Part shown: positions 1 through 64,000 of the stretch, in pieces
How the letters are laid out: every line of letters starts with the position of its first letter
How positions within the stretch are numbered: position 1 is the first letter of the stretch
Assembly (NCBI RefSeq): GCF_057098645.1
Contig: NZ_CM169472.1
DNA: 64,000 bases
Reading direction: 5' to 3' (one strand)
Notes under the pieces: model-generated
Seen by the model: the letters and a program-made list of their open reading frames with translations, nothing else
Told to the model about the DNA's origin: nothing
Databases searched by the model: none
Position numbers and translations under genes: made by a program

Positions 1-2268
1 ATGGCCGTTAAAGCCTCCGGGCGTTTTGTCCCTCCGTCAGCATTTGCCGCAGGCACCGGTGAGACGTTTACCGGTGCTTATGCATGGAACGCGCCACGCG
101 AGGCCGTCGGGCGCGAAAGACCCCTTACACGTGACGAGATGCGTCAGGTGCAAGGTGTTTTATCCACGATTAATCGCCTGCCTTACTTTTTGCGCTCGCT
201 GTTTACTTCACGCTATGACTACATCCGGCGCAATAAAAGCCCGGTGCACGGGTTTTATTTCCTCACATCCACTTTTCAGCGCCGTTTATGGCCGCGTATT
301 GAGCGCGTGAATCAGCGCCATGAAATGAACACCGACGCGTCGTTGCTGTTTCTGGCAGAGCGTGACCATTATGCGCGTCTGCCGGGGATGAATGACAAGG
401 AGCTGAAAAAGTTTGCCGCCCGTATCTCATCGCAGCTTTTCATGATGTATGAGGAACTCTGCGATGCATGGGTTGATGCACATGGCGAGAAAGAATCGCT
501 GTTTACAGATGAGGCGCAGGCGCATCTGTATGGTCATGTTGCTGGCGCTGCACGTGCTTTCAATATTTCCCCTCTCTACTGGAAAAAATACCGTAAAGGA
601 CAGATGACCACGAGGCAGGCATATTCTGCCATTGCCCGTCTGTTTAACGATGAGTGGTGGACTCATCAGCTTAAAGGCCAGCGTATGCGCTGGCATGAGG
701 CGTTACTGATTGCTGTCGGGGAGGTCAATAAAGACCGTTCTCCTTATGCCAGTAAACATGCCATTCGTGATGTGCGTGCACGCCGCCAGGCAAATCTGGA
801 ATTTCTTAAATCGTGTGACCTCGAAAACAGGGAAACCGGCGAGCGCATCGACCTTATCAGTAAGGTGATGGGCAGTATTTCTAATCCTGAAATTCGCCGG
901 ATGGAGCTGATGAACACCATCGCCGGTATTGAGCGTTACGCCGCCGCAGAGGGTGATGTGGGGATGTTTATCACTCTGACCGCGCCGTCAAAGTATCACC
1001 CGACACGTCAGGTCGGAAAAGGCGAAAGTAAAACCGTCCAGCTAAATCACGGCTGGAATGATGAGGCATTTAATCCAAAGGATGCGCAGCGTTATCTCTG
1101 CCGCATCTGGAGCCTGATGCGCACGGCATTCAAGGATAATGATTTACAGGTCTACGGTTTGCGAGTCGTCGAGCCACACCACGACGGAACGCCGCACTGG
1201 CATATGATGCTTTTTTGTAATCCACGCCAGCGTAACCAGATTATCGAAATCATGCGTCGCTATGCGCTCAAAGAGGATGGTGACGAAAGAGGAGCCGCGC
1301 GAAACCGTTTTCAGGCAAAACACCTTAACCGGGGCGGTGCTGCGGGATATATCGCGAAATACATCTCAAAAAACATCGATGGCTATGCACTGGATGGTCA
1401 GCTCGATAACGATACCGGCAGGCCGCTGAAAGACACTGCCGCGGCTGTTACCGCATGGGCGTCAACGTGGCGCATTCCGCAATTTAAAACGGTTGGCCTG
1501 CCGACAATGGGGGCTTACCGTGAACTACGCAAATTGCCTCGCGGCGTCAGCATTGCTGATGAGTTTGACGAACGCGTCGAGGCTGCACGCGCTGCCGCAG
1601 ACAGTGGTGATTTTGCGTTGTATATCAGCGCGCAGGGTGGGGCAAATGTTCCGCGCGATTGTCAGACTGTCAGGGTTGCCCGTAGTCCGTCGGATGAAGT
1701 TAACGAGTACGAGGAAGAAGTCGAGAGAGTGGTCGGCATTTACGCGCCGCATCTCGGCGCGCGTCATATTCATATCACCAGAACGACGGACTGGCGCATT
1801 GTTCCGAAAGTGCCGGTCGTTGAGCCTTTGACTTTAAAAAGCGGCATCGCCGCGCCTCGGAGTCCTGTCAATAACTGTGGAAAGCTCACCGGTGGTGATA
1901 CTTCGTTACCGGCTCCCACACCTTCTGAGCACGCCGCAGCAGTGCTTAATCTGGTTGATGACGGTGTTATCGAATGGAATGACCCGGAGGTCGTGAGGGC
2001 GCTCAGAAGCGCATTAAAACACGACCTGAGAAGACCAAACCGTCAGCAAAGAAACGGAAGCCCGTTAAAACCACATGAAATTGCACCATCGGCCAGACTG
2101 ACCCGGTCTGAACGATTGCAAATCACCCGTATCCGTGTTGACCTTGCTCAGAACGGTATCAGGCCGCAGCGATGGGAGCTTGAGGCGTTGGCGCGCGGGG
2201 CAACAGTAATTTATGAAGGTGAGCGGTTTAGTTATGCTGTAAAAGACGATTGGGTGATGTTTTCTTAA
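1..2268 (+). CDS. A: P2 gpA-like replication initiation endonuclease (rolling-circle nickase); ORF starts at window base 1 so the true 5' end may lie upstream
   Basis: 755-aa ORF with HUH-type motif HWHMMLF and tyrosine pair YIAKYISK; synteny A-cos-Q-P as in P2. Confidence 0.9.
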   Translation: MAVKASGRFVPPSAFAAGTGETFTGAYAWNAPREAVGRERPLTRDEMRQVQGVLSTINRLPYFLRSLFTSRYDYIRRNKSPVHGFYFLTSTFQRRLWPRIERVNQRHEMNTDASLLFLAERDHYARLPGMNDKELKKFAARISSQLFMMYEELCDAWVDAHGEKESLFTDEAQAHLYGHVAGAARAFNISPLYWKKYRKGQMTTRQAYSAIARLFNDEWWTHQLKGQRMRWHEALLIAVGEVNKDRSPYASKHAIRDVRARRQANLEFLKSCDLENRETGERIDLISKVMGSISNPEIRRMELMNTIAGIERYAAAEGDVGMFITLTAPSKYHPTRQVGKGESKTVQLNHGWNDEAFNPKDAQRYLCRIWSLMRTAFKDNDLQVYGLRVVEPHHDGTPHWHMMLFCNPRQRNQIIEIMRRYALKEDGDERGAARNRFQAKHLNRGGAAGYIAKYISKNIDGYALDGQLDNDTGRPLKDTAAAVTAWASTWRIPQFKTVGLPTMGAYRELRKLPRGVSIADEFDERVEAARAAADSGDFALYISAQGGANVPRDCQTVRVARSPSDEVNEYEEEVERVVGIYAPHLGARHIHITRTTDWRIVPKVPVVEPLTLKSGIAAPRSPVNNCGKLTGGDTSLPAPTPSEHAAAVLNLVDDGVIEWNDPEVVRALRSALKHDLRRPNRQQRNGSPLKPHEIAPSARLTRSERLQITRIRVDLAQNGIRPQRWELEALARGATVIYEGERFSYAVKDDWVMFS
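1852..1871 (+). other. candidate phage replication origin (A-protein nick region) inside gene A
   Basis: GCGCCTCGGAGTCCTGTCAA in the 3' third of gene A resembles my recollection of the P2 ori nick region; memory-based. Confidence 0.3.
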
Positions 2269-2351
2269 ACTGATGGCATCATGATACATTAACAAATCTG
2301 AAGCAATACTTTAGTAGTCGTGCATTAATAACTTATAAGGAATTATTATCG

Positions 2352-3674
2352 ATGAGTGCGTTAAGGGATGAAGTATCTATGAAGGTTGCGTTCTCTAATG
2401 GCATGATAAACAAATTATGCAAAAGTTTTTTTTATAGTCATGGTAAGGAGCAGCCTTGTATTCAAGTCGGTAAAGCATTAGAAGATTTTGTTTTTTGGCT
2501 TGCATATAATGATGAGGAGATTGCAAAATGTGCTAGTAGGTTATTAAAAGCATATGGCCCCCAATTAGGTATAAGTAACCTTCATAATGCGAAAAGATTA
2601 TTGTTAGGTTTTTGTTCTGAAGCCTTCAATCGCATTGATGCTGATTTTTTGTCGCTTAATCCTGATAAGATTTGTGTTGATGATATTATAACGCAAGTTC
2701 ATAGAAAAAATCTTAGTGAGATGTTTAAGTGTTATATACTTTCACGAATAAAATCCTGTCCATATATTTATAATCTTGGGTGTGCTGGCTTTGATGGGAA
2801 GCTTGAGCTTAGAGAAAATTTATTTTTATATGGCCCGGGGCTAGGGGTGGAATTACTTTCTGATATTAAAGACAAAACTGACATCAAGGTTCCTGTTGAT
2901 TTTTATGATGATGAATATATGCGGCATAAACCAATTGGGAAATATTTTCGACAGTCAAAATCCTGCTTGGTGGTGGCATATGCTTCATCAGAGGATAAAG
3001 CGGTGAAAATGTTTGATAGTTTGTTTGGAGCTTTATGTCTTGCAGTTGATAATCCTTTTGCGATTAATCGAGTTGCTGTTAATAATCTAGTTGAGTCTTT
3101 TGGTGTCGGGAAATATCATGAAAGTGAGTTTCGGGTGAATATTCCGTCTGTAAATAATTTAAATATAACGGATTCAACCTTGGCGATACTTACAAAAATA
3201 CTTTCATCACCTGATAAAAGGATGTTGTCTGCTCTTTCCTTTATAGCGCACGGGTGGAGAGATGACAAACGTGAAAGGTTTTTGAATCAATTTATAGCAT
3301 TGGATGCTATGTATGGAACCAATAATGGTAATAAAAATTCAATTATTGGCGGTGTTTGCAGAGATGCGGCGAAAATTATTGATATTGATTCAAAAATAGG
3401 AATAATCTATGAGCTTAGGTGTAAGTTTGTTCATGGAGATATTTCATCGTTATCTGATAATGATAGCTATCGAAAGTTTATTGATAGCTATGGCGTGGAC
3501 CCTATTGTTTCTCTTTTTGAAATTCTTAAAGAATGCGTCCTTAATTATAATGGTACTTACAAAACGCCAAAAGATGTTGGAAAGGCAGATAGGTCTATTT
3601 GCGTTCCTGCTGAGTTGCTTCCAGCGGTTGAGAGGATGATAGCGGAATACAGTGGAGTTAAAAAAACAAACTAA
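2352..3674 (+). CDS. hypothetical protein; AT-rich cargo gene at the tin/old position of P2; candidate anti-phage defence protein with C-terminal Rx4H (HEPN-like) motif
   Basis: 440-aa ORF, visibly AT-rich and Lys/Ile/Asn-rich unlike flanking phage genes; motif R356-CKFV-H361-GD; sits between gene A and cos. Confidence 0.75.
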   Translation: MSALRDEVSMKVAFSNGMINKLCKSFFYSHGKEQPCIQVGKALEDFVFWLAYNDEEIAKCASRLLKAYGPQLGISNLHNAKRLLLGFCSEAFNRIDADFLSLNPDKICVDDIITQVHRKNLSEMFKCYILSRIKSCPYIYNLGCAGFDGKLELRENLFLYGPGLGVELLSDIKDKTDIKVPVDFYDDEYMRHKPIGKYFRQSKSCLVVAYASSEDKAVKMFDSLFGALCLAVDNPFAINRVAVNNLVESFGVGKYHESEFRVNIPSVNNLNITDSTLAILTKILSSPDKRMLSALSFIAHGWRDDKRERFLNQFIALDAMYGTNNGNKNSIIGGVCRDAAKIIDIDSKIGIIYELRCKFVHGDISSLSDNDSYRKFIDSYGVDPIVSLFEILKECVLNYNGTYKTPKDVGKADRSICVPAELLPAVERMIAEYSGVKKTN

Positions 3675-3815
3675 AGATGTTCTTTTTAGCCTCGCCTGCA
3701 TTAGGTGCATAAATTTGCATTCATTTTCAAATATATCTTTTGACAGCGAGCACCAGAACAGGCGCTTGCCGGGGGGATGATGCACCTGCATTAAAACCGC
3801 CCCATGAAGCGGGCG

Positions 3816-3834
3816 GGCGAGGCGGGGAAAGCAC
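3816..3834. other. cos: cos site (19-nt cohesive-end sequence of P2-type phages)
   Basis: GGCGAGGCGGGGAAAGCAC matches the remembered P2/186 cohesive-end sequence and lies immediately upstream of Q as expected. Confidence 0.6.
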
Positions 3835-3975
3835 TGCGCGCTGGCGGTGGTGCTGATTTTATTTTTTCAGCGTCTGAGCGCGTCGTGAAGGCGCTTAGTC
3901 TGCCCGTTGAGGCGTTGGTGTGTCTGCGGGGTGTTTTGTGCGGTGGTGAGCGTGTGAGGGCGTGATGACGGGGTG

Positions 3976-3998
3976 TAAAAAAGCCGCCCGCAGGCGGC
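3976..3998 (-). terminator. intrinsic terminator downstream of Q (minus strand)
   Basis: GC hairpin GCCGCC-CGCA-GGCGGC followed by a T-run on the minus strand just past the Q stop. Confidence 0.5.
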
Positions 3999-4003
3999 GA
4001 TGT

Positions 4004-5038
4004 TCAGCCGTTGTCAGTGTCCAGTGAGTAGTTTTTAAAGCGGATGACCTCCTGACCGAGCCAGCCGTTTATCTCGCGGATCCTGTCCTGTAGCGGGATA
4101 AGCTCATTGCGGACAAAGACCTTTACCACTTTCTCAATATCACCCAGCGACCCGACGTTCTCCGGCTTGCCGCCCATCAACTGAAAGGGGATGCGGTGCG
4201 CGTCCAGCAGGTCAGCGGCGCTGGCTTTTTTGATATTAAAAAAATCGTCCTTCGTTGCCACTTCACTGAGCGGGATAATTTTAATGCCGTCGGCTTTCCC
4301 CTGCGGGGCATAGAGAAACAGGTTTTTAAAGTTGTTGCGGCCTTTCGACTTGACCATGTTTTCGCGAAGCATTTCGATATCGTTGCGATCCTGCACGGCA
4401 TCGGTGACGTACATGATATATCCGGCATGAGCGCCGTTTTCGTAATACTTGCGGCGGAACAGCGTGGCCGACTCATTCAGCCAGGCAGAATTAAGGGCGC
4501 TGAGATATTCCGGCAGGCCGTACAGCTCCTGATTAATATCCGGCTCCAGCAGGTGAAACACGGAGCCGGGCGCGAAGGCTGTCGGCTCGTTGAAGGACGG
4601 CACCCACCAGTAAACATCCTCCTCCACGCCACGGCGGGTATATTTTGCCGGTGAGGTTTCCAGTCTGATGACCTTACCGGTGGTGCTGTAACGCTTTTCC
4701 AGAAACGCATTACCGAACACCAGAAAATCCAGCACAAAGCGGCTGAAATCCTGCTGGGAAAGCCACGGGTGCGGAATAAACGTTGAAGCCAGAATATTAC
4801 GTTTGACGTAAATCGGTGAGCTGTGATGTACGGCAGCACGCAGGCTTTTTGCCAGACCGGTAAAGCTGACCGGTGGCTCATACCATCTGCCGTTACTGAT
4901 GCACTCGACGTAATCCAGAATGTCACGGCGGTCGAGTACCGGCACCGGTTCACCAAAGGTGAATGCCTCCATTTTCGGGGCGCTGGCGGTCATTTTTTTT
5001 GCCGCAGGTTGCGGTGTTTTCCCTTTTTTCTTGCTCAT
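4004..5038 (-). CDS. Q: portal protein (P2 gpQ-like)
   Basis: 344-aa ORF, same length as P2 Q; position and divergent QP/ONML arrangement. Confidence 0.93.
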   Translation of the reverse strand: MSKKKGKTPQPAAKKMTASAPKMEAFTFGEPVPVLDRRDILDYVECISNGRWYEPPVSFTGLAKSLRAAVHHSSPIYVKRNILASTFIPHPWLSQQDFSRFVLDFLVFGNAFLEKRYSTTGKVIRLETSPAKYTRRGVEEDVYWWVPSFNEPTAFAPGSVFHLLEPDINQELYGLPEYLSALNSAWLNESATLFRRKYYENGAHAGYIMYVTDAVQDRNDIEMLRENMVKSKGRNNFKNLFLYAPQGKADGIKIIPLSEVATKDDFFNIKKASAADLLDAHRIPFQLMGGKPENVGSLGDIEKVVKVFVRNELIPLQDRIREINGWLGQEVIRFKNYSLDTDNG

Positions 5039-6810
5039 CAGTAAAACTCCAGAATGGTGGATGTCAGCGGGGTGCTGATACCGGCGGTGAGTGGCTCATT
5101 TAACAGGGCGTGCATGGTCGCCCAGGCGAGGTCGGCGTGGCTGGCTTCCTCGCTGCGGCTGGCCTCATAGGTGGCGCTGCGTCCGCTGCTGGTCATGGTC
5201 TTGCGGATAGCCATAAACGAGCTGGTGATGTCGGTGGCGCTGACGTCATATTCCAGACAGCCACGGCGAATAACGTCTTTTGCCTTGAGCACCATTGCGG
5301 TTTTCATTTCCGGCGTGTAGCGGATATCGCGTGCGGCGGGATAGAACGAGCGAACGAGCTGGAACACGCCGACACCGAGGCCGGTGGCATCAATTCCGAT
5401 GTATTCGACGTTGTATTTTTCGGTGAGTTTGCGGATGGATTCAGCCTGGGTGGCAAAGTCCATGCCTTTCCACTGGTGACGTTCAAGTATTCTGAATTTG
5501 CCACCGGCCACCACCGGCGGTGCCAGCACCACGCATCCGGCACTGTCGCCACGGTGTGACGGGTCGTAACCAATCCATACCGGGCGGGAGCCGAACGGAT
5601 TGGCGGCAAAGGGTGCATAGTCTTCCCATTCTTCCAGCGTGTCGACCATGCAGCGTTGCAGCTCCTCGAACGGGAACACCGACGCCTTGTCGTCAACAAA
5701 TTCACACATGAACAGGTTTTTAAAATCGTCGGCGCTGTTTTCGCGTTTGAGCTGCTCAATGTCGAACAGCGTGCAGCCACCTTTCAGGGCGTCCTCAATG
5801 GTGACAATCTGTCGCCACTGGCCGTCCGCACAGAGAAGCCCACCGGCAAGGGCGTTATGACTGACGTCGATTTCCACGCGTTCGGCGGCGCTGGCGCGTC
5901 CCCGGTTATACAGTTCACCCGACCAGAACGGGTAGGCGTCGTGCGCCAGCGTGGACGGGGTGGAGAAATAGGTCGAACGCAGGTGACTCTGTGAGGCCAT
6001 ACCTGATGCCACCTTACGCAGTACCTGAAAATTCGGGATCCAGAAAATCTCGTCGACGTACAGGTCGCCGTTATGGCTCTGCGCGGTGTTGGAGTTGGTG
6101 CCGAGAAAAATCAGTTTTGCGCCGTTATTGCCCAGGACAATCGGATCACCGGTCAGGTCAACGTCAACCAGACGGGCAAAGGCGATGATGTATTCGCGGA
6201 ACACATACGCCTGCGTTTTACTGGCCGACAGAAAAATCTGGTTATGACCGGTTTTCAGGGCGCGCAGCAGCGCCTCGCGGGAAAAATAAAATGTCGCGCC
6301 AATCTGGCGGGATTTCAGGATATCGCGGATGCGGTGCTCAAGCCCGGCGCGATACCAGTGCAACTGATAATCGAAAGACTGCTCAAAGAAAATCTGCTCC
6401 AGCTTTTCGATGGCCTCGTCACTGAAAAAATTCTTTTTCGGTTTGCGCCGCCCGCCTTTGTTGCGGTTAGCGACGTTCGGATTAAGGTCTGCCTCGTTGC
6501 CGGTCTGGCTGTAGCGGTTTACCCGTGCCAGTCGTTCAATCTGGCGTCCGAGCAGGTCAATTTCCTTGAAATCACCGCCGGTTTTCTGCGGTTTGATGAT
6601 GAGCTGGGTCAGCCGCGCTTCCAGACTCATTTCGACACGGCTGATGGGGGCAACGCTGTCCCAGCCGTCGCGCTGTTTCCAGCTCTGCACCGTCGGGCGT
6701 TTCATCTGCAACATGGCGGCAATCTGCGGCACGGAAAATCCCTGCCAGTACAGCAGCGCCGCCTGACGACGCGGGTCGTGTAAAAGAGTGGTGTCTGTGG
6801 TGATGGTCAT
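5038..6810 (-). CDS. P: terminase large subunit / ATPase (P2 gpP-like)
   Basis: ORF track 5038..6840; start trimmed to internal Met (MTITTDTT...) giving 590 aa as in P2 P. Confidence 0.9.
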   Translation of the reverse strand: MTITTDTTLLHDPRRQAALLYWQGFSVPQIAAMLQMKRPTVQSWKQRDGWDSVAPISRVEMSLEARLTQLIIKPQKTGGDFKEIDLLGRQIERLARVNRYSQTGNEADLNPNVANRNKGGRRKPKKNFFSDEAIEKLEQIFFEQSFDYQLHWYRAGLEHRIRDILKSRQIGATFYFSREALLRALKTGHNQIFLSASKTQAYVFREYIIAFARLVDVDLTGDPIVLGNNGAKLIFLGTNSNTAQSHNGDLYVDEIFWIPNFQVLRKVASGMASQSHLRSTYFSTPSTLAHDAYPFWSGELYNRGRASAAERVEIDVSHNALAGGLLCADGQWRQIVTIEDALKGGCTLFDIEQLKRENSADDFKNLFMCEFVDDKASVFPFEELQRCMVDTLEEWEDYAPFAANPFGSRPVWIGYDPSHRGDSAGCVVLAPPVVAGGKFRILERHQWKGMDFATQAESIRKLTEKYNVEYIGIDATGLGVGVFQLVRSFYPAARDIRYTPEMKTAMVLKAKDVIRRGCLEYDVSATDITSSFMAIRKTMTSSGRSATYEASRSEEASHADLAWATMHALLNEPLTAGISTPLTSTILEFY

Positions 6811-6983
6811 GAATACCTCGCCGTGATGAATACACGGCAAGGCTACTGAGTCGCGCCCCGCGATTCGCTAAGGTGCTGTTGTGTCAGTGATAAGCCATCC
6901 GGGACTGATGGCGGAGGATGCGCATCGTCGGGAAACTGATGCCGACATGTGACTCCTCTAATCACTATTCAGGACTCCTGACA

Positions 6984-7838
6984 ATGGCAAAAAAAGTCTC
7001 AAAATTCTTTCGTATCGGCGTTGAGGGTGACACCTGTGACGGGCGTGTCATCAGTGCGCAGGATATTCAGGAAATGGCCGAAACCTTTGACCCGCGAGTC
7101 TATGGTTGCCGCATTAACCTGGAACATCTGCGCGGCATCCTGCCTGACGGTATTTTTAAGCGTTATGGCGATGTGGCCGAACTGAAGGCCGAAAAGATTG
7201 ACGATGATTCGGCGCTGAAAGGCAAATGGGCGCTGTTTGCGAAAATCACCCCGACCGATGACCTTATCGCGATGAACAAGGCCGCGCAGAAGGTCTATAC
7301 CTCAATGGAAATTCAGCCGAATTTTGCCAATACCGGCAAATGTTATCTGGTGGGGCTGGCCGTCACCGATGACCCGGCAAGCCTCGGCACGGAATACCTG
7401 GAATTCTGCCGCACGGCAAAACACAACCCTCTGAACCGCTTCAAATTAAGCCCTGAAAACCTGATTTCAGTGGCAACGCCTGTTGAGCTGGAATTTGAAG
7501 ACCTGCCTGAAACCGTGTTCACCGCCCTGACTGAAAAGGTGAAATCCATTTTTGGCCGCAAACAGGCCAGCGATGACGCCCGTCTGAATGACGTGCATGA
7601 AGCGGTGACCGCTGTTGCTGAACATGTGCAGGAAAAACTGAGCGCCACTGAGCAGCGCCTCGCTGAGATGGAAAACGCCTTTTCCGCACTTAAGCAGGAG
7701 GTGACTGACAGGGCGGATGAAACCAGCCAGGCATTCACCCGCCTGAAAAACAGTCTCGACCACACCGAAAGTCTGACCCAGCAGCGCCGCAGCAAGGCCA
7801 CCGGCGGTGGCGGTGACGCCCTGATGACGAACTGCTGA
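6984..7838 (+). CDS. O: capsid scaffolding protein (P2 gpO-like)
   Basis: ORF track 6918..7838; start trimmed to MAKKVSKFF; Ala/Glu-rich coiled-coil C-terminus; synteny. Confidence 0.88.
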   Translation: MAKKVSKFFRIGVEGDTCDGRVISAQDIQEMAETFDPRVYGCRINLEHLRGILPDGIFKRYGDVAELKAEKIDDDSALKGKWALFAKITPTDDLIAMNKAAQKVYTSMEIQPNFANTGKCYLVGLAVTDDPASLGTEYLEFCRTAKHNPLNRFKLSPENLISVATPVELEFEDLPETVFTALTEKVKSIFGRKQASDDARLNDVHEAVTAVAEHVQEKLSATEQRLAEMENAFSALKQEVTDRADETSQAFTRLKNSLDHTESLTQQRRSKATGGGGDALMTNC

Positions 7839-7892
7839 CCGGCGTCAGTCCGGGAAAACCTTCACGATTAACCCTTAATTTCAGGAAAAACT

Positions 7893-8966
7893 ATGCGCCA
7901 GGAAACCCGCTTTAAATTTAATGCCTACCTGTCCCGTGTTGCCGAACTGAACGGCATCGACGCCGGTGATGTGTCGAAAAAATTCACCGTTGAACCGTCG
8001 GTCACCCAGACCCTGATGAACACCATGCAGGAGTCCTCTGACTTTCTGACCCGCATCAACATTGTGCCGGTCAGCGAAATGAAAGGGGAAAAAATTGGTA
8101 TTGGTGTCACCGGCTCCATCGCCAGCACCACAGACACCGCCGGTGGCACCGAGCGTCAGCCGAAGGACTTCTCGAAGCTGGCGTCAAACAAGTACGAATG
8201 CGACCAGATTAACTTCGATTTTTATATCCGCTACAAAACGCTTGACCTGTGGGCGCGTTATCAGGATTTCCAGCTCCGTGTCCGTAACGCCATTATCAAA
8301 CGCCAGTCCCTTGATTTAATCATGGCCGGTTTTAACGGCGTGAGGCGTGCCGAAACCTCTGACCGCAGCAGTAACCAGATGCTGCAGGATGTGGCGGTCG
8401 GCTGGCTGCAGAAATACCGCAATGAAGCCACGGCGCGCGTGATGAGCAAGGTTACTGACGAGGAAGGTCACACGACCTCTGAGGTCATCCGCGTGGGTAA
8501 GGGCGGTGATTATGCCAGCCTCGATGCACTGGTGATGGATGCGACCAACAACCTGATTGAGCCGTGGTATCAGGAAGACCCTGACCTTGTGGTGATTGTG
8601 GGGCGTCAGCTACTGGCGGACAAGTATTTCCCCATCGTCAACAAGGAGCAGGACAACAGCGAGATGCTGGCCGCTGACGTCATCATCAGCCAGAAACGCA
8701 TCGGCAACCTGCCAGCGGTACGCGTCCCGTACTTCCCGGCGGATGCGATGCTCATCACGAAGCTGGAAAACCTGTCCATCTACTACATGGATGACAGCCA
8801 TCGTCGCGTGATTGTGGAAAACCCGAAACTCGACCGCGTGGAGAACTACGAGTCAATGAACATTGATTACGTGGTGGAAGACTACGCCGCCGGTTGTCTG
8901 GTGGAAAAAATTAAGGTCGGTGACTTCTCCACACCGACTAAAGTGACCGCAGAGCCGGGAGCGTAA
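7893..8966 (+). CDS. N: major capsid protein (P2 gpN-like)
   Basis: 357-aa ORF, same length as P2 N; synteny. Confidence 0.93.
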   Translation: MRQETRFKFNAYLSRVAELNGIDAGDVSKKFTVEPSVTQTLMNTMQESSDFLTRINIVPVSEMKGEKIGIGVTGSIASTTDTAGGTERQPKDFSKLASNKYECDQINFDFYIRYKTLDLWARYQDFQLRVRNAIIKRQSLDLIMAGFNGVRRAETSDRSSNQMLQDVAVGWLQKYRNEATARVMSKVTDEEGHTTSEVIRVGKGGDYASLDALVMDATNNLIEPWYQEDPDLVVIVGRQLLADKYFPIVNKEQDNSEMLAADVIISQKRIGNLPAVRVPYFPADAMLITKLENLSIYYMDDSHRRVIVENPKLDRVENYESMNIDYVVEDYAAGCLVEKIKVGDFSTPTKVTAEPGA

Positions 8967-8969
8967 CCG

Positions 8970-9713
8970 ATGACGAGTCCCGCACAGCGCCACATGATGC
9001 GGGTCTCGGCAGCGATGACCGCGCAGCGGGACGCCGCCCCGCTGCGACATGCAACTGTCTATGAGCAGATGCTGGTCAAGCTGGCCGCAGACCAGCGCAC
9101 ACTGAAAGCGATTTATTCAAAAGAGCTGAAGGCCGCGAAAAAACGCGAACTGCTGCCGTTCTGGTTGCCGTGGGTGAACGGCGTGCTGGAGCAGGGCAAA
9201 GGTGCACAGGATGACATTCTGATGACGGTCATGCTGTGGCGTCTGGATACCGGCGATATTGCCGGTGCGCTGGAGATTGCCCGTTATGCCCTGAAGTACG
9301 GTCTGACCATGCCGGGTAAACACCGCCGCACCCCGCCGTACATGTTCACCGAGGAGGTGGCGCTCGCGGCCATGCGCGCCCACGCTGCCGGTGAGTCTGT
9401 GGATACCCGCCTGCTGACGGAGACCCTTGCACTGACCGCCACGGCAGACATGCCTGATGAAGTGCGCGCAAAGCTGCACAAAATCACCGGTCTGTTTCTG
9501 CGTGACGCTGGTGATGCCGCCGGTGCGCTGGCTCACCTGCAACGTGCGACACAGCTCGACTGTCAGGCAGGCGTCAAAAAAGAGATTGAACGACTGGAGC
9601 GGGAGCTGAAACCGAAGCCGGAGCCGCAGCCCAAAGCGGCCACCCGCGCCCCGCGTAAGACCCGGAGCGTGACACCGGCAAAACGTGGACGCCCGAAAAA
9701 GAAAGCCAGTTAA
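8970..9713 (+). CDS. M: terminase small subunit / endonuclease (P2 gpM-like)
   Basis: 247-aa ORF with basic C-terminal tail; synteny. Confidence 0.88.
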   Translation: MTSPAQRHMMRVSAAMTAQRDAAPLRHATVYEQMLVKLAADQRTLKAIYSKELKAAKKRELLPFWLPWVNGVLEQGKGAQDDILMTVMLWRLDTGDIAGALEIARYALKYGLTMPGKHRRTPPYMFTEEVALAAMRAHAAGESVDTRLLTETLALTATADMPDEVRAKLHKITGLFLRDAGDAAGALAHLQRATQLDCQAGVKKEIERLERELKPKPEPQPKAATRAPRKTRSVTPAKRGRPKKKAS

Positions 9714-9812
9714 CAACCGAATGCGCCCCGCGCCAGGGCGGCACGCCGGTCAGTGAGGGTGAATCACCTGACACTGCACCGGCGTCCACCGCCCGACTTT
9801 TCAGAGGTAGTC

Positions 9813-10322
9813 ATGATGACGCTGATTATTCCGCGAAAGGAGGCTCCCGTGTCCGGTGAGGGTACGGTGGTCATCCCGCAACCGGCAGGCGACGAGCCGG
9901 TGATTAAAAACACGTTCTTTTTTCCCGATATCGACCCGAAGCGCGTCCGGGAACGTATGCGCCTTGAGCAGACCGTCGCCCCCGCCCGTCTGCGTGAGGC
10001 CATCAAGTCAGGCATGGCGGAGACAAATGCGGAGCTGTACGAGTACCGCGAACAGAAAATTGCCGCCGGTTTTACGCGTCTGGCGGACGTCCCGGCGGAC
10101 GATATCGACGGTGAAAGCATCAAAGTTTTTTACTACGAGCGCGCCGTGTGTGCGATGGCGACCGCGTCGCTTTATGAGCGTTATCGCGGCGTGGATGCCA
10201 GTGCGAAAGGTGACAAGAAGGCTGACAGCATTGACAGCACCATTGATGAGCTGTGGCGGGATATGCGCTGGGCGGTGGCGCGTATCCAGGACAAACCGCG
10301 CTGCATCGTGAGTCAAATCTGA
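9813..10322 (+). CDS. L: head completion/stabilisation protein (P2 gpL-like)
   Basis: ORF track 9753..10322; start trimmed to MMTLIIP giving 169 aa; stop overlaps X start (ATGA). Confidence 0.88.
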   Translation: MMTLIIPRKEAPVSGEGTVVIPQPAGDEPVIKNTFFFPDIDPKRVRERMRLEQTVAPARLREAIKSGMAETNAELYEYREQKIAAGFTRLADVPADDIDGESIKVFYYERAVCAMATASLYERYRGVDASAKGDKKADSIDSTIDELWRDMRWAVARIQDKPRCIVSQI

Positions 10323-10525
10323 TGAAGACCTTTGCGCTACAGGGCGACACGCTCGACGCCATTTGTGTCTGGTATTACGGGCGCACTGAGGGCGTGGTCG
10401 AAGCCGTGCTCGCCGCAAATCCGGGACTGGCTGAACTGGGGGCGGTGCTGCCGCACGGCACCGCCGTCGAACTGCCCGACGTTCAGACCGCGCCCGTGGC
10501 TGAAACTGTCAATCTGTGGGAGTAA
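10322..10525 (+). CDS. X: tail protein X (LysM-like, P2 gpX-like)
   Basis: 67-aa ORF starting MKTFALQGDTLDAI; synteny. Confidence 0.85.
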   Translation: MKTFALQGDTLDAICVWYYGRTEGVVEAVLAANPGLAELGAVLPHGTAVELPDVQTAPVAETVNLWE

Positions 10526-10528
10526 CGC

Positions 10529-10810
10529 ATGACAGCAGAAGAAAAAAGCGTCCTGTCGCTTTTCATGATTGGGGTGCTGATTGTTGTCGGCAAGGTGCTT
10601 GCCGGTGGTGAACCCATCACCCCGCGTCTGTTTATCGGGCGCATGTTGCTCGGTGGTTTTGTCTCGATGGTTGCCGGTGTTGTTCTGGTGCAGTTTCCTG
10701 ACCTGTCACTGCCTGCGGTGTGCGGCATCGGCTCCATGCTGGGTATCGCCGGTTATCAGGTGATTGAGATTGCCATTCAGCGCCGCTTTAAGGGCAGGGG
10801 GAAACAGTAA
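10529..10810 (+). CDS. Y: holin (P2 gpY-like)
   Basis: 93-aa ORF with hydrophobic helices, immediately upstream of the lysozyme gene. Confidence 0.85.
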   Translation: MTAEEKSVLSLFMIGVLIVVGKVLAGGEPITPRLFIGRMLLGGFVSMVAGVVLVQFPDLSLPAVCGIGSMLGIAGYQVIEIAIQRRFKGRGKQ

Positions 10811-11733
10811 TGCCGGTAATTAACACGCATCAGAATATCGCCGCCTTTCTCGACATGCTGGCGGTGTCCGAAGGGACGGCAAATCATCCGCTGACGAAAA
10901 ACCGGGGCTATGACGTGATAGTCACCGGACTGGACGGGAAGCCGGAAATCTTCACCGACTACAGTGACCACCCGTTCGCGCATGGCCGACCGGCGAAGGT
11001 GTTTAACCGTCGCGGTGAAAAGTCCACGGCCTCCGGTCGCTATCAGCAGCTTTACCTGTTCTGGCCGCACTACCGCAAACAGCTTGCCCTGCCGGATTTC
11101 AGTCCGTTGTCACAGGACAGACTCGCCATTCAGTTGATCCGCGAACGCGGTGCACTGGATGACATCCGGGCGGGACGCATTGAGCGCGCCATTTCACGCT
11201 GTCGCAATATCTGGGCGTCCCTGCCGGGTGCCGGTTACGGTCAGCGTGAGCATTCACTGGAAAAACTGGTCACCGTCTGGCGTACCGGCTTAAACGGAGT
11301 AAACACCATGAAGAAATTATCCCTTTCACTGATGCTGAATGTGTCGCTGGCGCTGATGCTGGCACTGTCACTGATTTACCCGCAGAGCGTGGCCGTCAGT
11401 TTTGTCGCTGCCTGGGCGATTCTGGCGACGGTTATCTGTGTGGTTGCCGGTGGTGTCGGCGTGTATGCCACTGAGTATGTACTTGAGCGCTACGGACGGG
11501 AGCTGCCGCCGGAATCGCTGGCCGTGAAGATTGTCACGTCGCTGTTTTTGCAGCCGGTGCCGTGGTGCAGACGGGCGGCGGGTCTGGTGGTGATGGTGGC
11601 GACGTTTATCTCGCTGGTCGCTGCCGGGTGGATTTTTACTGCACTGATTTATCTCGTGGCGTCGCTGTTTTTCCGGCTGATACGTAAAGCCTGTCGTCAG
11701 CGTTTTGAGGGGCGGGAACTATGTCAAAGCTGA
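10810..11733 (+). CDS. K: endolysin (P2 K-like lysozyme) reading through in frame into a LysA-like membrane domain (307 aa)
   Basis: N-terminal ~165 aa look like P2 K lysozyme; no stop codon before the LysA-like MKKLSLSLMLNV... segment in the same frame. Confidence 0.7.
   Translation: MPVINTHQNIAAFLDMLAVSEGTANHPLTKNRGYDVIVTGLDGKPEIFTDYSDHPFAHGRPAKVFNRRGEKSTASGRYQQLYLFWPHYRKQLALPDFSPLSQDRLAIQLIRERGALDDIRAGRIERAISRCRNIWASLPGAGYGQREHSLEKLVTVWRTGLNGVNTMKKLSLSLMLNVSLALMLALSLIYPQSVAVSFVAAWAILATVICVVAGGVGVYATEYVLERYGRELPPESLAVKIVTSLFLQPVPWCRRAAGLVVMVATFISLVAAGWIFTALIYLVASLFFRLIRKACRQRFEGRELCQS
11308..11733 (+). CDS. lysA: LysA-like membrane protein (possible internal in-frame start within the K reading frame)
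   Basis: ATG at 11308 in frame gives 141 aa, the length I recall for P2 LysA; hydrophobic segments. Confidence 0.5.
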   Translation: MKKLSLSLMLNVSLALMLALSLIYPQSVAVSFVAAWAILATVICVVAGGVGVYATEYVLERYGRELPPESLAVKIVTSLFLQPVPWCRRAAGLVVMVATFISLVAAGWIFTALIYLVASLFFRLIRKACRQRFEGRELCQS

Positions 11734-12146
11734 TGATTGTGCTGGTCGTGTTGTTATCGCTGGCGGTGGCGGGGCTGTTTCTGGCGAAGCATGAAAACGC
11801 CAGCCTGCGCGCCTCGCTGGACAGGGTGAACAACGTCGCCAGTGAACAGCAGACGACCATCACCATGCTGAAAAATCAGCTTCATGTTGCCATCACCAGG
11901 GCAGACAAAAACGAGCTGGCGCAGGTGGCACTGCGTCAGGAACTGGAGAACGCCGCGAAGCGTGAAGCACAGCGCGAGAAAACCATCACGAGGTTACTTA
12001 ATGAAAACGAAGATTTTCGCCGCTGGTATGGCGCTGACCTGCCTGATGCTGTGCGCCGGTTGCACCAGCGTCCGGCCTGCACCGACGCCAGTGATTGTCG
12101 CCAACGCCTGCCCGAAAGTGAGCCTTTGCCCGATGCCGGGCAGTGA
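11721..12146 (+). CDS. lysB: LysB, Rz-like i-spanin
   Basis: 141-aa ORF with N-terminal TM helix and coiled-coil; synteny. Confidence 0.8.
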   Translation: MSKLMIVLVVLLSLAVAGLFLAKHENASLRASLDRVNNVASEQQTTITMLKNQLHVAITRADKNELAQVALRQELENAAKREAQREKTITRLLNENEDFRRWYGADLPDAVRRLHQRPACTDASDCRQRLPESEPLPDAGQ

Positions 12147-12291
12147 CCCGCAGACGAACGGCGATTTAAGTGCCGATATCCGGCAGCTTGAGAACGCGCT
12201 GGCACGCTGTGCCAGCCAGGTAAAAATGATTAAACACTGTCAGGACGAAAACGATGCTCAAACCCGACAGCCTGCGCAGGGCACTGACTGA
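12001..12291 (+). CDS. lysC: LysC, Rz1-like o-spanin lipoprotein embedded in lysB in another frame
   Basis: MKTKIFAAGMALTCLMLCAGC lipobox signal; start trimmed from ORF-track 11884; Pro-rich. Confidence 0.75.
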   Translation: MKTKIFAAGMALTCLMLCAGCTSVRPAPTPVIVANACPKVSLCPMPGSDPQTNGDLSADIRQLENALARCASQVKMIKHCQDENDAQTRQPAQGTD

Positions 12292-12721
12292 TGCCGTCAC
12301 GGTGCTGAAAACCAGCCCCGAGATGCTGCGGATATTCGTGGATAACGGGAGTATTGCCTCCACACTGGCGACGTCACTGTCATTCGAAAAGCGTTACACG
12401 CTCAATGTCATTGTGACCGATTTTACCGATGATTTTGACCTGCTCATCGTGCCGGTGCTGGCGTGGCTGCGGGAAAATCAGCCCGACATCATGACCACCG
12501 ACGAAGGTCAGAAAAAGGGCTTCACGTTTTATGCAGACATCAACAATGACAGCAGCTTTGATATCAGCATCAGCCTGATGCTGACCGAGCGCACGCTGGT
12601 CAGTGAGGTGGACGGCGCACTGCATGTGAAGAATATCCCGGAACCCCCGCCGCCGGAGCCGGTCACCCGCCCGATGGAGCTGTATATCAATGGCGAACTG
12701 GTGAGCAAGTGGGATGAATGA
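12254..12721 (+). CDS. R: tail completion protein (P2 gpR-like)
   Basis: 155-aa ORF, same length as P2 R; synteny. Confidence 0.88.
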   Translation: MLKPDSLRRALTDAVTVLKTSPEMLRIFVDNGSIASTLATSLSFEKRYTLNVIVTDFTDDFDLLIVPVLAWLRENQPDIMTTDEGQKKGFTFYADINNDSSFDISISLMLTERTLVSEVDGALHVKNIPEPPPPEPVTRPMELYINGELVSKWDE

Positions 12722-13163
12722 GTTTAAGCGTTTTGAAGACCGGCTGACCGGAATGATTGAGTCGCTGTCACCGTCAGGGCGTCGGCGACTGGCGGTAGAT
12801 ATTGCGAAGAAACTGCGCCAGCGCCAGCAGCAGCGAATTAAATTACAAAAAGGCCCGGATGGTACGCCGTATGTACCGAGAAAAAACCAACCAGTGCGAA
12901 ATAAGAAAGGCCGGATAAAGCGGGAAATGTTTGTGAAATTACGCACTAACCGGTTTATGAAAGCAACAGCTAGCGAGAGTGCGGCGGTGGTGGAGTTTAC
13001 TGGTAAGGTTGAGTGTATTGCGAGAGTACATCAATTTGGGTTGGCTGATAAGCCTAGTTACAACAGTAAGGCTGTGGTTTATCCTGTTCGTATACTTATG
13101 GGAATCTCAGAGCGTGATACGAAATTTGTTGAAGAAGTTATTATTCGCTACCTATCTCATTAG
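12714..13163 (+). CDS. S: tail completion protein (P2 gpS-like); 3' two-thirds is AT-rich and looks mosaic
   Basis: 149-aa ORF starting MNEFKRFEDRLTG; synteny; composition shift near 12830. Confidence 0.85.
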   Translation: MNEFKRFEDRLTGMIESLSPSGRRRLAVDIAKKLRQRQQQRIKLQKGPDGTPYVPRKNQPVRNKKGRIKREMFVKLRTNRFMKATASESAAVVEFTGKVECIARVHQFGLADKPSYNSKAVVYPVRILMGISERDTKFVEEVIIRYLSH

Positions 13164-13213
13164 GGACGATGAAAATATAGTTTCATCAGCTATATTCTAG
13201 TATATAAAATACT

Positions 13214-13238
13214 AAGGCTACACTAGCCGTGTAGCCTT
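13214..13238. terminator. bidirectional intrinsic terminator between convergent S and the cargo NTPase gene
   Basis: perfect 10-bp stem AAGGCTACAC / GTGTAGCCTT with 5-nt loop, flanked by A/T-rich runs on both sides. Confidence 0.6.
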
Positions 13239-13263
13239 AGTATATGTTTGGGATATTATATAA

Positions 13264-14508
13264 CTAAATCCAGCGAAGGTAGAATAGTAAGTAAGGATCT
13301 CTGATGTCTAATACATCGCTTTCTTGATCCCACTCGATAATACTGCTATTTGCAGCATCGTTGGCAATAGCAGTTGAGTGCTGACATGCACTGGTTATAC
13401 TAGAACCGCTTGGGCTATCGCCATGACATAACGAGGTCACTCGAGATACTAAGTCAGAATAACGAAATGTCAGCGTCGGAGGATTAGAAGCAATGGCTTT
13501 TAATAAAAAGACATAAACATCGCCTTGCCAGCCATCTTTTGATATATATGATTTTCTATCAGAACCACGCACTTTAGGTCCTTCGCGCATTTTATCCACA
13601 ATCGTGCTGTAATCTGCTGACTGAAGTGTACGTTTGCACACTCTTTGCAATGTGGCAATATCTTTTTGATATTTTATTGAAGTATCAGAAGTCTCTCTGA
13701 CATTCATTTCAAAACAAGAGTTTAAGCATAAATATTGCATTAGTTGTGGTGAGCCTGCGGACTCTTTTACTAACTCACTTATAACTTCATCAGAGGCATC
13801 TATATTGAGTAGTTTGAATCCTTTCTGAGCAATAATTTTTAAGGTTGATTCATCCCAATAATCAAAATCAATATTAAATATCCGGCCTCGTAAGTCAGAG
13901 TTACCCCGAAGAACATCATCAGAATGATATGGCACTGATGCACAAATAAATTTGCAGCCATTAGCTATGGCATCTTTTATTTGTCGTGATAGTTCGGCTT
14001 GAGCTTCTTTAGCAATATAGTGAAAATCATCGATAAAGATAACATAATCTGTGTTTGCGATTTCTCGCTTCATTAGTTGAAAGAGATCTATCGCAAATGA
14101 TTCTGAGGTTTGATCTGCTGTACTATAACCAGCGGATGCAGACCCTTTAAGACTACCTTTTGCTAAAATTACACCAGCTTGGGCAGATAATTCTCCTGTA
14201 CTTGAAAATGATGAGGTGCCAGTTTTACTTTGAACTTGGGTTACTGGTACACCAAGTATGTCGAAAACGCGCTTCCATAAATCATTAGCAGATTGAACCC
14301 CTGCTCCAGTTACTTCGATTAGCCTCTGGGTTCCAAGTACTTTCTTAACAAAGACAGTTTTTCCTGATTTTGATGGGCCAGAGATAGAAATCAGCATGGT
14401 GCCCATCTCAAGTGTATCGATTAACTGTTGCTGTTTAGATACTAGGTGATCCTCAACCAGTGTGTGGTTGGGATAACCGCCTGGGATAAAAACCTCTGTC
14501 GCCTTCAT
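13264..14508 (-). CDS. hypothetical P-loop NTPase; AT-rich cargo gene between S and V; candidate anti-phage defence ATPase
   Basis: 414-aa ORF; Walker A GPSKSGKT (aa 44-51, nt 14356..14379); Walker B YVIFIDD (aa 155-161); Ser/Thr/Gly-rich insert between them; opposite strand and lower GC than the phage backbone. Confidence 0.8.
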   Translation of the reverse strand: MKATEVFIPGGYPNHTLVEDHLVSKQQQLIDTLEMGTMLISISGPSKSGKTVFVKKVLGTQRLIEVTGAGVQSANDLWKRVFDILGVPVTQVQSKTGTSSFSSTGELSAQAGVILAKGSLKGSASAGYSTADQTSESFAIDLFQLMKREIANTDYVIFIDDFHYIAKEAQAELSRQIKDAIANGCKFICASVPYHSDDVLRGNSDLRGRIFNIDFDYWDESTLKIIAQKGFKLLNIDASDEVISELVKESAGSPQLMQYLCLNSCFEMNVRETSDTSIKYQKDIATLQRVCKRTLQSADYSTIVDKMREGPKVRGSDRKSYISKDGWQGDVYVFLLKAIASNPPTLTFRYSDLVSRVTSLCHGDSPSGSSITSACQHSTAIANDAANSSIIEWDQESDVLDIRDPYLLFYLRWI

Positions 14509-14549
14509 ATATCAACGCCAACATTATTAATGGTATGCCAATTTTACGT

Positions 14550-14567
14550 TGTAAGAGGATCAATACA
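14550..14567. promoter_or_regulatory. TGT-N12-ACA dyad upstream of V (Ogr/Delta-type late activator site candidate)
   Basis: TGTAAGAGGATCAATACA in the divergent region between the cargo gene and V; spacing to the V start is shorter than expected, so tentative. Confidence 0.3.
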
Positions 14568-14614
14568 AGTTCCATTTATTGCCTGTGAGTGCTGAAAAAT
14601 TCAATATTTGAAAA

Positions 14615-15250
14615 ATGAATATAAATCACTCATTACAAGAGCTTGCGCGTGCACTGCGCAACATGATCCGCACCGGTATTATCGTCGAAACCGACCTTAA
14701 CGCCGGTCGCTGCCGTGTGCAGACCGGCGGCATGTGCACCGACTGGCTTCAGTGGCTGACCCATCGTGCCGGACGTTCGCGCACATGGTGGGCACCTTCC
14801 GTGGGGGAACAGGTGCTGATTCTGGCTGTGGGCGGTGAACTCGACACGGCGTTCGTTCTGCCGGGGATTTATTCCGGCGATAACCCCGCGCCGTCTGCGT
14901 CGGCGGATGCCCTGCATATCCGTTTCCCTGACGGGGCGGTGATTGAGTATGAACCCGAAACCAGTTCACTGACGGTAAGCGGAATTAAAACGGCCAGCGT
15001 GACGGCTTCTGATTTTGTTACTGCCACGGTGCCGGTGGTCACGGTGAAAGCATCAACCCGCGTCACCCTGGACACACCGGAGGTGGTCTGCACCAACAGG
15101 CTGATTACCGGCACGCTGGAAGTGCAGAAGGGCGGGACGATGCGCGGCAACATTGAACACACCGGCGGTGAACTCTCATCAAACGGTAAGGTACTGCATA
15201 CCCATAAACACCCCGGCGACAGTGGCGGCACAACAGGGGGACCTCTATGA
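14615..15250 (+). CDS. V: baseplate spike (P2 gpV-like)
   Basis: 211-aa ORF, same length as P2 V; synteny. Confidence 0.92.
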   Translation: MNINHSLQELARALRNMIRTGIIVETDLNAGRCRVQTGGMCTDWLQWLTHRAGRSRTWWAPSVGEQVLILAVGGELDTAFVLPGIYSGDNPAPSASADALHIRFPDGAVIEYEPETSSLTVSGIKTASVTASDFVTATVPVVTVKASTRVTLDTPEVVCTNRLITGTLEVQKGGTMRGNIEHTGGELSSNGKVLHTHKHPGDSGGTTGGPL

Positions 15251-15594
15251 CAGCGCGTTATCTCGGAATGAATCGCAGTGATGGCCTGACTGTCACTGAC
15301 CTTGAGCATATCAGCCAGAGTATCGGCGATATCCTGCGCACACCGGTCGGCTCACGGGTGATGCGTCGTGATTACGGCTCGTTGCTGGCGTCAATGATTG
15401 ACCAGCCGCAGACCCCGGCGCTTGAGTTGCAGATTAAAGTCGCCTGTTACATGGCAGTGCTGAAATGGGAACCCCGCGTCACCCTGTCATCCGTCACCAC
15501 GGCGCGCAGTTTTGACGGGCGAATGACGGTCACGTTAACCGGCCAGCACAACGACACCGGCCAGCCACTTTCGTTAACCATCCCTGTGAGTTGA
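15247..15594 (+). CDS. W: baseplate wedge protein (P2 gpW-like)
   Basis: 115-aa ORF; synteny. Confidence 0.9.
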   Translation: MTARYLGMNRSDGLTVTDLEHISQSIGDILRTPVGSRVMRRDYGSLLASMIDQPQTPALELQIKVACYMAVLKWEPRVTLSSVTTARSFDGRMTVTLTGQHNDTGQPLSLTIPVS

Positions 15595-15598
15595 AACC

Positions 15599-16507
15599 AT
15601 GCCGATTATCGACCTGAACCAGCTACCCGCACCGGATGTGGTCGAGGAGCTGGACTTTGAAACCATTCTTGCCGAACGCAAGGCGACACTGATTTCCCTT
15701 TACCCGGAAGACCAGCAGGAGGCGGTCGCCCGTACCCTGACACTGGAATCTGAGCCTCTCGTCAAACTGCTGGAGGAAAATGCTTATCGTGAGCTTATCT
15801 GGCGTCAGCGTGTGAATGAGGCTGCACGGGCGGTGATGCTGGCCTGTGCAGCCGGTAATGACCTTGATGTGATTGGTGCCAATTACAACACCACACGCCT
15901 GATTATCACCCCGGCAGATGATTCAACCATCCCGCCGACACCGGCCGTGATGGAATCTGACACCGATTATCGTCTGCGTATTCAGCAGGCGTTTGAAGGT
16001 TTAAGCGTCGCCGGGTCGGTGGGGGCCTATCAGTATCATGGTCGAAGTGCCGACGGGCGTGTCGCAGATATCTCTGTCACCAGTCCTTCTCCGGCCTGCG
16101 TCACCATCTCTGTGCTGTCACGTGAAAATAACGGTGTGGCATCCGAAGACCTGCTGGCGGTGGTGCGCAACGCCCTTAATGGTGAGGACGTCAGACCGGT
16201 GGCCGACCGTGTGACCGTGCAGTCTGCCGTCATCGTTGAATACCAGATAAATGCCACGCTTTACCTTTACCCTGGCCCCGAAAGCGAACCCATTCGCGCT
16301 GCCGCCGTGAAAAAACTGGAAGCGTATATCACGGCACAGCACCGGCTGGGGCGCGACATCCGACTGTCTGCCATTTATGCCGCTTTGCATGTGGAAGGCG
16401 TGCAGCGTGTCGAACTGGCTGCACCGCTGGCCGACATCGTGCTCAACAATACGCAGGCGTCTTTCTGTACCGAATACAGCGTCGTGACCGGAGGCTCGGA
16501 TGAGTGA
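15599..16507 (+). CDS. J: baseplate protein (P2 gpJ-like)
   Basis: 302-aa ORF; synteny. Confidence 0.9.
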   Translation: MPIIDLNQLPAPDVVEELDFETILAERKATLISLYPEDQQEAVARTLTLESEPLVKLLEENAYRELIWRQRVNEAARAVMLACAAGNDLDVIGANYNTTRLIITPADDSTIPPTPAVMESDTDYRLRIQQAFEGLSVAGSVGAYQYHGRSADGRVADISVTSPSPACVTISVLSRENNGVASEDLLAVVRNALNGEDVRPVADRVTVQSAVIVEYQINATLYLYPGPESEPIRAAAVKKLEAYITAQHRLGRDIRLSAIYAALHVEGVQRVELAAPLADIVLNNTQASFCTEYSVVTGGSDE

Positions 16508-17111
16508 TTCGCGACTGCTGCCGACCGGCTCATCACCGCTTGAAGTCGCTGCCGCAAAAGCCTGTGCGGAAATTGAAAAAACGCCGGTCAGTATTCGTGA
16601 GCTGTGGAACCCGGACACCTGCCCGGCAAATCTGCTGCCGTGGCTGGCGTGGTCATTTTCGGTTGACCGCTGGGATGATAAGTGGCCGGAAGCGACAAAA
16701 CGCGCTGTTATCCGCGATGCGTATTTCATTCACTGCCATAAGGGCACTATAGGCGCAATCCGGCGTGTGGTGGAGCCGCTCGGCTATCTGATTGAGGTGA
16801 GGGAGTGGTGGCAGCTCAACGAGGAGCCGGGGACGTTCCGCATCGTTGTTGGCGTGCTTGAGCAGGGTATTACCGAGGAAATGTATCAGGAGCTGGAGCG
16901 CCTCGTTGCTGATGCAAAACCGGCAAGCCGCCATCTGACGGGACTGGCTATCAGTTTAAGTACAACCGGCAACATTTTTGCCGGTGCGGGATGCTATCAC
17001 GGTGACGCCCTGACGGTTTATCCCTACACCCCGGAGGCCATTATTGTCGGAGGGGATTATTTCCCGGCCTCGGCCATTCATTTAATTGATAACCTGAGAG
17101 TAAACGCATGA
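16500..17111 (+). CDS. I: baseplate protein (P2 gpI-like)
   Basis: 203-aa ORF overlapping J stop and H start; synteny. Confidence 0.85.
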   Translation: MSDSRLLPTGSSPLEVAAAKACAEIEKTPVSIRELWNPDTCPANLLPWLAWSFSVDRWDDKWPEATKRAVIRDAYFIHCHKGTIGAIRRVVEPLGYLIEVREWWQLNEEPGTFRIVVGVLEQGITEEMYQELERLVADAKPASRHLTGLAISLSTTGNIFAGAGCYHGDALTVYPYTPEAIIVGGDYFPASAIHLIDNLRVNA

Positions 17112-18388
17112 CAGTGAAATACTACGCCATTCTGACTAATCAGGGCGCAGCACGGCTGGCTAACGCGACGATGCTCGGCAGTAAGCTGAATCTGACGCAA
17201 ATGGCCGTTGGTGATGCGAATGGTGTCTTGCCGACACCAGACCCGGCACAGACAAAACTGATTAACCAGAAACGCATCGCGCCGCTGAATCTTCTGAGTG
17301 TTGACCCGAACAACCAGAGCCAGATTATTGCGGAGCAAATCATCCCTGAGAACGAGGGCGGATTCTGGATCCGTGAGATTGGGCTTTATGATGATGAAGG
17401 CGTACTCATTGCGGTGGCGAACTGCCCGGAAACGTACAAACCGCAGTTGCAGGAAGGCAGTGGTCGTACCCAGACTATCCGCATGATTCTGGTTGTCACG
17501 AATACCGAAGCTATTACGCTGAAAATCGACCCGTCGGTGGTACTGGCGACCCGTAAATACGTGGATGATGAAGTCCTGGAATTAAGGCTGTATGTGGATG
17601 ACCAGATGAGAAACCACATTGCCGCACAGGATCCTCATAGCCAGTATGCACAGAAACATAATCCGACATTTACCGGAGAACCAAAAGCGCCGACGCCTGC
17701 CGCAGGGAATAACACCACGCGGATTGCGACCACTGAGTTTGTTCAGGCCGCTATTACCGCTCTGATTAACGGTGCGCCAGCCACGCTGGACACACTGAAA
17801 GAAATTGCCGCAGCCATTAACAATGACCCGAAATTCAGTACCACCATTAACAATGCGCTGTCAGGTAAGCAGCCACTGGATGAGACGCTGACTCATTTGA
17901 GTGGAAAGGATGTTGCCGGTCTTCTCGCATACCTTGGTTTGGGAGAAGCGGCAAAACGGAATGTGGGCAACGGGGAAAACCAAATCCCTGATATGTCTTT
18001 CTGGACGGCTACTGGTGGCAATGGAAATTTTGTGATTCGTCAACCTGACGGGCTAATCATTCAGATGGTTACTGTAAGTATAAGCGGCCCAGTGGCGATG
18101 AATGGAATGACTGATAATGCTTATGCCATCACAGGTTCTAATAAGTCTTATATTGCCACAGCCACATTGCCCTTTGTATTTCCTAATAAGGTGCTGGGCG
18201 TTATCCCTCTGGTATCAACAACAGCCTATGGTGGTGTATCCAGTAATATTACAGGTTCATACGCGACGGCGGTTTGTTCTTTTGCCGCTGTCAGGGGGAA
18301 TAATACGATTGTGTTCAAAGTCGACAAACCACTGAATGCAGCCTTTCCTTCAGATACCAGCGTCTCAGCGTTAATCATTGGACGGTAA
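17108..18388 (+). CDS. H: tail fibre protein (P2 gpH-like); C-terminal part lies inside the invertible segment
   Basis: 426-aa ORF; crossover site inside the gene at the LGLGE motif; followed by a tail-fibre assembly gene. Confidence 0.88.
   Translation: MTVKYYAILTNQGAARLANATMLGSKLNLTQMAVGDANGVLPTPDPAQTKLINQKRIAPLNLLSVDPNNQSQIIAEQIIPENEGGFWIREIGLYDDEGVLIAVANCPETYKPQLQEGSGRTQTIRMILVVTNTEAITLKIDPSVVLATRKYVDDEVLELRLYVDDQMRNHIAAQDPHSQYAQKHNPTFTGEPKAPTPAAGNNTTRIATTEFVQAAITALINGAPATLDTLKEIAAAINNDPKFSTTINNALSGKQPLDETLTHLSGKDVAGLLAYLGLGEAAKRNVGNGENQIPDMSFWTATGGNGNFVIRQPDGLIIQMVTVSISGPVAMNGMTDNAYAITGSNKSYIATATLPFVFPNKVLGVIPLVSTTAYGGVSSNITGSYATAVCSFAAVRGNNTIVFKVDKPLNAAFPSDTSVSALIIGR
17922..17947. other. 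site-specific recombination (crossover) site of a Gin/Hin-family invertase, left copy, inside H
   Basis: TTCTCGCATACC-TT-GGTTTGGGAGAA; right half is the reverse complement of the left half of the site at 22512..22537. Confidence 0.6.
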
Positions 18389-18390
18389 GA

Positions 18391-18945
18391 ATGAACTCAG
18401 TATTCTTTTCACCCGGAAGTAAAAGTTTTTATCTGCAAGAATTGTTTCCAGAATATGAGGATGCGGGAACGCTTCCTGATGATGTTATTGAAATTACCCG
18501 AGAAACATATGAGCAATTTCTTGGGCTGCATCCAGAAGGGAAAGAAATTGGCGCTGACAGTTCAGGACGGCCAATATGGATTAATTCCCCGCCGCCTTCA
18601 AAAGAGGATGAGGTGCTGGCGGCTGAAATGAAAAAAATATCTTTGGTTTCAGAAGTCAATACCTACATCAATACCCATCAGTGGCCTGGCAAAGCTGCTA
18701 TTGGTCGTCTGAAAGGTGACGAGCTGGAACAATATAATTTATGGCTGGATTATCTGGACGCACTGGAACTGGTTGATACCTCCAGTGCTCCAGATTGCGT
18801 ATTCCGCTCTATTCGATCACGGATTGGCATCGAAGTCCGATCAGCGATTCGCATCCATTCGATCAACCGGGAACTTAACTTTTTCTACCGCTTTTTAACG
18901 CGTTTTTTCGCTGCTTTCCACTACCGGGGGATTTTTCCTCAGTGA
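18391..18945 (+). CDS. G: tail fibre assembly protein (gpG-like) with C-terminus replaced by IS-derived sequence
   Basis: 184-aa ORF; native sequence ends at ...DTSSAPD (nt ~18795), then reads into the IS21-family element. Confidence 0.7.
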   Translation: MNSVFFSPGSKSFYLQELFPEYEDAGTLPDDVIEITRETYEQFLGLHPEGKEIGADSSGRPIWINSPPPSKEDEVLAAEMKKISLVSEVNTYINTHQWPGKAAIGRLKGDELEQYNLWLDYLDALELVDTSSAPDCVFRSIRSRIGIEVRSAIRIHSINRELNFFYRFLTRFFAAFHYRGIFPQ

Positions 18946-19650
18946 CTCTCCCTGAAGGACCACTCGGTGTGAGTTATGTACCAGTCTGTCCAGGATGGCA
19001 TCTGCTGTTGTTGGGTTCTCCATCAGACCATGCCATTTATCTACCGGGAACTGGCTTACCACTATCGTGCTGCTTTGTCCGTAACGATCCTCTATGAGCT
19101 CCAGAAGGTCATTACACTGGGCGTTACTTAACTGTTCCAGCCCCAGATCGTCCAGGATTAGAACCTGTATTTTTTGCAACTGTTTCAGATATTTCAGCCA
19201 GCTGCCATCAACACGTCCCTGAGCCAGTTGTTCCAGTAATCGCCCGGTTCTACAGTACCGGACGCTGTGTTTCTGTCGACATGCCTGTTCGCCCAGCGCA
19301 TTGGCTATCCAGCTCTTGCCACATCCTGTCGGACCGGTTATCAGCAGGTTTTTCCTGTGGGTTATGTAGTGGCCGTTCAGCAGTTCTCTCATCTGTTCAG
19401 CCCGCAGACCTCTTGAGGCCGGATAGCGCAGCCCTTCCGGTGTTGCCTGGTATTTCAGGCCGGCATTTTTTCTCAACCGTGCCACACGGCTGTTTTCCCT
19501 GCTCAGAAGCTCGTCATCAACCAGCAGCGTCAGCCTTTCCTCGAACGACAGTTCGTCGTAGGTCTGAGGCGTTTCCCGCTGCCGTATCAGGCTCCCGGCC
19601 ATCGCCGGGAGTTTCAGTTGGGTCAGTTTGTTTAACAGGTTATCACTCAT
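18895..19650 (-). CDS. istB: IS21-family helper ATPase IstB
   Basis: Walker A GPTGCGKS, Walker B VLILDDLG; start trimmed to MSDNLLNKL within ORF-track 18895..19893. Confidence 0.9.
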   Translation of the reverse strand: MSDNLLNKLTQLKLPAMAGSLIRQRETPQTYDELSFEERLTLLVDDELLSRENSRVARLRKNAGLKYQATPEGLRYPASRGLRAEQMRELLNGHYITHRKNLLITGPTGCGKSWIANALGEQACRQKHSVRYCRTGRLLEQLAQGRVDGSWLKYLKQLQKIQVLILDDLGLEQLSNAQCNDLLELIEDRYGQSSTIVVSQFPVDKWHGLMENPTTADAILDRLVHNSHRVVLQGESLRKNPPVVESSEKTR

Positions 19651-19666
19651 ACTGTTGTTCCTTCTG

Positions 19667-21202
19667 TCAGTGGTAGTAGCCCGGACCACGCAGGTTTTCA
19701 TGCTCTGAAGCATATGCCGGATGTTGTTCGCCCTGGCGGGATAATGGAAGCTCCAGGTTCTCCCGATGGTGACGCAGCAGATTGTCGATAAAGCGTCTGT
19801 CAGGGGCGTTATAGTGCAGGGCAACGTAACAGGCCTTTTCCAGCCGTTCCGGGCCGTATTTTTTCTGAAGTGCCAGCAGCCCCAGAACTGCACGATAAGC
19901 CAGTTCCGGATGGGGTTTTGCCTTCAGCATGGATTCAACCACCCGGCCTGTGGACGGGCCCGTACGTTTTCCCTGCTCGATCAGGCGTTCCGGTGTCCAT
20001 GTCCCGTGCTGCCGGTGGCGCTCTGGCATGTGAAGCGGATTGGTTGTGTGTTTATATTCATGTGTGCTGCGCGGATGTTGCGCCACACACTGCCCCTTGT
20101 GCCAGAGCTGTACCACCGACTGCCCCGCCTTCAGTGACAGACGCTGACCGACCAGTTCGTGTGGAACGGAGTACCAGTGACGGGCATATTCAACGTGGTA
20201 GTCAGGGCCAACCTTCACAGCTTTGTATTCCGTGTATTCATAAGGTGCCAGAGGCAGCGGAGAGAGTGCTGGCGCATCCAGTATGCGGAAGCGTTCTGCA
20301 CGGGTTTGATTGCCGTACCCCTTCATTGGCCGGTTATTCATGTCTGTCAGTAACTCCCTAAGGCGCGCATTCAGCGCCCTGAGCGTGTGGAAGGTTTCAT
20401 TACGGATGCGGGCAAGAAGCCATCGTTCAACGATGAGGACGCCGTTTTCTGCTTTTGGTTTATCTTTAGGTTTGCGTGGTCGGGCCGGGATGATAACCGT
20501 GCCATAGTGCTCAGCCAGTGCCTGATAACTGTCGTTGATGACAGGCTCATATCGATCGGCCTTTTTCACTGCGCTTCTGAGGTTATCGGGGATGAGCAGC
20601 TTCGGTACGCCGCCCAGGAAGGTCAGGCAACGGCTGTGGGCATTTAACCATGACATCATGTCCTGACCTTCGCACGCTTCAACGTAGGTATAGTTGGACG
20701 CCCCCATTACGGCCACGAAGATTGCCACGCGGCGTATCTCACCGGTGTCCGGATTAATAACAGGAACCGTAGGACCACAGAAGTCGATAAAAAGCTTTTC
20801 GCCGGCACGATGCTCCTGGCGCATGGAGAGACGTCGCGTTTTTTTCCACTCCCGGTAGCAACGGCAGAAGTGCGAGTATCCCATCGCTTTGTTACCCGCC
20901 TGTGCCTTGTATTCCATCCACAACAGTTGCCGCGTCACACCTGGTTTTCTCATTTCCGTATCGAAGTACAACATGTCAGGCATTACAAGCTCTGATGCAA
21001 AGGTGTCTTTGGGCGGAAAAATGAGTTTCTCCAGCGTGTCATGGGATATATCAGCAGGTAATGGCCATGACAGAGAAGAGGCTTTGAAGCGGGCAAGAAC
21101 CTCAAAAACGGTTGAGGCGCTGATGTGTAACGTCAGTCCGATACAACGGTTAGTCAGCTTCTTGTCGAACTTGAGCTGAAGGATCTTAAAACAGGTTTCC
21201 AT
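19667..21202 (-). CDS. istA: IS21-family transposase IstA
   Basis: N-terminal HTH then DDE-type core; start trimmed to METCFKIL within ORF-track 19667..21313 (track start is a TTG). Confidence 0.88.
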   Translation of the reverse strand: METCFKILQLKFDKKLTNRCIGLTLHISASTVFEVLARFKASSLSWPLPADISHDTLEKLIFPPKDTFASELVMPDMLYFDTEMRKPGVTRQLLWMEYKAQAGNKAMGYSHFCRCYREWKKTRRLSMRQEHRAGEKLFIDFCGPTVPVINPDTGEIRRVAIFVAVMGASNYTYVEACEGQDMMSWLNAHSRCLTFLGGVPKLLIPDNLRSAVKKADRYEPVINDSYQALAEHYGTVIIPARPRKPKDKPKAENGVLIVERWLLARIRNETFHTLRALNARLRELLTDMNNRPMKGYGNQTRAERFRILDAPALSPLPLAPYEYTEYKAVKVGPDYHVEYARHWYSVPHELVGQRLSLKAGQSVVQLWHKGQCVAQHPRSTHEYKHTTNPLHMPERHRQHGTWTPERLIEQGKRTGPSTGRVVESMLKAKPHPELAYRAVLGLLALQKKYGPERLEKACYVALHYNAPDRRFIDNLLRHHRENLELPLSRQGEQHPAYASEHENLRGPGYYH

Positions 21203-21299
21203 AGTGCTCCTGGATTTTCTCTTTCTGGACATTGACGTCTCCACTGGTTTAAACACGGCAATGGAGACTGTGGTGAAAAGAGTTAATTCCCGGAGTGAC

Positions 21300-21434
21300 T
21301 GGCAGGATGCCAATCAATGATCGGAAGCATGCCAAATCGTGATCGATTGTGATGCCAAACTGTGATCGGAGATGGATGCCAAATCATGATCGATTCGAAT
21401 GCCAAACTGCGATCGATTCAGATGCCATTTTGCA
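21300..21434. repeat. tandem ~20-bp terminal repeats of the IS21-family element (transposase binding sites)
   Basis: five to six copies of GATGCCAAA(C/T)NGTGATCGAT-like units; similar units inverted at the other end (18796..18880). Confidence 0.7.
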
Positions 21435-21450
21435 CCAGATATTGAATGGC

Positions 21451-22056
21451 CTACGCCTCCGGTAGTTCAGGCCAGATGACATCCGGCGCGGTGCTGATAT
21501 CTGTTGCAGTCACCGCGTCAATGTAATCCAGCACAGCGTTAAGCCGGGTTGTTTCTGCCTGCGTCAGCTTCCGCCCGGCCTGCAATTTCAGCTGAATCAG
21601 ACTAATGGAAGCCATAGCCGCATCAATCAGTGACTGGCGCCGTACTTCTGCCGCGTCTACTGCGGCGTTATGCTGTGCCTCAGTGTCGGTCACCCATTTC
21701 TCACCATCCCATTTATCGTATGACGTTAACGGGGCGATAGTGGTTGTATTTTCAGGGTAATCACCCGGAACTGTGATTTCTTTTGATTCTCCTGTTTCGG
21801 TGCTATAGACGATTTCACCGCGATGGTCTGGCACATATTCCCATGAGTTAAAATCTGCAGAACGGCAAATTGCATAACCAGCTTTATATGAGCCAGGAGC
21901 ATCTAAACAGGAACATGCCGGGATACCGACACCCACAGCAAGATATTCAGTTGATGTGGAAATATATTCCCGTGTTTCACCATCATAATTATAAACGGTA
22001 ATGTCTCCGGCCTTTGTGGCGATGAGTTCATTATTTAATACAGCTTTACTTATCAT
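21451..22056 (-). CDS. tail fibre assembly protein, alternative copy in the invertible segment
   Basis: 201-aa ORF ending ...APDVIWPELPEA; directly downstream of the alternative fibre C-terminal cassette. Confidence 0.85.
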   Translation of the reverse strand: MISKAVLNNELIATKAGDITVYNYDGETREYISTSTEYLAVGVGIPACSCLDAPGSYKAGYAICRSADFNSWEYVPDHRGEIVYSTETGESKEITVPGDYPENTTTIAPLTSYDKWDGEKWVTDTEAQHNAAVDAAEVRRQSLIDAAMASISLIQLKLQAGRKLTQAETTRLNAVLDYIDAVTATDISTAPDVIWPELPEA

Positions 22057-22565
22057 GCAGCCCTCACAATATAATTAAAGGCGATGTTACGGGAGCGGGT
22101 TTCAGATGCTGTGCGAACTGAGCGAGATGCGTCGAATGTCCAGTTATAAGCGCCATAACCCTCAATAATTTCGGCTTCCTTTAGACCTGTAGATAATACT
22201 TGCCCATGTTGACTAAATGGCCCTGAACTAAGTACGTCTCTAAAAAGCTGGGTACGCCCAAAAGAACCAACAATATTCTGAATTGCATCATTCTGTGCAG
22301 ATAATAAGTTACGACCAGAGTCAATCCCGCGCCCATCATCCCAGCCACGAATAAATTCACCGCGTAAATCTGGTAATTTTAATGTTGGGTAAGCCTTTGC
22401 CAGATTTGGGTACTTTTCAGAAGAAAATACTGCTCCGTTACATTTTAGCCACCCCATTGGCGGAGTGGCTGAAGGCCACGGAACAGGCACACCAACCGGT
22501 AATGCAGAGCCTTCTCCCAAACCAACGTTTAAGAAAATGCAGAGATTATGTCTAACTGGCATCAT
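22053..22565 (-). CDS. alternative tail fibre C-terminal cassette (promoterless; expressed only after inversion fuses it to H)
   Basis: ORF contains the same NVGLGE junction motif as H at the crossover site; lies between the right crossover site and the alternative assembly gene. Confidence 0.75.
   Translation of the reverse strand: MMPVRHNLCIFLNVGLGEGSALPVGVPVPWPSATPPMGWLKCNGAVFSSEKYPNLAKAYPTLKLPDLRGEFIRGWDDGRGIDSGRNLLSAQNDAIQNIVGSFGRTQLFRDVLSSGPFSQHGQVLSTGLKEAEIIEGYGAYNWTFDASRSVRTASETRSRNIAFNYIVRAA
22512..22537. other. site-specific recombination (crossover) site of a Gin/Hin-family invertase, right copy
   Basis: TTCTCCCAAACC-AA-CGTTTAAGAAAA fits the TTnTCnnAAACC-nn-GGTTTnnGAnAA consensus with one mismatch; adjacent to the invertase gene. 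Confidence 0.65.
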
Positions 22566-22592
22566 CTCCGGTTTTTATTCAGGGGGATGCTC

Positions 22593-23186
22593 ATGCTTAT
22601 TGGCTATGTACGCGTGTCAACAAATGACCAGAACACGGAATTGCAGCGTAATGCGCTGGAGTGCGCAGGATGTGAGCTGATTTTTGAGGACAAAATCAGC
22701 GGCACGAAGTCCGACAGGCCGGGGCTGAAAAAACTGCTCAGAACATTATCGGAAGGTGACACTCTGGTTGTCTGGAAGCTGGACAGGCTGGGGCGTAGTA
22801 TGCGGCATCTGGTCATTCTGGTTGAGGAACTGCGCGAACGCGGCGTTAATTTTCGCAGCCTGACGGATGCTATTGATACCAGCACGCCGATGGGGCGTTT
22901 TTTCTTTCATGTGATGGGTGCCCTGGCTGAAATGGAGCGAGAACTCATTGTCGAGCGGACACGCGCCGGACTGGAAGCGGCCAGAGCCAAAGGTCGTATT
23001 GGTGGCAGACGACCGAAACTCACCGCGAGTGAGTGGGAGCAGGCCGGGCGTTTGCTGGCTGCAGGGGAGTCACGTCAACGCGTGGCACTGATTTTTGATA
23101 TTGGTCTGTCCACGCTCTATAAAAAATTTCCCTCATCAGCGACAAAGAATAAATTGTGTCATCCCTTAGCCAACCGGGACAAATAG
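22593..23186 (+). CDS. serine DNA invertase (Gin/Hin/Cin/Pin family)
   Basis: MLIGYVRVSTNDQ catalytic-serine N-terminus and C-terminal HTH; start trimmed from ORF-track 22548. Confidence 0.9.
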   Translation: MLIGYVRVSTNDQNTELQRNALECAGCELIFEDKISGTKSDRPGLKKLLRTLSEGDTLVVWKLDRLGRSMRHLVILVEELRERGVNFRSLTDAIDTSTPMGRFFFHVMGALAEMERELIVERTRAGLEAARAKGRIGGRRPKLTASEWEQAGRLLAAGESRQRVALIFDIGLSTLYKKFPSSATKNKLCHPLANRDK

Positions 23187-23245
23187 CCTGACATCTCCGG
23201 CACAACTGAAAATATCACTCACCCATTAACCACGGAGTTAAACGG

Positions 23246-24436
23246 ATGAGTGACTATCATCACGGCGTGCAGGTGCTGGAGATTAACGACGGCACCCGCG
23301 TCATTTCCACCGTATCCACGGCCATTGTCGGCATGGTCTGCACGGCCAGCGATGCAGATGCGGAAACCTTCCCCCTCAATAAACCGGTGCTGATTACCAA
23401 TGTGCAGAGCGCAATTGCAAAGGCCGGTAAAAAAGGCACGCTGGCGGCGTCGTTACAGGCCATCGCTGACCAGTCAAAACCGGTCACCGTTGTTGTGCGC
23501 GTGGAAGACGGCACCGGCGACGACGAAGAAACGAAACTTGCGCAGACCGTTTCCAATATCATCGGCACCACCGACGAAAACGGTCAGTACACCGGACTGA
23601 AAGCCCTGCTGGCGGCGGAGTCGGTAACCGGTGTTAAACCGCGTATTCTCGGCGTGCCGGGACTGGATACCAAAGAGGTGGCTGTTGCACTGGCATCAGT
23701 CTGTCAGAAGCTGCGCGCTTTCGGGTATATCAGCGCATGGGGCTGTAAAACCATTTCCGAGGTGAAAGCCTACCGCCAGAATTTCAGCCAGCGTGAGCTG
23801 ATGGTCATCTGGCCGGATTTCCTCGCATGGGATACGGTCGCCAGTACCACTGCCACCGCGTATGCCACCGCCCGTGCACTGGGGCTGCGTGCCAAAATCG
23901 ACCAGGAGCAGGGCTGGCATAAAACGCTGTCCAATGTCGGGGTGAACGGTGTTACCGGCATCAGCGCGTCCGTATTCTGGGATTTGCAGGAGTCCGGCAC
24001 CGATGCTGACCTGCTTAACGAGTCAGGCGTCACAACGCTGATTCGCCGTGACGGTTTCCGCTTCTGGGGTAACCGTACCTGCTCTGATGACCCGCTGTTC
24101 CTCTTTGAAAACTACACCCGCACCGCGCAGGTGCTGGCCGACACGATGGCTGAGGCGCACATGTGGGCGGTGGACAAGCCCATCACCGCAACGCTGATTC
24201 GCGACATCGTTGACGGCATCAATGCCAAATTCCGTGAGCTGAAAACAAACGGCTATATCGTGGATGCGGCCTGCTGGTTCAGCGAAGAATCCAACGATGC
24301 GGAAACCCTCAAGGCCGGAAAACTGTATATCGACTACGACTATACACCGGTGCCTCCTCTCGAAAACCTGACCCTGCGCCAGCGTATTACCGATAAATAC
24401 CTGGCAAATCTGGTCACTTCGGTTAACAGCAATTAA
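23246..24436 (+). CDS. FI: tail sheath protein (P2 gpFI-like)
   Basis: 396-aa ORF, same length as P2 FI; synteny. Confidence 0.93.
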   Translation: MSDYHHGVQVLEINDGTRVISTVSTAIVGMVCTASDADAETFPLNKPVLITNVQSAIAKAGKKGTLAASLQAIADQSKPVTVVVRVEDGTGDDEETKLAQTVSNIIGTTDENGQYTGLKALLAAESVTGVKPRILGVPGLDTKEVAVALASVCQKLRAFGYISAWGCKTISEVKAYRQNFSQRELMVIWPDFLAWDTVASTTATAYATARALGLRAKIDQEQGWHKTLSNVGVNGVTGISASVFWDLQESGTDADLLNESGVTTLIRRDGFRFWGNRTCSDDPLFLFENYTRTAQVLADTMAEAHMWAVDKPITATLIRDIVDGINAKFRELKTNGYIVDAACWFSEESNDAETLKAGKLYIDYDYTPVPPLENLTLRQRITDKYLANLVTSVNSN

Positions 24437-24448
24437 GGAGCCTGACCG

Positions 24449-24967
24449 ATGGCAATGCCGCGCAAACTCAAGTTAATGAACGTCTTTCTGAACGGCTACA
24501 GCTATCAGGGCGTCGCGAAGTCCGTCACGCTGCCAAAACTGACCCGTAAGCTCGAAAACTATCGCGGTGCGGGGATGAACGGCAGCGCACCGGTAGACCT
24601 CGGCCTTGATGACGATGCGCTGTCAATGGAGTGGTCGCTCGGTGGCTTCCCGGATTCGGTTATCTGGGAGCTTTACGCCGCAACCGGTGTGGATGCCGTA
24701 CCGATTCGTTTTGCAGGCTCTTACCAGCGCGACGATACCGGCGAAACGGTGGCCGTCGAGGTGGTCATGCGTGGACGTCAGAAAGAAATCGACACCGGCG
24801 AGGGTAAACAGGGAGAAGACACCGAGTCGAAAATCTCCGTGGTCTGCACCTATTTCCGGCTGACGATGGACGGTAAGGAGCTGGTCGAAATCGACACCAT
24901 CAACATGATTGAGAAGGTGAACGGCGTCGACCGGCTGGAGCAACACCGCCGCAATATCGGCCTGTGA
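24449..24967 (+). CDS. FII: tail tube protein (P2 gpFII-like)
   Basis: 172-aa ORF; synteny. Confidence 0.92.
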   Translation: MAMPRKLKLMNVFLNGYSYQGVAKSVTLPKLTRKLENYRGAGMNGSAPVDLGLDDDALSMEWSLGGFPDSVIWELYAATGVDAVPIRFAGSYQRDDTGETVAVEVVMRGRQKEIDTGEGKQGEDTESKISVVCTYFRLTMDGKELVEIDTINMIEKVNGVDRLEQHRRNIGL

Positions 24968-25023
24968 TTTTCATCCGGTCAGCCTGGCTGACCGGTTAAC
25001 CCCGATTCATAAGTGAGAAAACC

Positions 25024-25299
25024 ATGAACAAAGAAAATGTGATTACCCTGGACAATCCGGTCAAACGTGGTGAGCAGGTTATCGAACAGGTCACGCTGAT
25101 GAAACCCAGTGCCGGGACGCTGCGCGGTGTCAGTCTGGCAGCGGTCGCAAACTCCGAAGTCGATGCACTGATTAAGGTGTTGCCGCGCATGACGGCACCG
25201 ATGCTGACCGAGCAGGAAGTCGCCGCACTGGAACTGCCTGACCTTGTGGCGCTGGCCGGTAAGGTGGTCGGTTTTTTGTCGCCGAACTCGGTGCAGTGA
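25024..25299 (+). CDS. E: tail assembly chaperone (P2 gpE-like)
   Basis: 91-aa ORF between the tube and tape-measure genes. Confidence 0.88.
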   Translation: MNKENVITLDNPVKRGEQVIEQVTLMKPSAGTLRGVSLAAVANSEVDALIKVLPRMTAPMLTEQEVAALELPDLVALAGKVVGFLSPNSVQ

Positions 25300-25451
25300 C
25301 GTTTCCGAAAAATCTCTCGGTCGATGACCTGATGGCGGATGTGGCAGTGATATTTCACTGGCCGCCATCAGAACTGTATCCCATGAGCCTGACCGAACTC
25401 ATCACATGGCGCGAAAAGGCGCTCCGGCGAAGCGGAAACACGAATGAGTAA
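25024..25451 (+). CDS. E': E+E' extended chaperone made by -1 programmed frameshift at T_TTT_TTG (25272..25278)
   Basis: slippery heptamer near the 3' end of E; the -1 frame stays open to 25451, overlapping the T start. Confidence 0.7.
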
Positions 25452-27891
25452 CAATGTAAAATTACAGGTATTGCTCAGGGCTGTTGACCAGGCATCCCGC
25501 CCGTTTAAATCCATCCGCACAGCGAGCAAATCGCTGTCGGGGGATATCCGGGAAACACAAAAATCACTGCGCGAGCTGAACGGTCAGGCGTCCCGTATTG
25601 AGGGATTTCGCAAGACCAGTGCACAGCTTGCCGTGACTGGTCATGCACTTGAAAAGGCACGGCAGGAAGCCGAAGCCCTTGCCACACAGTTTAAAAACAC
25701 CGAACGTCCGACCCGTGCTCAGGCGAAAGTGCTGGAATCCGCAAAGCGTGCGGCGGAGGACTTACAGGCGAAATATAACCGCCTGACGGATTCTGTTAAA
25801 CGCCAGCAGCGGGAACTGGCCGCTGTGGGAATTAATACCCGCAATCTTGCACATGATGAGCAGGGACTGAAAAACCGTATCAGTGAAACCACCGCACAGC
25901 TTAACCGGCAGCGTGATGCGCTGGCGCGTGTCAGTGCACAACAGGCAAAACTTAACGCAGTAAAACAGCGTTATCAGGCCGGAAAAGAACTGGCCGGAAA
26001 TATGGCCTCGGTGGGCGCTGCCGGTGTGGGGATTGCGGCGGCGGGAACGATGGCCGGAGTTAAGTTGCTGATGCCCGGTTATGAGTTTGCGCAGAAAAAC
26101 TCAGAATTGCAGGCCGTGCTCGGAGTGGCAAAAGACTCCGCCGAAATGACCGCACTACGCAAACAGGCGCGCCAGCTCGGTGACAACACCGCCGCCTCGG
26201 CGGATGATGCGGCCGGTGCACAGATAATCATCGCGAAAGCGGGTGGGGATGTTGATGCCATTCAGGCGGCAACGCCGGTCACGCTGAATATGGCGCTGGC
26301 GAACCGCCGCACGATGGAAGAAAACGCCGCCCTGCTGATGGGGATGAAATCCGCCTTTCAGCTTTCAAACGATAAGGTCGCTCATATCGGGGATGTTCTC
26401 TCCATGACGATGAACAAAACCGCCGCCGATTTTGACGGCATGAGCGATGCGCTGACCTATGCCGCACCTGTGGCAAAAAATGCCGGTGTCAGCATTGAAG
26501 AAACCGCCGCAATGGTCGGGGCGCTGCATGATGCAAAAATCACAGGCTCAATGGCGGGGACGGGAAGCCGTGCCGTGTTAAGTCGCCTGCAGGCACCGAC
26601 GGGAAAAGCATGGGATGCACTCAAAGAGCTTGGCGTGAAAACCTCAGACAGTAAGGGGAATACCCGACCAGTATTTACCATTCTGAAAGAAATGCAGGCC
26701 ATCTTTGAGAAAAACCGGCTCGGTACTGCCCAGCAGGCTGAATACATGAAAACTATTTTCGGGGAGGAGGCCAGCTCAGCCGCCGCCGTGCTGATGACTG
26801 CCGCCTCAACCGGAAAGCTGGACAAACTGACCGCCACACTGAAAGCCTCAGACGGTAAAACGGAAGAGCTGGTTAAAATCATGCAGGACAACCTCGGCGG
26901 TGACTTTAAGGAGTTTCAGTCCGCTTATGAGGCGGTGGGGACTGACCTGTTTGACCAGCAGGAAGGCACACTGCGTAAGCTCACGCAGACGGCCACAAAG
27001 TATGTGTTAAAACTCGACGGCTGGATCCAGAAAAACAAATCACTGGCGTCAACCATCGGCCTCATTGTCGGTGGCGCACTGGCGCTTACTGGCATCATCG
27101 GTGCAATTGGTCTTGTAGCCTGGCCGGTTATCACCGGCATTAATGCCATCATCGCGGCAGCAGGCGCAATGGGGGCAATCTTCACGACGGTTGGCAGTGC
27201 TGTTATGACCGCCATCGGGGCGATTAGCTGGCCGGTTGTGGCTGTGGTGGCCGCTATTGTCGCCGGGGCGTTGCTTATCCGTAAATACTGGGAGCCTGTC
27301 AGCGCATTCTTTGGCGGTGTGGTGGAAGGGCTGAAAGCGGCATTTGCGCCGGTGGGGGAACTGTTCACGCCACTTAAGCCGGTGTTTGACTGGCTGGGCG
27401 AAAAGTTACAGGCCGCGTGGCAGTGGTTTAAAAACCTGATTGCCCCGGTCAAAGCCACCCAGGACACCCTGAACCGTTGCCGTGACACGGGCGTCATGTT
27501 CGGGCAGGCACTGGCTGACGCGCTGATGCTGCCGCTTAATGCGTTCAACAAACTGCGCAGCGGTATTGACTGGGTACTGGAAAAACTCGGCGTCATCAAC
27601 AAAGAGTCAGGCACGCTTGACCAGACCGCCGCCAGAACTCATGCCGCCACGTATGGCACCGGTGGTTATATTCCGGCGACCAGCTCTTATGCTGGCTATC
27701 AGGCTTATCAGCCAGTTACGGCACCGGCTGGCCGCTCTTATGTGGACCAGAGTAAAAACGAATATCACATCAACCTGACGGGCGGTACTGCGCCGGGGAC
27801 ACAGCTCGACCGCCAGTTACAGGATGCGCTCGAAAAATACGAGCGGGATAAACGTGCGCGCGCCCGTGCCAGCATGATGCATGACGGTTAA
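25444..27891 (+). CDS. T: tail tape measure protein (P2 gpT-like)
   Basis: 815-aa ORF, coiled-coil N-terminus and Gly/Ala-rich TM segments. Confidence 0.93.
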   Translation: MSNNVKLQVLLRAVDQASRPFKSIRTASKSLSGDIRETQKSLRELNGQASRIEGFRKTSAQLAVTGHALEKARQEAEALATQFKNTERPTRAQAKVLESAKRAAEDLQAKYNRLTDSVKRQQRELAAVGINTRNLAHDEQGLKNRISETTAQLNRQRDALARVSAQQAKLNAVKQRYQAGKELAGNMASVGAAGVGIAAAGTMAGVKLLMPGYEFAQKNSELQAVLGVAKDSAEMTALRKQARQLGDNTAASADDAAGAQIIIAKAGGDVDAIQAATPVTLNMALANRRTMEENAALLMGMKSAFQLSNDKVAHIGDVLSMTMNKTAADFDGMSDALTYAAPVAKNAGVSIEETAAMVGALHDAKITGSMAGTGSRAVLSRLQAPTGKAWDALKELGVKTSDSKGNTRPVFTILKEMQAIFEKNRLGTAQQAEYMKTIFGEEASSAAAVLMTAASTGKLDKLTATLKASDGKTEELVKIMQDNLGGDFKEFQSAYEAVGTDLFDQQEGTLRKLTQTATKYVLKLDGWIQKNKSLASTIGLIVGGALALTGIIGAIGLVAWPVITGINAIIAAAGAMGAIFTTVGSAVMTAIGAISWPVVAVVAAIVAGALLIRKYWEPVSAFFGGVVEGLKAAFAPVGELFTPLKPVFDWLGEKLQAAWQWFKNLIAPVKATQDTLNRCRDTGVMFGQALADALMLPLNAFNKLRSGIDWVLEKLGVINKESGTLDQTAARTHAATYGTGGYIPATSSYAGYQAYQPVTAPAGRSYVDQSKNEYHINLTGGTAPGTQLDRQLQDALEKYERDKRARARASMMHDG

Positions 27892-27905
27892 GGAGGTGAC
27901 GAAAA

Positions 27906-28385
27906 ATGATGCTCGCGTTAGGTATGTTTGTTTTTATGCGCCAGACGCTGCCACACCAGACCATGCAGCGTGAATCAGATTATCGCTGGCCGTCAAATTC
28001 CCGTATCGGTAAACGGGATGCCTTTCAGTTTCTCGGTGTGGGTGAGGAAAACATTACGCTTGCCGGTGTGCTTTATCCCGAACTGACCGGCGGCAAGCTG
28101 ACGATGACCACGCTCAGGCTGATGGCAGAGGAAGGTCGGGCGTGGCCGTTGCTGGATGGCACCGGCATGATTTACGGCATGTATGTCATCAGCAGGGTGA
28201 GTGAAACAGGGAGTATTTTCTTTGCAGACGGCACACCCCGAAAAATTGATTTTACGCTGTCGCTCACCCGCGTGGATGAATCACTGGCCGCGCTTTATGG
28301 CGATATCGGTAAACAGGCGGAATCGCTCATCGGTAAGGCTGGCAGTATGGCGACTAAATTCACGGGGATGACGGGGGCGGGATAA
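27906..28385 (+). CDS. U: tail protein (P2 gpU-like)
   Basis: 159-aa ORF; synteny. Confidence 0.9.
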   Translation: MMLALGMFVFMRQTLPHQTMQRESDYRWPSNSRIGKRDAFQFLGVGEENITLAGVLYPELTGGKLTMTTLRLMAEEGRAWPLLDGTGMIYGMYVISRVSETGSIFFADGTPRKIDFTLSLTRVDESLAALYGDIGKQAESLIGKAGSMATKFTGMTGAG

Positions 28386-29548
28386 TGCTGGATGCGCTGA
28401 CATTTGATGCAGGCAGTACGCTGACGCCGGATTACATGCTGATGCTCGACAGCAGGGATATTACCGGCAATATCAGCGACCGTCTGATGAGCATGACCCT
28501 GACGGATAACCGGGGCTTTGAGGCTGACCAGCTTGATATTGAACTGAACGACGCCGACGGGCAGGTAGGGCTGCCGGTTCGTGGCGCTGTCCTGACGGTG
28601 TATATCGGCTGGAAAGGTTTTGCCCTGGTATGCAAAGGGAAATTTACCGTTGATGAGGTTGAACACCGGGGCGCGCCGGATGTGGTCACCATCCGCGCCC
28701 GGAGTGCAGATTTTCGCGGGACGCTCAATTCCCGCCGGGAAGGCTCCTGGCATGACACCACGCTCGGTGCGATTGTTGAGGCGATTGCCTCCCGTAACAG
28801 GCTGGAAGCCAGTGTCGCTCCGTCACTGGCCGGAATTAAAATCCCGCACATCGATCAGTCGCAGGAGTCTGATGCGAAATTCCTGACCCGTCTAGCAGAA
28901 CGCAACGGCGGTGAGGTGTCGGTAAAAATGGGAAAACTGTTGTTTCTCAAAGCGGGGCAGGGGGTGACGGCCAGCGGTAAAAAAATCCCGCAGATTACCA
29001 TCACCCGCAGCGACGGCGACCGTCATCATTTTGCGATTGCTGACCGTGGAGCCTACACCGGCGTAACGGCAAAGTGGTTACACACCAAAGACCCGAAGCC
29101 ACAAAAGCAGAAGGTAAAACTGAAACGCAAAAAGAAAGAGAAACACCTGCGCGCACTGGAGCACCCGAAAGCGAAACCGGTCACGCAGAAGAAAGCGCCA
29201 AAAGTACCGGAAGCGCGCGAAGGTGAATACATGGCCGGTGAGGCTGACAATGTTTTTGCCCTGACCACGGTATATGCCACGAAAGCGCAGGCCATGCGCG
29301 CCGCTCAGGCGAAGTGGGACAAACTGCAACGGGGCGTCGCGGAGTTCTCCATCAGTCTGGCTACCGGTCGGGCAGATATTTACACGGAAACGCCGGTCAA
29401 AGTGTCAGGCTTTAAGCGCGTCATAGACGAGCAGGACTGGACAATCACTAAGGTGACACACTTTCTGAATAATAGCGGCTTCACGACGTCCTTGGAGCTT
29501 GAGGTCAGGCTTTCTGATGTGGAGTACGAAACAGAAGATGATGAGTGA
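28385..29548 (+). CDS. D: tail protein (P2 gpD-like, late control gene D)
   Basis: 387-aa ORF; synteny. Confidence 0.92.
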   Translation: MLDALTFDAGSTLTPDYMLMLDSRDITGNISDRLMSMTLTDNRGFEADQLDIELNDADGQVGLPVRGAVLTVYIGWKGFALVCKGKFTVDEVEHRGAPDVVTIRARSADFRGTLNSRREGSWHDTTLGAIVEAIASRNRLEASVAPSLAGIKIPHIDQSQESDAKFLTRLAERNGGEVSVKMGKLLFLKAGQGVTASGKKIPQITITRSDGDRHHFAIADRGAYTGVTAKWLHTKDPKPQKQKVKLKRKKKEKHLRALEHPKAKPVTQKKAPKVPEAREGEYMAGEADNVFALTTVYATKAQAMRAAQAKWDKLQRGVAEFSISLATGRADIYTETPVKVSGFKRVIDEQDWTITKVTHFLNNSGFTTSLELEVRLSDVEYETEDDE

Positions 29549-29629
29549 TGTCTTTTGTTTATCTGTTTGTTTTATAAGGATAAATTAACTAAAATGGCAC
29601 CATCAACAAAACCGGAAGAGGTGCTCGCG

Positions 29630-29848
29630 ATGTTTCATTGTCCTTTATGCCAGCATGCCGCACATGCGCGTACAAGTCGCTATATCACTGACACGACAAA
29701 AGAGCGTTATCACCAGTGCCAGAACGTGAATTGCAGCGCCACGTTCATCACTTATGAGTCGGTACAGCGATACATCGTGAAGCCGGGAGAAGTCCACGCC
29801 GTAAGGCCGCACCCGTTGCCGTCAGGGCAGCAAATTATGTGGATGTAA
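29630..29848 (+). CDS. ogr: late transcription activator Ogr (zinc-finger)
   Basis: 72-aa ORF MFHCPLCQHAAH...CQNVNC with four Cys; start trimmed from ORF-track 29555. Confidence 0.9.
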   Translation: MFHCPLCQHAAHARTSRYITDTTKERYHQCQNVNCSATFITYESVQRYIVKPGEVHAVRPHPLPSGQQIMWM

Positions 29849-29860
29849 TTACAAACAGAA

Positions 29861-29886
29861 AGCCCCTCAGTCGAGGGGCTTTTTTT
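29861..29886 (+). terminator. intrinsic terminator after ogr
   Basis: AGCCCCTC-AGTC-GAGGGGCT hairpin followed by TTTTTTT. Confidence 0.75.
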
Positions 29887-29976
29887 GTCGATGTGGTCAA
29901 TGTGTGGACGTGACCAGAAATAAATCCTTTTATTTCATGCAATTAGATATCAAAAAATGTCACCAATAACTGACAT
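29887..29976. other. attR: attR: prophage right attachment region with Int arm-type repeats and a core overlapping the pflA start
   Basis: direct repeats TGTGGTCA / TGTGGACG resemble the P2 Int arm-site consensus TGTGGACA; host-like sequence resumes at ~29962. Confidence 0.5.
29950..29976 (-). pseudogene. pflA: pflA 5' fragment: native start codon plus five codons (MSVIG) fused to phage sequence, reading MSVIGDIF-stop
   Basis: reverse complement ATGTCAGTTATTGGT sits ~191 nt downstream of the pflB stop, where pflA starts in E. coli; the frame hits a stop after 8 codons. Confidence 0.7.
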
Positions 29977-30100
29977 TGCGGTGTTTCTCCAGATGTGGCC
30001 CATCTGAGGCCGTGTTGGTGCGCAGCTCGAAGGCTACGTCGAGTCTGTTTTGGCAGTCACCTTAAAGTATAGATAGCTGACAAAAAAGGCTCTCGTGCTA

Positions 30101-30128
30101 AAAAAGGCCCCACTTTCGTGGAGCCTTT
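30101..30128 (-). terminator. pflB intrinsic terminator
   Basis: imperfect GC hairpin followed by a T-run on the minus strand just downstream of the pflB stop. Confidence 0.55.
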
Positions 30129-30167
30129 ATTGTACGCTTTTTACTGTACGATTTCAGTCAAATCTAA

Positions 30168-32450
<2,283 letters not shown>

Positions 32451-32504
32451 GTAACACCTACCTTCTTAAGTGGATTTTTTATTTACTGCGTACTTCGACA
32501 ACCA

Positions 32505-33362
32505 TTAATGGTGATCGTTTTCACGCAGGTAAATGACCCAGTATGTCAACCCAACCAACAAACCACCGCCGATAATATTACCGATCGTAACCGGAATCAG
32601 GTTATCAGTGATGAAGTTCATCACGGTCAGGTGAGAAAAATTTTCCGGTGCAGAACCGACAGCGGTCCAGAATTCCGGAGATGCGAAGTCGCGGATTACA
32701 ATACCCATCGGGATCATAAACATGTTTGCGATACTGTGCTCAAAACCGCTGGCAACAAACATCGCGACCGGCAGCACCATGATAAACGCTTTGTCCATCA
32801 GGCTGCGGCCAGAATAACTCATCCATACTGCCAGACATACCATCAGGTTTGCCAGGATACCAAGGCAGACGGCCTCAATAAAAGTATGGTGCACTTTGTG
32901 GTCGGCGGTTTGTAGGACGTTTAGTCCCCATTGACCATTTGCGGTCATATACTCGCCGGAAAGCCACATTAAAAGTACAAACAGCAGTGCGCCGACCAGG
33001 TTGCCAAAATAGACATTTAGCCAGTTTTTAGCCAACTGACCCCAGGTGATGCGCCCACTCGCCTTAGCAACAACAATCAACACTGTGGAAGTAAAGAGAT
33101 CGGCTCCGCAGACAACACAAAGAATCAGCCCCAGAGAGAAGCAAATGCCGCCAACCAGTTTTGCCATGCCGAAGGGCATTGTGCCTGTGCCAGTGGTTGC
33201 TGTGATATAGAAGACGAATGCGATTGAGATGAAAACACCGGCGGTAATCGCCAGATAGAAAGTCTTAAGCGGATGTTTCGTTGCTTTATAGACACCCGCC
33301 TCTTCGGCCACTTTGGCCATTGCAGCAGGAAGTAAAAGATCAAAAGGGTTGTCAGCTTTCAC
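32505..33362 (-). CDS. focA: formate channel FocA (GTG start)
   Basis: ORF track 32505..33701; start trimmed to V-KADNPFDLL (GTG), giving ~285 aa; coordinate +/-1 nt. Confidence 0.88.
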   Translation of the reverse strand: MKADNPFDLLLPAAMAKVAEEAGVYKATKHPLKTFYLAITAGVFISIAFVFYITATTGTGTMPFGMAKLVGGICFSLGLILCVVCGADLFTSTVLIVVAKASGRITWGQLAKNWLNVYFGNLVGALLFVLLMWLSGEYMTANGQWGLNVLQTADHKVHHTFIEAVCLGILANLMVCLAVWMSYSGRSLMDKAFIMVLPVAMFVASGFEHSIANMFMIPMGIVIRDFASPEFWTAVGSAPENFSHLTVMNFITDNLIPVTIGNIIGGGLLVGLTYWVIYLRENDHH

Positions 33363-33767
33363 ACTAACTCTCTCTTTATTAAGTCGGCGACGAGATACTA
33401 ACAAAGCATTATAGATGAGAAATTGATATAGATCATATCTCGCCTGGCTTATAGGCCCGTAACTCGCATGGTTTTTATGCAAATACGGAGTAAATATTTG
33501 ATTATCCAAATAAAAATAAATTTTAAAAATTAACAAATGAGTTGAATTTTTTCCGCATCCTCCGCTAAAACAGTTAATTAAAAGGGAGCACCAGGCGAAT
33601 AAAGTAACAATATCGATCGTATTTATTAAATACAAATTACCGATATTTAACCTTATAATTACAATTATTTTATTAATGCAAATATATGTAAAGCGGGGCA
33701 TTAAAAAAACGCCCCGTAATATAACTCAGACGAATCATTAAGCCTACATTGCGTAGGCTATTTGATT
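33363..33767 (-). promoter_or_regulatory. focA-pflB upstream regulatory region (multiple promoters; FNR/ArcA/IHF control from the literature)
   Basis: long AT-rich intergenic region upstream of focA; individual sites not mapped from sequence. Confidence 0.4.
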
Positions 33768-35528
33768 TTATTTTGCCCAGAATGCTGCTTTGGCGCGCTG
33801 CAGCTTTTCGTAGGCCTTCAACAGCGACTGATGTGCAGCAAACGCGTGCAGATCGCTATCTACTGGTTGCAAGCCATAAAACGCCGCTTCGCCGCTCATT
33901 GCCGCACTAGCGGCTTCCACGGCATCTGCGCCGTACATGCGAACAAACGCATTCAGATATTGCAGCGGCTGGCGATCTTCTTCCTGCGCCAGTAATAACA
34001 ACGTTTGCAGGCAGCGATAATAGTTGGCGCGTTCCGGGCTGAATGCCGATGAGTTAAACTCCATCGTCCATTCGGTCCAGACCAGAGCCTGTTCCAGATC
34101 GCCACCAGCCAGCGCCAGCATGGCTTTTAATTCACCGATACGCAGGGTGTACCAACCGTTATCCGACCCGGTCGCCAGACCCAACAGCTCACGCACGCGG
34201 GTAAAGTCATCAAAACCTTCTTCATCCAGTTGCTCGATGAGGTTCAGGTAATCTTCTTTTTCCCACTCGCTGCCTGGTAGCGAAAGAATCGTTTCACGTA
34301 AATGGCTGCCCATACTGTTATTCGCGAGCCACAGATCTTCAGCCGGATAAATATCGGACATGCCAGGCACGATAATACGGCAAGCATAAACGCCCAGATG
34401 CTCGTAATCGGCAATATAAACTTCTTTATCTTCTTTGTTGAAGATAGCCATCAGCGTAGCAAACTCTTCTTCCGTGGTGCCGGAGAAATTCCAGTCCACA
34501 AACGGATAATCGGCATCCTGCTTGAACAGGTCCCAGGAGATTAAACCGCTGGAATCGATAAAGTGCGTTTCGAGGTTGGTATGTTCAGCGACTTCTTCAT
34601 CATCGAAGGTTGGCGGAGTAAACACATCCAAATCTTTCAGGCCACGACCTTGCAGCAGCTCGGTCACGGTACGTTCCAGTGCTACGCCAAAATCAGGATG
34701 CGCACCGAAAGAGGCAAAGCAGGTGCCGTTAGCAGGATTAAACAGTACCACGCAAATCACCGGATACTGGCCGCCAAGGGAACCATCATATGCGAAGATC
34801 GGGAAACCTTCTGCTTCCAGTGTTTCGATCGCTTCAACCACCGCTGGGTAACGCGCCAGCACGTCTGCCGGGATTTCCGGCAAGCTGATGCTTTCAGCAA
34901 TAATGCGGTTTTTCACGTAGCGTTCGAAAACTTCGGACAACCCCTGAACGCGTGCTTCGTTGCGGGTATTGCCAGCGGACATACCGTTAGAAACGTACAG
35001 GTTACCAATGATATTCATCGGAATATAAACGGTCTGATTGTCGGACTGGCGCGTAAACGGCAGACCGCAAATACCACGATCTTCGTTACCGGATTGTAGG
35101 TCAATCAGCATACTGCCGGTCAATTCATTCTCCGGATCGTAAAATGCGCGCAGACGGTCATCGAGCAGCCCTTCTGGCACATCGTCATTTTCGGTCAGTG
35201 GGAACCATTTTTCGTTGGGATAATGCACAAATGGACCGTTGGCGATGGTTTCGCCCAGCCAGAAATCAGCAAAAAAGTAGTTGGTTGAGAGACGCTCGAA
35301 ATATTCACCGAGTGCAGAAGCCAGCGCCGCTTTCTTGGTTGCGCCTTTACCGTTGGTAAAACACAGTGCGCACTCTTTGTCGCGAATATGTACAGACCAG
35401 ACGTTAGGCACGGGATTCAGCCAGGAGGCCTCTTCAATCTGAAAGCCGAGGTCTGAAAGTTTTTGCTGGAAGCGAGCGATGGAATCTTCCAGTGCGGCAT
35501 CTTTGCCGGGGATAAATGTTTGCGTCAT
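33768..35528 (-). CDS. ycaO: YcaO, ribosomal protein S12 methylthiotransferase accessory factor
   Basis: ORF track 33768..35561; start trimmed to MTQTFIPGKD giving 586 aa. Confidence 0.92.
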   Translation of the reverse strand: MTQTFIPGKDAALEDSIARFQQKLSDLGFQIEEASWLNPVPNVWSVHIRDKECALCFTNGKGATKKAALASALGEYFERLSTNYFFADFWLGETIANGPFVHYPNEKWFPLTENDDVPEGLLDDRLRAFYDPENELTGSMLIDLQSGNEDRGICGLPFTRQSDNQTVYIPMNIIGNLYVSNGMSAGNTRNEARVQGLSEVFERYVKNRIIAESISLPEIPADVLARYPAVVEAIETLEAEGFPIFAYDGSLGGQYPVICVVLFNPANGTCFASFGAHPDFGVALERTVTELLQGRGLKDLDVFTPPTFDDEEVAEHTNLETHFIDSSGLISWDLFKQDADYPFVDWNFSGTTEEEFATLMAIFNKEDKEVYIADYEHLGVYACRIIVPGMSDIYPAEDLWLANNSMGSHLRETILSLPGSEWEKEDYLNLIEQLDEEGFDDFTRVRELLGLATGSDNGWYTLRIGELKAMLALAGGDLEQALVWTEWTMEFNSSAFSPERANYYRCLQTLLLLAQEEDRQPLQYLNAFVRMYGADAVEAASAAMSGEAAFYGLQPVDSDLHAFAAHQSLLKAYEKLQRAKAAFWAK

Positions 35529-35657
35529 GAAAATCACTTTAGTCGTACGGAAAGCGCGCAATAATACGGGTTTTATCTCAAAGGCGCTATCACCGCCGCC
35601 ATGCCGATGAACTGTTGACTATGCTTTTAGCGGATAAACCACGTTAAGAGCATAAAA

Positions 35658-36350
35658 ATGAAGGTGTTCGATCTCCACCGTATGGCATTTGATAAAGTGC
35701 CTTTTGATTTCCTTGGCGAAGTTGCACTACGTAGTCTGTATACCTTTGTACTGGTTTTTTTGTTCCTCAAAATGACCGGAAGACGCGGAGTGCGGCAGAT
35801 GTCGCTGTTTGAAGTGTTAATCATTCTGACGCTGGGGTCAGCGGCGGGAGATGTGGCGTTTTATGATGATGTGCCGATGGTCCCGGTACTTATCGTCTTT
35901 ATCACTCTGGCGTTGTTATACCGCCTGGTAATGTGGTTGATGGCACACAGTGAAAAACTGGAAGATCTTCTGGAAGGTAAGCCGGTTGTCATTATTGAAG
36001 ATGGCGAGCTGGCCTGGTCGAAACTCAATAACTCCAACATGACGGAATTTGAGTTCTTTATGGAGCTACGATTGCGCGGTGTAGAGCAGTTGGGGCAAGT
36101 ACGTCTGGCGATTCTCGAAACCAACGGGCAAATCAGTGTCTATTTCTTTGAAGATGACAAGGTGAAACCGGGTTTACTTATTTTACCCAGTGATTGTACT
36201 CAGCGTTACAAAGTGGTGCCGGAGTCGGCGGACTATGCCTGCATCCGTTGTAGTGAAATCATTCATATGAACGCGGGGGAAAAACAATTATGTCCGCGCT
36301 GTGCAAATCCAGAATGGACGAAGGCAAGTCGGGCTAAACGGGTGACCTGA
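35658..36350 (+). CDS. ycaP: DUF421 family inner membrane protein YcaP
   Basis: 230-aa ORF; conserved neighbour of ycaO and serC. Confidence 0.9.
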   Translation: MKVFDLHRMAFDKVPFDFLGEVALRSLYTFVLVFLFLKMTGRRGVRQMSLFEVLIILTLGSAAGDVAFYDDVPMVPVLIVFITLALLYRLVMWLMAHSEKLEDLLEGKPVVIIEDGELAWSKLNNSNMTEFEFFMELRLRGVEQLGQVRLAILETNGQISVYFFEDDKVKPGLLILPSDCTQRYKVVPESADYACIRCSEIIHMNAGEKQLCPRCANPEWTKASRAKRVT

Positions 36351-36548
36351 CAGCAAAAATATCGGTTTTTTGGTAATAATCCGAGAGATTCTGTTGTGTG
36401 ACGCGTGCCGCATTTTTGCCCTCAACGGTTTTACCCATTGCGATGCGTGTCACTGAATGATAAAACCGATAGCCACAGGAATAACATATTACCCGCGGTC
36501 GCAATCGATTGACTGGGGGTTAATGGCAACGCAACGTGGTGAGGGGAA

Positions 36549-37637
36549 ATGGCTCAAATCTTCAATTTTAGTTCTGGTCCGGCAATGCTACCGGCAGAGG
36601 TGCTTAAACAGGCTCAACAGGAACTGCGTGACTGGAACGGTCTTGGTACGTCGGTGATGGAAGTGAGTCACCGTGGCAAAGAGTTCATTCAGGTTGCAGA
36701 GGAAGCCGAGAAGGATTTTCGCGATCTTCTTAATGTCCCCTCCAACTACAAGGTATTATTCTGCCATGGCGGTGGTCGCGGTCAGTTTGCTGCGGTACCG
36801 CTGAATATTCTCGGTGATAAAACCACCGCAGATTATGTTGATGCCGGTTACTGGGCGGCAAGTGCCATTAAAGAAGCGAAAAAATACTGCACGCCTAATG
36901 TCTTTGACGCCAAAGTGACTGTTGATGGTCTGCGCGCGGTTAAGCCAATGCGTGAATGGCAACTCTCTGATAATGCTGCTTATATGCATTACTGCCCGAA
37001 TGAAACCATCGACGGTATCGCCATCGACGAAACGCCAGACTTCGGCAAAGATGTGGTGGTTGCCGCCGACTTCTCTTCAACCATTCTTTCCCGTCCGATT
37101 GACGTCAGCCGTTATGGTGTAATTTACGCTGGCGCGCAGAAAAATATCGGCCCGGCAGGCCTGACAATCGTCATCGTCCGTGAAGATTTGCTGGGCAAAG
37201 CGAATGTCGCGTGTCCGTCGATTCTGGATTATTCCATCCTCAACGATAATGGCTCCATGTTTAACACGCCGCCGACATTTGCCTGGTATCTGTCTGGTCT
37301 GGTCTTTAAATGGCTGAAAGCGAACGGCGGTGTAGCTGAAATGGATAAAATCAATCAGCAAAAAGCAGAACTGCTATATGGGGTGATTGATAACAGCGAT
37401 TTCTACCGCAATGACGTGGCGAAAGCTAACCGTTCGCGGATGAACGTGCCGTTCCAGTTGGCGGACAGTGCGCTTGACAAATTGTTCCTTGAAGAGTCTT
37501 TTGCTGCAGGCCTTCATGCACTGAAAGGTCACCGTGTGGTCGGCGGAATGCGCGCGTCTATTTATAATGCCATGCCGCTGGAAGGCGTTAAAGCGCTGAC
37601 AGACTTCATGGTTGAGTTCGAACGCCGTCACGGTTAA
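36549..37637 (+). CDS. serC: phosphoserine aminotransferase
   Basis: 362-aa ORF starting [15 protein letters not shown]. Confidence 0.95.
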
Positions 37638-37656
37638 TGCCGAAATTTTGCTTAAT

Positions 37657-37684
37657 CCCCACAGCCAGCCTGTGGGGTTTTTAT
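37657..37684 (+). terminator. hairpin plus T-run between serC and aroA (internal attenuator/terminator of the serC-aroA operon)
   Basis: CCCCACA-GCCAGCC-TGTGGGG followed by TTTTTAT. Confidence 0.65.
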
Positions 37685-37707
37685 TTCTGTTGTAGAGAGT
37701 TGAGTTC

Positions 37708-38991
37708 ATGGAATCCCTGACGTTACAACCCATCGCTCGTGTCGATGGCACTATTAATCTGCCCGGTTCCAAGAGCGTTTCTAACCGCGCTTTATTGCTG
37801 GCGGCATTAGCACACGGCAAAACAGTATTAACCAATCTGCTGGATAGCGATGACGTGCGCCATATGCTGAATGCATTAACAGCGTTAGGGGTAAGCTATA
37901 CGCTTTCAGCCGATCGTACACGTTGCGAAATTATCGGTAACGGCGGTCCATTACACGCAGAAGGTGCCCTGGAGTTGTTCCTCGGTAACGCCGGAACGGC
38001 AATGCGTCCGCTGGCGGCAGCTCTTTGTCTGGGTAGCAATGATATTGTGCTGACCGGTGAGCCGCGTATGAAAGAGCGCCCAATTGGTCATCTGGTGGAT
38101 GCGCTGCGCCTGGGCGGGGCGAAGATCATTTACCTGGAACAAGAAAATTATCCGCCGTTGCGTTTACAGGGCGGCTTTACTGGCGGCAACGTTGACGTTG
38201 ATGGCTCCGTTTCCAGCCAATTCCTCACCGCACTGTTAATGACTGCGCCTCTTGCGCCGGAAGATACGGTGATTCGTATTAAAGGCGATCTGGTTTCTAA
38301 ACCTTATATCGACATCACACTCAATCTGATGAAGACGTTTGGTGTTGAAATTGAAAATCAGCACTATCAACAATTTGTCGTAAAAGGCGGGCAGTCTTAT
38401 CAGTCTCCGGGTACTTATTTGGTCGAAGGCGATGCATCTTCGGCTTCTTACTTTCTGGCAGCAGCAGCAATCAAAGGCGGCACTGTAAAAGTGACCGGTA
38501 TTGGACGTAACAGTATGCAGGGTGATATTCGCTTTGCTGATGTGCTGGAAAAAATGGGCGCGACCATTTGCTGGGGCGATGATTATATTTCCTGCACGCG
38601 TGGTGAACTGAACGCTATTGATATGGATATGAACCATATTCCTGATGCGGCGATGACCATTGCCACGGCGGCGTTATTTGCAAAAGGCACCACCACGCTG
38701 CGCAATATCTATAACTGGCGTGTTAAAGAAACCGATCGCCTGTTTGCGATGGCAACAGAACTGCGTAAAGTCGGTGCGGAAGTAGAAGAGGGGCACGATT
38801 ACATTCGTATCACTCCACCGGAAAAACTGAACTTTGCCGAGATCGCGACATACAATGATCACCGGATGGCGATGTGTTTCTCGCTGGTGGCGTTGTCAGA
38901 TACACCAGTGACGATTCTTGATCCCAAATGTACGGCCAAAACATTTCCGGATTATTTCGAGCAGCTGGCGCGGATTAGCCAGGCAGCCTGA
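37708..38991 (+). CDS. aroA: 3-phosphoshikimate 1-carboxyvinyltransferase (EPSP synthase)
   Basis: 427-aa ORF starting [23 protein letters not shown]. Confidence 0.95.
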
Positions 38992-39034
38992 ATGAATAAC
39001 GTCCAATAAATAGCCAAAACTTTCTTTATCAAAA

Positions 39035-39061
39035 CGTCGGCACATTGCCGGCGTTTTTTTT
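39035..39061 (+). terminator. aroA intrinsic terminator
   Basis: hairpin CGTCGGCA-CAT-TGCCGGCG followed by T8. Confidence 0.75.
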
Positions 39062-39159
39062 CGGACCTTGTGAGTCATTTTGATTAATGGTAGCGTCAGT
39101 TGTCAATGTAAGTTGTTGATACATAATATTTATATATGATTAATCAACGGATGATTCAC

Positions 39160-39924
39160 ATGAAGAATACTAAATTACTGCTGGCGATTGTGACCTCTGC
39201 AGCATTACTGACGGGGTGTCAAAATACCCACGGTATTGATACCAATATGGCTATCAGCTCCGGTTTAAATGCCTATAAAGCAGCAACATTAAGCGATGCC
39301 GATGCAAAAGCGATTGCCAATCAGGGCTGTGCCGAAATGGACAGCGGCAATCAAGTCGCAAGTAAATCCAGCAAGTACGGTAAACGTCTGGCAAAAATCG
39401 CCAAAGCATTGGGTAACAATATTAATGGCACGCCGGTCAACTATAAGGTTTATATGACCAGCGACGTCAACGCATGGGCGATGGCGAACGGCTGTGTTCG
39501 TGTTTACAGTGGCCTGATGGACATGATGAACGATAACGAAATTGAAGGCGTTCTGGGCCATGAACTGGGCCACGTCGCGTTGGGTCACTCGCTGGCTGAA
39601 ATGAAAGCTTCTTATGCGATCGTTGCCGCACGCGATGCCATTTCAGCTACCAGCGGTGTGGCTTCCCAGCTTTCCCGCTCACAATTGGGTGATATCGCAG
39701 AAGGCGCTATCAATGCGAAATACTCCCGCGATAAAGAGTCCGAAGCAGATGATTTCTCCTTTGATCTGTTGAAGAAACGTGGCATCAGCACCCAGGGGCT
39801 GGTTGGCAGCTTTGAAAAACTGGCTAGCCTGGATGGCGGTCGCACCCAGTCCATGTTTGACTCTCACCCACCATCAACAGAGCGTGCGCAACACATCCGT
39901 GATCGTATCGCCTCTGGTAAGTAA
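39160..39924 (+). CDS. ycaL: periplasmic metalloprotease lipoprotein YcaL (M48 family)
   Basis: lipobox LLTGC signal and HELGH zinc motif; start trimmed from ORF-track 39136. Confidence 0.9.
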   Translation: MKNTKLLLAIVTSAALLTGCQNTHGIDTNMAISSGLNAYKAATLSDADAKAIANQGCAEMDSGNQVASKSSKYGKRLAKIAKALGNNINGTPVNYKVYMTSDVNAWAMANGCVRVYSGLMDMMNDNEIEGVLGHELGHVALGHSLAEMKASYAIVAARDAISATSGVASQLSRSQLGDIAEGAINAKYSRDKESEADDFSFDLLKKRGISTQGLVGSFEKLASLDGGRTQSMFDSHPPSTERAQHIRDRIASGK

Positions 39925-40022
39925 ATCATTGTCATCTTTCGGGCTGGTCTTCTGCCAGCCCGCTATAATTGCGCAATAAATCCCCATCTGAATACAGACA
40001 AAACTGGTTTTTGCACACAACG

Positions 40023-40052
40023 TTAACGATTTGTGGCGTCGGCGCGTATAAT
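40023..40052 (+). promoter_or_regulatory. sigma70-like promoter upstream of cmk
   Basis: TTAACG -35, 18-nt spacer, TATAAT -10, ~45 nt upstream of the cmk start. Confidence 0.45.
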
Positions 40053-40096
40053 GCGCGCGGTTATGTTAACGGTACGCCTGTTTTAAGGAGATAAAG

Positions 40097-40780
40097 ATGA
40101 CGGCAATTGCCCCGGTTATTACCATTGATGGCCCAAGCGGTGCAGGGAAAGGCACCTTGTGTAAGGCTATGGCGGAAGCGTTGCAATGGCATCTGCTGGA
40201 TTCGGGTGCAATTTATCGCGTACTGGCATTGGCGGCATTACATCACCATGTTGATGTTGCGTCGGAAGACGCGCTGGTGCCGCTGGCATCCCATCTGGAT
40301 GTACGTTTTGTGTCAACCAATGGCAATCTGGAAGTGATCCTCGAAGGGGAAGATGTCAGCGGCGAAATTCGTACTCAGGAAGTGGCGAATGCAGCTTCAC
40401 AAGTCGCGGCATTCCCACGCGTTCGTGAAGCATTATTGCGTCGCCAACGCGCGTTTCGCGAATTACCAGGCCTGATTGCCGATGGCCGCGACATGGGAAC
40501 GGTGGTATTCCCTGATGCGCCAGTGAAAATTTTCCTTGACGCCTCCTCGGAAGAACGTGCGCATCGCCGCATGCTACAGTTGCAGGAGAAGGGCTTTAGT
40601 GTTAACTTTGAGCGCCTTTTGGCCGAGATCAAAGAACGCGACGACCGCGATCGTAACCGAGCGGTAGCGCCACTGGTTCCGGCAGCCGATGCTTTAGTGT
40701 TGGATTCCACCACCTTAAGCATTGAGCAAGTGATTGAAAAAGCGCTACAATACGCGCGCCAGAAATTGGCTCTCGCATAA
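40097..40780 (+). CDS. cmk: cytidylate kinase
   Basis: 227-aa ORF with P-loop GPSGAGKGT. Confidence 0.95.
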
Positions 40781-40890
40781 GCGACCGAATTTGCAGTACC
40801 CCCGTTGCAATGGAATGACAGCGGGTATGTTAAACAACCCCATCCGGCATGGAGCCAGGTGGACGTTAAATATAAACCTGAAGATTAAAC

Positions 40891-42564
40891 ATGACTGAAT
40901 CTTTTGCTCAACTCTTTGAAGAGTCCTTAAAAGAAATCGAAACCCGCCCGGGTTCTATCGTTCGTGGCGTTGTTGTTGCTATCGACAAAGACGTAGTACT
41001 GGTTGACGCTGGTCTGAAATCTGAGTCCGCCATCCCGGCTGAGCAGTTCAAAAACGCCCAGGGCGAGCTGGAAATCCAGGTAGGTGACGAAGTTGACGTT
41101 GCTCTGGACGCAGTAGAAGACGGCTTCGGTGAAACTCTGCTGTCCCGTGAGAAAGCTAAACGTCACGAAGCCTGGATCACGCTGGAAAAAGCTTACGAAG
41201 ATGCTGAAACTGTTACCGGTGTTATCAACGGCAAAGTTAAGGGCGGCTTCACTGTTGAGCTGAACGGTATTCGTGCGTTCCTGCCAGGTTCTCTGGTAGA
41301 CGTTCGTCCGGTGCGTGACACTCTGCACCTGGAAGGCAAAGAGCTTGAATTCAAAGTAATCAAGCTGGATCAGAAGCGCAACAACGTTGTTGTTTCTCGT
41401 CGTGCCGTTATCGAATCCGAAAACAGCGCAGAGCGCGATCAGCTGCTGGAAAACCTGCAGGAAGGCATGGAAGTTAAAGGTATCGTTAAGAACCTCACTG
41501 ACTACGGTGCATTCGTTGATCTGGGCGGCGTTGACGGCCTGCTGCACATCACTGACATGGCCTGGAAACGCGTTAAGCATCCGAGCGAAATCGTCAACGT
41601 GGGCGACGAAATCACTGTTAAAGTGCTGAAGTTCGACCGCGAACGTACCCGTGTATCCCTGGGCCTGAAACAGCTGGGCGAAGATCCGTGGGTAGCTATC
41701 GCTAAACGTTATCCGGAAGGTACCAAACTGACTGGTCGCGTGACCAACCTGACCGACTACGGCTGCTTCGTTGAAATCGAAGAAGGCGTTGAAGGCCTGG
41801 TACACGTTTCCGAAATGGATTGGACCAACAAAAACATCCACCCGTCCAAAGTTGTTAACGTTGGCGATGTAGTGGAAGTTATGGTTCTGGATATCGACGA
41901 AGAACGTCGTCGTATCTCCCTGGGTCTGAAACAGTGCAAAGCTAACCCGTGGCAGCAGTTCGCGGAAACCCACAACAAGGGCGACCGTGTTGAAGGTAAA
42001 ATCAAGTCTATCACTGACTTCGGTATCTTCATCGGCCTGGACGGCGGCATCGACGGCCTGGTTCACCTGTCTGACATCTCCTGGAACGTTGCAGGCGAAG
42101 AAGCAGTTCGTGAATACAAAAAAGGCGACGAAATCGCTGCAGTTGTTCTGCAGGTTGACGCAGAACGTGAACGTATCTCCCTGGGCGTTAAACAGCTCGC
42201 AGAAGATCCGTTCAACAACTGGGTTGCTCTGAACAAGAAAGGCGCTATCGTAACCGGTAAAGTGACTGCAGTTGACGCTAAAGGCGCAACCGTAGAACTG
42301 GCTGATGGCGTTGAAGGTTACCTGCGTGCTTCTGAAGCATCCCGTGACCGCGTTGAAGACGCTACCCTGGTTCTGAGCGTTGGCGACGAAGTTGAAGCTA
42401 AATTCACCGGCGTTGATCGTAAAAACCGCGCAATCAGCCTGTCTGTACGTGCGAAAGACGAAGCTGACGAGAAAGATGCAATCGCAACTGTTAACAAACA
42501 GGAAGATGCAAACTTCTCCAACAACGCAATGGCTGAAGCTTTCAAAGCAGCTAAAGGCGAGTAA
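40891..42564 (+). CDS. rpsA: 30S ribosomal protein S1
   Basis: 557-aa ORF with repeated S1 domains; highly biased codon usage. Confidence 0.97.
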
Positions 42565-42574
42565 TTCTCTGACT

Positions 42575-42600
42575 CTTCGGGATTTTTATTCCGAAGTTTG
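42575..42600 (+). terminator. rpsA terminator-like hairpin
   Basis: CTTCGGGA-TTTTTA-TTCCGAAG hairpin followed by a T-rich stretch. Confidence 0.5.
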
Positions 42601-42723
42601 TTGAGTTTACTTGACAGATTGCAGGTTTCGTCCTGTAATCAAGCACTAAGGGCGGCTACGGCCGCCCTTAATCAATGCAGCAACAGCAGCCGCTTAATTT
42701 GCCTTTAAGGAACCGGAGGAATC

Positions 42724-43008
42724 ATGACCAAGTCAGAATTGATAGAAAGACTTGCCACCCAGCAATCGCACATTCCCGCCAAGACGGTTGAAGATGCAGT
42801 AAAAGAGATGCTGGAGCATATGGCCTCGACTCTTGCGCAGGGCGAGCGTATTGAAATCCGCGGTTTCGGCAGTTTCTCTTTGCACTACCGCGCACCACGT
42901 ACCGGACGTAATCCGAAGACTGGCGATAAAGTAGAACTGGAAGGAAAATACGTTCCTCACTTTAAACCTGGTAAAGAACTGCGCGATCGCGCCAATATTT
43001 ACGGTTAA
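42724..43008 (+). CDS. ihfB: integration host factor beta subunit
   Basis: 94-aa ORF starting [11 protein letters not shown]. Confidence 0.95.
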
Positions 43009-43034
43009 GTTTTTACTCAAACTTGAACGCGAGA

Positions 43035-43058
43035 AAAGCACCTGTCGGGTGCTTTTTT
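43035..43058 (+). terminator. ihfB intrinsic terminator
   Basis: AAAGCACC-TGTCG-GGTGCTTT hairpin followed by TTTT. Confidence 0.75.
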
Positions 43059-43214
43059 CATTTCTCTAATCAGGAGCTGGAAGCTGCCTCGCAGAGTTTT
43101 GAGCAGTTTTCACCCTTTCGTTAAATTCTTCTGAATGTGCCTCGGGGAACGCAAAATTCCCACCAGACAACCGCTCAACAAAGTTGCACACTTTCCATAA
43201 ACAGGGAGGGGTGC

Positions 43215-45479
43215 ATGAAAATAACGACAGTCGGCGTATGCATAATTTGCGGAATTTTTCCGTTGCTGATTTTGCCCCAATTGCCTGGGACATTAACCCT
43301 TGCGTTTCTGACTCTCTTCGCCTGCGTACTGGCATTTATCCCTGTTAAAACCGTCCGTTATATCGCGCTGACGTTGCTGTTTTTCGTTTGGGGCATATTA
43401 TCAGCAAAGCAAATTTTGTGGGCAGGAGAAACCTTAACTGGCGCGACGCAGGATGCAATTGTTGAGATCACTGCTACTGACGGCATGACCACTCATTATG
43501 GTCAAATTACTTATCTACAAGGTCGACGTATATTCCCTGCGCCAGGCCTTGTGCTGTATGGCGAATATCTTCCGCAAGCGGTTTGTGCCGGACAACTGTG
43601 GTCAATGAAACTCAAAGTTCGTGCCGTTCATGGTCAACTTAATGATGGCGGCTTTGATAGCCAGCGTTATGCCATTGCCCTGCATCAGCCGCTCACCGGC
43701 CGCTTTCTGCAGGCAAGTGTTATTGAACCGAATTGTAGCCTGCGTGCACAGTATCTGGCGTCACTACAAACAACGCTGCAACCCTATCCGTGGAATGCGG
43801 TTATTCTTGGTTTAGGTATGGGGGAACGGTTATCCGTCCCTAAAGAAATCAAAAATATCATGCGTGATACTGGAACGGCGCATTTAATGGCGATATCGGG
43901 ATTGCACATCGCTTTTGCGGCGTTGCTGGCTGCCGGACTCATTCGCAGTGGACAAATTTTTCTGCCTGGGCGCTGGATCCACTGGCAAATGCCATTAATT
44001 GGCGGAATCTGCTGTGCTGCTTTTTATGCCTGGCTGACGGGAATGCAACCTCCTGCATTGCGTACCGTTGTGGCGCTTGCTACGTGGGGAATGCTTAAGT
44101 TAAGTGGGCGACAGTGGAGTGGCTGGGATGTATGGATATGTTGTCTGGCGGCAATTTTGCTGATGGATCCTGTTGCCATTCTCTCGCAAAGTTTATGGCT
44201 CTCTGCCGCTGCGGTCGCGGCATTGATATTTTGGTATCAGTGGTTTCCCTGTCCTGAGTGGCAACTGCCGCCGGTATTGCGTGCAGTTGTTTCCCTCATC
44301 CATCTGCAACTGGGAATCACACTTCTGCTTATGCCCGTGCAAATCGTCATATTTCATGGCATTAGCCTGACCTCGTTTATTGCAAATCTATTAGCTATTC
44401 CCTTGGTGACATTTATCACGGTTCCGTTGATCCTCGCCGCGATGGTTGTGCATTTAAGCGGGCCGTTAATCCTGGAGCAAGGGTTATGGTTTCTTGCCGA
44501 CCGGTCTTTGGCTTTACTTTTCTGGGGGTTAAAGAGTTTGCCAGAAGGGTGGATCAACATTGCTGAACGTTGGCAATGGCTATCATTTTCCCCATGGTTC
44601 TTACTGGTGGTATGGCGATTAAACGCCTGGCGAACGTTGCCAGCAATGTGTGTGGCTGTAGGCTTGCTGATGTGCTGGCCGCTGTGGCAAAAACCTCGAC
44701 CTGACGAGTGGCAAGTGTACATGCTTGATGTCGGGCAAGGGCTGGCAATGGTGATAGCCAGAAACGGCAAAGCGATTCTCTATGACACGGGACTGGCCTG
44801 GCCTGAAGGGGATAGTGGGCAACAACTGATTATCCCCTGGCTCCACTGGCATAATCTTGAACCGGAAGGCGTTATTCTGAGTCATGAACATCTGGATCAC
44901 CGGGGAGGGCTGGACTCAATATTGCACACATGGCCGATGTTATGGATCAGAAGTCCGTTAAACTGGGAACATCATCAGCCCTGTGTGCGTGGCGAAGCAT
45001 GGCAATGGCAAGGATTGCGTTTCAGCGTGCACTGGCCTTTACAAGCTAGCAACGATAAAGGAAATAACCATTCCTGTGTGGTTAAGGTTGATGACGGGAC
45101 GAATAGCATTCTTCTAACCGGTGATATTGAAGTCCCCGCTGAACAAAAGATGCTAAGCCGTTACTGGCAGCAAGTGCAGGCAACATTGCTTCAGGTACCT
45201 CACCATGGCAGTAATACCTCATCATCGTTGCCATTAATTCAGCGAGTGAATGGAAAAGTGGCACTCGCATCGGCATCGCGCTATAACGCATGGCGACTGC
45301 CCTCTAACAAAGTTAAGCATCGCTATCAACAACAGGGTTATACGTGGCTTGATACTCCTCATCAGGGGCAAGTAACGGTCGATTTTTCAGCGCAAGGCTG
45401 GCGGATTAGCAGCCTCAGGGAGCAAATTTTACCTCGTTGGTATCATCAGTGGTTTGGCGTGCCAGTGGATAACGGGTAG
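43215..45479 (+). CDS. ycaI: ComEC/Rec2-family inner membrane protein YcaI
   Basis: polytopic N-terminus plus C-terminal metallo-beta-lactamase-like HxHxDH motif; start trimmed from ORF-track 43137. Confidence 0.88.
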   Translation: MKITTVGVCIICGIFPLLILPQLPGTLTLAFLTLFACVLAFIPVKTVRYIALTLLFFVWGILSAKQILWAGETLTGATQDAIVEITATDGMTTHYGQITYLQGRRIFPAPGLVLYGEYLPQAVCAGQLWSMKLKVRAVHGQLNDGGFDSQRYAIALHQPLTGRFLQASVIEPNCSLRAQYLASLQTTLQPYPWNAVILGLGMGERLSVPKEIKNIMRDTGTAHLMAISGLHIAFAALLAAGLIRSGQIFLPGRWIHWQMPLIGGICCAAFYAWLTGMQPPALRTVVALATWGMLKLSGRQWSGWDVWICCLAAILLMDPVAILSQSLWLSAAAVAALIFWYQWFPCPEWQLPPVLRAVVSLIHLQLGITLLLMPVQIVIFHGISLTSFIANLLAIPLVTFITVPLILAAMVVHLSGPLILEQGLWFLADRSLALLFWGLKSLPEGWINIAERWQWLSFSPWFLLVVWRLNAWRTLPAMCVAVGLLMCWPLWQKPRPDEWQVYMLDVGQGLAMVIARNGKAILYDTGLAWPEGDSGQQLIIPWLHWHNLEPEGVILSHEHLDHRGGLDSILHTWPMLWIRSPLNWEHHQPCVRGEAWQWQGLRFSVHWPLQASNDKGNNHSCVVKVDDGTNSILLTGDIEVPAEQKMLSRYWQQVQATLLQVPHHGSNTSSSLPLIQRVNGKVALASASRYNAWRLPSNKVKHRYQQQGYTWLDTPHQGQVTVDFSAQGWRISSLREQILPRWYHQWFGVPVDNG

Positions 45480-45515
45480 AATATGCGGCTATTTCAACAA
45501 ATGCTGGTTTTTTGA

Positions 45516-47264
45516 ATGCATAACGACAAAGATCTCTCTACGTGGCAGACATTCCGCCGACTGTGGCCAACCATTGCGCCTTTTAAAGCGGGTCTGATCG
45601 TGGCGGGCGTAGCGTTAATCCTCAACGCAGCCAGCGATACCTTCATGTTATCGCTCCTTAAGCCACTTCTTGATGATGGCTTTGGTAAAACAGATCGCTC
45701 CGTGCTGGTGTGGATGCCGCTGGTGGTGATCGGGCTGATGATTTTGCGTGGTATCACCAGCTATGTCTCCAGCTACTGTATCTCCTGGGTATCAGGAAAG
45801 GTGGTAATGACCATGCGTCGCCGCCTGTTTGGTCACATGATGGGAATGCCGGTTTCATTCTTTGACAAACAGTCAACGGGTACGCTGTTGTCACGTATCA
45901 CCTACGATTCCGAACAGGTTGCTTCTTCCTCTTCCGGCGCACTGATTACTGTTGTGCGTGAAGGTGCGTCGATCATCGGCCTGTTCATCATGATGTTCTA
46001 TTACAGTTGGCAATTGTCGATCATTTTGATTGTGCTGGCACCGATTGTTTCGATTGCGATTCGCGTAGTATCGAAGCGTTTTCGCAACATCAGTAAAAAC
46101 ATGCAGAACACCATGGGGCAGGTGACCACCAGCGCTGAACAAATGCTGAAAGGCCATAAAGAAGTATTGATTTTCGGTGGTCAGGAAGTGGAAACGAAAC
46201 GCTTCGATAAAGTCAGCAACCGAATGCGTCTTCAGGGGATGAAAATGGTTTCAGCCTCTTCCATCTCTGATCCGATCATTCAGCTGATCGCCTCTTTGGC
46301 GCTGGCGTTTGTTCTGTATGCGGCGAGCTTCCCAAGTGTCATGGATAGCCTGACTGCCGGTACGATTACCGTTGTTTTCTCTTCAATGATTGCACTGATG
46401 CGTCCGCTGAAATCGCTGACCAACGTTAACGCCCAGTTCCAGCGCGGTATGGCGGCTTGTCAGACGCTGTTTACCATTCTGGACAGTGAGCAGGAGAAAG
46501 ACGAAGGTAAGCGCGTGCTCGAGCGTGCGACTGGCGACGTGGAATTCCGCAACGTCACCTTTACTTATCCGGGACGTGACGTACCCGCATTGCGTAACAT
46601 CAACCTGAAAATTCCGGCAGGGAAGACGGTTGCTCTGGTTGGACGCTCTGGTTCAGGTAAATCAACCATCGCCAGCCTGATCACGCGTTTTTACGATATT
46701 GATGAAGGCGAAATCCTGATGGATGGTCACGATCTGCGCGAGTATACTCTGGCGTCGTTACGTAACCAGGTTGCTCTGGTGTCGCAGAATGTCCATCTGT
46801 TTAACGATACGGTTGCTAACAACATTGCTTACGCACGGACTGAACAGTACAGCCGTGAGCAAATTGAAGAAGCGGCGCGTATGGCCTACGCCATGGACTT
46901 CATCAATAAGATGGATAACGGTCTCGATACAGTGATTGGTGAAAACGGCGTGCTGCTCTCTGGCGGTCAGCGTCAGCGTATTGCTATCGCTCGAGCCTTG
47001 TTGCGTGATAGCCCGATTCTGATTCTGGATGAAGCTACCTCGGCTCTGGATACCGAATCCGAACGTGCGATTCAGGCGGCACTGGATGAGTTGCAGAAAA
47101 ACCGTACCTCTCTGGTGATTGCCCACCGCTTGTCTACCATTGAAAAGGCAGACGAAATCGTGGTCGTCGAGGATGGTGTCATTGTGGAACGCGGTACGCA
47201 TAACGATTTGCTTGAGCACCGCGGCGTTTACGCGCAACTTCACAAAATGCAGTTTGGCCAATGA
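45516..47264 (+). CDS. msbA: lipid A flippase, ABC transporter MsbA
   Basis: 582-aa ORF; Walker [10 protein letters not shown] and ABC signature LSGGQRQR. Confidence 0.95.
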
Positions 47265-48247
47265 TCGAAAAAATCTGGTCTGGTGAATCCCCTTTGTGGC
47301 GGCTATTGCTGCCACTCTCCTGGTTGTATGGCCTGGTGAGTGGCGCGATCCGTCTTTGCTATAAACTAAAACTGAAGCGCGCCTGGCGTGCCCCCGTACC
47401 GGTTGTCGTGGTTGGTAATCTCACCGCAGGCGGCAACGGAAAAACCCCGGTCGTTGTCTGGCTGGTGGAACAGTTGCAACAGCGCGGTATTCGCGTGGGG
47501 GTCGTGTCCCGGGGATATGGTGGTAAGGCTGAATCTTATCCGCTGTTATTGTCGGCAGATACCACCACAGCACAGGCGGGTGATGAACCTGTGTTGATTT
47601 ATCAACGCACTGGCGCGCCCGTTGCGGTTTCTCCCGTGCGTTCTGATGCGGTAAAAGCCATTCTGGCGCAACACCCTGATGTGCAGATCATCGTAACCGA
47701 CGACGGTTTACAGCATTACCGTCTGGCGCGTGATGTGGAAATTGTCGTTGTTGATGGTGTGCGTCGCTTTGGCAATGGCTGGTGGTTGCCGGCGGGGCCA
47801 ATGCGTGAGCGAGTGGGGCGCTTAAAGTCAGTTGATGCGGTAATCGTCAACGGCGGTGTCCCCCGCAGCGGTGAAATCCCCATGCATCTGCTGCCGGGTC
47901 AGGCGGTGAATTTACGTACTGGTACGCGTTGTGACGTTGCTCAGCTTGAACATGTGGTGGCGATGGCAGGGATTGGGCATCCGCCGCGCTTTTTTGCCAC
48001 GCTGAAGATGTGCGGCGTACAACCGGAAAAATGTGTACCGCTGGCCGATCATCAGTCTTTGAACCATGCGGATGTCAGCGCGTTGGTAAGCACCGGGCAA
48101 ACGCTGGTAATGACTGAAAAAGATGCGGTGAAATGCCGGGCCTTTGCAGAAGAAAATTGGTGGTATTTGCCCGTTGACGCACAGCTTTCAGGTGATGAAC
48201 CAGCGAAACTGCTTGCGCAACTAACCTCGCTGGCTTCTGGCAACTAG
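47261..48247 (+). CDS. lpxK: tetraacyldisaccharide 4'-kinase
   Basis: 328-aa ORF overlapping the msbA stop; P-loop [11 protein letters not shown]. Confidence 0.93.
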
Positions 48248-48283
48248 TTACGCCGCGGCAGCGTTCGATTGATGGAGTCATGA

Positions 48284-49516
48284 ATGTCGCTGCCGCACCT
48301 CTCCCTTGCTGATGCGCGTAATCTTCACCTTGCCGCGCAAGGCCTGTTAAACAAACCCCGCCGTCGAGCGTCGTTGGAGGATATTCCGGCAACGATCTCC
48401 CGCATGTCCTTGCTGCAAATCGATACCATCAATATTGTTGCCCGTAGCCCATATCTGGTGCTTTTCAGTCGTCTGGGAAATTATCCTGCCCAGTGGCTAG
48501 ATGAGTCTCTGGCGCGTGGCGAATTAATGGAATACTGGGCGCATGAAGCCTGCTTTATGCCACGCAGCGACTTTCGTCTTATTCGCCACCGCATGCAGGC
48601 ACCTGAAAAAATGGGCTGGAAATACAAAGACGCCTGGATGCAGGAACATGAGGCGGAAATTGCACAGTTAATTCAGCATATTCATGATAAGGGGCCGGTA
48701 CGTTCAGCCGATTTTGAGCATCCTCGTAAAGGTGCAAGCGGCTGGTGGGAATGGAAGCCGCATAAACGGCATCTGGAAGGTTTATTTACTGCCGGAAAGG
48801 TGATGGTGATTGAACGGCGCAACTTCCAGCGCGTTTATGATTTAACCCACCGTGTCATGCCTGACTGGGATGATGAGCGCGATCTCGTTTCGCAAACAGA
48901 AGCAGAAATCATCATGCTGGATAACAGTGCGCGTAGCCTGGGAATATTCCGCGAACAGTGGCTGGCAGATTACTATCGGCTGAAACGTCCGGCACTGGCG
49001 GCGTGGCGTGAAGCGAGGGCTGAACAGCAGCAAATCATTGCTGTGCATGTTGAAAAATTGGGCAATCTTTGGCTGCATGCTGATTTGCTGCCGCTACTCG
49101 AGCGAGCGCTGGCCGGAAAGCTCACTGCAACGCACAGCGCGGTACTTTCGCCTTTTGATCCTGTTGTCTGGGATCGCAAACGCGCAGAGCAGCTTTTTGA
49201 TTTTAGCTACCGGCTGGAGTGCTATACCCCAGCGCCGAAACGTCAGTATGGCTATTTTGTTCTGCCATTATTACATCGTGGGCAATTAGTTGGGCGAATG
49301 GATGCCAAAATGCATCGCAAGACAGGCATCCTTGAAGTTATCTCTCTGTGGTTACAGGAAGGCATTAAACCAACGACAATGCTGCAAAAAGGGTTACGTC
49401 AGGCGATTACTGATTTCGCGAGCTGGCAGCAGGCAACGCGGGTGACATTAGGACGCTGCCCGCAAGGTCTCTTTACTGATTGCCGCACTGGCTGGGAAAT
49501 AGACTCCGTCGCATAA
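48284..49516 (+). CDS. ycaQ: winged-helix DNA glycosylase YcaQ
   Basis: 410-aa ORF in conserved position. Confidence 0.88.
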   Translation: MSLPHLSLADARNLHLAAQGLLNKPRRRASLEDIPATISRMSLLQIDTINIVARSPYLVLFSRLGNYPAQWLDESLARGELMEYWAHEACFMPRSDFRLIRHRMQAPEKMGWKYKDAWMQEHEAEIAQLIQHIHDKGPVRSADFEHPRKGASGWWEWKPHKRHLEGLFTAGKVMVIERRNFQRVYDLTHRVMPDWDDERDLVSQTEAEIIMLDNSARSLGIFREQWLADYYRLKRPALAAWREARAEQQQIIAVHVEKLGNLWLHADLLPLLERALAGKLTATHSAVLSPFDPVVWDRKRAEQLFDFSYRLECYTPAPKRQYGYFVLPLLHRGQLVGRMDAKMHRKTGILEVISLWLQEGIKPTTMLQKGLRQAITDFASWQQATRVTLGRCPQGLFTDCRTGWEIDSVA

Positions 49517-49567
49517 ATGATTATGATAAGATTTATGCATTCATAACCCGATCCATCTGGAGGAACT

Positions 49568-50493
<926 letters not shown>

Positions 50494-50646
50494 TTTCACT
50501 TCACGACACTTCAGCCAATTTTGGGAGGAGTGTCGTACCGTTACGATTTTCCTCAATTTTTCTTTTCAACAATTGATCTCATTCAGGTGACATCTTTTAT
50601 ATTGGCGCTCATTATGAAAGCAGTAGCTTTTATGAGGGTAATCTGA

Positions 50647-51540
50647 ATGGAACAGCTGCGTGCCGAATTAAGCCATTTACTGGGCGAAAAACTCAGTCGT
50701 ATTGAGTGCGTCAATGAAAAAGCGGATACGGCGTTGTGGGCTTTGTATGACAGCCAGGGAAACCCAATGCCGTTAATGGCAAGAAGCTTTAGTACGCCCG
50801 GAAAAGCCCGACAACTGGCATGGAAAACCACCATGCTGGCAAGAAGTGGGACTGTCCGTATGCCGACTATTTATGGTGTGATGACGCATGAAGAACACCC
50901 CGGCCCCGATGTCCTGCTACTGGAGCGGATGCGTGGTGTTTCGGTGGAGGCACCAGCCCGAACACCAGAACGCTGGGAACAACTCAAAGACCAAATCGTT
51001 GAAGCCTTACTGGCCTGGCACCGTCAGGACAGTCGCGGTTGCGTCGGCGCGGTCGACAATACTCAGGAAAATTTCTGGCCCTCATGGTACCGGCAACATG
51101 TTGAAGTGCTATGGACCACGCTCAATCAGTTCAATAACACCGGTCTGACGATGCAGGATAAGCGGATCCTGTTTCGCACTCGCGAATGTCTCCCGGCATT
51201 ATTTGAAGGCTTTAACGACAATAGTGTGTTGATTCACGGTAACTTCTGTTTACGCAGCATGCTGAAAGATTCGCGCAGCGATCAGTTACTGGCGATGGTC
51301 GGGCCGGGACTAATGCTTTGGGCACCGCGAGAATACGAACTGTTCCGACTAATGGATAATTCTCTGGCGGAAGATTTGCTCTGGAGTTACCTGCAACGCG
51401 CGCCAGTGGCGGAGTCGTTCATCTGGCGGCGTTGGTTGTATGTGTTATGGGATGAAGTTGCGCAACTGGTTAATACCGGACGATTTAGTCGGCGCAACTT
51501 CGATCTGGCATCAAAATCACTCTTGCCGTGGCTCGCCTGA
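50647..51540 (+). CDS. ycbJ: putative phosphotransferase/kinase-like protein YcbJ
   Basis: 297-aa ORF in conserved position. Confidence 0.85.
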   Translation: MEQLRAELSHLLGEKLSRIECVNEKADTALWALYDSQGNPMPLMARSFSTPGKARQLAWKTTMLARSGTVRMPTIYGVMTHEEHPGPDVLLLERMRGVSVEAPARTPERWEQLKDQIVEALLAWHRQDSRGCVGAVDNTQENFWPSWYRQHVEVLWTTLNQFNNTGLTMQDKRILFRTRECLPALFEGFNDNSVLIHGNFCLRSMLKDSRSDQLLAMVGPGLMLWAPREYELFRLMDNSLAEDLLWSYLQRAPVAESFIWRRWLYVLWDEVAQLVNTGRFSRRNFDLASKSLLPWLA

Positions 51541-52296
51541 CGAACCTTTTAGCCACTGCCAGATACGGCCAAGCGTTTCATAGCCAACACGATCGCTATG
51601 CATCAACCAGACCGGAGAAGGGATTGCCCGTTCCCACGGGTTAAGCGGCGAGTCGATGGCCAGCTGATTCGCCGGGGCTGGTAGCGGATTTAACCCTTCC
51701 TGCTGAAAAAAGATCATCGCCCGCGGCAGATGTGACGCGGAGGTCACCAGCAGGAAAGGGGCGTCACCAATCGCCTGTTTCACTGCCGCAGCTTCTTCTT
51801 CGGTATCTTTTGGCAAATCCAGGGTGATAATTTGCTCGCGCGGCACGCCCAGCGATTGCGCAACTCTGGCACCTACTTCCGCTGTACTCACCGTATTGGT
51901 TTTTGCTACACCTCCCGTGAAGATCAGTTTTGATCCCGGATTTTCGCGCCATAAGCGAATGCCTTCATTCAGGCGTGGCAGACTGTTATTGATTAAATTA
52001 GAGCTCGGTGCCCACTGCGGGTTCCAGGTATAACCACCTCCGAGCACCACGATATAGTCCACTTTTTGCGAATTATTCCATGTCGGATAGGTGCTTTCGA
52101 TGGGACGCAGCAGGCGGTCGGCTACCGGTTGCAAACTCAATAACAAGAGTGCCAGCCACCCAATGCTAATAAAAATCTTCCCGGTTTTTTGAAAACGGCT
52201 AAACCACAGCAGTGCCAGGCCAGCGCCAATAATTAACAACATCAGCGGAAGTGGCAGCAACATATTGCCAATCACTTTTTTCAGTGTAAAAAGCAT
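51517..52296 (-). CDS. elyC: envelope biogenesis factor ElyC (DUF218)
   Basis: 259-aa ORF with N-terminal TM helix; convergent 24-nt overlap with ycbJ. Confidence 0.88.
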   Translation of the reverse strand: MLFTLKKVIGNMLLPLPLMLLIIGAGLALLWFSRFQKTGKIFISIGWLALLLLSLQPVADRLLRPIESTYPTWNNSQKVDYIVVLGGGYTWNPQWAPSSNLINNSLPRLNEGIRLWRENPGSKLIFTGGVAKTNTVSTAEVGARVAQSLGVPREQIITLDLPKDTEEEAAAVKQAIGDAPFLLVTSASHLPRAMIFFQQEGLNPLPAPANQLAIDSPLNPWERAIPSPVWLMHSDRVGYETLGRIWQWLKGSSGEPRQE

Positions 52297-52431
52297 CCTT
52301 TCTGGTTCCTTTTTTAACCATATAGCAAGGGATCGCCAGCGATATTACACCAGACGGGTTCATTCTCGCCGTGGCTGTGACAAAATAGCGTCTTTATCAG
52401 AAAACGTCTTAGCCAACCGGTGGAGAAAGCA

Positions 52432-53217
52432 ATGCAGGATCGCAATTTTGATGATATTGCGGAAAAGTTTTCCCGTAACATTTACGGCACCACCAAAGGG
52501 CAGCTTCGACAGGCTATTCTGTGGCAGGATCTCGATCGCGTGCTGGCGGAAATGGGCCCGCAAAAACTGCGTGTGCTGGATGCGGGCGGTGGAGAAGGGC
52601 AGACTGCAATCAAAATGGCCGAGCGTGGGCATCAGGTTATTTTATGCGATCTTTCTGCGCAGATGATCGACCGCGCAAAACAGGCGGCAGAAGCAAAAGG
52701 TGTGAGCGACAACATGCAATTTATACATTGCGCCGCTCAGGATGTTGCTTCGCATTTGGAAACGCCCGTTGATCTGATATTGTTCCATGCGGTGCTCGAG
52801 TGGGTGGCTGATCCCCGCAGCGTATTGCAGACCTTGTGGTCAGTGTTGCGTCCAGGCGGCGTGTTGTCGTTAATGTTCTACAATGCGCATGGTTTGTTGA
52901 TGCATAACATGGTTGCCGGGAATTTTGATTACGTGCAGGCGGGAATGCCGAAAAAGAAAAAACGGACGCTTTCGCCAGATTATCCACGCGACCCGACGCA
53001 GGTTTATCTGTGGCTGGAAGAAGCTGGTTGGCAAATTATGGGTAAGACAGGCGTTCGCGTGTTTCATGATTATCTGCGCGAGAAGCACCAGCAGCGCGAC
53101 TGCTATGAAGCATTACTTGAATTAGAAACGCGTTATTGCCGTCAGGAACCGTATATTACCCTGGGGCGTTATATTCATGTCACCGCGCGCAAACCGCAGA
53201 GCAAGGATAAAGTATGA
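52432..53217 (+). CDS. cmoM: tRNA cmo5U methyltransferase CmoM (formerly SmtA)
   Basis: SAM-methyltransferase motif VLDAGGGEG; start trimmed from ORF-track 52420. Confidence 0.9.
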
Positions 53218-54536
53218 GTGAATTTTCCCAGACAGTCCCCGAACTGGTTGCCTGGGCCAGAAAAAATGACTTCTCCATTTCGCTGCCGGTAGACCGACTC
53301 TCTTTTCTGCTGGCGGTTGCCACGCTGAACGGCGAGCGTCTGGATGGTGAGATGAGTGAAGGCGAGCTGGTGGATGCATTCCGCCATGTGAGTGATGCGT
53401 TTGAGCAAACCAGCGAAACCATCGGCGTGCGCGCCAACAACGCGATCAACGACATGGTGCGTCAACGTCTGCTGAACCGCTTTACCAGCGAGCAGGCAGA
53501 AGGGAACGCAATTTACCGTCTGACGCCGCTCGGCATCGGCATTACTGACTATTACATCCGTCAGCGCGAGTTTTCTACGCTGCGCCTTTCTATGCAGTTG
53601 TCGATTGTGGCGGGTGAGCTCAAACGCGCAGCAGATGCCGCCGAAGAGGGCGGTGATGAATTTCACTGGCACCGTAATGTCTATGCGCCACTGAAATATT
53701 CGGTAGCAGAAATTTTCGACAGTATCGACCTGACGCAACGTCTGATGGACGAACAGCAGCAGCAGGTGAAGGACGATATCGCCCAGTTGCTGAACAAAGA
53801 CTGGCGGGCGGCGATTTCCAGCTGTGAATTGTTGCTTTCGGAAACTTCCGGAACGCTGCGTGAATTGCAGGATACGCTGGAAGCGGCAGGCGACAAATTG
53901 CAGGCTAATCTGTTGCGCATTCAGGATGCGACGATGACCCATGACGATCTGCATTTCGTCGATCGTCTGGTGTTCGATCTGCAGAGCAAACTCGATCGTA
54001 TTATCAGTTGGGGCCAGCAATCCATCGACTTGTGGATTGGCTACGACCGCCACGTACACAAATTTATTCGTACCGCGATCGATATGGATAAAAACCGCGT
54101 CTTTGCTCAGCGGTTACGTCAGTCGGTACAAACCTATTTTGATGAGCCGTGGGCGCTAACTTATGCCAATGCCGATCGTCTGCTGGATATGCGTGACGAA
54201 GAGATGGCACTGCGCGATGAAGAAGTGACTGGGGAACTTCCTGAGGATCTGGAATACGAAGAGTTTAACGAGATCCGCGAACAGCTGGCGGCGATCATCG
54301 AAGAACAACTTGCTGTGTACAAAACCAGACAAGTGCCGCTGGATCTTGGTCTGGTGGTACGCGAATATCTGTCACAGTATCCGCGTGCACGTCACTTTGA
54401 CGTTGCGCGCATTGTTATTGATCAGGCGGTACGTCTTGGCGTAGCGCAAGCAGATTTCACCGGACTGCCAGCGAAATGGCAGCCGATTAATGATTACGGA
54501 GCCAAGGTACAGGCGCATGTCATCGACAAATATTGA
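53214..54536 (+). CDS. mukF: chromosome partition protein MukF (kleisin)
   Basis: 440-aa ORF; mukFEB operon. Confidence 0.95.
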
Positions 54537-55221
54537 ACAAGTGATGCCGGTTAAGCTGGCGCAGGCGCTGGCGAATCCGTTATTTCCGGCGCTGGACAGC
54601 GCCTTACGTTCAGGCCGCCATATTGGCCTCGACGAACTGGATAATCATGCATTCCTGATGGATTTTCAGGAATATCTGGAAGAGTTTTACGCGCGTTATA
54701 ACGTTGAGCTTATTCGTGCACCGGAAGGGTTCTTCTATTTACGTCCACGTTCCACCACGCTGATCCCTCGTTCCGTCTTGTCGGAACTGGATATGATGGT
54801 CGGGAAAATCCTCTGTTATCTCTATCTCAGCCCGGAACGGCTGGCGAATGAGGGGATTTTCACCCAGCAGGAACTGTACGACGAACTGCTCACCCTGGCC
54901 GATGAAGCGAAACTGCTGAAACTGGTGAACAACCGTTCAACCGGTTCAGACGTTGACCGTCAGAAGTTGCAGGAAAAAGTACGTTCTTCGCTCAACCGTC
55001 TGCGTCGTTTAGGCATGGTGTGGTTTATGGGCCACGACAGCAGCAAGTTCCGCATTACCGAATCGGTGTTCCGCTTCGGAGCCGATGTGCGTGCTGGCGA
55101 CGATCCCCGTGAAGCACAGCGTCGCCTGATTCGTGATGGCGAAGCAATGCCGATTGAAAATCATCTGCAACTCAACGATGAAACCGAAGAGAATCAGCCA
55201 GATAGCGGAGAGGAAGAATAA
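54517..55221 (+). CDS. mukE: chromosome partition protein MukE
   Basis: start trimmed to [16 protein letters not shown] within ORF-track 54490..55221; overlaps mukF 3' end. Confidence 0.9.
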
Positions 55222-58200
55222 TGATTGAACGCGGGAAATTTCGCTCACTGACGCTGATTAACTGGAACGGCTTTTTTGCCCGAACTTTTGACCTTGACGA
55301 GCTGGTCACGACGCTTTCTGGCGGTAACGGGGCGGGTAAATCCACCACCATGGCGGCGTTCGTTACGGCGCTGATCCCCGACCTGACCCTGCTGCATTTC
55401 CGTAACACTACGGAAGCCGGGGCCACCAGCGGTTCGCGCGATAAAGGTCTGCACGGTAAGCTGAAAGCGGGTGTCTGTTATTCGATGCTCGACACCATTA
55501 ACTCGCGCCACCAGCGCGTGGTGGTCGGTGTGCGTCTGCAACAGGTTGCCGGACGCGATCGTAAAGTGGATATCAAACCATTTGCCATTCAGGGACTGCC
55601 GATGTCGGTGCAGCCGACACAGCTGGTGACCGAAACTCTGAACGAACGCCAGGCGCGCGTGCTGCCGCTTAACGAGCTGAAAGACAAGCTCGAGGCGATG
55701 GAAGGCGTGCAGTTTAAACAGTTCAACTCCATTACCGATTACCACTCGCTGATGTTCGATCTGGGCATCATCGCGCGTCGTCTGCGCTCCGCATCTGACC
55801 GTAGCAAATTCTATCGTCTGATCGAAGCTTCGCTGTATGGCGGGATCTCCAGTGCCATTACCCGTTCTCTGCGCGACTACCTGTTGCCGGAAAACAGCGG
55901 CGTGCGTAAAGCGTTCCAGGACATGGAAGCGGCGCTGCGTGAAAACCGCATGACGCTGGAAGCGATTCGTGTCACCCAGTCGGACCGTGACCTGTTTAAG
56001 CATCTGATCAGCGAAGCTACCAACTACGTGGCGGCGGACTACATGCGTCACGCCAACGAGCGCCGTGTCCATCTCGACAAAGCCCTGGAGTTTCGTCGCG
56101 AGCTACATACTTCGCGTCAGCAACTGGCGGCTGAGCAGTACAAACACGTCGATATGGCGCGTGAGCTGGCAGAGCACAACGGTGCCGAAGGCGATCTGGA
56201 AGCGGATTATCAGGCGGCCAGCGATCACCTGAACCTGGTGCAAACCGCACTGCGTCAGCAGGAGAAGATCGAACGCTACGAAGCGGATCTCGATGAGCTG
56301 CAGATCCGTCTGGAAGAGCAAAACGAAGTGGTGGCAGAAGCCATCGAACGCCAGGAAGAGAACGAGGCTCGTGCGGAAGCTGCCGAACTGGAAGTGGACG
56401 AGCTGAAAAGCCAGCTTGCTGACTACCAGCAGGCGCTGGACGTCCAGCAAACGCGCGCGATCCAGTATAACCAGGCGATTGCTGCGCTTAATCGTGCCAA
56501 AGAACTGTGCCATCTGCCGGACTTAACCGCCGACAGCGCCGCCGAATGGCTGGAAACCTTCCAGGCGAAAGAGCTGGAAGCGACTGAAAAAATGCTCTCT
56601 CTTGAGCAGAAAATGAGCATGGCGCAAACCGCGCACAGCCAGTTTGAGCAGGCTTATCAGCTGGTGGTGGCAATCAACGGCCCGCTGGCGCGTAACGAGG
56701 CGTGGGATGTCGCCCGCGAACTGCTGCGCGAAGGGGTCGAGCAGCGTCACCTGGCAGAGCAGGTTCAACCGTTGCGGATGCGCTTAAGTGAACTGGAACA
56801 GCGTCTGCGCGAGCAGCAAGAAGCCGAACGCCTGCTGGCAGATTTCTGCAAACGTCAGGGCAAGAATTTTGATATCGACGAACTGGAAGCCCTGCATCAG
56901 GAGCTGGAAGCGCGTATTGCCTCTCTTTCCGATAGCGTGTCTAACGCCCGCGAAGAGCGTATGGCACTGCGCCAGGAGCAGGAACAGCTGCAGTCTCGCA
57001 TTCAGAGTTTGATGCAGCGTGCACCGGTTTGGCTGGCAGCGCAAAACAGTCTCAACCAGTTGAGTGAACAGTGCGGCGAAGAGTTCTCCTCCAGCCAGGA
57101 CGTCACTGAATATCTGCAACAGTTGCTGGAGCGTGAGCGCGAGGCGATTGTTGAACGCGATGAAGTGGGCGCGCGCAAAAACGCTGTCGATGAAGAGATC
57201 GAACGTTTAAGCCAGCCTGGCGGCTCTGAAGACCAGCGTCTGAATGCGCTGGCGGAGCGTTTTGGCGGCGTGCTGCTGTCAGAAATTTATGACGACGTTA
57301 GCCTGGAAGATGCGCCGTACTTCTCAGCGCTGTATGGCCCGTCACGCCACGCCATCGTGGTGCCAGATCTGTCACAGGTAACCGAACACCTGGAAGGCTT
57401 GACCGATTGCCCGGAAGATCTCTATTTGATCGAAGGGGATCCGCAGTCATTCGATGACAGCGTGTTCAGCGTTGATGAGCTGGAAAAAGCGGTAGTGGTG
57501 AAAATCGCCGATCGTCAGTGGCGTTATTCACGTTTCCCGGAAGTGCCGCTGTTTGGTCGTGCTGCGCGTGAAAGCCGTATTGAAAGCCTCCATGCCGAGC
57601 GTGAAGTGCTTTCCGAACGCTTCGCCACGCTCTCCTTTGATGTACAGAAAACCCAGCGTCTGCATCAGGCGTTCAGCCGCTTTATCGGCAGTCATCTGGC
57701 GGTGGCGTTTGAGTCTGACCCGGAAGCAGAAATCCGTCAACTGAACAGCCGTCGCGTCGAACTGGAGCGGGCGTTGAGTAATCATGAAAATGATAACCAG
57801 CAGCAGCGTATTCAGTTTGAGCAGGCGAAAGAAGGCGTTACGGCGCTGAACCGCATTCTGCCGCGTCTCAACCTGTTGGCTGATGACAGCCTGGCGGATC
57901 GCGTCGATGAAATCCGCGAACGTCTGGATGAAGCCCAGGAAGCCGCGCGTTTTGTTCAGCAGTTTGGCAATCAACTGGCGAAACTGGAACCGATTGTTTC
58001 AGTGTTGCAGAGTGACCCGGAACAGTTCGAACAGTTAAAAGAAGATTACGCGTATTCTCAGCAGATGCAGCGCGATGCCCGTCAGCAGGCGTTTGCCCTG
58101 ACGGAAGTGGTGCAGCGTCGTGCGCACTTTAGCTATTCTGACTCGGCAGAAATGCTTAGCGGTAACAACGATCTCAACGAAAAACTGCGTGAACGTCTGG

Positions 58201-59681
58201 AACAGGCGGAAGCGGAGCGTACCCGCGCTCGCGAAGCGTTGCGCGGTCACGCAGCGCAGTTGAGTCAGTACAACCAGGTGCTGGCTTCGCTGAAAAGTTC
58301 TTACGACACCAAAAAAGAGCTACTCAACGATCTGCAACGTGAATTGCAGGATATCGGCGTGCGTGCTGATAGCGGGGCAGAAGAGCGGGCACGTATTCGC
58401 CGTGACGAGCTGCATGCACAACTGAGCAATAACCGTTCGCGCCGCAATCAACTGGAAAAAGCGCTCACCTTCTGCGAAGCGGAGATGGACAACCTGACCC
58501 GCAAACTGCGCAAGCTGGAGCGTGATTACTTTGAGATGCGCGAGCAGGTAGTGACCGCGAAAGCGGGCTGGTGTGCAGTCATGCGCATGGTGAAAGATAA
58601 CGGCGTTGAACGCCGCTTACACCGTCGTGAGCTGGCTTATCTCTCCGCTGATGATTTGCGTTCCATGTCGGATAAGGCGTTAGGTGCGCTGCGTCTGGCG
58701 GTGGCGGATAACGAACATCTGCGCGACGTGCTGCGCATGTCGGAAGATCCGAAACGTCCGGAGCGTAAAATTCAGTTCTTCGTGGCGGTTTATCAGCATC
58801 TGCGTGAACGTATTCGTCAGGATATTATTCGTACCGATGATCCGGTGGAAGCTATCGAACAGATGGAGATCGAACTTAGCCGTCTGACCGAAGAATTAAC
58901 CTCCCGTGAACAGAAACTGGCGATCAGTTCCCGCAGCGTGGCGAACATCATTCGCAAAACCATTCAGCGCGAACAGAATCGTATCCGTATGCTCAACCAG
59001 GGGTTGCAGAACGTATCGTTTGGTCAGGTGAACAGCGTACGTCTGAACGTGAACGTGCGTGAAACGCACGCCATGCTGTTGGATGTGCTCTCTGAACAGC
59101 ACGAGCAGCATCAGGATCTGTTTAACAGCAACCGTCTGACCTTCTCGGAAGCGCTGGCGAAATTGTATCAGCGTCTTAATCCGCAGATTGATATGGGGCA
59201 GCGCACGCCGCAGACCATTGGCGAAGAACTGCTGGATTACCGCAACTATCTGGAAATGGAAGTTGAGGTTAACCGTGGTTCCGATGGCTGGTTGCGCGCA
59301 GAGTCTGGTGCATTGTCGACCGGTGAGGCGATTGGTACCGGTATGTCGATTCTGGTGATGGTGGTACAAAGCTGGGAAGATGAATCTCGCCGCCTGCGCG
59401 GTAAAGATATCTCTCCTTGCCGCCTGCTGTTCCTCGATGAAGCAGCGCGACTGGATGCTCGTTCTATCGCCACGCTGTTTGAATTGTGTGAACGTTTGCA
59501 AATGCAGCTCATCATCGCAGCGCCGGAAAATATCAGTCCGGAAAAAGGCACCACCTATAAACTGGTACGTAAAGTCTTCCAGAATACCGAACATGTTCAC
59601 GTCGTCGGCCTGCGAGGATTTGCGCCGCAACTCCCTGAAACGCTTCCAGGAAGTGACGAAGCGCCTTCCCAGGCGAGTTAA
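55221..59681 (+). CDS. mukB: chromosome partition SMC-like protein MukB
   Basis: 1486-aa ORF; N-terminal Walker [10 protein letters not shown], long coiled coils, C-terminal Walker B LLFLDEA. Confidence 0.97.
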
Positions 59682-59685
59682 AATG

Positions 59686-59716
59686 AAGGCGGCAGCAATG
59701 CCGCCTTTTCTTTTTC
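59686..59716 (+). terminator. mukB intrinsic terminator
   Basis: AAGGCGGCA-GCAA-TGCCGCCTT hairpin followed by TTTCTTTTT. Confidence 0.75.
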
Positions 59717-59941
59717 CGAAAACTCCGTTTCTGCACTAAAAAAGTGGCACATTACGGCGCGCTTTTCTTTAAACTTCTTTACATTAGGTTATGTAAAAAC
59801 GTATCGGCGTTTATATACTGAAGTTAAGCCTGATGAGTAACAGGCTTGCTCGTCATACTTTCGTGAGTATTGGCGTTGTACAGGCAAGTCGTAAAATAAC
59901 AGCCTGGCTATTCAGAGTATGATAAAAACAGGGGGCAAGGG

Positions 59942-61789
59942 ATGTTGCTTAATATGATGTGTGGTCGTCGGCTGTCGGCAATCAGTTTGTGCCTGGCCGT
60001 AACATTCGCTCCACTGTTCAATGCGCAGGCCGATGAGCCTGAAGTAATCCCTGGCGACAGCCCGGTGGCTGTCAGTGAACAGGGCGAGGCACTGCCGCAG
60101 GCGCAAGCCACGGCAATAATGGCGGGGATCCAGCCATTGCCTGAAGGTGCGGCTGAAAAAGCCCGCACGCAAATCGAATCTCAATTACCCGCAGGTTATA
60201 AGCCGGTTTATCTTAACCAGCTTCAACTGTTGTATGCCGCACGCGATATGCAACCCATGTGGGAAAACCGTGATGCTGTTAAAGCCTTCCAGCAACAGCT
60301 GGCAGAGGTGGCGATTGCTGGTTTCCAGCCGCAGTTTAATAAATGGGTAGAGTTACTGACCGATCCTGGTGTTAACGGGATGGCACGTGACGTGGTGCTC
60401 TCTGATGCGATGATGGGCTATCTCCATTTCATTGCAAATATTCCGGTCAAAGGCACTCGCTGGCTATATAGCAGTAAACCTTATGCGCTTTCAACGCCGC
60501 CGCTTTCGGTGATTAACCAATGGCAGCTAGCGCTGGATAAAGGTCAATTGCCTACGTTTGTTGCAGGACTGGCACCGCAGCATCCGCAATATGCGGCGAT
60601 GCATGAGTCGTTACTGGCCTTACTCAGTGACACCAAACCGTGGCCCCAACTGACCGGCAAAGCAACGTTGCGCCCAGGGCAGTGGAGTAACGACGTACCG
60701 GCGTTGCGCGAAATATTGCAACGCACAGGCATGTTGGACGGGGGGCCGAAAATTACGCTACCTGGCGATGACACGCCAACTGACGCGGTAGTCAGCCCAT
60801 CCGCTGTTACTGTTGAAACAGCAGAAACTAAGCCGATGGACAAGCAAACGACGTCTCGTAGTAAACCTGCGCCTGCCGTTCGTGCCGCCTACGATAATGA
60901 ACTGGTGGAAGCCGTTAAACGTTTTCAGGCATGGCAAGGATTGGGGGCAGATGGTGCTATTGGCCCGGCAACGCGGGACTGGTTAAACGTAACGCCCGCC
61001 CAGCGTGCTGGCGTGTTGGCACTCAACATCCAGCGATTGCGCTTGCTGCCAACAGAGCTTTCTACCGGGATCATGGTTAACATTCCGGCCTATTCGCTGG
61101 TCTACTATCAGAACGGCAATCAGGTGCTGGATTCGCGAGTCATTGTCGGTCGCCCCGATCGCAAAACGCCGATGATGAGCAGTGCCCTTAACAACGTAGT
61201 GGTAAACCCGCCGTGGAACGTACCTCCAACTCTGGCACGCAAAGATATTCTGCCAAAAGTGCGCAACGATCCGGGATATCTCGAAAGCCATGGCTATACG
61301 GTGATGCGCGGCTGGAACAGCAGAGAAGCGATTGACCCATGGCAGGTTGACTGGTCTACAATCACGGCCTCGAATTTACCGTTCCGCTTCCAGCAGGCTC
61401 CAGGCCCACGGAACTCGCTGGGGCGCTATAAATTCAATATGCCGAGTTCAGAGGCCATTTATTTGCATGACACGCCGAACCACAATCTGTTCAAGCGTGA
61501 TACACGCGCATTGAGCTCAGGCTGTGTACGAGTGAATAAAGCTTCCGATCTGGCGAATATGCTGTTGCAGGATGCAGGCTGGAATGACAAACGTATTTCT
61601 GATGCGCTGAAGCAGGGTGATACACGTTACGTCAATATTCGGCAGTCGATTCCGGTGAATCTCTACTACCTGACGGCCTTTGTTGGTGCAGATGGTCGTA
61701 CCCAGTATCGTACAGATATTTACAATTATGATCTGCCTGCGCGATCCAGCTCGCAAATCGTATCGAAAGCGGAACAATTAATCAGGTAA
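59942..61789 (+). CDS. ldtD: L,D-transpeptidase LdtD (YcbB)
   Basis: 615-aa ORF with signal peptide and C-terminal YkuD-type motif (HDTPN...SSGCVR). Confidence 0.92.
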
Positions 61790-61969
61790 ATGAAGTAGTT
61801 CGGGGAAATCAGTTGTCGTAATAATTAGCATGATTGGGGGTGATTCTCTGCAGCCCCCGTCAATGCTGGGGTTGAGTCATCTTGACGTCTGCTTTTCGGG
61901 CGGTTAAGGTGCCTCTTGTGCGCCAGAAGTGCATATAAACGATAACATTGACCTGTAGACTTGATTATC

Positions 61970-62518
61970 ATGGACAAATTCGACGCTAATCGCCGCAAAT
62001 TGCTGGCGCTTGGTGGCGTTGCACTCGGTGCCGCCATCCTGCCGACCCCTGCGTTTGCAACACTCTCTACCCCACGCCCGCGCATTTTGACACTCAATAA
62101 TCTTCATACCGGAGAGTCAATCAAAGCGGAGTTTTTCGATGGCAGAGGCTATATTCAGGAAGAATTGGCAAAACTTAACCATTTTTTCCGCGATTACCGC
62201 GCGAACAAAATAAAGTCCATCGACCCAGGATTATTCGACCAGTTGTATCGCCTGCAAGGGTTGTTAGGCACGCGCAAACCGGTGCAACTCATTTCCGGTT
62301 ATCGTTCCATTGATACCAACAATGAACTACGCGCCCGCAGCCGTGGAGTAGCGAAGAAAAGCTATCACACTAAAGGCCAGGCGATGGATTTCCATATTGA
62401 AGGTATCGCGTTAAGCAATATTCGCAAAGCCGCGTTATCTATGCGCGCAGGTGGTGTAGGATATTACCCACGTAGTAACTTTGTGCATATTGATACCGGG
62501 CCAGCACGGCACTGGTAG
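61970..62518 (+). CDS. mepK: murein endopeptidase MepK (YcbK), Tat-signal peptidase M15-like
   Basis: RRKLLALGG twin-arginine signal; start trimmed from ORF-track 61961. Confidence 0.88.
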   Translation: MDKFDANRRKLLALGGVALGAAILPTPAFATLSTPRPRILTLNNLHTGESIKAEFFDGRGYIQEELAKLNHFFRDYRANKIKSIDPGLFDQLYRLQGLLGTRKPVQLISGYRSIDTNNELRARSRGVAKKSYHTKGQAMDFHIEGIALSNIRKAALSMRAGGVGYYPRSNFVHIDTGPARHW

Positions 62519-62544
62519 TAATTGCTTAACGAAACAGGGGCAGT

Positions 62545-63192
62545 ATGAACTATCGTATTATTCCGGTCACCGCATTCTCCCAGAACTGTTCATTGATCTG
62601 GTGTGAACAAACCCGCCTGGCCGCACTGGTCGATCCTGGCGGCGATGCGGAAAAAATCAAACAGGAAGTTAATGACAGCGGCCTGACACTGATGCAGATC
62701 CTGCTGACGCATGGTCATCTGGACCACGTTGGCGCAGCGGCGGAACTGGCGCAACATTACGGCGTGCCGGTTTTTGGCCCGGAAAAAGAAGATGAGTTCT
62801 GGCTGCAAGGCTTGCCTGCGCAAAGTCGTATGTTTGGTCTGGAAGAGTGTCAGCCGCTGACGCCAGATCGTTGGCTGAAAGAAGGCGATACCATCAGCAT
62901 AGGGAATGTGACTTTACAGGTGTTACATTGCCCTGGGCATACGCCGGGTCATGTCGTGTTTTTTGATGATCGGGCAAAGCTGCTGATTTCTGGCGATGTT
63001 ATTTTCAAAGGCGGAGTAGGGCGCAGTGACTTCCCGCGTGGCGATCATAATCAACTGATTTCTTCAATCAAAGATAAATTGCTGCCACTGGGGGATGACG
63101 TGACATTTATTCCGGGTCACGGACCATTATCCACACTTGGTTATGAACGCCTGCATAATCCCTTCCTGCAAGACGAAATGCCCGTCTGGTAA
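62545..63192 (+). CDS. gloC: hydroxyacylglutathione hydrolase GloC (YcbL), metallo-beta-lactamase fold
   Basis: 215-aa ORF with THGHLDH motif. Confidence 0.92.
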
Positions 63193-63205
63193 GGCACACA
63201 TAAAA

Positions 63206-63227
63206 AAGCCCGCTTTTCAGCGGGCTT
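63206..63227. terminator. bidirectional intrinsic terminator between convergent gloC and aspC
   Basis: AAGCCCGC-TTTTCA-GCGGGCTT hairpin with T-runs on both strands. Confidence 0.75.
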
Positions 63228-63242
63228 CATTGTTTTTAACGC

Positions 63243-64000
63243 TTACAGCACTGCCACAATCGCTTCGCACAGCGGAGCCATGTTATCTGGTGTCATCCCG
63301 GCCACGTTTACGCGACCAGAAGCAACAGCATACACGCCAAACTCTTCGCGCAGACGCAGCACTTGTTCTTTTGTCAGGCCACTGAAGGAGAACATGCCGT
63401 TCTGTTTGATGATAAAGCTGAAGTCGCGGTTTGCGCCTTTTTCCTGCAGCGTATTGACGAACAACTGACGCATACGCTGAATACGCTGGCGCATATCAGT
63501 CAGCTCTTGTTCCCAAATCGCACGTAACGCATCGTTGCTCAGGATGGTGGCAACAACAGAAGCGCCGTGTGCTGGTGGGTTAGAGTAGTTAGCGCGAATC
63601 GCCGCTTTCATTTGGCTGAATGCGCGATCAACGGTTTCACTGTCGGCAGCAACCAGAGTACAAGCGCCAACACGCTCGTTGTACAGGCCAAAGTTTTTAG
63701 AGTAGGAACTGGCAACAATCAGCTCTTTATGCATAGCCGCGAAAGCGCGCAGTCCTTCAGCATCTTCTTCCAGACCACGGGCAAAACCCTGGTAAGCGAA
63801 GTCAAACAGCGGTAACCAGCCTTTCTCAACGGAGAGTTGTGCCAGTGTCTGCCATTGTTCCAGCGTAGGGTCGATACCGGTTGGGTTGTGGCAGCAGCCA
63901 TGGAACAGCACTACGTCGCCAGCCTGAGCTTCGTTCAGGCTGTTAATCAGTGCATCGAAGTCAAGGGTGTGGTTTTCCGCATCATAATAAGCGTATTCAC
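63243..64000 (-). CDS. aspC: aspartate aminotransferase, 3' (C-terminal) part only; gene continues beyond the window end
   Basis: ORF open to the window edge; C-terminal sequence ...[13 protein letters not shown]; conserved neighbour of gloC. Confidence 0.9.

What the first reader, a model, noticed from the sequence alone, without database searches (positions are those of the whole stretch)
1..29976. P2-like prophage with conserved backbone and several variable insertions
Gene order A, cos, Q-P, O-N-M-L-X-Y-K-lysABC-R-S, V-W-J-I-H-G, FI-FII-E/E'-T-U-D, ogr is the P2 order, and most ORF lengths equal the P2 lengths I recall (Q 344, N 357, M 247, V 211, W 115, J 302, FI 396, T 815, U 159, D 387 aa). 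The early region (int, C, cox, B) must lie upstream of the window. Departures from the backbone are concentrated at four places: A-cos, S-V, the tail fibre/G region and the att junction.
Basis: partly seen in the sequence, partly recalled or inferred. Interest (0 to 1): 0.4.

Follow-up and report, generated by a model that had tools for sequence, protein, structure and literature searches.

The report
P2-like prophage with swapped cargo genes
This is an ordinary P2-type prophage of E. coli sitting in the start of the pflA gene, whose conserved backbone is interrupted at the already-known variable spots by two candidate anti-phage genes, a flip-flop tail-fibre switch and a recent insertion sequence.

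Summary
Window 1-29974 is the A-to-ogr part of a P2-like (Peduovirus) prophage. 26 P2 proteins are found in P2 order, and 22 of them are at least 92% identical over essentially their full length. The cos site, ori nick sequence, E/E' slippery site and ogr are all intact.

About 68% of the DNA aligns to P2 at about 97%. The rest falls in three blocks:
- **A-cos (2220-3815):** a lone 440-aa protein with a C-terminal HEPN RNase domain. Its Rx4H motif is kept in 118 of 119 distant relatives.
- **S-V (12939-14635):** a lone 414-aa Orc1/Cdc6-like AAA+ ATPase, related to the PADLOC candidate PDC-S59.
- **I-FI (16937-23165):** a Mu G-segment-like invertible tail-fibre cassette with a Gin-type invertase, carrying a private ISSso4 (IS21-family) insertion in the tail-fibre assembly gene.

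The right end is an attR whose 13-bp core covers the first codons of pflA.

These variable spots are published P2 accessory and defence hotspots, so the architecture is known. The two cargo genes are catalogued, and I found no experimental test of either. The early region cannot be seen. The window starts exactly at the A start codon, probably a record-rotation artefact. Relatives at the same att site do carry int-C-cox-B.

The parts
1..2268 (+). Gene A (replication endonuclease, 755 aa). The ori nick sequence lies at 1848-1867.
   Evidence: 97% identical to P2 gpA over 755 aa. The ori sequence is identical to P2 29880-29899. Window 1-11 is also the 3' end of orf83.
2352..3674 (+). Cargo 1: a lone 440-aa protein with an N-terminal domain of unknown fold and a C-terminal HEPN domain (R356-x4-H361). 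It is a candidate abortive-infection RNase.
3816..3834 (.). cos site, the 19-nt cohesive end GGCGAGGCGGGGAAAGCAC.
   Evidence: Aligns to P2 position 1 onward. Sequence read; P2 annotation.
4004..6810 (-). Q (portal, 4004-5038) and P (large terminase, 5038-6810).
   Evidence: 99.1% and 99.8% identical to P2.
6984..10810 (+). O, N, M, L, X and Y (scaffold, capsid, small terminase, head completion, tail X, holin).
   Evidence: 97-100% identical to P2 proteins over their full length.
10810..11733 (+). K-lysA in-frame fusion (307 aa), made by a 14-bp deletion between GGCGTACCG repeats near 11279.
   Evidence: Alignment to P2 7418-7560. The exact protein occurs in at least 12 contigs, in prophages with other cargo.
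11721..13163 (+). lysB, lysC, R and S. The 3' half of S, from 12939, is not P2-like.
   Evidence: S is 57% identical.
13209..13243 (-). Terminator-like hairpin with a 15-bp stem, between S and cargo 2.
13264..14508 (-). Cargo 2: a lone 414-aa AAA+ ATPase (Walker A GPSKSGKT, Walker B IFIDDF). The best structural matches are AAA+ initiator-type ATPases.
14615..17111 (+). V, W, J and I (baseplate). The 3' end of I, from 16937, is pro483-like rather than P2-like.
17108..18388 (+). H, the tail fibre (426 aa): a constant part followed, after the crossover site, by the currently expressed variable part.
   Evidence: Pfam Phage_tail_fib N-terminal domain at 1.3e-62. This exact protein is seen on only one other contig.
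17922..17948 (.). Left crossover site of the invertible segment, TTCTCGCATACC-TT-GGTTTGGGAGAA.
   Evidence: Inverted repeat I1, 27 nt and 81% complementary to 22511-22537.
18391..18795 (+). G (tail-fibre assembly gene), codons 1-135. The last 12 codons and the stop lie at 21441-21479, beyond the IS.
   Evidence: Pfam Caudo_TAP. Reading frame reconstructed. pro483 has a 147-aa version.
18796..21434 (-). ISSso4-like IS21-family element (2639 bp) with a 6-bp target duplication CCAGAT (18790-18795 and 21435-21440). istA is about 19667-21232 and istB about 18895-19650.
   Evidence: IstB_IS21, rve and transpos_IS21 hits. Full-length 100% identical copies exist elsewhere in E. coli. No other complete genome has this junction.
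21451..22565 (-). Silent alternative set: a tail-fibre assembly gene (21451-22056) and an alternative fibre C-terminus with a collar domain (22053-22565).
   Evidence: Caudo_TAP at 1.2e-31 and Collar at 2e-15. PHROG tail-fibre families.
22511..22537 (.). Right crossover site of the invertible segment.
22593..23186 (+). Serine DNA invertase of the Gin/Cin/Pin type (197 aa).
   Evidence: Resolvase plus HTH_7 domains. Matches Mu Gin (3UJ3) at 1.6e-94 over residues 1-182.
23246..29548 (+). FI, FII, E/E' (slippery GGTTTTTTG near 25270), T, U and D.
   Evidence: 97.7-100% identical to P2. The slippery site is identical to P2.
29630..29848 (+). ogr (late-gene activator, 72 aa), followed by a terminator-like hairpin at about 29858-29886.
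   Evidence: 100% identical to P2 Ogr. Ogr_Delta zinc finger. Sequence.
29962..29974 (.). attR core ACCAATAACTGAC, the reverse complement of GTCAGTTATTGGT at the start of pflA. The pflA ATG is at 29976-29974 on the minus strand.
   Evidence: The same 13 bp is found at attL of CFSAN061770 and at both ends of the pro483 record.

Best explanation
Window 1-29974 is the replication-gene-to-ogr portion of a P2-like temperate phage (Peduovirus, closest to P2 and pro483). It is integrated in E. coli by a pro483-type tyrosine integrase at a 13-bp core that covers the first codons of pflA.

The essential late operons are P2-like and intact. Non-homologous DNA has been exchanged by recombination at the family's known variable sites.

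1. **Between A and cos.** A single low-G+C gene encodes a 440-aa protein whose C-terminus is a HEPN RNase domain. I infer a prophage-borne abortive-infection nuclease. The N-terminal domain would hold the HEPN dimer inactive until an infection cue arrives, after which cellular RNA, most likely tRNA, is cut.

2. **Between S and V.** A single oppositely oriented gene encodes an Orc1/Cdc6-like AAA+ ATPase. I infer, weakly, an ATP-dependent nucleic-acid sensor or blocker that acts against other phages.

3. **In place of P2 H-G-fun(Z).** A Mu G-segment-like cassette is present. A Gin-type invertase flips a ~4.6-kb segment between two 26-bp sites, exchanging the fibre C-terminus and its chaperone and so switching host range.

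An ISSso4 copy has recently landed in the chaperone gene of the orientation now expressed, and a 14-bp deletion fuses the endolysin K to LysA.

**Shown:** homology, boundaries, domains, motifs, repeats and genomic contexts.
**Inferred:** defence function, RNase activity, actual inversion, and presence of the early region.
For: **Backbone**
- Gene order and lengths.
- 22 P2 proteins at 92-100% identity, plus I at 82% and S at 57% over full length, K truncated after residue 159, and H matching over its N-terminus only.
- Four DNA blocks at 94.5-97% identity to P2.
- 258 phage records hit, led by pro483 and P2-type phages.
- cos, ori nick and the E/E' slippery sequence are conserved.

**Attachment site**
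- The 13-bp core is shared by the window's attR, the attL of CFSAN061770 and both ends of the pro483 record.
- 387 of 5426 complete E. coli genomes have a P2-like right end joined to pflB.

**Early region**
- It is present directly upstream of A in a relative at the same site.

**Hotspots**
- The A-Q locus is a published defence hotspot (PMC9122126).
- Further P2 hotspots within the late genes are reported in bioRxiv 10.64898/2026.02.27.708500.

**Cargo 1**
- R356 and H361 are conserved in 118 of 119 distant relatives.
- It is a lone gene in the same A-Q slot of Enterobacter P2-like prophages, and sits in a Vibrio defence island beside CBASS.
- Its near-identical copy is listed in the hotspot table of PMC9122126.

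**Cargo 2**
- PDC-S59 at 2.8e-31.
- A 57%-identical homologue occupies the same S-V slot in Serratia P2-like prophages.

**Invertible cassette**
- Gin match at 1.6e-94.
- Inverted 12-2-12 sites.
- Opposed fibre and chaperone genes.
- The same layout is annotated in pro483.

**Insertion sequence**
-.
Against: - The early region and attL are not in the window, so completeness is inferred from relatives.
- No experiment links either cargo gene to defence.
- Cargo 2 has no recognisable effector domain. Its PDC-S59 match covers only residues 37-296.
- No convincing sigma-70 promoter was found upstream of either cargo gene; the scans were at chance level.
- Neither cargo occurs in any of 50,697 deposited phage genomes, apart from one 31% match for cargo 2.
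- The K-lysA fusion and the split G gene could mean the prophage no longer makes plaques.
Confidence: 0.85

Rival explanations
1. The element is a decaying or truncated prophage remnant, not a functional phage. It would be cut off at gene A, lysis-impaired by the K-lysA fusion, and fibre-impaired by the IS in G.
For: - The window begins at A and shows no early genes.
- A 14-bp deletion removes the K stop codon.
- ISSso4 splits G.
Against: - The window starts exactly at the A ATG. Other rotated chromosome records match at the same offset, and in the one inspected the early genes lie at the record's end.
- The orf83 tail is present at window 1-11.
- All other late genes are full length at 92-100% identity.
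- The identical K-lysA allele occurs in several prophages with different cargo, which suggests it is tolerated.
- The IS spares the second fibre and chaperone set, which inversion would bring into use.
- The IS junction is private to this genome, so it is recent.
Confidence: 0.12
2. The two cargo genes are not anti-phage systems. They would be morons with another role, for example an addiction toxin or host-RNA regulator for the HEPN protein, and a replication, partition or transposition-type DNA-loading ATPase serving the phage itself for the AAA+ protein.
For: - Cargo 2 is structurally closest to initiator and loader ATPases: Orc1/Cdc6, MuB, TnsC and clamp loaders.
- About a quarter of P2 A-Q loci carry partition systems and some carry toxins (PMC9122126).
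- Cargo 1 has no hit to any curated defence model.
Against: - Both are single, low-G+C genes in slots where known exclusion genes sit (old and tin at A-cos in P2).
- Cargo 1 homologues lie beside CBASS and RES-domain genes in Vibrio.
- Cargo 2 matches a PADLOC defence-candidate model and is spread across phyla at 54-59% identity, as mobile defence genes often are.
- P2 replication and packaging need neither gene (established P2 genetics; P2 itself lacks both).
Confidence: 0.3
3. Cargo 1 is simply a short member of the characterised ApeA family (HEPN tRNA anticodon nuclease activated by small-molecule ligands), not a separate family.
For: - PMC9122126 Table S5A labels the near-identical WP_063267205 'HEPN_Apea'.
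- Both are single-gene HEPN proteins with large N-terminal regions.
Against: - No HMMER hit to Pfam HEPN_Apea or to any PADLOC ApeA model, even at E up to 10.
- Ten distant relatives also lack Pfam hits.
- Cargo 1 is 440 aa, whereas the Ec2ApeA domain boundaries run to residue 583, with N-terminal, Mid and split-HEPN domains (bioRxiv 10.64898/2026.01.26.701840).
Confidence: 0.2

Closest known systems
Bacteriophage P2 (NC_001895)
   Same: Same gene order. 68% of the region aligns at about 97% DNA identity. cos, the ori nick sequence, the E/E' frameshift site and Ogr are identical or nearly so.
   Different: - old, tin and orf91 are replaced by the HEPN gene.
- orf30 is replaced by the AAA+ gene.
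- H, G and fun(Z) are replaced by an invertible fibre cassette.
- The att site is different, which implies a different integrase.
- K and lysA are fused.
Escherichia phage pro483 (NC_028943)
   Same: The best phage match, with 71% of window 1-25000 covered at 96.8%. It has the same fibre layout (fibre, chaperone, opposed chaperone, opposed collar fibre, invertase) and the same right end and att core.
   Different: - pro483 carries a DUF4238 gene in the A-Q slot and nothing between S and V.
- Its expressed fibre tip and chaperone differ.
- It has no IS, and K and lysA are separate.
P2 A-Q (old/tin) defence hotspot and other P2 accessory hotspots (Rousset et al. 2022, PMC9122126; Moura de Sousa et al. 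2026 preprint)
   Same: Cargo 1 lies in exactly this locus, and its near-identical copy is in their locus table. Cargo 2 lies within the late genes, where the preprint reports further hotspots.
   Different: I found no test of either gene. The 'Putative HEPN' construct tested from strain S88 is a different protein.
Mu G segment / P1 C segment / e14 P segment with Gin/Cin/Pin invertases
   Same: A Gin-like serine invertase (1.6e-94 to Mu Gin). Inverted 26-bp sites of 12-2-12 form, one of them inside the fibre gene. Two opposed sets of fibre C-terminus and chaperone.
   Different: It sits in a P2 backbone between I and FI. The segment is enlarged to about 4.6 kb by an IS21-family insertion. The enhancer was not examined.
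ApeA and other single-protein HEPN abortive-infection nucleases (DARNA, PrrC, RloC)
   Same: A lone gene with a large N-terminal region and a C-terminal HEPN domain with invariant Rx4H. It is carried on mobile elements.
   Different: No sequence-profile match to ApeA models. It is shorter. The N-terminal domain resembles no solved structure.
PADLOC candidate PDC-S59
   Same: HMM match at 2.8e-31 over the ATPase region, and a single-gene arrangement.
   Different: The match stops at residue 296 of 414. No paper in the searchable library mentions PDC-S59, so no function is on record.

Membership tests
Peduovirus (P2-like) prophage | P2 order of replication, packaging, head, lysis and tail genes, with homologous proteins | tested here: met
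   26 P2 proteins found in P2 order, 22 of them at 92-100% identity. DNA blocks at 94.5-97%.
Peduovirus (P2-like) prophage | 19-nt cos site between A and Q | tested here: met
   GGCGAGGCGGGGAAAGCAC at 3816-3834, aligned to P2 position 1.
Peduovirus (P2-like) prophage | Ogr/Delta zinc-finger late activator at the right end | tested here: met
   100% identical to P2 Ogr. Pfam Ogr_Delta at 2.2e-21.
Peduovirus (P2-like) prophage | Early region (int, C, cox, B) and attL | not testable with these tools
   It lies outside the window. It is present upstream of A in CFSAN061770 at the same att site, and at the record end in TUM13064. The orf83 tail is at window 1-11.
Gin/Cin/Pin-type invertible tail-fibre segment | Serine DNA invertase adjacent to the segment | tested here: met
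   Resolvase plus HTH_7 domains. 1.6e-94 to Mu Gin 3UJ3.
Gin/Cin/Pin-type invertible tail-fibre segment | Two inverted ~26-bp crossover sites, one inside the fibre gene | tested here: met
   17922-17948 and 22511-22537, 81% complementary, of 12-2-12 form with a central TT.
Gin/Cin/Pin-type invertible tail-fibre segment | Alternative fibre C-terminus and chaperone in opposite orientation | tested here: met
   Collar-domain ORF at 22053-22565(-) and Caudo_TAP ORF at 21451-22056(-).
Gin/Cin/Pin-type invertible tail-fibre segment | Observed inversion and a Fis-dependent enhancer | not tested
   Needs reads or other assemblies of the same strain. The enhancer was not searched for.
HEPN superfamily | Rx4-6H motif on a conserved helix | tested here: met
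   LRCKFVHG. R356 is invariant and H361 nearly so in the family. Both are conserved in 118 of 119 distant relatives.
HEPN superfamily | Helical-bundle HEPN fold | tested here: met
ApeA defence system | Match to the HEPN_Apea (Pfam) or ApeA (PADLOC) profiles | tested here: not met
   No hit, even at E up to 10.
ApeA defence system | N-terminal, Mid and split-HEPN three-domain architecture | tested here: inconclusive
   Cargo 1 is 440 aa, while the Ec2ApeA domain boundaries run to residue 583. ApeA structures did not appear in the PDB searches, so no direct comparison was possible.
PADLOC PDC-S59 candidate | Profile match over the protein | tested here: inconclusive
   E 2.8e-31 and 107 bits, but only residues 37-296 of 414 against profile positions 37-292 of 428.
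IS21 family (ISSso4-like) | istA transposase plus istB helper ATPase, repeated terminal motifs, a short target duplication | tested here: met
   transpos_IS21 at 1.1e-84. IstB_IS21 at 2.4e-60. Terminal repeat families D1, D2, I4 and I5. CCAGAT duplication. 100% identical full-length copies elsewhere, annotated ISSso4.

The most novel reading that the evidence does not exclude
The 440-aa A-cos cargo protein represents an unnamed, untested family of single-gene HEPN abortive-infection nucleases. Its ~280-aa N-terminal sensor domain has no counterpart among solved structures. The family is distinct from ApeA and is carried in the P2 old/tin slot in enterobacteria and in defence islands in Vibrio. 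In the same prophage, an effector-less Orc1/Cdc6-like ATPase that recurs in the S-V slot of P2-like phages of different genera would be a second, mechanistically new single-protein defence.
Probability: 0.4. Interest if true: 0.45.

Novelty: new member of a known kind. Interest (0 to 1): 0.22.

Why it matters
The architecture itself adds nothing new. P2-like phages are already the textbook case of a fixed backbone with swappable accessory loci.

The practical value is a well-delimited example carrying two compact, single-gene defence candidates for which I found no experimental test, each with clear catalytic motifs to mutate.

It also shows how fast these elements change. This genome has a private IS insertion, a shared endolysin-LysA fusion allele, and cargo that differs from every close relative examined.

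Tried and rejected
- **tRNA and Rfam.** No tRNA gene in the window and no Rfam family in 1-30200, so the att site is not a tRNA and no known phage RNA was found.
- **Cargo 1, sequence profiles.** Pfam, PADLOC and NCBIfam gave nothing, even at permissive thresholds. PHROGs only returned its own family of unknown function.
- **Cargo 1, structure.** The PDB sequence search and whole-protein Foldseek against the PDB gave nothing usable. The AFDB50 library was unavailable.
- **Distant relatives of cargo 1.** Scanning ten of them for a named family gave no Pfam hits and only two chance-level PADLOC hits.
- **Rousset et al. 'Putative HEPN' test construct.** I checked whether it was this protein; it is not.
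- **Literature.** Searches for PDC-S59 and for P2-like integration at pflA found nothing.
- **Promoters.** Scans around both cargo genes were at chance level.
- **Source genome.** I looked for the same genome in the complete-genome collection to read the upstream region, but no identical record exists. The best flank match is 98.6% over 25000-36000, and 99.13% for the host part alone.
- **P2 orf30, fun(Z), old and tin.** All rejected as being present (no tblastn hit).

Full report
**1. The observation**

The ORF map of window 1-30000 shows, in order: a 755-aa ORF starting at base 1; Q (344 aa) and P on the minus strand; O, N (357), M (247), L, X and Y; a 307-aa ORF; lysB, lysC, R and S; V (211), W (115), J (302) and I; a 426-aa fibre gene; FI (396), FII and E; T (815), U (159) and D (387); and ogr. 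These lengths equal those annotated for P2.

tblastn with P2 proteins recovers 22 of them at 92-100% identity over essentially full length. S is 57% and I is 82% identical. H matches only in its N-terminal 255 residues. K matches only to residue 159. G, int, C, cox, B, orf30, fun(Z), tin and old give no hit.

DNA alignment gives four P2 blocks:

| Window | P2 |
|---|---|
| 1-2219 | 28034-30252 |
| 3816-12938 | 1-9139 |
| 14636-16936 | 10329-12629 |
| 23166-29937 | 17572-24342 |

All are 94.5-97% identical and together make up 68% of the region. The first two gaps are also compositional islands, at 38-42% G+C against 53-62% for the backbone.

**2. Identity and boundaries**

A megablast against 50,697 phage records finds 258 matches. 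The best are pro483, then P2-type phages from Escherichia, Salmonella and Yersinia.

The following backbone features are conserved:
- The cos sequence GGCGAGGCGGGGAAAGCAC lies at 3816-3834.
- The ori nick sequence is at 1848-1867, and the E/E' slippery site GGTTTTTTG near 25270 is unchanged.
- A TTGT-N12-ACAA dyad of the kind bound by Ogr lies upstream of V at about 14555-14574, even though that DNA is not P2-like. Matching it to the Ogr-site consensus rests on my own reading.

On the right, P2 identity ends at 29937, but pro483 identity continues to 29974, which is the last base of the pro483 record. The 13 bases at 29962-29974 (ACCAATAACTGAC) recur at the attL of a related lysogen and at the left end of pro483. 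Read on the other strand, they are GTCAGTTATTGGT, the G of the pflA start codon followed by codons 2-5. The ATG is at 29976-29974, followed by the 191-bp pflB-pflA spacer and pflB.

The rest of the window, 29700-64000, is colinear with E. coli pflB-focA-ycaO through mukFEB to aspC at 99.13% identity and without indels. A P2-like right end joined to pflB in this way occurs in 387 of 5426 complete E. coli genomes.

**3. The missing early region**

The window starts exactly at the A start codon. Three other E. coli chromosome records (TUM13064, NR2550, NR1441) match the A-cos block at coordinates 2220-3815, identical to the window's. In TUM13064, A is annotated at 1-2268, and int, C, cox, B and orf80-83 lie at the end of the circular record.

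The most likely reason is an assembly pipeline that rotated the chromosome to begin at this 'replication' gene. That reason is my inference.

Bases 1-11 of the window are identical to the last 11 bases of P2 orf83, including its stop codon. In strain CFSAN061770, which has a prophage at the same att site and shares window 3780-16936 at 98%, int-C-cox-orf78-B-orf80-83 lie directly upstream of A.

**4. Variable site 1, A to cos (2220-3815)**

One ORF (2352-3674, + strand, 440 aa) replaces P2 orf91, tin and old.
- It has no hit in Pfam, PADLOC or NCBIfam, even at E up to 10.
- It belongs to a small gammaproteobacterial family of 26 clusters with a strongly conserved C-terminal third.
- A profile search of 1.8 billion representatives finds 234 more distant proteins, most of them about 400-480 aa and matching only that C-terminal region.
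- In 119 of these of at least 250 aa, R356 and H361 of the motif LRCKFVHG are conserved in 118, G362 in 117 and D318 in 116. This is the HEPN Rx4-6H signature.
- The N-terminal ~280 residues match nothing.

In Enterobacter, a 62%-identical homologue sits alone in the same A-Q slot of a P2-like prophage. In Vibrio, a 49%-identical homologue lies in islands beside CBASS, a RES-domain gene and an integrase, always flanked by the same 222-aa and HNH genes.

The A-Q locus is the published P2 defence hotspot (PMC9122126). That paper's locus table lists WP_063267205 as a single-gene 'HEPN_Apea' arrangement. WP_063267205 is the protein of the TUM13064 copy, which is 99.5% identical in DNA. It is not among the systems they cloned; their 'Putative HEPN' from strain S88 is a different protein. 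No deposited phage genome encodes it.

My reading is a prophage-borne abortive-infection RNase. By analogy with ApeA and DARNA, it would be a tRNA anticodon nuclease switched on by an infection signal (bioRxiv 10.64898/2026.01.26.701840 and 10.64898/2026.02.22.705581). The analogy is functional only, because the ApeA profile tests failed.

**5. Variable site 2, S to V (12939-14635)**

The breakpoints lie inside S and 21 nt into V, so the swap carried a new 3' half of S with it. One ORF on the opposite strand (13264-14508, 414 aa) is followed by a 15-bp-stem hairpin.

It has Walker A GPSKSGKT and Walker B IFIDDF motifs, weak AAA_22/ATPase_2 hits, and a PADLOC PDC-S59 match at 2.8e-31 covering residues 37-296. 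The family is large, with 1707 clusters, and is unusually conserved: 54-59% identity from Aeromonas and Serratia to Chloroflexi, Verrucomicrobia-like and Desulfuromonas records.

A 57%-identical homologue occupies the same S-V slot, in the same opposite orientation, in Serratia P2-like prophages. In a marine gammaproteobacterium it is chromosomal, beside a 300-aa unknown gene. Only 11 complete E. coli genomes carry this block.

A defence role is plausible from position and from the PADLOC match, but the mechanism is a guess.

**6. Variable site 3, I to FI (16937-23165)**

P2 H, G and fun(Z) are replaced by a layout that pro483 also has. It consists of a fibre gene H (17108-18388), a chaperone G, an opposed chaperone (21451-22056), an opposed collar-domain fibre C-terminus (22053-22565), and a serine invertase (22593-23186). 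The invertase matches Mu Gin at 1.6e-94.

A 27-nt inverted repeat pairs 17922-17948, inside H, with 22511-22537, at the 5' end of the silent C-terminus. Both arms have the 12-2-12 form with a central TT. The resemblance to hix and gix sites is from memory. Inversion would join the constant part of H to the collar-domain tip and bring the intact second chaperone into the operon.

Inside the segment, a 2639-bp IS21-family element (18796-21434; istA and istB) splits G after codon 135 of 147, with a CCAGAT target duplication. Full-length copies that are 100% identical, annotated ISSso4, occur in many E. coli chromosomes and plasmids. It is the only copy in the window. No complete E. coli genome shares this junction, so the insertion is recent and private.

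**7. A fifth, small departure**

A 14-bp deletion between two GGCGTACCG repeats removes the last six codons and the stop codon of K, and reads in frame into lysA. The result is a 307-aa endolysin-LysA fusion.

The identical protein occurs on at least 12 contigs. On those long enough to show the slots, the A-Q cargo is different and the S-V slot is empty. A PHROG family covers its first 234 residues. It is thus a circulating allele rather than a one-off lesion. Its effect on lysis is unknown.

**8. Comparison and verdict**

This is a P2-like prophage of the pro483 integration type.

The pattern of a fixed backbone with a few exchangeable loci is established knowledge for this family (PMC9122126; bioRxiv 10.64898/2026.02.27.708500). 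Tail-fibre inversion and IS insertions are likewise familiar.

What is specific here is the cargo combination and two uncharacterised single-gene candidates. Among the relatives inspected or listed, none carried both cargo genes.

I rate it a new member of a known kind, of low general interest, with moderate interest for defence-system screening.

Noticed in passing
window 1-11, and records NZ_CP135653.1, NR2550 and NR1441: The window starts exactly at the ATG of phage gene A. Three other E. coli chromosome records match at the same offset, and in the one inspected A is at 1-2268 and the prophage early region wraps to the end of the record. This looks like a start-fixing step that mistook the P2 replication endonuclease for the chromosome's start gene.
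   Followed up: partly
window 29962-29976; L005 2040-2200; L002 1-110: The att core covers the pflA start. At attL the phage supplies a new ATG and a 20-codon leader (MSNLTNCNTTENTATAGATK) 30 nt after the int stop. Lysogens therefore encode PflA with a phage-derived N-terminus, separated from pflB by the whole prophage. 387 of 5426 complete genomes have a P2-like end at this site. No paper on this was found.
   Followed up: partly
window 10810-11733 (deletion near 11279): A 14-bp deletion between GGCGTACCG repeats fuses endolysin K to the membrane protein LysA. The identical 307-aa protein is found in prophages with different cargo, so the allele spreads by recombination or is tolerated.
   Followed up: partly
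window 18796-21434: A full-length ISSso4-like IS21-family element with a 6-bp CCAGAT duplication lies inside the invertible segment. It is 100% identical to copies on E. coli plasmids and chromosomes. The junction is found in no other complete E. coli genome.
   Followed up: yes
window 13264-14508 (protein residues 91-137): The AAA+ cargo protein has a 47-residue Ser/Thr/Gly-rich insert predicted as disordered, yet K117 within it is invariant across phyla. The family as a whole is 54-59% identical between distant phyla.
   Followed up: no
L006-L008 (Vibrio contigs), genes flanking 6001-7278: Vibrio homologues of the HEPN cargo are always flanked by the same 222-aa unknown gene and a 374-aa HNH_5 gene. 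This holds in three different surroundings, one of them beside CBASS and a RES-domain gene. It may be a three-gene module there, whereas the P2 copies are solitary.
   Followed up: no
window 12939-13163 and 14615-14635: The recombination breakpoints of the S-V cargo block fall inside the S and V coding sequences. The swap therefore also replaced the C-terminal half of the tail-completion protein S, which is 57% identical to P2 S overall.
   Followed up: partly
window 29700-64000: Ordinary E. coli core genes (pflB, focA, ycaO, serC, aroA, rpsA, msbA, mukFEB, ldtD, aspC). They are colinear with strain AHM21C2872I at 99.13% identity with no insertions.
   Followed up: yes

What the first reader, a model, noticed from the sequence alone, without database searches (positions are those of the whole stretch)
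1852..1871. Possible replication origin inside gene A
GCGCCTCGGAGTCCTGTCAA in the 3' third of gene A resembles my recollection of the P2 ori nick region. If correct, the prophage keeps a cis-acting origin together with an intact A gene.
Basis: established knowledge. Interest (0 to 1): 0.2.

Follow-up and report, generated by a model that had tools for sequence, protein, structure and literature searches.

The report
P2 prophage replication origin, confirmed
The 20-base string is the known nick site of the rolling-circle replication origin of phage P2, inside an intact copy of the initiator gene A of an ordinary P2-like prophage; it is correct but already known.

Summary
The observation and the interpretation both hold. 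GCGCCTCGGAGTCCTGTCAA is at window 1852-1871 (+) and occurs once in the window. It is base-for-base the site that the P2 GenBank record annotates as "nick site at ori" (29892 = window 1859). Phage fiAA91-ss annotates the same 21 bases as rep_origin.

It lies in codons 618-624 of a 755-aa gene A (1-2268). That protein is 97% identical to P2 gpA and keeps the HUH histidines and Tyr450/Tyr454.

Identity with P2 is expected by descent alone. Distant homologs give the real evidence of function. In 11 A/Rep genes, mostly 29-38% identical as protein to the window's A, 1852-1878 is the most nucleotide-conserved stretch of the gene. This is sharpest at third codon positions.

The conserved element is larger than reported. 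It is a core, CCTYG|GAnTnnTGnCAATAACTGT (1855-1878), preceded by a short GC-rich hairpin (1841-1853). The hairpin's sequence varies between phages while its pairing is kept.

P2-like prophages are very common in E. coli, so this is textbook biology: already known, low interest. I could not establish whether the hairpin has been described before.

The parts
1..2268 (+). Gene A: the rolling-circle replication initiator, an HUH endonuclease of the P2 gpA family, 755 aa.
   Evidence: ORF. 96.8% DNA and 97% protein identity to P2 A. Pfam PF05840 Phage_GPA at 414.6 bits, residues 133-462.
1195..1203 (+). Codons H399-W400-H401: the HUH metal-binding motif of the initiator.
   Evidence: Invariant against P2 gpA. 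The codons CAC TGG CAT were read. This stretch is the second most conserved 27-nt window of the gene among the 11 homologs (1174-1200).
1348..1362 (+). Codons Y450-I-A-K-Y454: the two active-site tyrosines.
   Evidence: Invariant against P2 gpA. A YxxxY motif is found in all 15 homologs examined. PMC3986222 cites Odegrip & Haggard-Ljungquist 2001 for the two tyrosines being part of the P2 A active site.
1841..1853 (+). Short GC-rich hairpin, GCGGC-ATC-GCCGC, directly 5' of the nick core.
   Evidence: It is the centroid of the DNA fold. Among 48 unique flanks, 79% have a perfect stem of at least 5 bp at this place, against 2-9% in four controls. There are 22 distinct stem sequences. On the structure-aware alignment 93% of cells pair and all 6 pairs show changes on both sides.
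1852..1871 (+).
   Evidence: Identical to P2 and equal to the fiAA91-ss rep_origin feature less its last base.
1855..1878 (+). Conserved nick core, CCTCGGAGTCCTGTCAATAACTGT. Family consensus: CCTYGGAnTnnTGnCAATAACTGT.
   Evidence: 1852-1878 is the most nucleotide-conserved 27-nt stretch of gene A among 11 diverged homologs, at 0.886 against a gene mean of 0.54. Third codon positions score 0.949 against 0.452 (sd 0.108). It is the only match in the window.
1859..1860 (+). Inferred nick position, between G1859 and G1860 (CCTCG|GAG), on the coding (non-template) strand of gene A.
   Evidence: The P2 record marks the first G (29892 = 1859). The phage 186 record marks the second G of TCTCGGAG (28576). 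The phiX174 record marks the base 3' of its nick. Together these fit a cut between the two Gs. Neither the exact bond nor the strand was tested here.

Best explanation
Window 1841-1878 is the rolling-circle origin (ori) of a P2-like (Peduovirus) prophage, embedded in the coding sequence of its own initiator gene A.

Mechanism. This comes from established knowledge of P2 and of HUH/two-tyrosine initiators such as phiX174 gpA; it was not tested here. gpA cuts one strand at CCTCG|GAG (1859/1860). One active-site tyrosine becomes covalently joined to the 5' end. The free 3'-OH primes leading-strand synthesis by host enzymes. After one round, the second tyrosine cuts the regenerated site and the first strand is resealed.

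Shown here:
- The site is identical to the annotated P2 nick site.
- The initiator ORF is intact and keeps its catalytic residues.
- The site is under nucleotide-level selection across the family.
- A hairpin with covarying arms sits 5-8 nt upstream of the cut.

Inferred:
- The site is active in this prophage.
- The cut is on the + strand.
- The hairpin helps gpA recognise single-stranded ori DNA, in the way relaxases read a hairpin next to nic.
For: Identity with annotated sites:
- P2 rep_origin 29892 corresponds to window 1859 and the 20-mer is identical.
- The fiAA91-ss rep_origin corresponds to 1852-1872.
- PMC3986222 states that the P2 ori lies in gene A, citing Liu & Haggard-Ljungquist 1994, and that Vibrio phage PV94 has a near-identical ori.

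Initiator: 97% identical to P2 gpA, with HUH and Y450/Y454 kept; Phage_GPA at 414.6 bits.

DNA-level selection:
- In a protein-guided codon alignment of 11 homologs (10 besides the window: one 58.5% identical as protein to the window's A, the others 29-38%, over matches covering 40-97% of it), 1852-1878 ranks first of all 27-nt windows.
- The 9-codon window at the site (1855-1881) has third-position conservation of 0.949, against a gene mean of 0.452 (sd 0.108) and 0.717 for the runner-up.
- Encoded residues change (R to W, S to T, P to R/S/C, V to G/D) while the bases stay the same.
- In fs2 the motif is in another reading frame, and in pre-CTX it lies just after the stop codon.

Hairpin.

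Uniqueness: one site per window.
Against: - No experiment is available here. The primary P2 ori papers (1993-2001) are not in the held library, so the nick position rests on database annotations and a secondary citation.
- The early operon upstream of A lies outside the window. It was seen only in a 99.2%-identical relative.
- An IS21 element sits in the tail-fibre region, so the prophage may not be fully viable. This does not bear on ori itself.
- The window's hairpin alone is thermodynamically unremarkable: -6 kcal/mol, z = -0.22.
Confidence: 0.93

Rival explanations
1. The 20-mer is only an inherited piece of coding sequence in a decaying prophage. It matches P2 because the whole gene is about 97% identical, and it is not used as an origin any more.
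For: An unchanged 20-mer is expected about half the time at 96.8% identity. An IS21 element has inserted into the tail-fibre region. P2-type prophages are very common passengers: 2237 of 5426 complete E. coli genomes match window 1-4000.
Against: Gene A is a full-length ORF with every catalytic residue kept. The cos 19-mer is intact at 3816-3834. The late-gene ORFs run on through gene D, matching the annotated order in the close relative. Phage S164 matches all 755 residues of this A, including its variant C-terminus, at 98%. Nothing in the ori region differs from the P2 sequence.
Confidence: 0.05
2. The deep conservation reflects a constraint on the protein (a P-R/W-S/T-x-V-N-N-C peptide) or on the mRNA (a stem-loop that regulates translation of A), not a DNA site.
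For: The motif keeps the same reading frame in 14 of the 15 homologs examined, and N-N-C is nearly invariant as peptide. An RNA copy of the hairpin would also fold.
Against: - Third codon positions are the most conserved in the gene, 0.949 against 0.452, which a peptide constraint does not predict.
- Several residues are replaced radically by single-base changes that keep the DNA consensus.
- In fs2 the same bases lie in another frame, and in pre-CTX they lie after the stop codon.
- Resampling synonymous codons while keeping each peptide gives stems of at least 5 bp in only 9.2% of cases, against 79% observed.
- The P2 record annotates the cut at this position.
Confidence: 0.02

Closest known systems
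Bacteriophage P2 ori (AF063097, rep_origin 29892, 'nick site at ori', inside gene A)
   Same: The 20-mer is identical, and so is everything from the hairpin to 100 nt downstream. The codon position and the initiator family are the same, with 97% protein identity.
   Different: Three substitutions lie 30-55 nt upstream of the site. The last ~20 codons of A differ, and P2's orf91/tin/old are replaced by one 440-aa gene.
Coliphage 186 ori (NC_001317, rep_origin 28576, inside gene A)
   Same: The same architecture: a hairpin (GGGCGC-TTCT-GCGCCC), then TCTCG|GAGTTCTGTCAATAACTGT on the coding strand, 169 codons after the catalytic tyrosines.
   Different: The stem sequence differs, with a 4-nt loop, and the core has TCT for CCT and GAGTTC for GAGTCC. 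186-type A proteins are about 37% identical to this one (measured on the 186-like phage vB_EcoM-613R3).
phiX174 gene A protein and its origin (NC_001422, rep_origin 4306)
   Same: The origin lies inside the initiator's own gene, on the coding strand. From established knowledge, the initiator is a two-tyrosine HUH enzyme that acts in cis. The sequences share CTTG| before the cut and AATAAC after it.
   Different: AATAAC begins 6 nt after the cut in phiX174 and 11 nt after it in the P2 family. I saw no adjacent hairpin in the phiX174 sequence. That origin lies near codon 109, upstream of the catalytic part, whereas the P2-family site lies more than 150 codons downstream of the tyrosines. The resemblance was not tested for significance.
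Conjugative relaxase oriT/nic sites (e.g. TrwC of R388, TraI of F), from established knowledge
   Same: An HUH enzyme and a hairpin a few nucleotides 5' of the cut. Here the cut is 5-8 nt from the base of the stem.
   Different: This is not a relaxase and there is no transfer function. The stem is only 5-7 bp. Binding of the hairpin by gpA is inferred, not shown. This is a 'works like' comparison only.

Membership tests
P2-type rolling-circle origin (ori inside gene A) | Sequence of the experimentally mapped P2 nick region | tested here: met
   20 of 20 bases identical to AF063097 around rep_origin 29892. Matches the fiAA91-ss rep_origin feature.
P2-type rolling-circle origin (ori inside gene A) | Location in the 3' part of a gene A homolog, on its coding strand | tested here: met
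   The cut falls in codon 620 of 755, on the + strand like the gene. The position is homologous in 12 P2-like homologs, 167-236 codons after the catalytic tyrosines.
P2-type rolling-circle origin (ori inside gene A) | Cognate initiator intact, with the HUH motif and two active-site tyrosines | tested here: met
   H399-W-H401 and Y450/Y454 are invariant against P2 gpA, and the ORF is uninterrupted.
P2-type rolling-circle origin (ori inside gene A) | Site-specific single-strand cleavage by gpA with covalent attachment to the 5' end | not testable with these tools
   Needs a nicking assay. The primary papers are not in the held library.
P2-type rolling-circle origin (ori inside gene A) | Cis-action of A on the genome that encodes it | not testable with these tools
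   This is a genetic property of P2, taken from established knowledge. Nothing in the sequence tests it.
Phage_GPA replication initiators (Pfam PF05840) | Score above the Pfam gathering threshold | tested here: met
   414.6 bits against a cut-off of 31.4, E = 3.1e-124, residues 133-462 covering profile positions 1-321 of 321.
Relaxase-type nic site (hairpin plus nic) | Conserved inverted repeat immediately 5' of the cut | tested here: met
   79% of 48 unique flanks have a perfect stem of at least 5 bp, against 2-9% in controls. On the structure-aware alignment 93% of cells pair, all 6 pairs change on both sides, and 0 of 500 shuffles reach the observed covariation score.
Relaxase-type nic site (hairpin plus nic) | Enzyme of a relaxase (MOB) family, and DNA transfer | tested here: not met
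   The protein matches Phage_GPA and REP_ORF2-G2P only. The locus is a phage replication module. The relaxase comparison is therefore an analogy, not membership.

The most novel reading that the evidence does not exclude
The P2-family origin may be a composite element: a covarying hairpin plus a 24-nt core. This element would be conserved across the whole Phage_GPA family, including the corticovirus PM2 and the vibrio filamentous phages fs2 and pre-CTX. In 14 of the 15 homologs examined it lies inside the initiator gene, at least 156 codons downstream of the catalytic tyrosines, and always on the coding (non-template) strand. In pre-CTX it lies just after the stop codon.

If gpA needs single-stranded DNA, this layout would let RNA polymerase transcribing gene A expose the nick site on the non-template strand just as the nascent, already folded catalytic domain emerges. 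That would be a concrete mechanism for the long-known cis-action of A. I do not know whether the hairpin or this idea has been published, because the primary P2 ori papers are not held.
Probability: 0.25. Interest if true: 0.45.

Novelty: already known. Interest (0 to 1): 0.12.

Why it matters
For this window it matters little. It confirms that the prophage carries the complete replication module of a standard P2-type phage: an intact initiator gene with its internal origin. It also gives the annotation an exact origin coordinate, a cut at 1859/1860.

The comparative by-products are of modest use:
- A 24-nt consensus plus a hairpin locates the origin in any gpA-family replicon. It found one site per genome in every phage tested.
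- It suggests that the 'cleavage site' annotated in the PM2 record may not be the best candidate.
- The covarying hairpin offers a testable recognition element for an initiator whose DNA-binding mode and cis-action remain structurally unexplained.

Tried and rejected
Literature:
- The primary papers on the P2 nick site could not be read. DOI 10.1093/nar/22.24.5204 and PMC332061 are not held.
- Full-text searches for the sequence itself or for 'P2 ori' returned only unrelated papers, apart from PMC3986222.
- The rolling-circle review PMC5714925 does not mention P2.

Folding and alignment tests that did not work:
- A single-sequence DNA fold of 1830-1885 finds the hairpin, but its energy is no better than shuffles (z = -0.22). 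Thermodynamics of one sequence is therefore uninformative.
- An ungapped MAFFT alignment of 37 origins, scored with one fixed pairing register, gave only 65% paired cells, and RNAalifold predicted no pairs on it. The cause is that loop length (3-7 nt) and stem offset differ between clades. A covariance-model alignment resolved this. That alignment is fitted to the model, so it leans towards the structure.

Explanation rejected: the hairpin as a by-product of Gly/Ala codons (GGC and GCC are reverse complements). Synonymous-codon resampling that keeps each peptide gives 9.2% against 79% observed.

No hit: NCBIfam returned nothing for gene A.

Full report
**1. The observation**

GCGCCTCGGAGTCCTGTCAA is at window 1852-1871 on the + strand. 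With up to three mismatches allowed it is the only match in the 64 kb, and none of 100 shuffles produced one. It lies in ORF 1-2268 (755 aa), at codons 618-624 (A-P-R-S-P-V-N). That is 82% of the way along the gene, so 'the 3' third' is correct.

**2. What the gene is**

- Megablast of 1-2268 against 50,697 phage records finds 86 records. Of these, 77 are 95-99% identical, and all of them are P2-type (Peduovirus) phages of Escherichia, Yersinia and Salmonella. P2 itself (AF063097) is 96.8% identical over 1-2216.
- The protein is 97% identical to P2 gpA. The HUH histidines (H399-W-H401, nt 1195-1203) and the tyrosine pair Y450/Y454 (nt 1348-1362) are unchanged. Only the last ~20 residues differ.
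- Pfam gives Phage_GPA at 414.6 bits.
- Escherichia phage S164 matches all 755 residues, including the variant C-terminus, at 98%.

**3. Is the 20-mer the P2 origin?**

Yes.

- The P2 record annotates rep_origin 29892, 'nick site at ori', inside CDS A. The two sequences align without gaps, 29892 falls on window 1859, and the 20-mer is identical.
- Phage fiAA91-ss (NC_022750) annotates rep_origin 30355-30375, 'located within gene A'. This corresponds to window 1852-1872.
- Phage 186 (NC_001317) annotates rep_origin 28576, 'located by similarity with P2; consistent with electron microscopy mapping', on the second G of TCTCGGAG.
- P2 marks the first G, 186 marks the second, and the phiX174 record marks the base 3' of its known cut. 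All three fit a cut between the two Gs, that is CCTCG|GAG, window 1859/1860.
- PMC3986222 states that the P2 ori lies in gene A, citing Liu & Haggard-Ljungquist 1994, and that Vibrio phage PV94 has a nearly identical ori.
- I could not read the primary papers.

**4. Is it more than inheritance?**

At 96.8% identity an unchanged 20-mer is expected about half the time, so the match with P2 shows homology only. I therefore took distant homologs, chosen by protein similarity alone, before looking at the site (loci).

- The set is YenM_56.17, Kp4860-2, vB_EcoM-613R3 (186-like), SI7, Cartapus, P88, HP2, PV94, phiO18P and PK23. One is 58.5% identical as protein to the window's A and the others are 29-38%.
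- Every one has the site as its best match to the 20-mer, at the homologous place.
- In a protein-guided codon alignment of 11 genes, 1852-1878 is the most nucleotide-conserved 27-nt stretch of the whole gene. Its mean majority fraction is 0.886, against 0.54 (sd 0.135) for the gene. That is ahead of the HUH region (0.865) and the tyrosine region (0.825).
- At third codon positions the window at the site (1855-1881) scores 0.949, against a mean of 0.452 (sd 0.108). The runner-up scores 0.717.
- The surrounding protein is poorly conserved and rich in insertions and deletions. The encoded residues change (R to W, S to T, P to R/S/C, V to G/D) while the bases are kept.
- In the filamentous phage fs2 the same bases lie in a different reading frame. 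In pre-CTX they lie just after the stop codon of the RstA-like gene.

This is the signature of a DNA site laid over a coding sequence. The conserved core is CCTYGGAnTnnTGnCAATAACTGT, window 1855-1878.

**5. A hairpin next to the cut**

Immediately 5' of the core, almost every homolog has a short GC-rich inverted repeat. Its sequence differs from phage to phage:

| Phage | Hairpin |
|---|---|
| window / P2 | GCGGC-ATC-GCCGC (1841-1853) |
| YenM_56.17 | GCGCC-TCT-GGCGC |
| Kp4860-2 | GGCCGC-GCA-GCGGCC |
| 613R3 | GACGGC-AAA-GCCGTC |
| HP2 | GCGCAC-GCA-GTGCGC |
| 186 | GGGCGC-TTCT-GCGCCC |

- A scan of IMG/VR with the core pattern, which does not include the hairpin, returned 120 loci. With the phage-record loci these gave 52 unique 26-nt upstream flanks, 22 distinct stems and 39 distinct upstream peptides.
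- Among the 48 unique flanks with enough upstream sequence for the controls, 79% have a perfect stem of at least 5 bp with a loop of 3-7 nt, ending 0-3 nt before CCT.
- The controls give far less:

| Control | Stems of at least 5 bp |
|---|---|
| Dinucleotide shuffles of the whole flank | 4.6% |
| Dinucleotide shuffles of the GC-rich 16 nt only | 9.3% |
| All other positions in the same genes | 2.2% |
| GC-matched positions | 5.7% |
| Synonymous-codon resampling, peptide kept | 9.2% |

- An ungapped alignment mixes pairing registers and gives a weak result: 65% paired and no RNAalifold prediction.
- A covariance model was built from 11 sequences and used to align 56 origins. On that alignment 93% of cells pair and all six pairs have changes on both sides (41 cells). 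The covariation score is 0.321, against 0.070 in shuffles (0 of 500 reach it) and at most 0.03 when the partners are slid. This alignment is fitted to the model and so leans towards the structure.
- The window's hairpin alone is not thermodynamically unusual.
- The cut lies 5-8 nt 3' of the stem. This geometry recalls relaxase nic sites. That is an analogy drawn from general knowledge, not a claim of membership.

**6. Reach of the motif**

- The 24-nt consensus matches once in the corticovirus PM2 (3507-3530, 4 mismatches, 3' part of gene XII).
- It matches once in fs2 (2360, 4 mismatches).
- It matches once in pre-CTX (3160, 3 mismatches).
- The next-best matches in those genomes have 9-10 mismatches. 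The covariance model finds the same three sites at E = 5e-5 to 4e-4.
- In the 12 P2-like genes and PM2 the cut lies 156-236 codons after the catalytic YxxxY (250 in fs2), and in all 15 homologs it is on the coding strand.

**7. Context**

- The window holds a single such site.
- Downstream lie a 440-aa low-GC gene (2352-3674), the P2 cos 19-mer at 3816-3834, portal Q and terminase P on the minus strand, and the late genes up to D (28385-29548). The host gene pflB follows at 30168-32450.
- The window starts exactly at the ATG of A. Several RefSeq E. coli chromosomes also start at that base. This looks like assembler rotation to a 'replication initiator' gene rather than biology.
- In the closest of these records (NZ_CP087564, 99.2% identical), int, C, cox, B and orf80-83 lie at the end of the circular record, and the prophage sits between pflA and pflB. 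For the window's own genome these genes cannot be seen.
- Of 5426 complete E. coli genomes, 2237 match window 1-4000, so the element is commonplace.

**8. Verdict**

The feature is the textbook P2 origin in an intact gene A, so it is already known and of low interest. The hairpin and the family-wide core are useful refinements, but I could not establish whether they are new.

Noticed in passing
window 2352-3674 (+): A 440-aa gene in a low-GC stretch (GC 0.385 for window 2001-3000) sits between gene A and cos, where P2 carries orf91/tin/old. RefSeq names its homolog in the 99.2%-identical relative 'HEPN domain-containing protein'. It has no hit in Pfam, PADLOC or NCBIfam. It is uncharacterised cargo of the P2 variable region and a candidate anti-phage gene. 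Homology with P2 DNA ends at about 2216-2222, inside the 3' end of A.
   Followed up: partly
window 13264-14508 (-): A 414-aa gene in a low-GC stretch (GC 0.378 for window 13001-14000) lies among the late genes and is absent from the corresponding interval of the close relative NZ_CP087564. It matches the PADLOC defence candidate PDC-S59 (E = 2.8e-31) and weakly matches AAA_22.
   Followed up: partly
window 18895-21313 (-), with 22548-23186 (+): An IS21-family element (IstA-like 19667-21313, IstB 18895-19893) is inserted in the tail-fibre region. Nearby are inverted tail-fibre assembly and collar-domain ORFs and a resolvase-type invertase. The G-like ORF 18391-18945 overlaps the IS end, so the prophage may have a tail-fibre defect.
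   Followed up: no
window 1 (record start): The window begins exactly at the ATG of gene A. Several RefSeq E. coli chromosomes (e.g. NZ_CP087564, NZ_CP135653) also begin at this base. Assembly software has probably rotated the chromosome to a 'replication initiator' gene and picked phage gpA instead of dnaA.
   Followed up: partly
L136 (PM2, NC_000867) 3507-3530 versus the annotated 2253/2254: The PM2 record annotates a 'cleavage site' at 2253/2254 in gene XII. The best match to the P2-family nick core (4 of 24 mismatches, next best 9) is at 3507-3530, in the 3' part of the gene and 156 codons after the tyrosines, at the position homologous to the P2 ori.
   Followed up: partly
L137 (pre-CTX) 3160-3183; L138 (fs2) 2360-2383: The P2-type nick core is also present in vibrio filamentous phages. 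In pre-CTX it starts directly after the stop codon of the RstA-like gene. In fs2 it lies in the 3' end of orf716 in a different reading frame.
   Followed up: partly
L139 (phiX174) 400-417 versus window 1855-1875: The phiX174 origin, CAACTTG|ATATTAATAAC, shares CTTG before the cut and AATAAC after it with the P2-family CCTYG|GAGTYCTGTCAATAAC. The spacing differs by 5 nt. This may be chance and was not tested.
   Followed up: no
window 3816-3834 (+): The P2 cohesive-end 19-mer, GGCGAGGCGGGGAAAGCAC, is present unchanged between the 440-aa gene and portal gene Q.
   Followed up: yes

What the first reader, a model, noticed from the sequence alone, without database searches (positions are those of the whole stretch)
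2269..3815. Uncharacterised 440-aa AT-rich cargo gene at the tin/old position (candidate defence system)
Between the gene A stop and the cos site, where P2 carries tin and old and where P2-like prophages are known to exchange anti-phage systems, there is a single 440-aa ORF (2352..3674). Its DNA is conspicuously AT-rich and its protein Lys/Ile/Asn/Phe-rich, unlike the flanking phage genes. I see no Walker, nuclease or polymerase signature I can name; the only motif is R356-x4-H361-G-D near the C-terminus (nt 3417..3434), which fits a HEPN-type RNase as found in many abortive-infection proteins. It is not recognisably Tin or Old, so it may be a new single-gene system.
Basis: partly seen in the sequence, partly recalled or inferred. 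Interest (0 to 1): 0.85.

Follow-up and report, generated by a model that had tools for sequence, protein, structure and literature searches.

The report
Untested HEPN RNase defence gene in P2 prophage
The AT-rich gene between the P2 replication gene and the cos site encodes a real, conserved 440-aa protein whose C-terminal part is an ApeA-type HEPN RNase domain. It is very probably a single-gene anti-phage system, but databases and a 2022 hotspot survey had already listed it as such, so it is an untested member of a known kind.

Summary
One 440-aa ORF (2352..3674, +) lies between P2 gene A (1..2268) and the cos cohesive end (3816..3834). Its GC is 35% (GC3 27%) against 53% in gene A.

Relatives sit at the same gpA/portal hotspot, at a second P2 cargo site, and in islands beside CBASS, Kiwa and a type IV restriction enzyme. 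dN/dS is about 0.17-0.27. I found no partner gene or RNA.

It is not new as an object. RefSeq calls it "HEPN domain-containing protein" (WP_063267205.1, in 45 of 5426 complete E. coli genomes). Rousset et al. 2022 list it as "HEPN_Apea" in their P2 hotspot table but did not test it. PADLOC's ApeA model and the current Pfam do not detect it. It is 440 aa, against about 600 aa for validated ApeA.

Best reading: a short-form ApeA-like, infection-activated RNase. Defence activity, trigger and RNA target remain untested.

The parts
1..2268 (+). P2 gene A (replication endonuclease), the left border of the hotspot. Context only.
   Evidence: 755-aa ORF. Annotated 'replication endonuclease' in RefSeq. 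Phage_GPA Pfam family in homologous loci.
2269..2351 (+). 83-nt AT-rich leader upstream of the cargo gene, with a purine-rich Shine-Dalgarno-like AAGGAA at 2337-2342. No consensus sigma-70 promoter was called.
   Evidence: Sequence read. The leader is conserved in the 62%-identical Enterobacter-type alleles. No + strand promoter hit upstream of the ORF.
2352..3674 (+). Cargo gene for a 440-aa, 49.4-kDa short-form ApeA-like HEPN protein (RefSeq WP_063267205.1 family; PHROG 23812).
2352..3206 (+). N-terminal mixed alpha/beta domain of about 285 aa. I infer it is the sensor or regulatory domain. It has no match among solved structures.
3207..3551 (+). C-terminal HEPN domain, residues about 286-400, all-helical.
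3303..3305 (+). D318 codon, an invariant acidic residue in the RERFLNQFIALDA helix of the HEPN domain.
   Evidence: Invariant in A1 and A2 and at least 90% conserved in A3.
3417..3437 (+). Catalytic-type HEPN motif R356-CKFV-H361-G362.
   Evidence: Only Rx4-6H match in the protein. R356 and H361 are invariant in two sets of 45 and 55 divergent relatives.
3675..3815 (.). Spacer between the stop codon and cos. It holds no credible ORF, repeat or RNA family. P2 similarity resumes at about 3781.
3816..3834 (+). P2-type cos cohesive-end sequence GGCGAGGCGGGGAAAGCAC, the right border of the hotspot.
   Evidence: Exact string found. The same sequence appears in cos-proximal P4 clones in Rousset Table S2.
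4004..5038 (-). gpQ portal gene. Context only.

Best explanation
The gene is a horizontally acquired, self-contained immunity cassette carried by a P2-like prophage at its cos-proximal cargo hotspot. Its product is a short-form member of the ApeA/BMEI1217 branch of the HEPN superfamily.

Shown here:
- It is a real gene under purifying selection.
- It has a C-terminal HEPN fold, with R356, H361 and D318 conserved across the whole family.
- The N-terminal domain of about 285 aa is shared with hundreds of 400-450-aa relatives.
- No partner gene or RNA is present.
- It recurs in phage cargo sites and in defence islands.

Inferred by analogy with ApeA, DARNA/PD-T7-3, HepS and PrrC:
- The protein is made in the lysogen and held inactive.
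- Two HEPN domains pair to form a composite R/H active site.
- The N-terminal domain, or a pocket between it and the HEPN domain, senses a cue of infection by another phage and releases the RNase.
- The RNase cuts RNA, most likely tRNA anticodon loops. Translation then stops and the infection aborts, which protects the lysogen population and the resident P2 prophage.
For: HEPN fold and motif:
- There is a single Rx4-6H motif, invariant in about 100 divergent relatives.

Family and architecture:
- Foldseek gives full-length hits (E 1e-20 to 1e-9, TM 0.5-0.65) to 'Apea-like HEPN domain-containing' proteins of 400-440 aa.
- P0107, which the family profile reaches at E 2e-8, is named 'Apea-like HEPN' by JGI.
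- Rousset's table labels this accession HEPN_Apea, and RefSeq labels it HEPN.
- Anantharaman 2013 describes a roughly 300-aa ApeA-NTD1 fused to the HEPN domain.

Defence context:
- All 14 IMG/VR loci, plus the Enterobacter and E. coli loci, place the gene between gpA and the portal.
- The Serratia allele is at the gpS-gpV cargo site.
- The Vibrio allele lies beside CBASS (SAVED plus DncV-like), a RES-domain gene and an integrase.
- The Pseudoalteromonas allele is in an integrase island with Schlafen-like and helicase genes.
- A 19%-identical relative lies between Kiwa and a type IV restriction enzyme at an smpB island.

Other points:
- It is a stand-alone gene: no repeats, no Rfam family, no partner ORF, and the neighbouring HNH genes are unrelated to each other.
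- It is functional and mobile: dN/dS 0.17-0.27 and GC 34-40% whatever the host.
- The hotspot is experimentally known to hold defence genes (old/tin and others).
- Mechanistic precedents are the ApeA tRNA anticodon nuclease, DARNA and HepS.
Against: - No phage-challenge, toxicity or RNase data exist for this protein or for any 400-450-aa relative that I could find. The one 'minimal' 467-aa ApeA homologue tried by Drobysheva et al. could not be transformed.
- PADLOC's ApeA model and all other PADLOC models miss it and 20 relatives.
- The current Pfam HEPN_Apea model misses it and about 100 relatives. The link to ApeA proper therefore rests on fold, architecture and older annotations.
- No convincing own promoter was found, so expression in the lysogen is unproven.
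- Five of the eight additional P2-hotspot candidates cloned by Rousset et al. gave no protection, including another 'putative HEPN'. Position alone is therefore not proof.
Confidence: 0.62

Rival explanations
1. Direct, non-abortive nuclease. The HEPN RNase cleaves invader RNA, such as ssRNA-phage genomes or phage transcripts, and stops replication without killing the cell. Ec1ApeA is reported to do this against Qubevirus phages.
For: There is a precedent in the same superfamily branch. All the HEPN evidence above applies equally.
Against: Nothing in the sequence separates this reading from the abortive route. Most single-protein HEPN defences characterised so far are anticodon nucleases acting through abortive infection.
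Confidence: 0.15
2. Addiction or stabilisation toxin. The HEPN RNase is the toxin of a toxin-antitoxin module that stabilises the prophage, with an antitoxin I have not recognised (a small protein, an RNA, or a host factor). It would not primarily be an anti-phage sensor.
For: Many HEPN proteins are TA toxins, for example HepT/MntA and AbiF with its RNA antitoxin. A minimal ApeA homologue could not be transformed, presumably because it is toxic.
Against: There are no tandem repeats, no Rfam hit and no conserved adjacent ORF. Neighbours differ between hosts. The large N-terminal domain fits a built-in regulator.
Confidence: 0.1
3. A phage-benefit or regulatory HEPN protein that is not immunity. 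It could be an RNA- or nucleotide-binding factor used in P2's own lytic cycle, or a lysogenic-conversion function unrelated to phages.
For: It lies 83 nt downstream of gene A with no terminator between them, so it could be transcribed with the early operon. About a quarter of P2 hotspots carry non-defence cargo such as partition systems or toxins.
Against: Only 45 of 5426 complete E. coli genomes carry it, so it is dispensable for P2. Relatives occur outside phages in defence islands. The catalytic R/H pair is strictly conserved.
Confidence: 0.08
4. Decaying or inert hitch-hiking DNA with no current function.
For: It has foreign composition and low prevalence. One IMG/VR copy (L018) gives a split match.
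Against: dN/dS is 0.17-0.27. The 440-codon frame is intact in 35% GC DNA. All 45 E. coli genomes carrying the gene match its full length at 95% nucleotide identity or more (41 at 99% or more). Motif residues are invariant.
Confidence: 0.03

Closest known systems
ApeA (Gao et al. 2020 single-gene defence; Ec1-Ec4ApeA of Juozapaitis et al. 2026, bioRxiv 10.64898/2026.01.26.701840; Drobysheva et al. 2026, bioRxiv 10.64898/2026.03.20.713152)
   Same: - It is one polypeptide with an N-terminal non-catalytic region and a C-terminal HEPN domain bearing a single Rx4H motif (RNKITH in Ec1ApeA, RCKFVH here).
- It needs no partner gene.
- It is carried on mobile elements and in hotspots.
- Older Pfam-based annotation puts both under HEPN_Apea.
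   Different: - This protein is 440 aa; ApeA is about 580-600 aa.
- ApeA is described as predominantly alpha-helical with N-terminal, Mid and split-HEPN domains. This model has a mixed alpha/beta N-terminal half of about 285 aa and a compact HEPN domain.
- PADLOC's ApeA profile gives no hit.
- Doughnut oligomers, the deoxydinucleotide pocket and tRNA cleavage are untested here.
ApeA/BMEI1217 HEPN family with ApeA-NTD1 (Anantharaman et al. 2013, PMC3710099), seen in UniProt and AFDB as 'Apea-like HEPN domain-containing protein' of 400-440 aa
   Same: - The architecture matches: an N-terminal domain of about 300 aa followed by a HEPN domain with a conserved Rx4-6H motif.
- There is full-length structural similarity and HMM-level similarity.
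- Members are scattered across Proteobacteria, Firmicutes and Cyanobacteria.
   Different: - Sequence identity is only 11-20%.
- The current Pfam model does not reach this gammaproteobacterial and P2-borne clade.
- I could find no tested function for any member of this short form.
Other single-protein HEPN abortive-infection nucleases: DARNA/PD-T7-3, HepS (Gifsy-1 prophage) and PrrC/RloC
   Same: - These are prophage- or island-borne HEPN RNases kept inactive until a phage cue appears.
- They act by cleaving tRNA anticodon loops.
   Different: - DARNA has its HEPN domain at the N-terminus.
- HepS is a small protein with its motif at R100/H105.
- PrrC and RloC carry ABC ATPase domains.
- None shows sequence similarity to this protein. 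PADLOC, which should contain the PD-T7-3 and PD-T4-2 models (from my own knowledge of its contents), gives no significant hit.
P2 Old and Tin, the reference cargo at this locus
   Same: - They occupy the same position between gene A and cos.
- They have the same presumed role, excluding other phages from the lysogen.
   Different: - Old is an ABC-ATPase plus TOPRIM nuclease, and Tin is an unrelated small protein.
- No similarity to this protein was found.

Membership tests
HEPN superfamily | Helical HEPN fold | tested here: met
HEPN superfamily | Conserved Rx4-6H motif | tested here: met
   R356-CKFV-H361 is the only such motif. R356 is invariant and H361 at least 90% conserved in A1. Both are invariant in A2 (45 sequences) and A3 (55 sequences).
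HEPN superfamily | Dimerisation into a composite active site, and metal-independent RNase activity | not testable with these tools
   This needs a multimer prediction with coordinates, or biochemistry.
ApeA defence system (Gao 2020, as modelled in PADLOC) | Match to the family's sequence profile | tested here: not met
   The PADLOC scan gives no ApeA hit for the window protein at E<=1, or for 20 distant relatives at E<=0.01 or E<=0.1.
ApeA defence system (Gao 2020, as modelled in PADLOC) | Protein of about 600 aa with N-terminal, Mid and split HEPN_ApeA domains, predominantly alpha-helical | tested here: not met
   This protein is 440 aa. Its N-terminal 285 aa contain about 10 strands mixed with helices, unlike the description. 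No ApeA coordinates were available for a direct superposition.
ApeA defence system (Gao 2020, as modelled in PADLOC) | Pfam HEPN_Apea (PF18739) domain | tested here: inconclusive
   The current PF18739.6 gives no hit at E<=10 for the window protein, and only one weak hit (E 0.09) among about 100 relatives. Rousset's table, JGI (P0107) and the UniProt names of structural neighbours all use that label.
ApeA defence system (Gao 2020, as modelled in PADLOC) | HEPN-dependent protection against phages | not testable with these tools
   This needs plaque assays with wild type and an R356A mutant.
ApeA/BMEI1217 short-form family (ApeA-NTD1 plus HEPN; Anantharaman 2013) | N-terminal domain of about 300 aa fused to a C-terminal HEPN domain, in proteins of about 400-450 aa | tested here: met
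   Domain layout of the model. The 230 profile hits are mostly 400-480 aa with the HEPN domain at the C-terminus. Family description.
ApeA/BMEI1217 short-form family (ApeA-NTD1 plus HEPN; Anantharaman 2013) | Full-length similarity to recognised members | tested here: met
   In Foldseek against AFDB50, ranks 4-50 are mostly 'Apea-like HEPN domain-containing protein', with about 400-460 aligned columns, TM 0.5-0.65 and E down to 4e-20.
P2 Old (ABC ATPase plus TOPRIM) and Tin | Sequence or domain similarity to Old or Tin | tested here: not met
   No PADLOC, NCBIfam or Pfam hit of that kind. P2 DNA matches only the cos flank.
HEPN toxin-antitoxin modules (HepT/MntA, AbiF-type with RNA antitoxin) | Adjacent cognate antitoxin gene or repeat-RNA antitoxin | tested here: not met
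   No tandem repeats, no Rfam family and no conserved neighbouring ORF. Neighbours differ between hosts.

The most novel reading that the evidence does not exclude
The 400-450-aa 'short-form' Apea-like HEPN proteins, of which this P2 cargo gene is the enterobacterial representative, may be a distinct single-gene defence family. PADLOC does not detect them, and I could not run DefenseFinder. Their alpha/beta N-terminal domain would sense a trigger different from the deoxydinucleotides or RNA structure sensed by the long ApeA proteins. The resident P2 phage would have to evade that trigger.
Probability: 0.3. Interest if true: 0.5.

Novelty: new member of a known kind. Interest (0 to 1): 0.4.

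Why it matters
If it protects, it adds a compact stand-alone HEPN immunity gene of 1.3 kb to the P2 hotspot catalogue. It would also give the large, untested short-form Apea-like HEPN family (hundreds of clusters across phyla) its first functional assignment.

PADLOC does not flag it, so it is an example of defence content that such profile-based tools can miss. It also offers a tractable case for two questions. How does a prophage-borne RNase tell competing phages from its own carrier? And how far do sensing domains diverge around one effector fold? Otherwise it is a routine confirmation of guilt by association at a well-known hotspot.

Tried and rejected
Sequence searches that found nothing:
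- Pfam on the protein and on about 100 relatives, NCBIfam, and PADLOC on the protein, 20 relatives and several neighbours. No family was assigned.
- PDB sequence searches with the single protein and with the profiles A1 and A2.
- Foldseek against PDB. There was no ApeA or DARNA structure to superpose.
- tblastn against isolated phages and plasmids gave no match. The gene is known only from prophages, IMG/VR contigs and chromosomal islands.

Ideas tested and dropped:
- A conserved two-gene HEPN+HNH system. An HNH gene follows the homologue in Vibrio and in a distant relative. The two HNH proteins are unrelated, and one is a type IV restriction enzyme.
- Identity with the 'Putative HEPN' (pFR103) that Rousset et al. 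tested without effect. It is a different protein.
- HepS and DARNA as relatives. Their architectures differ.
- An RNA antitoxin or small partner ORF.

Calls that gave little:
- The hhalign comparison of A1 with A3 is not independent, because A3 contains the query. I disregard it.
- A word-indexed search with alignment A2 added almost nothing.
- I could not obtain an ApeA sequence or structure for a direct profile or structure comparison.
- No convincing sigma-70 promoter could be called upstream.

Full report
**1. What is there**

The window opens with a 755-aa P2 gpA-type replication endonuclease (1..2268). An 83-nt AT-rich leader follows, then one 440-aa ORF (2352..3674, +). After 141 nt comes the P2 cohesive-end sequence GGCGAGGCGGGGAAAGCAC (3816..3834). 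The portal and terminase genes follow on the minus strand.

It is the only Rx4-6H motif in the protein.

**2. It is a real, selected and mobile gene**

A word-indexed search found 26 clusters at 45-98% identity. They come from Escherichia, Salmonella, Citrobacter, Enterobacter, Serratia, Vibrio, Shewanella, Pseudoalteromonas and Idiomarina.

- dN/dS is 0.17 against the Enterobacter and Serratia alleles and 0.27 between the Vibrio and Pseudoalteromonas alleles.
- The gene has 34-40% GC whatever the host background, including about 51-58% GC flanks in Serratia and Enterobacter.
- It is present in 45 of 5426 complete E. coli genomes, always chromosomal.
- It is on 14 IMG/VR viral contigs, most of them 27-42 kb (P2-sized). 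It is in no isolated phage or plasmid record.

**3. What the protein is**

Direct profile searches are silent. Pfam, NCBIfam and PADLOC give nothing. PHROGs returns a family of unknown function, phrog_23812.

An AlphaFold2 model built on the 27-sequence alignment has mean pLDDT 79 and pTM 0.66. It shows a mixed alpha/beta N-terminal half (about residues 1-285) and an all-helical C-terminal part.

Foldseek against AFDB50 gives full-length matches to 400-440-aa proteins, most of them named 'Apea-like HEPN domain-containing protein'. These span about 400-460 aligned columns with TM 0.5-0.65 and E from 4e-20 to 1e-9. They come from alpha-, beta- and gamma-proteobacteria, Firmicutes and cyanobacteria.

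An exhaustive HMM search with the family profile finds 230 representatives.
- Most are 400-480 aa and match through their C-terminal ~110 residues.
- A few (P0037, P0038, P0041, P0044, P0045) match over nearly the full length.
- In two independent sets of 45 and 55 such relatives (13-21% identical to the query in nearly every case), R356 and H361 are invariant. G362, D318 and P384 are invariant or nearly so.

**4. Relation to ApeA**

Anantharaman et al. (2013) defined an ApeA/BMEI1217 HEPN family and an 'ApeA-NTD1' domain of about 300 aa fused to it. The ApeA defence system of Gao et al. is a protein of about 600 aa.
- According to a 2026 preprint, ApeA is an abortive tRNA anticodon nuclease.
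- It forms decameric or dodecameric doughnuts.
- It is switched on through a pocket between the N-terminal and HEPN domains. The ligand is a 5'-phosphorylated deoxydinucleotide for Ec2ApeA.
- A second preprint shows Ec1ApeA cleaving ssRNA-phage genomes without killing the cell. It also mentions a 467-aa 'minimal' homologue that could not be transformed.

The window protein shares the logic of a single protein with an N-terminal region and a C-terminal HEPN domain. It differs in four respects:
- It is 440 aa.
- Its N-terminal half is alpha/beta rather than mostly helical.
- PADLOC's ApeA model misses it.
- The current Pfam HEPN_Apea model misses it and about 100 relatives.

The HEPN_Apea label nevertheless appears in several places:
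- for this very accession in Rousset's table;
- for a profile-reachable relative in JGI, P0107;
- for its structural neighbours in UniProt.

I therefore file it in the short-form ApeA/BMEI1217 family. I treat membership of the validated long-form ApeA clade as not shown.

**5. Context**

- In E. coli, Enterobacter and all 14 IMG/VR loci, the gene lies between gpA and the portal. Sometimes further cargo follows it (L026, L027).
- In a Serratia P2-like prophage it sits at a different cargo site, between gpV and gpS.
- In Vibrio it lies next to a SAVED/DncV-like CBASS pair, a RES-domain gene, an HNH gene and an integrase.
- In Pseudoalteromonas it is in an integrase-bounded element with Schlafen-like and helicase genes.
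- A 19%-identical relative lies at an smpB island between Kiwa and a type IV restriction enzyme.
- No neighbour is conserved. The HNH genes that follow two relatives are unrelated to each other.
- In the window there are no repeats, no Rfam families and no plausible partner ORFs.

The gpA-cos locus is an experimentally established defence hotspot. It holds old/tin, a DUF4238 system, a three-gene system, DprA-PRTase and a TIR system. Five of the eight extra candidates cloned from it by Rousset et al. gave no protection in their assays. One of those was a different 'putative HEPN' protein.

**6. Mechanism**

Shown: a stand-alone, conserved HEPN protein with an intact R/H/D core and a large conserved N-terminal domain, carried as phage and island cargo.

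Inferred: it is produced in the lysogen and held inactive. HEPN domains dimerise into a composite active site. A cue of foreign-phage infection, sensed by the N-terminal domain or an interdomain pocket, releases RNase activity. RNA cleavage, most likely in tRNA anticodon loops as in ApeA, DARNA, HepS and PrrC, arrests translation and aborts the infection.

My probabilities are about 0.9 for a HEPN RNase-type protein, about 0.6-0.65 for anti-phage defence, and about 0.35 for tRNA as the target.

Rivals are direct cleavage of invader RNA (0.15), a toxin-antitoxin or addiction role (0.10), a non-immune phage function (0.08) and inert DNA (0.03).

**7. Novelty and verdict**

The object is already annotated. 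RefSeq calls it 'HEPN domain-containing protein'. It has a PHROG family. Rousset et al. 2022 tabulate it as a one-gene HEPN_Apea arrangement at this hotspot. I found no paper that tests it or any short-form relative.

It is best described as an untested new member of a known kind, namely single-protein HEPN defence nucleases of the ApeA lineage. It has a possibly distinct sensor domain. Interest is moderate: it is a sound candidate for a straightforward experiment, not a surprise.

Noticed in passing
window 13264-14508 (- strand): A second AT-rich cargo gene (GC about 38%) lies between gpS (12714-13163) and gpV (14615-15250). It encodes a 414-aa protein with a Walker A motif (GPSKSGKT) and matches the PADLOC defence candidate PDC-S59 (E 2.8e-31). 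This is the same cargo site that holds the HEPN homologue in a Serratia P2-like prophage (L009).
   Followed up: partly
window 1 (start of gene A); RefSeq records such as NZ_CP135653.1, NZ_AP040168.1, NZ_CP084055.1: The window starts exactly at the ATG of P2 gene A. Several complete E. coli chromosomes have the HEPN gene at identical coordinates, 2352..3674. Those assemblies were evidently rotated to begin at this prophage replication gene rather than at dnaA. No record in the collection is 100% identical to the window (best 99.5%).
   Followed up: no
window 2269-2351; L005 7925-8000; L017, L019, L027 equivalents: The 83-nt leader upstream of the gene stays recognisably conserved between alleles whose proteins are only about 62% identical. 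A -35-like TTAACA/TTAGCA is present, but I could not pair it with a clear -10 box. This may be a regulatory element.
   Followed up: partly
L003 10775-11371, L004 4082-4678, L008 9379-9975: In marine gammaproteobacteria (Vibrio, Pseudoalteromonas), a small 198-aa Phage_integrase-family gene lies just downstream of the HEPN homologue. In Vibrio an HNH_5 gene sits in between. This suggests a small recombinase-borne cassette.
   Followed up: no
L027 4154-6883; L026: In some Enterobacter-type P2-like contigs the same hotspot holds about 2.7 kb of extra cargo after the HEPN gene. It comprises ORFs of 138, 221 and 201 aa, the 221-aa one with a PD-(D/E)xK-like motif.
   Followed up: no
window protein and relatives P0027-P0175: There is annotation drift. 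Older Pfam-based sources (Rousset 2022, JGI, UniProt/AFDB names, RefSeq) call these proteins HEPN_Apea or HEPN. The current PF18739.6 does not score the window protein at E<=10, and scores only one of about 100 relatives, weakly.
   Followed up: partly
L018 5966-7284: One IMG/VR copy (97% identical) gives a tblastn match of only 287 aa in its best segment. The copy may carry a frameshift or other disruption.
   Followed up: no

What the first reader, a model, noticed from the sequence alone, without database searches (positions are those of the whole stretch)
3816..3834. cos site retained intact inside the prophage
GGCGAGGCGGGGAAAGCAC, which I recall as the 19-nt cohesive end of P2, lies just upstream of Q with GC-rich flanks. 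Together with intact terminase genes P and M this suggests the prophage is packaging-competent or can support satellite packaging.
Basis: partly seen in the sequence, partly recalled or inferred. Interest (0 to 1): 0.3.

Follow-up and report, generated by a model that had tools for sequence, protein, structure and literature searches.

The report
Ordinary cos site of P2-type prophage
The 19-base sequence is the standard DNA-packaging cut site (cos) of a phage-P2-type prophage, sitting where it sits in every P2 lysogen, so it is a correct but ordinary observation.

Summary
Observation confirmed. GGCGAGGCGGGGAAAGCAC occurs once, at 3816-3834 (+). It is identical to the cosL/cosR features of the P2 reference record and to the first 19 nt of satellite P4. 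The 55-bp core shared by P2 and P4 (3787-3841) is also present, with one substitution at a naturally variable position. The site lies between replication gene A plus a 440-aa cargo gene on one side and portal gene Q on the other. This is the canonical P2 prophage order, because P2 attP is far from cos. "Retained inside the prophage" is therefore obligatory geometry, not a notable survival. The same core occurs in 2,133 of 5,426 complete E. coli genomes. Q, P, O, N, M, L and ogr are full length and 97.5-100% identical to P2. The P/O late-promoter region is 173/173 identical. The packaging module is therefore intact, and its cos is the same as P4's. Whole-prophage competence is not shown. The int/C/cox arm lies outside the window. 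A 14-bp deletion fuses endolysin K to LysA. An IS21-family element interrupts tail-fibre-assembly gene G. P2-type phages are not SOS-inducible. Already known; low interest. In passing: TGCAT boxes at fixed offsets left of the nick are conserved across diverged P2/P4 flanks.

The parts
3816..3834 (.). 19-nt cohesive-end sequence of the P2-type cos. By homology, the top strand is nicked between 3815 and 3816 and the bottom strand between 3834 and 3835, giving 5' overhangs.
   Evidence: Exact and unique match. Identical to P2 cosL/cosR and to the P4 left end. The nick positions follow the 186 record's note. The Wphi and vB_YpM_117 records start at this base.
3787..3841 (.). 55-bp cos core shared by P2 and P4: 29 bp left of the nick, the 19-mer, and 7 bp to its right.
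   Evidence: Anchored alignment of window, P2, P4 and 186. There is one difference from P2 (A for G at -12; 186 also has A). The 55-bp core is described in PMC9594776, PMC3931495 and PMC5694545, all citing Ziermann and Calendar 1990.
3697..3720 (.). Three distal TGCAT boxes, starting at -119, -110 and -100 from the nick. Inferred to be part of an extended packaging signal.
   Evidence: Among 53 flanks that are at most 70% identical to each other, 91% have GCAT near -110 and 91% near -100. Background is 0.005 per position. Both P2-like and P4-like elements show this, as do P2, P4 and 186 themselves.
3781..3791 (.). Proximal TGCAC and TGCAT boxes (-35 and -29) at the left edge of the core.
   Evidence: AGGTGCAT at 3703-3710 and ATGCACCT at 3780-3787 form an inverted pair, and CCTGCATTA is repeated at 3695 and 3785.
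3983..3998 (-). Rho-independent terminator tQ of the P-Q operon.
   Evidence: Terminator-like hairpin followed by a T run. It corresponds to the P2 feature tQ at 160-181. The cos-to-Q spacer is about 95% identical to P2.
4004..5038 (-). Portal gene Q.
   Evidence: Pfam Phage_portal. 99.1% identical to P2 gpQ over residues 1-343 of 344.
5038..6810 (-). Terminase large subunit gene P.
   Evidence: Pfam Terminase_6N, Terminase_6C and Terminase_5. 99.8% identical to P2 gpP over all 590 aa.
6811..6983 (.). Divergent late promoters PP/PO with the Ogr activator site.
   Evidence: 173 of 173 bases identical to P2 2994-3166, which holds the annotated activator binding site and transcription starts.
6984..7838 (+). 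Scaffold/protease gene O.
   Evidence: Pfam Phage_GPO. 99.6% identical to P2 gpO, full length.
7893..8966 (+). Major capsid gene N.
   Evidence: Pfam Phage_cap_P2. 97.5% identical, full length.
8970..9713 (+). Terminase small subunit gene M.
   Evidence: Pfam Phage_term_smal. 98.4% identical over 247 aa.
9813..10322 (+). Head completion gene L.
   Evidence: Pfam Phage_GPL. 99.4% identical, full length.
29630..29848 (+). Late-gene activator ogr.
   Evidence: 100% identical to P2 Ogr over 72 aa.
1..2268 (+). Replication gene A, forming the left border of the cos-proximal hotspot. The window starts at its ATG.
   Evidence: Pfam Phage_GPA. 97.1% identical to P2 gpA. Several RefSeq E. coli chromosomes start at the same base.
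2352..3674 (+). Single 440-aa AT-rich cargo gene in the A-to-cos hotspot, in the position of P2 orf91/tin/old.
   Evidence: No Pfam, NCBIfam, PADLOC or PDB match. It matches phrog_23812. RefSeq names it 'HEPN domain-containing protein'. R356 is invariant and H361 nearly invariant, forming an RxxxxH motif. GC is 0.35.
10810..11733 (+). Lesion 1: endolysin K fused in frame to lysA by a 14-bp deletion between two GGCGTACCG repeats.
   Evidence: Alignment with P2 and strain CM2010-0578/1, ORF list and tblastn. The deletion is absent from all 5,426 complete E. coli genomes.
18796..21434 (-). Lesion 2: ISSso4-family IS21-like element (istA, istB) inserted 12 codons before the stop of tail-fibre-assembly gene G (which starts at 18391), flanked by CCAGAT on both sides.
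   Evidence: PHROGs and Pfam hits to IstA and IstB. 99.7-99.9% identical to ISSso4-family copies. The junction is private to this genome. The exact ends are uncertain by a few bases.
29962..29974 (.). Candidate attR core (ACCAATAACTGAC), marking the right end of the prophage next to pflB.
   Evidence: It is the only 13-bp sequence shared between the attL region of strain CM2010-0578/1 and the window's ogr-pflB spacer. This is an inference and was not tested further.

Best explanation
This is the normal cos site of a Peduovirus (P2-type) prophage integrated at the pflA/pflB locus of an E. coli-type chromosome. P2 integrates through attP, which lies between ogr and int and far from cos. In the lysogen the two virion ends are therefore joined, and cos lies internally between the right-end accessory region (gene A plus a 440-aa cargo gene) and the left-end gene Q. 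After excision and replication the terminase (gpM plus gpP, docked on the gpQ portal of gpN/gpO procapsids) would recognise the cos region. It would make staggered nicks at 3815/3816 on the top strand and 3834/3835 on the bottom strand, producing 19-nt 5' cohesive ends. This mechanism is inferred from P2 biology and was not tested here. What is shown here is that the cis site is intact: the 19-mer, the 55-bp core and the flanking conserved boxes. The trans-acting packaging and head genes and their late promoters are also essentially identical to P2. The core equals P4's, so the element could in principle act as helper for a P4-like satellite. Whether this prophage still yields infectious, released virions is uncertain. 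It has two private lesions (the K-LysA fusion and the IS in G), and its immunity/integration arm is outside the window.
For: Exact, unique 19-mer, identical to P2 cosL/cosR and to the P4 left end. The 55-bp core matches P2 at 54 of 55 positions. Phage isolate records begin exactly at window 3816. The flanking genes are A and Q/P/O/N/M/L by Pfam, at 97.5-99.8% identity to P2 and full length. ogr is 100% identical, and the PP/PO region is 173/173 identical. P2 attP is at 24356-24382. The same prophage order occurs in E. coli strains 4/4 and CM2010-0578/1. The core is present in 2,133 of 5,426 E. coli genomes. The gpA-gpQ locus is a described cos-adjacent hotspot with 18,150 occurrences (PMC9122126). 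Estimated prophage size is about 33.7 kb against 33.6 kb for P2. This adds the 29,974 bases in the window to a left arm of about 3.7 kb, as in CM2010-0578/1.
Against: There is nothing against the identification. Against full function: the 14-bp deletion fuses K to LysA, and the IS interrupts G inside its conserved C-terminal motif. The left arm (int, C, cox, B) was not seen. No sequenced phage isolate carries this particular left flank or cargo, since homology to isolates starts at 3780. No cleavage or packaging data exist for this element.
Confidence: 0.92

Rival explanations
1. The site is intact but functionally idle. The prophage is a recently crippled, decaying element, and cos is unchanged only because too little time has passed for it to mutate. 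It would not produce or release particles for itself or for a satellite.
For: There are two lesions private to this genome among 5,426 E. coli genomes: the K-LysA fusion and the ISSso4-family insertion in G. K is annotated in the P2 record as essential for host cell lysis. A related prophage in another strain has an ISEc12 element in Q, which shows that such decay happens.
Against: All other late genes compared are full length and 92.7-100% identical to P2, except S, I, H and G, which belong to variable modules. The IS lies inside an invertible tail-fibre segment whose crossover sites (17922-17948 and 22511-22537) and invertase are present. The alternative H'/G' pair (21451-22565) is intact and could bypass the damaged G. 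The lysA ribosome-binding site and start codon are retained. The effect of the K fusion is untested.
Confidence: 0.4
2. The 19-mer belongs to a P4-like satellite rather than to a P2-type helper prophage.
For: The 19-mer and the 55-bp core are identical or nearly identical in P4.
Against: The site is flanked by gpA on one side and by tQ, Q and P on the other. Sequence from +20 to +190 is about 95% identical to P2, whereas P4 diverges from +27 onward. No second cos-like sequence exists in the window.
Confidence: 0.01
3. It is a 186-type (Eganvirus), SOS-inducible element, so induction would be a practical test.
For: The family and the overall cos architecture are the same.
Against: The 186 cohesive end differs at 2 of 19 positions. 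The proteins are 97-100% identical to P2. There is no tum or orf97 homologue and no LexA box between A and cos.
Confidence: 0.02
4. It is a chance occurrence of a GC-rich 19-mer.
For: None.
Against: The match is exact. Only 2 of 100 shuffles gave any match even with 3 mismatches allowed. The conserved context extends for hundreds of bases on the right.
Confidence: 0.001

Closest known systems
cos of bacteriophage P2 (NC_001895; cosL 1-19, cosR 33575-33593; Ziermann and Calendar 1990)
   Same: The 19-nt cohesive-end sequence is identical. The 55-bp core matches at 54 of 55 positions. The spacer, terminator tQ and Q/P to the right are the same. The terminase, portal and capsid genes and the late promoters are 97.5-100% identical.
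   Different: The accessory DNA to the left differs. A single 440-aa RxxxxH (HEPN-type) gene replaces orf91/tin/old, and the sequence is unrelated to P2 from about -35 leftwards apart from the TGCAT boxes. The attachment site also differs: pflA/pflB rather than the P2 sites.
cos of satellite P4 (NC_001609)
   Same: The 19-mer is identical. The 55-bp core is shared, as are the distal GGTGCAT-N5-TTGCAT boxes at the same offset.
   Different: P4 diverges from +27 rightwards and has psu/gop flanks. The window has P2 flanks.
cos of coliphage 186 (NC_001317)
   Same: The architecture is the same, and 186 shares the window's A at -12.
   Different: Two substitutions in the 19-mer (GGCGTGGCGGGGAAAGCAT). 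186 carries the SOS operon tum/orf97 next to cos, which is absent here.
cos-proximal defence hotspot of P2-like prophages (Rousset et al. 2022, PMC9122126)
   Same: A variable cargo lies between gpA and gpQ directly next to cos. This is the locus described there, with 18,150 occurrences in E. coli.
   Different: The cargo here gave no match in PADLOC, Pfam or NCBIfam, and I did not check the paper's supplementary tables for it.

Membership tests
P2-type (Peduovirus) cos site | 19-nt cohesive-end sequence GGCGAGGCGGGGAAAGCAC | tested here: met
   Exact match at 3816-3834. Identical to the P2 record's cosL/cosR and to the sequence quoted in PMC3931495.
P2-type (Peduovirus) cos site | 55-bp core conserved between P2 and P4 | tested here: met
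   Window 3787-3841 matches P2 at 54 of 55 positions. The one difference is at a position that also varies in 186 and P4.
P2-type (Peduovirus) cos site | Position between the right-end accessory region after gene A and the left-end genes Q/P | tested here: met
   A at 1-2268, cargo at 2352-3674, cos, tQ, Q at 4004-5038, P at 5038-6810.
P2-type (Peduovirus) cos site | Cognate terminase (gpP, gpM) and portal (gpQ) encoded by the same element | tested here: met
   All are full length, at 99.8%, 98.4% and 99.1% identity to P2.
P2-type (Peduovirus) cos site | Staggered cleavage by terminase giving 19-nt 5' overhangs in virion DNA | not testable with these tools
   This needs virion DNA end mapping or an in vitro ter reaction. 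It is supported only indirectly, by isolate records that start at this base.
Functional (plaque-forming) P2-type prophage | All essential late genes intact | tested here: inconclusive
   Head and packaging genes, most tail genes and ogr are intact. K is fused to LysA by a 14-bp deletion. G is interrupted by an IS, though an intact alternative G'/H' pair sits in the invertible segment.
Functional (plaque-forming) P2-type prophage | Integrase, C repressor, Cox and B present and intact | not testable with these tools
   These genes lie upstream of gene A, outside the window. They were seen only in related strains.
P4-like satellite cos | cos flanked by satellite genes (psu/sid/delta on one side, the gop-beta-cII or int region on the other) | tested here: not met
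   The flanks are P2 gpA and Q/P, and the sequence to the right follows P2, not P4.
186-type (Eganvirus) SOS-inducible element | 186 cohesive end plus the LexA-controlled tum operon next to cos | tested here: not met
   There are 2 mismatches to the 186 19-mer. tblastn finds no tum or orf97 hit in the prophage better than E = 0.04, and no LexA box lies between A and cos.

The most novel reading that the evidence does not exclude
The functional cos of all P2/P4-type elements may extend about 120 bp left of the nick, as an array of TGCAT boxes at fixed offsets. These sit at -119, -110 and -100, plus -35 and -29, in the window at 3697, 3706, 3716, 3781 and 3787. The boxes survive in flanks that are otherwise unalignable. 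They could be the recognition array for the small terminase subunit or a host bending protein, analogous to cosB. If so, they set the true inner boundary of the cos-adjacent defence hotspot. The accessible literature speaks only of a 55-bp core. I could not read Ziermann and Calendar 1990 to see whether this region was already mapped.
Probability: 0.3. Interest if true: 0.3.

Novelty: already known. Interest (0 to 1): 0.07.

Why it matters
It matters very little as a discovery. The cos of P2 has been known since the 1970s, and about 39% of complete E. coli genomes carry the same core. Its practical value is for annotation. It fixes the virion ends of this prophage at 3816 and 3834. It marks the right boundary of the cos-proximal cargo hotspot. 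It also shows that the element has the cis and trans requirements to package itself or a P4-like satellite. The more useful outcomes are by-products. The prophage carries two private lesions that put its viability in doubt. An uncharacterised HEPN-type gene sits at a known anti-phage hotspot. A positionally conserved TGCAT-box array beside cos could be tested as part of the packaging signal.

Tried and rejected
- **Key papers not available.** I tried to read Ziermann and Calendar 1990 and the Christie and Calendar P2 review to get the experimentally mapped minimal cos. Neither is held. The 55-bp figure therefore rests on papers that cite them.
- **Cargo gene.** The 440-aa protein gave no match in PADLOC, Pfam, NCBIfam or PDB sequences. 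Only a PHROG of unknown function and an RxxxxH motif were found.
- **Identity of the IS.** I compared it with the ISEc12 copy that interrupts Q in strain 22AR0010. There was no similarity, so it is a different IS21-family element, of the ISSso4 family.
- **SOS control.** A search for 186 tum, orf97 and LexA boxes found nothing in the prophage apart from one CTGT-N8-ACAG inside the IS.
- **Hairpin reading of the cos flank.** I considered whether the GC-rich inverted repeat left of the nick (3797-3816, terminator-like on the minus strand) is a hairpin maintained by compensatory changes. By eye, the 186 substitutions in it are not compensatory, so I did not pursue a structural reading.
- **Source genome.** I looked for it in the E. 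coli collection in order to read the left arm of the prophage. The best match was only 99.2%, so the source genome is not there.
- **Phage isolates with this flank.** No sequenced isolate carries this cargo or left flank.

Full report
**Observation.** GGCGAGGCGGGGAAAGCAC is present exactly once in the window, at 3816-3834 on the + strand. Allowing three mismatches yields no further site, and dinucleotide shuffles give 0.02 such matches on average. The P2 reference record NC_001895 annotates this same 19-mer as cosL (1-19) and cosR (33575-33593). P4 NC_001609 begins with the identical 19 bases. Phage 186 differs at two positions. PMC3931495 quotes the same sequence as the 19-nt 5'-extruding end of P2-related phages.

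**Extent of the site.** I aligned circularised P2, P4 and 186 ends with the window, anchored at the nick. The block common to all four runs from -29 to +26. This is window 3787-3841, the 55-bp core that the literature attributes to Ziermann and Calendar 1990. The window differs from P2 at one position (-12, A for G), where 186 also has A. To the right, the spacer, terminator tQ and the start of Q are about 95% identical to P2. To the left, similarity to P2 and to all sequenced phage isolates stops at about 3780.

**Context.** Pfam and tblastn against P2 proteins give the following order:
- A (1-2268), then a 440-aa cargo gene (2352-3674), then cos and tQ.
- Q (4004-5038, minus strand) and P (5038-6810, minus strand).
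- O, N, M (8970-9713) and L, followed by the lysis and tail genes.
- ogr (29630-29848), followed by pflB.

Identities to P2, all full length, are Q 99.1%, P 99.8%, O 99.6%, N 97.5%, M 98.4%, L 99.4% and Ogr 100%. The divergent PP/PO late-promoter region is identical at 173 of 173 bases. The cis site and the trans-acting packaging and head module are therefore intact.

**Why an internal cos is expected.** In P2, attP lies at 24356-24382, between ogr and int. Integration therefore permutes the map and leaves the joined ends inside the prophage. The same order (int, C, cox ... A, cargo, cos, Q, P ...) is annotated in E. coli strains 4/4 and CM2010-0578/1. The 55-bp core occurs at 2,902 places in 2,133 of 5,426 complete E. 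coli genomes. At least 120 viral contigs also carry it. Rousset et al. 2022 analysed 18,150 occurrences of this gpA-gpQ locus as a cos-adjacent hotspot (PMC9122126). "Retained intact inside the prophage" thus describes the default state.

**Limits on "packaging-competent".**
- The window begins at the ATG of gene A, as do several RefSeq chromosomes that appear to have been rotated to start at this gene. The int/C/cox/B arm is therefore unseen.
- A 14-bp deletion between two GGCGTACCG repeats removes the K stop codon and fuses K residues 1-159 in frame to LysA. None of the 5,426 genomes shares this deletion.
- An ISSso4-family IS21-like element (about 18796-21434, flanked by CCAGAT) interrupts tail-fibre-assembly gene G. 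The insertion is 12 codons before the stop, within the conserved APD-IEWP motif. This junction is also private to this genome.
- The IS lies inside an invertible segment bounded by Din-type crossover sites at 17922-17948 and 22511-22537, next to an invertase gene. The alternative H'/G' pair is intact, so the damage may be bypassed in the other orientation.
- With the IS included, the element would be about 33.7 kb against 33.6 kb for P2, so size is not a barrier. This is an inference that assumes a left arm like that of CM2010-0578/1.
- P2 is the prototype of non-inducible temperate phages (PMC5322425). No tum/orf97 homologue or LexA box lies between A and cos. "Induce the lysogen" is therefore not a workable test as stated.

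**Mechanism.** This part is inferred from established P2 biology and was not tested here. After derepression, excision and replication, gpM and gpP would recognise cos and nick at 3815/3816 (top strand) and 3834/3835 (bottom strand). The cut DNA would then be packaged into gpN/gpO procapsids through the gpQ portal. Because the core is the same as P4's, a P4-like satellite could use this helper. None is present in the window, which holds no second cos.

**By-product: TGCAT boxes.** I took 113 cos regions from viral contigs and reduced them to 53 representatives that are at most 70% identical to each other over -140..-31. In these, GCAT occurs near -110 in 91% and near -100 in 91%, against a background of 0.005 per position. 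There is a weaker box near -123, a TGCA(A/C) at -35 and the invariant TGCAT at -29. Both P2-like and P4-like elements show the pattern. The window has all five boxes, at 3697, 3706, 3716, 3781 and 3787. The fixed spacing in otherwise unalignable flanks suggests selection tied to cos function. Which protein binds is unknown. I also could not check whether the 1990 mapping already covered this region.

**Verdict.** It is already known and ordinary.

Noticed in passing
window 11270-11300 (ORF 10810-11733): A 14-bp deletion between two GGCGTACCG direct repeats removes the stop codon of endolysin gene K. It fuses K(1-159) in frame to LysA, giving a 307-aa ORF. The deletion is absent from P2, from the closest E. 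coli prophage and from all 5,426 complete E. coli genomes searched.
   Followed up: partly
window 18796-21434: An ISSso4-family IS21-like element (istA, istB), 2,639 bp and flanked by CCAGAT, is inserted near the 3' end of tail-fibre-assembly gene G. The junction was not found in any other complete E. coli genome.
   Followed up: yes
window 17922-22537 and 22548-23186: Invertible tail-fibre segment. The 27-bp inverted crossover sites lie at 17922-17948 and 22511-22537. Alternative fibre tip and chaperone genes sit on the minus strand (21451-22565). A Hin/Gin-type serine invertase gene is adjacent. The segment now also carries the IS.
   Followed up: partly
window 2352-3674: A 440-aa AT-rich (GC 0.35) single-gene cargo at the known cos-proximal anti-phage hotspot. 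It has no Pfam, NCBIfam, PADLOC or PDB match. The family is small (26 clusters, in Enterobacterales, Vibrio, Shewanella and others), with invariant R356 and near-invariant H361 forming an RxxxxH (HEPN-type) motif. This makes it a candidate uncharacterised defence gene.
   Followed up: partly
window 13264-14508 (minus strand): A 414-aa AAA-type ATPase is inserted between tail genes S and V, at the position of P2 orf30. It matches the PADLOC candidate defence family PDC-S59 (E = 3e-31). The insertion is absent from the closest related prophages, and neighbouring S is only 57% identical to P2 S.
   Followed up: partly
window 3697-3791; loci L011-L130: TGCAT boxes at fixed offsets (-119, -110, -100, -35 and -29) from the cos nick are conserved in 53 mutually diverged P2-like and P4-like flanks. 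A semi-conserved GCCAG..CTGGCG element lies near -60.
   Followed up: partly
window 1 (start of the window): The window starts exactly at the ATG of P2 gene A, and several RefSeq E. coli chromosomes start at the same base. This suggests that assembly-rotation software picked this phage replication gene as the record's start gene, which splits the prophage across the record ends.
   Followed up: partly
window 29849-30167; L006 4283-4295: The prophage is integrated at the 5' end of pflA, next to pflB. The candidate att core is ACCAATAACTGAC at 29962-29974. In the related strain the phage side appears to supply a replacement 5' end for pflA.
   Followed up: partly
L131 4746-7324 (E. coli 22AR0010): In a near-identical prophage of another strain, an ISEc12 element with an 8-bp target duplication interrupts portal gene Q just beside cos. 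This is an independent example of IS-mediated decay of this prophage type.
   Followed up: no
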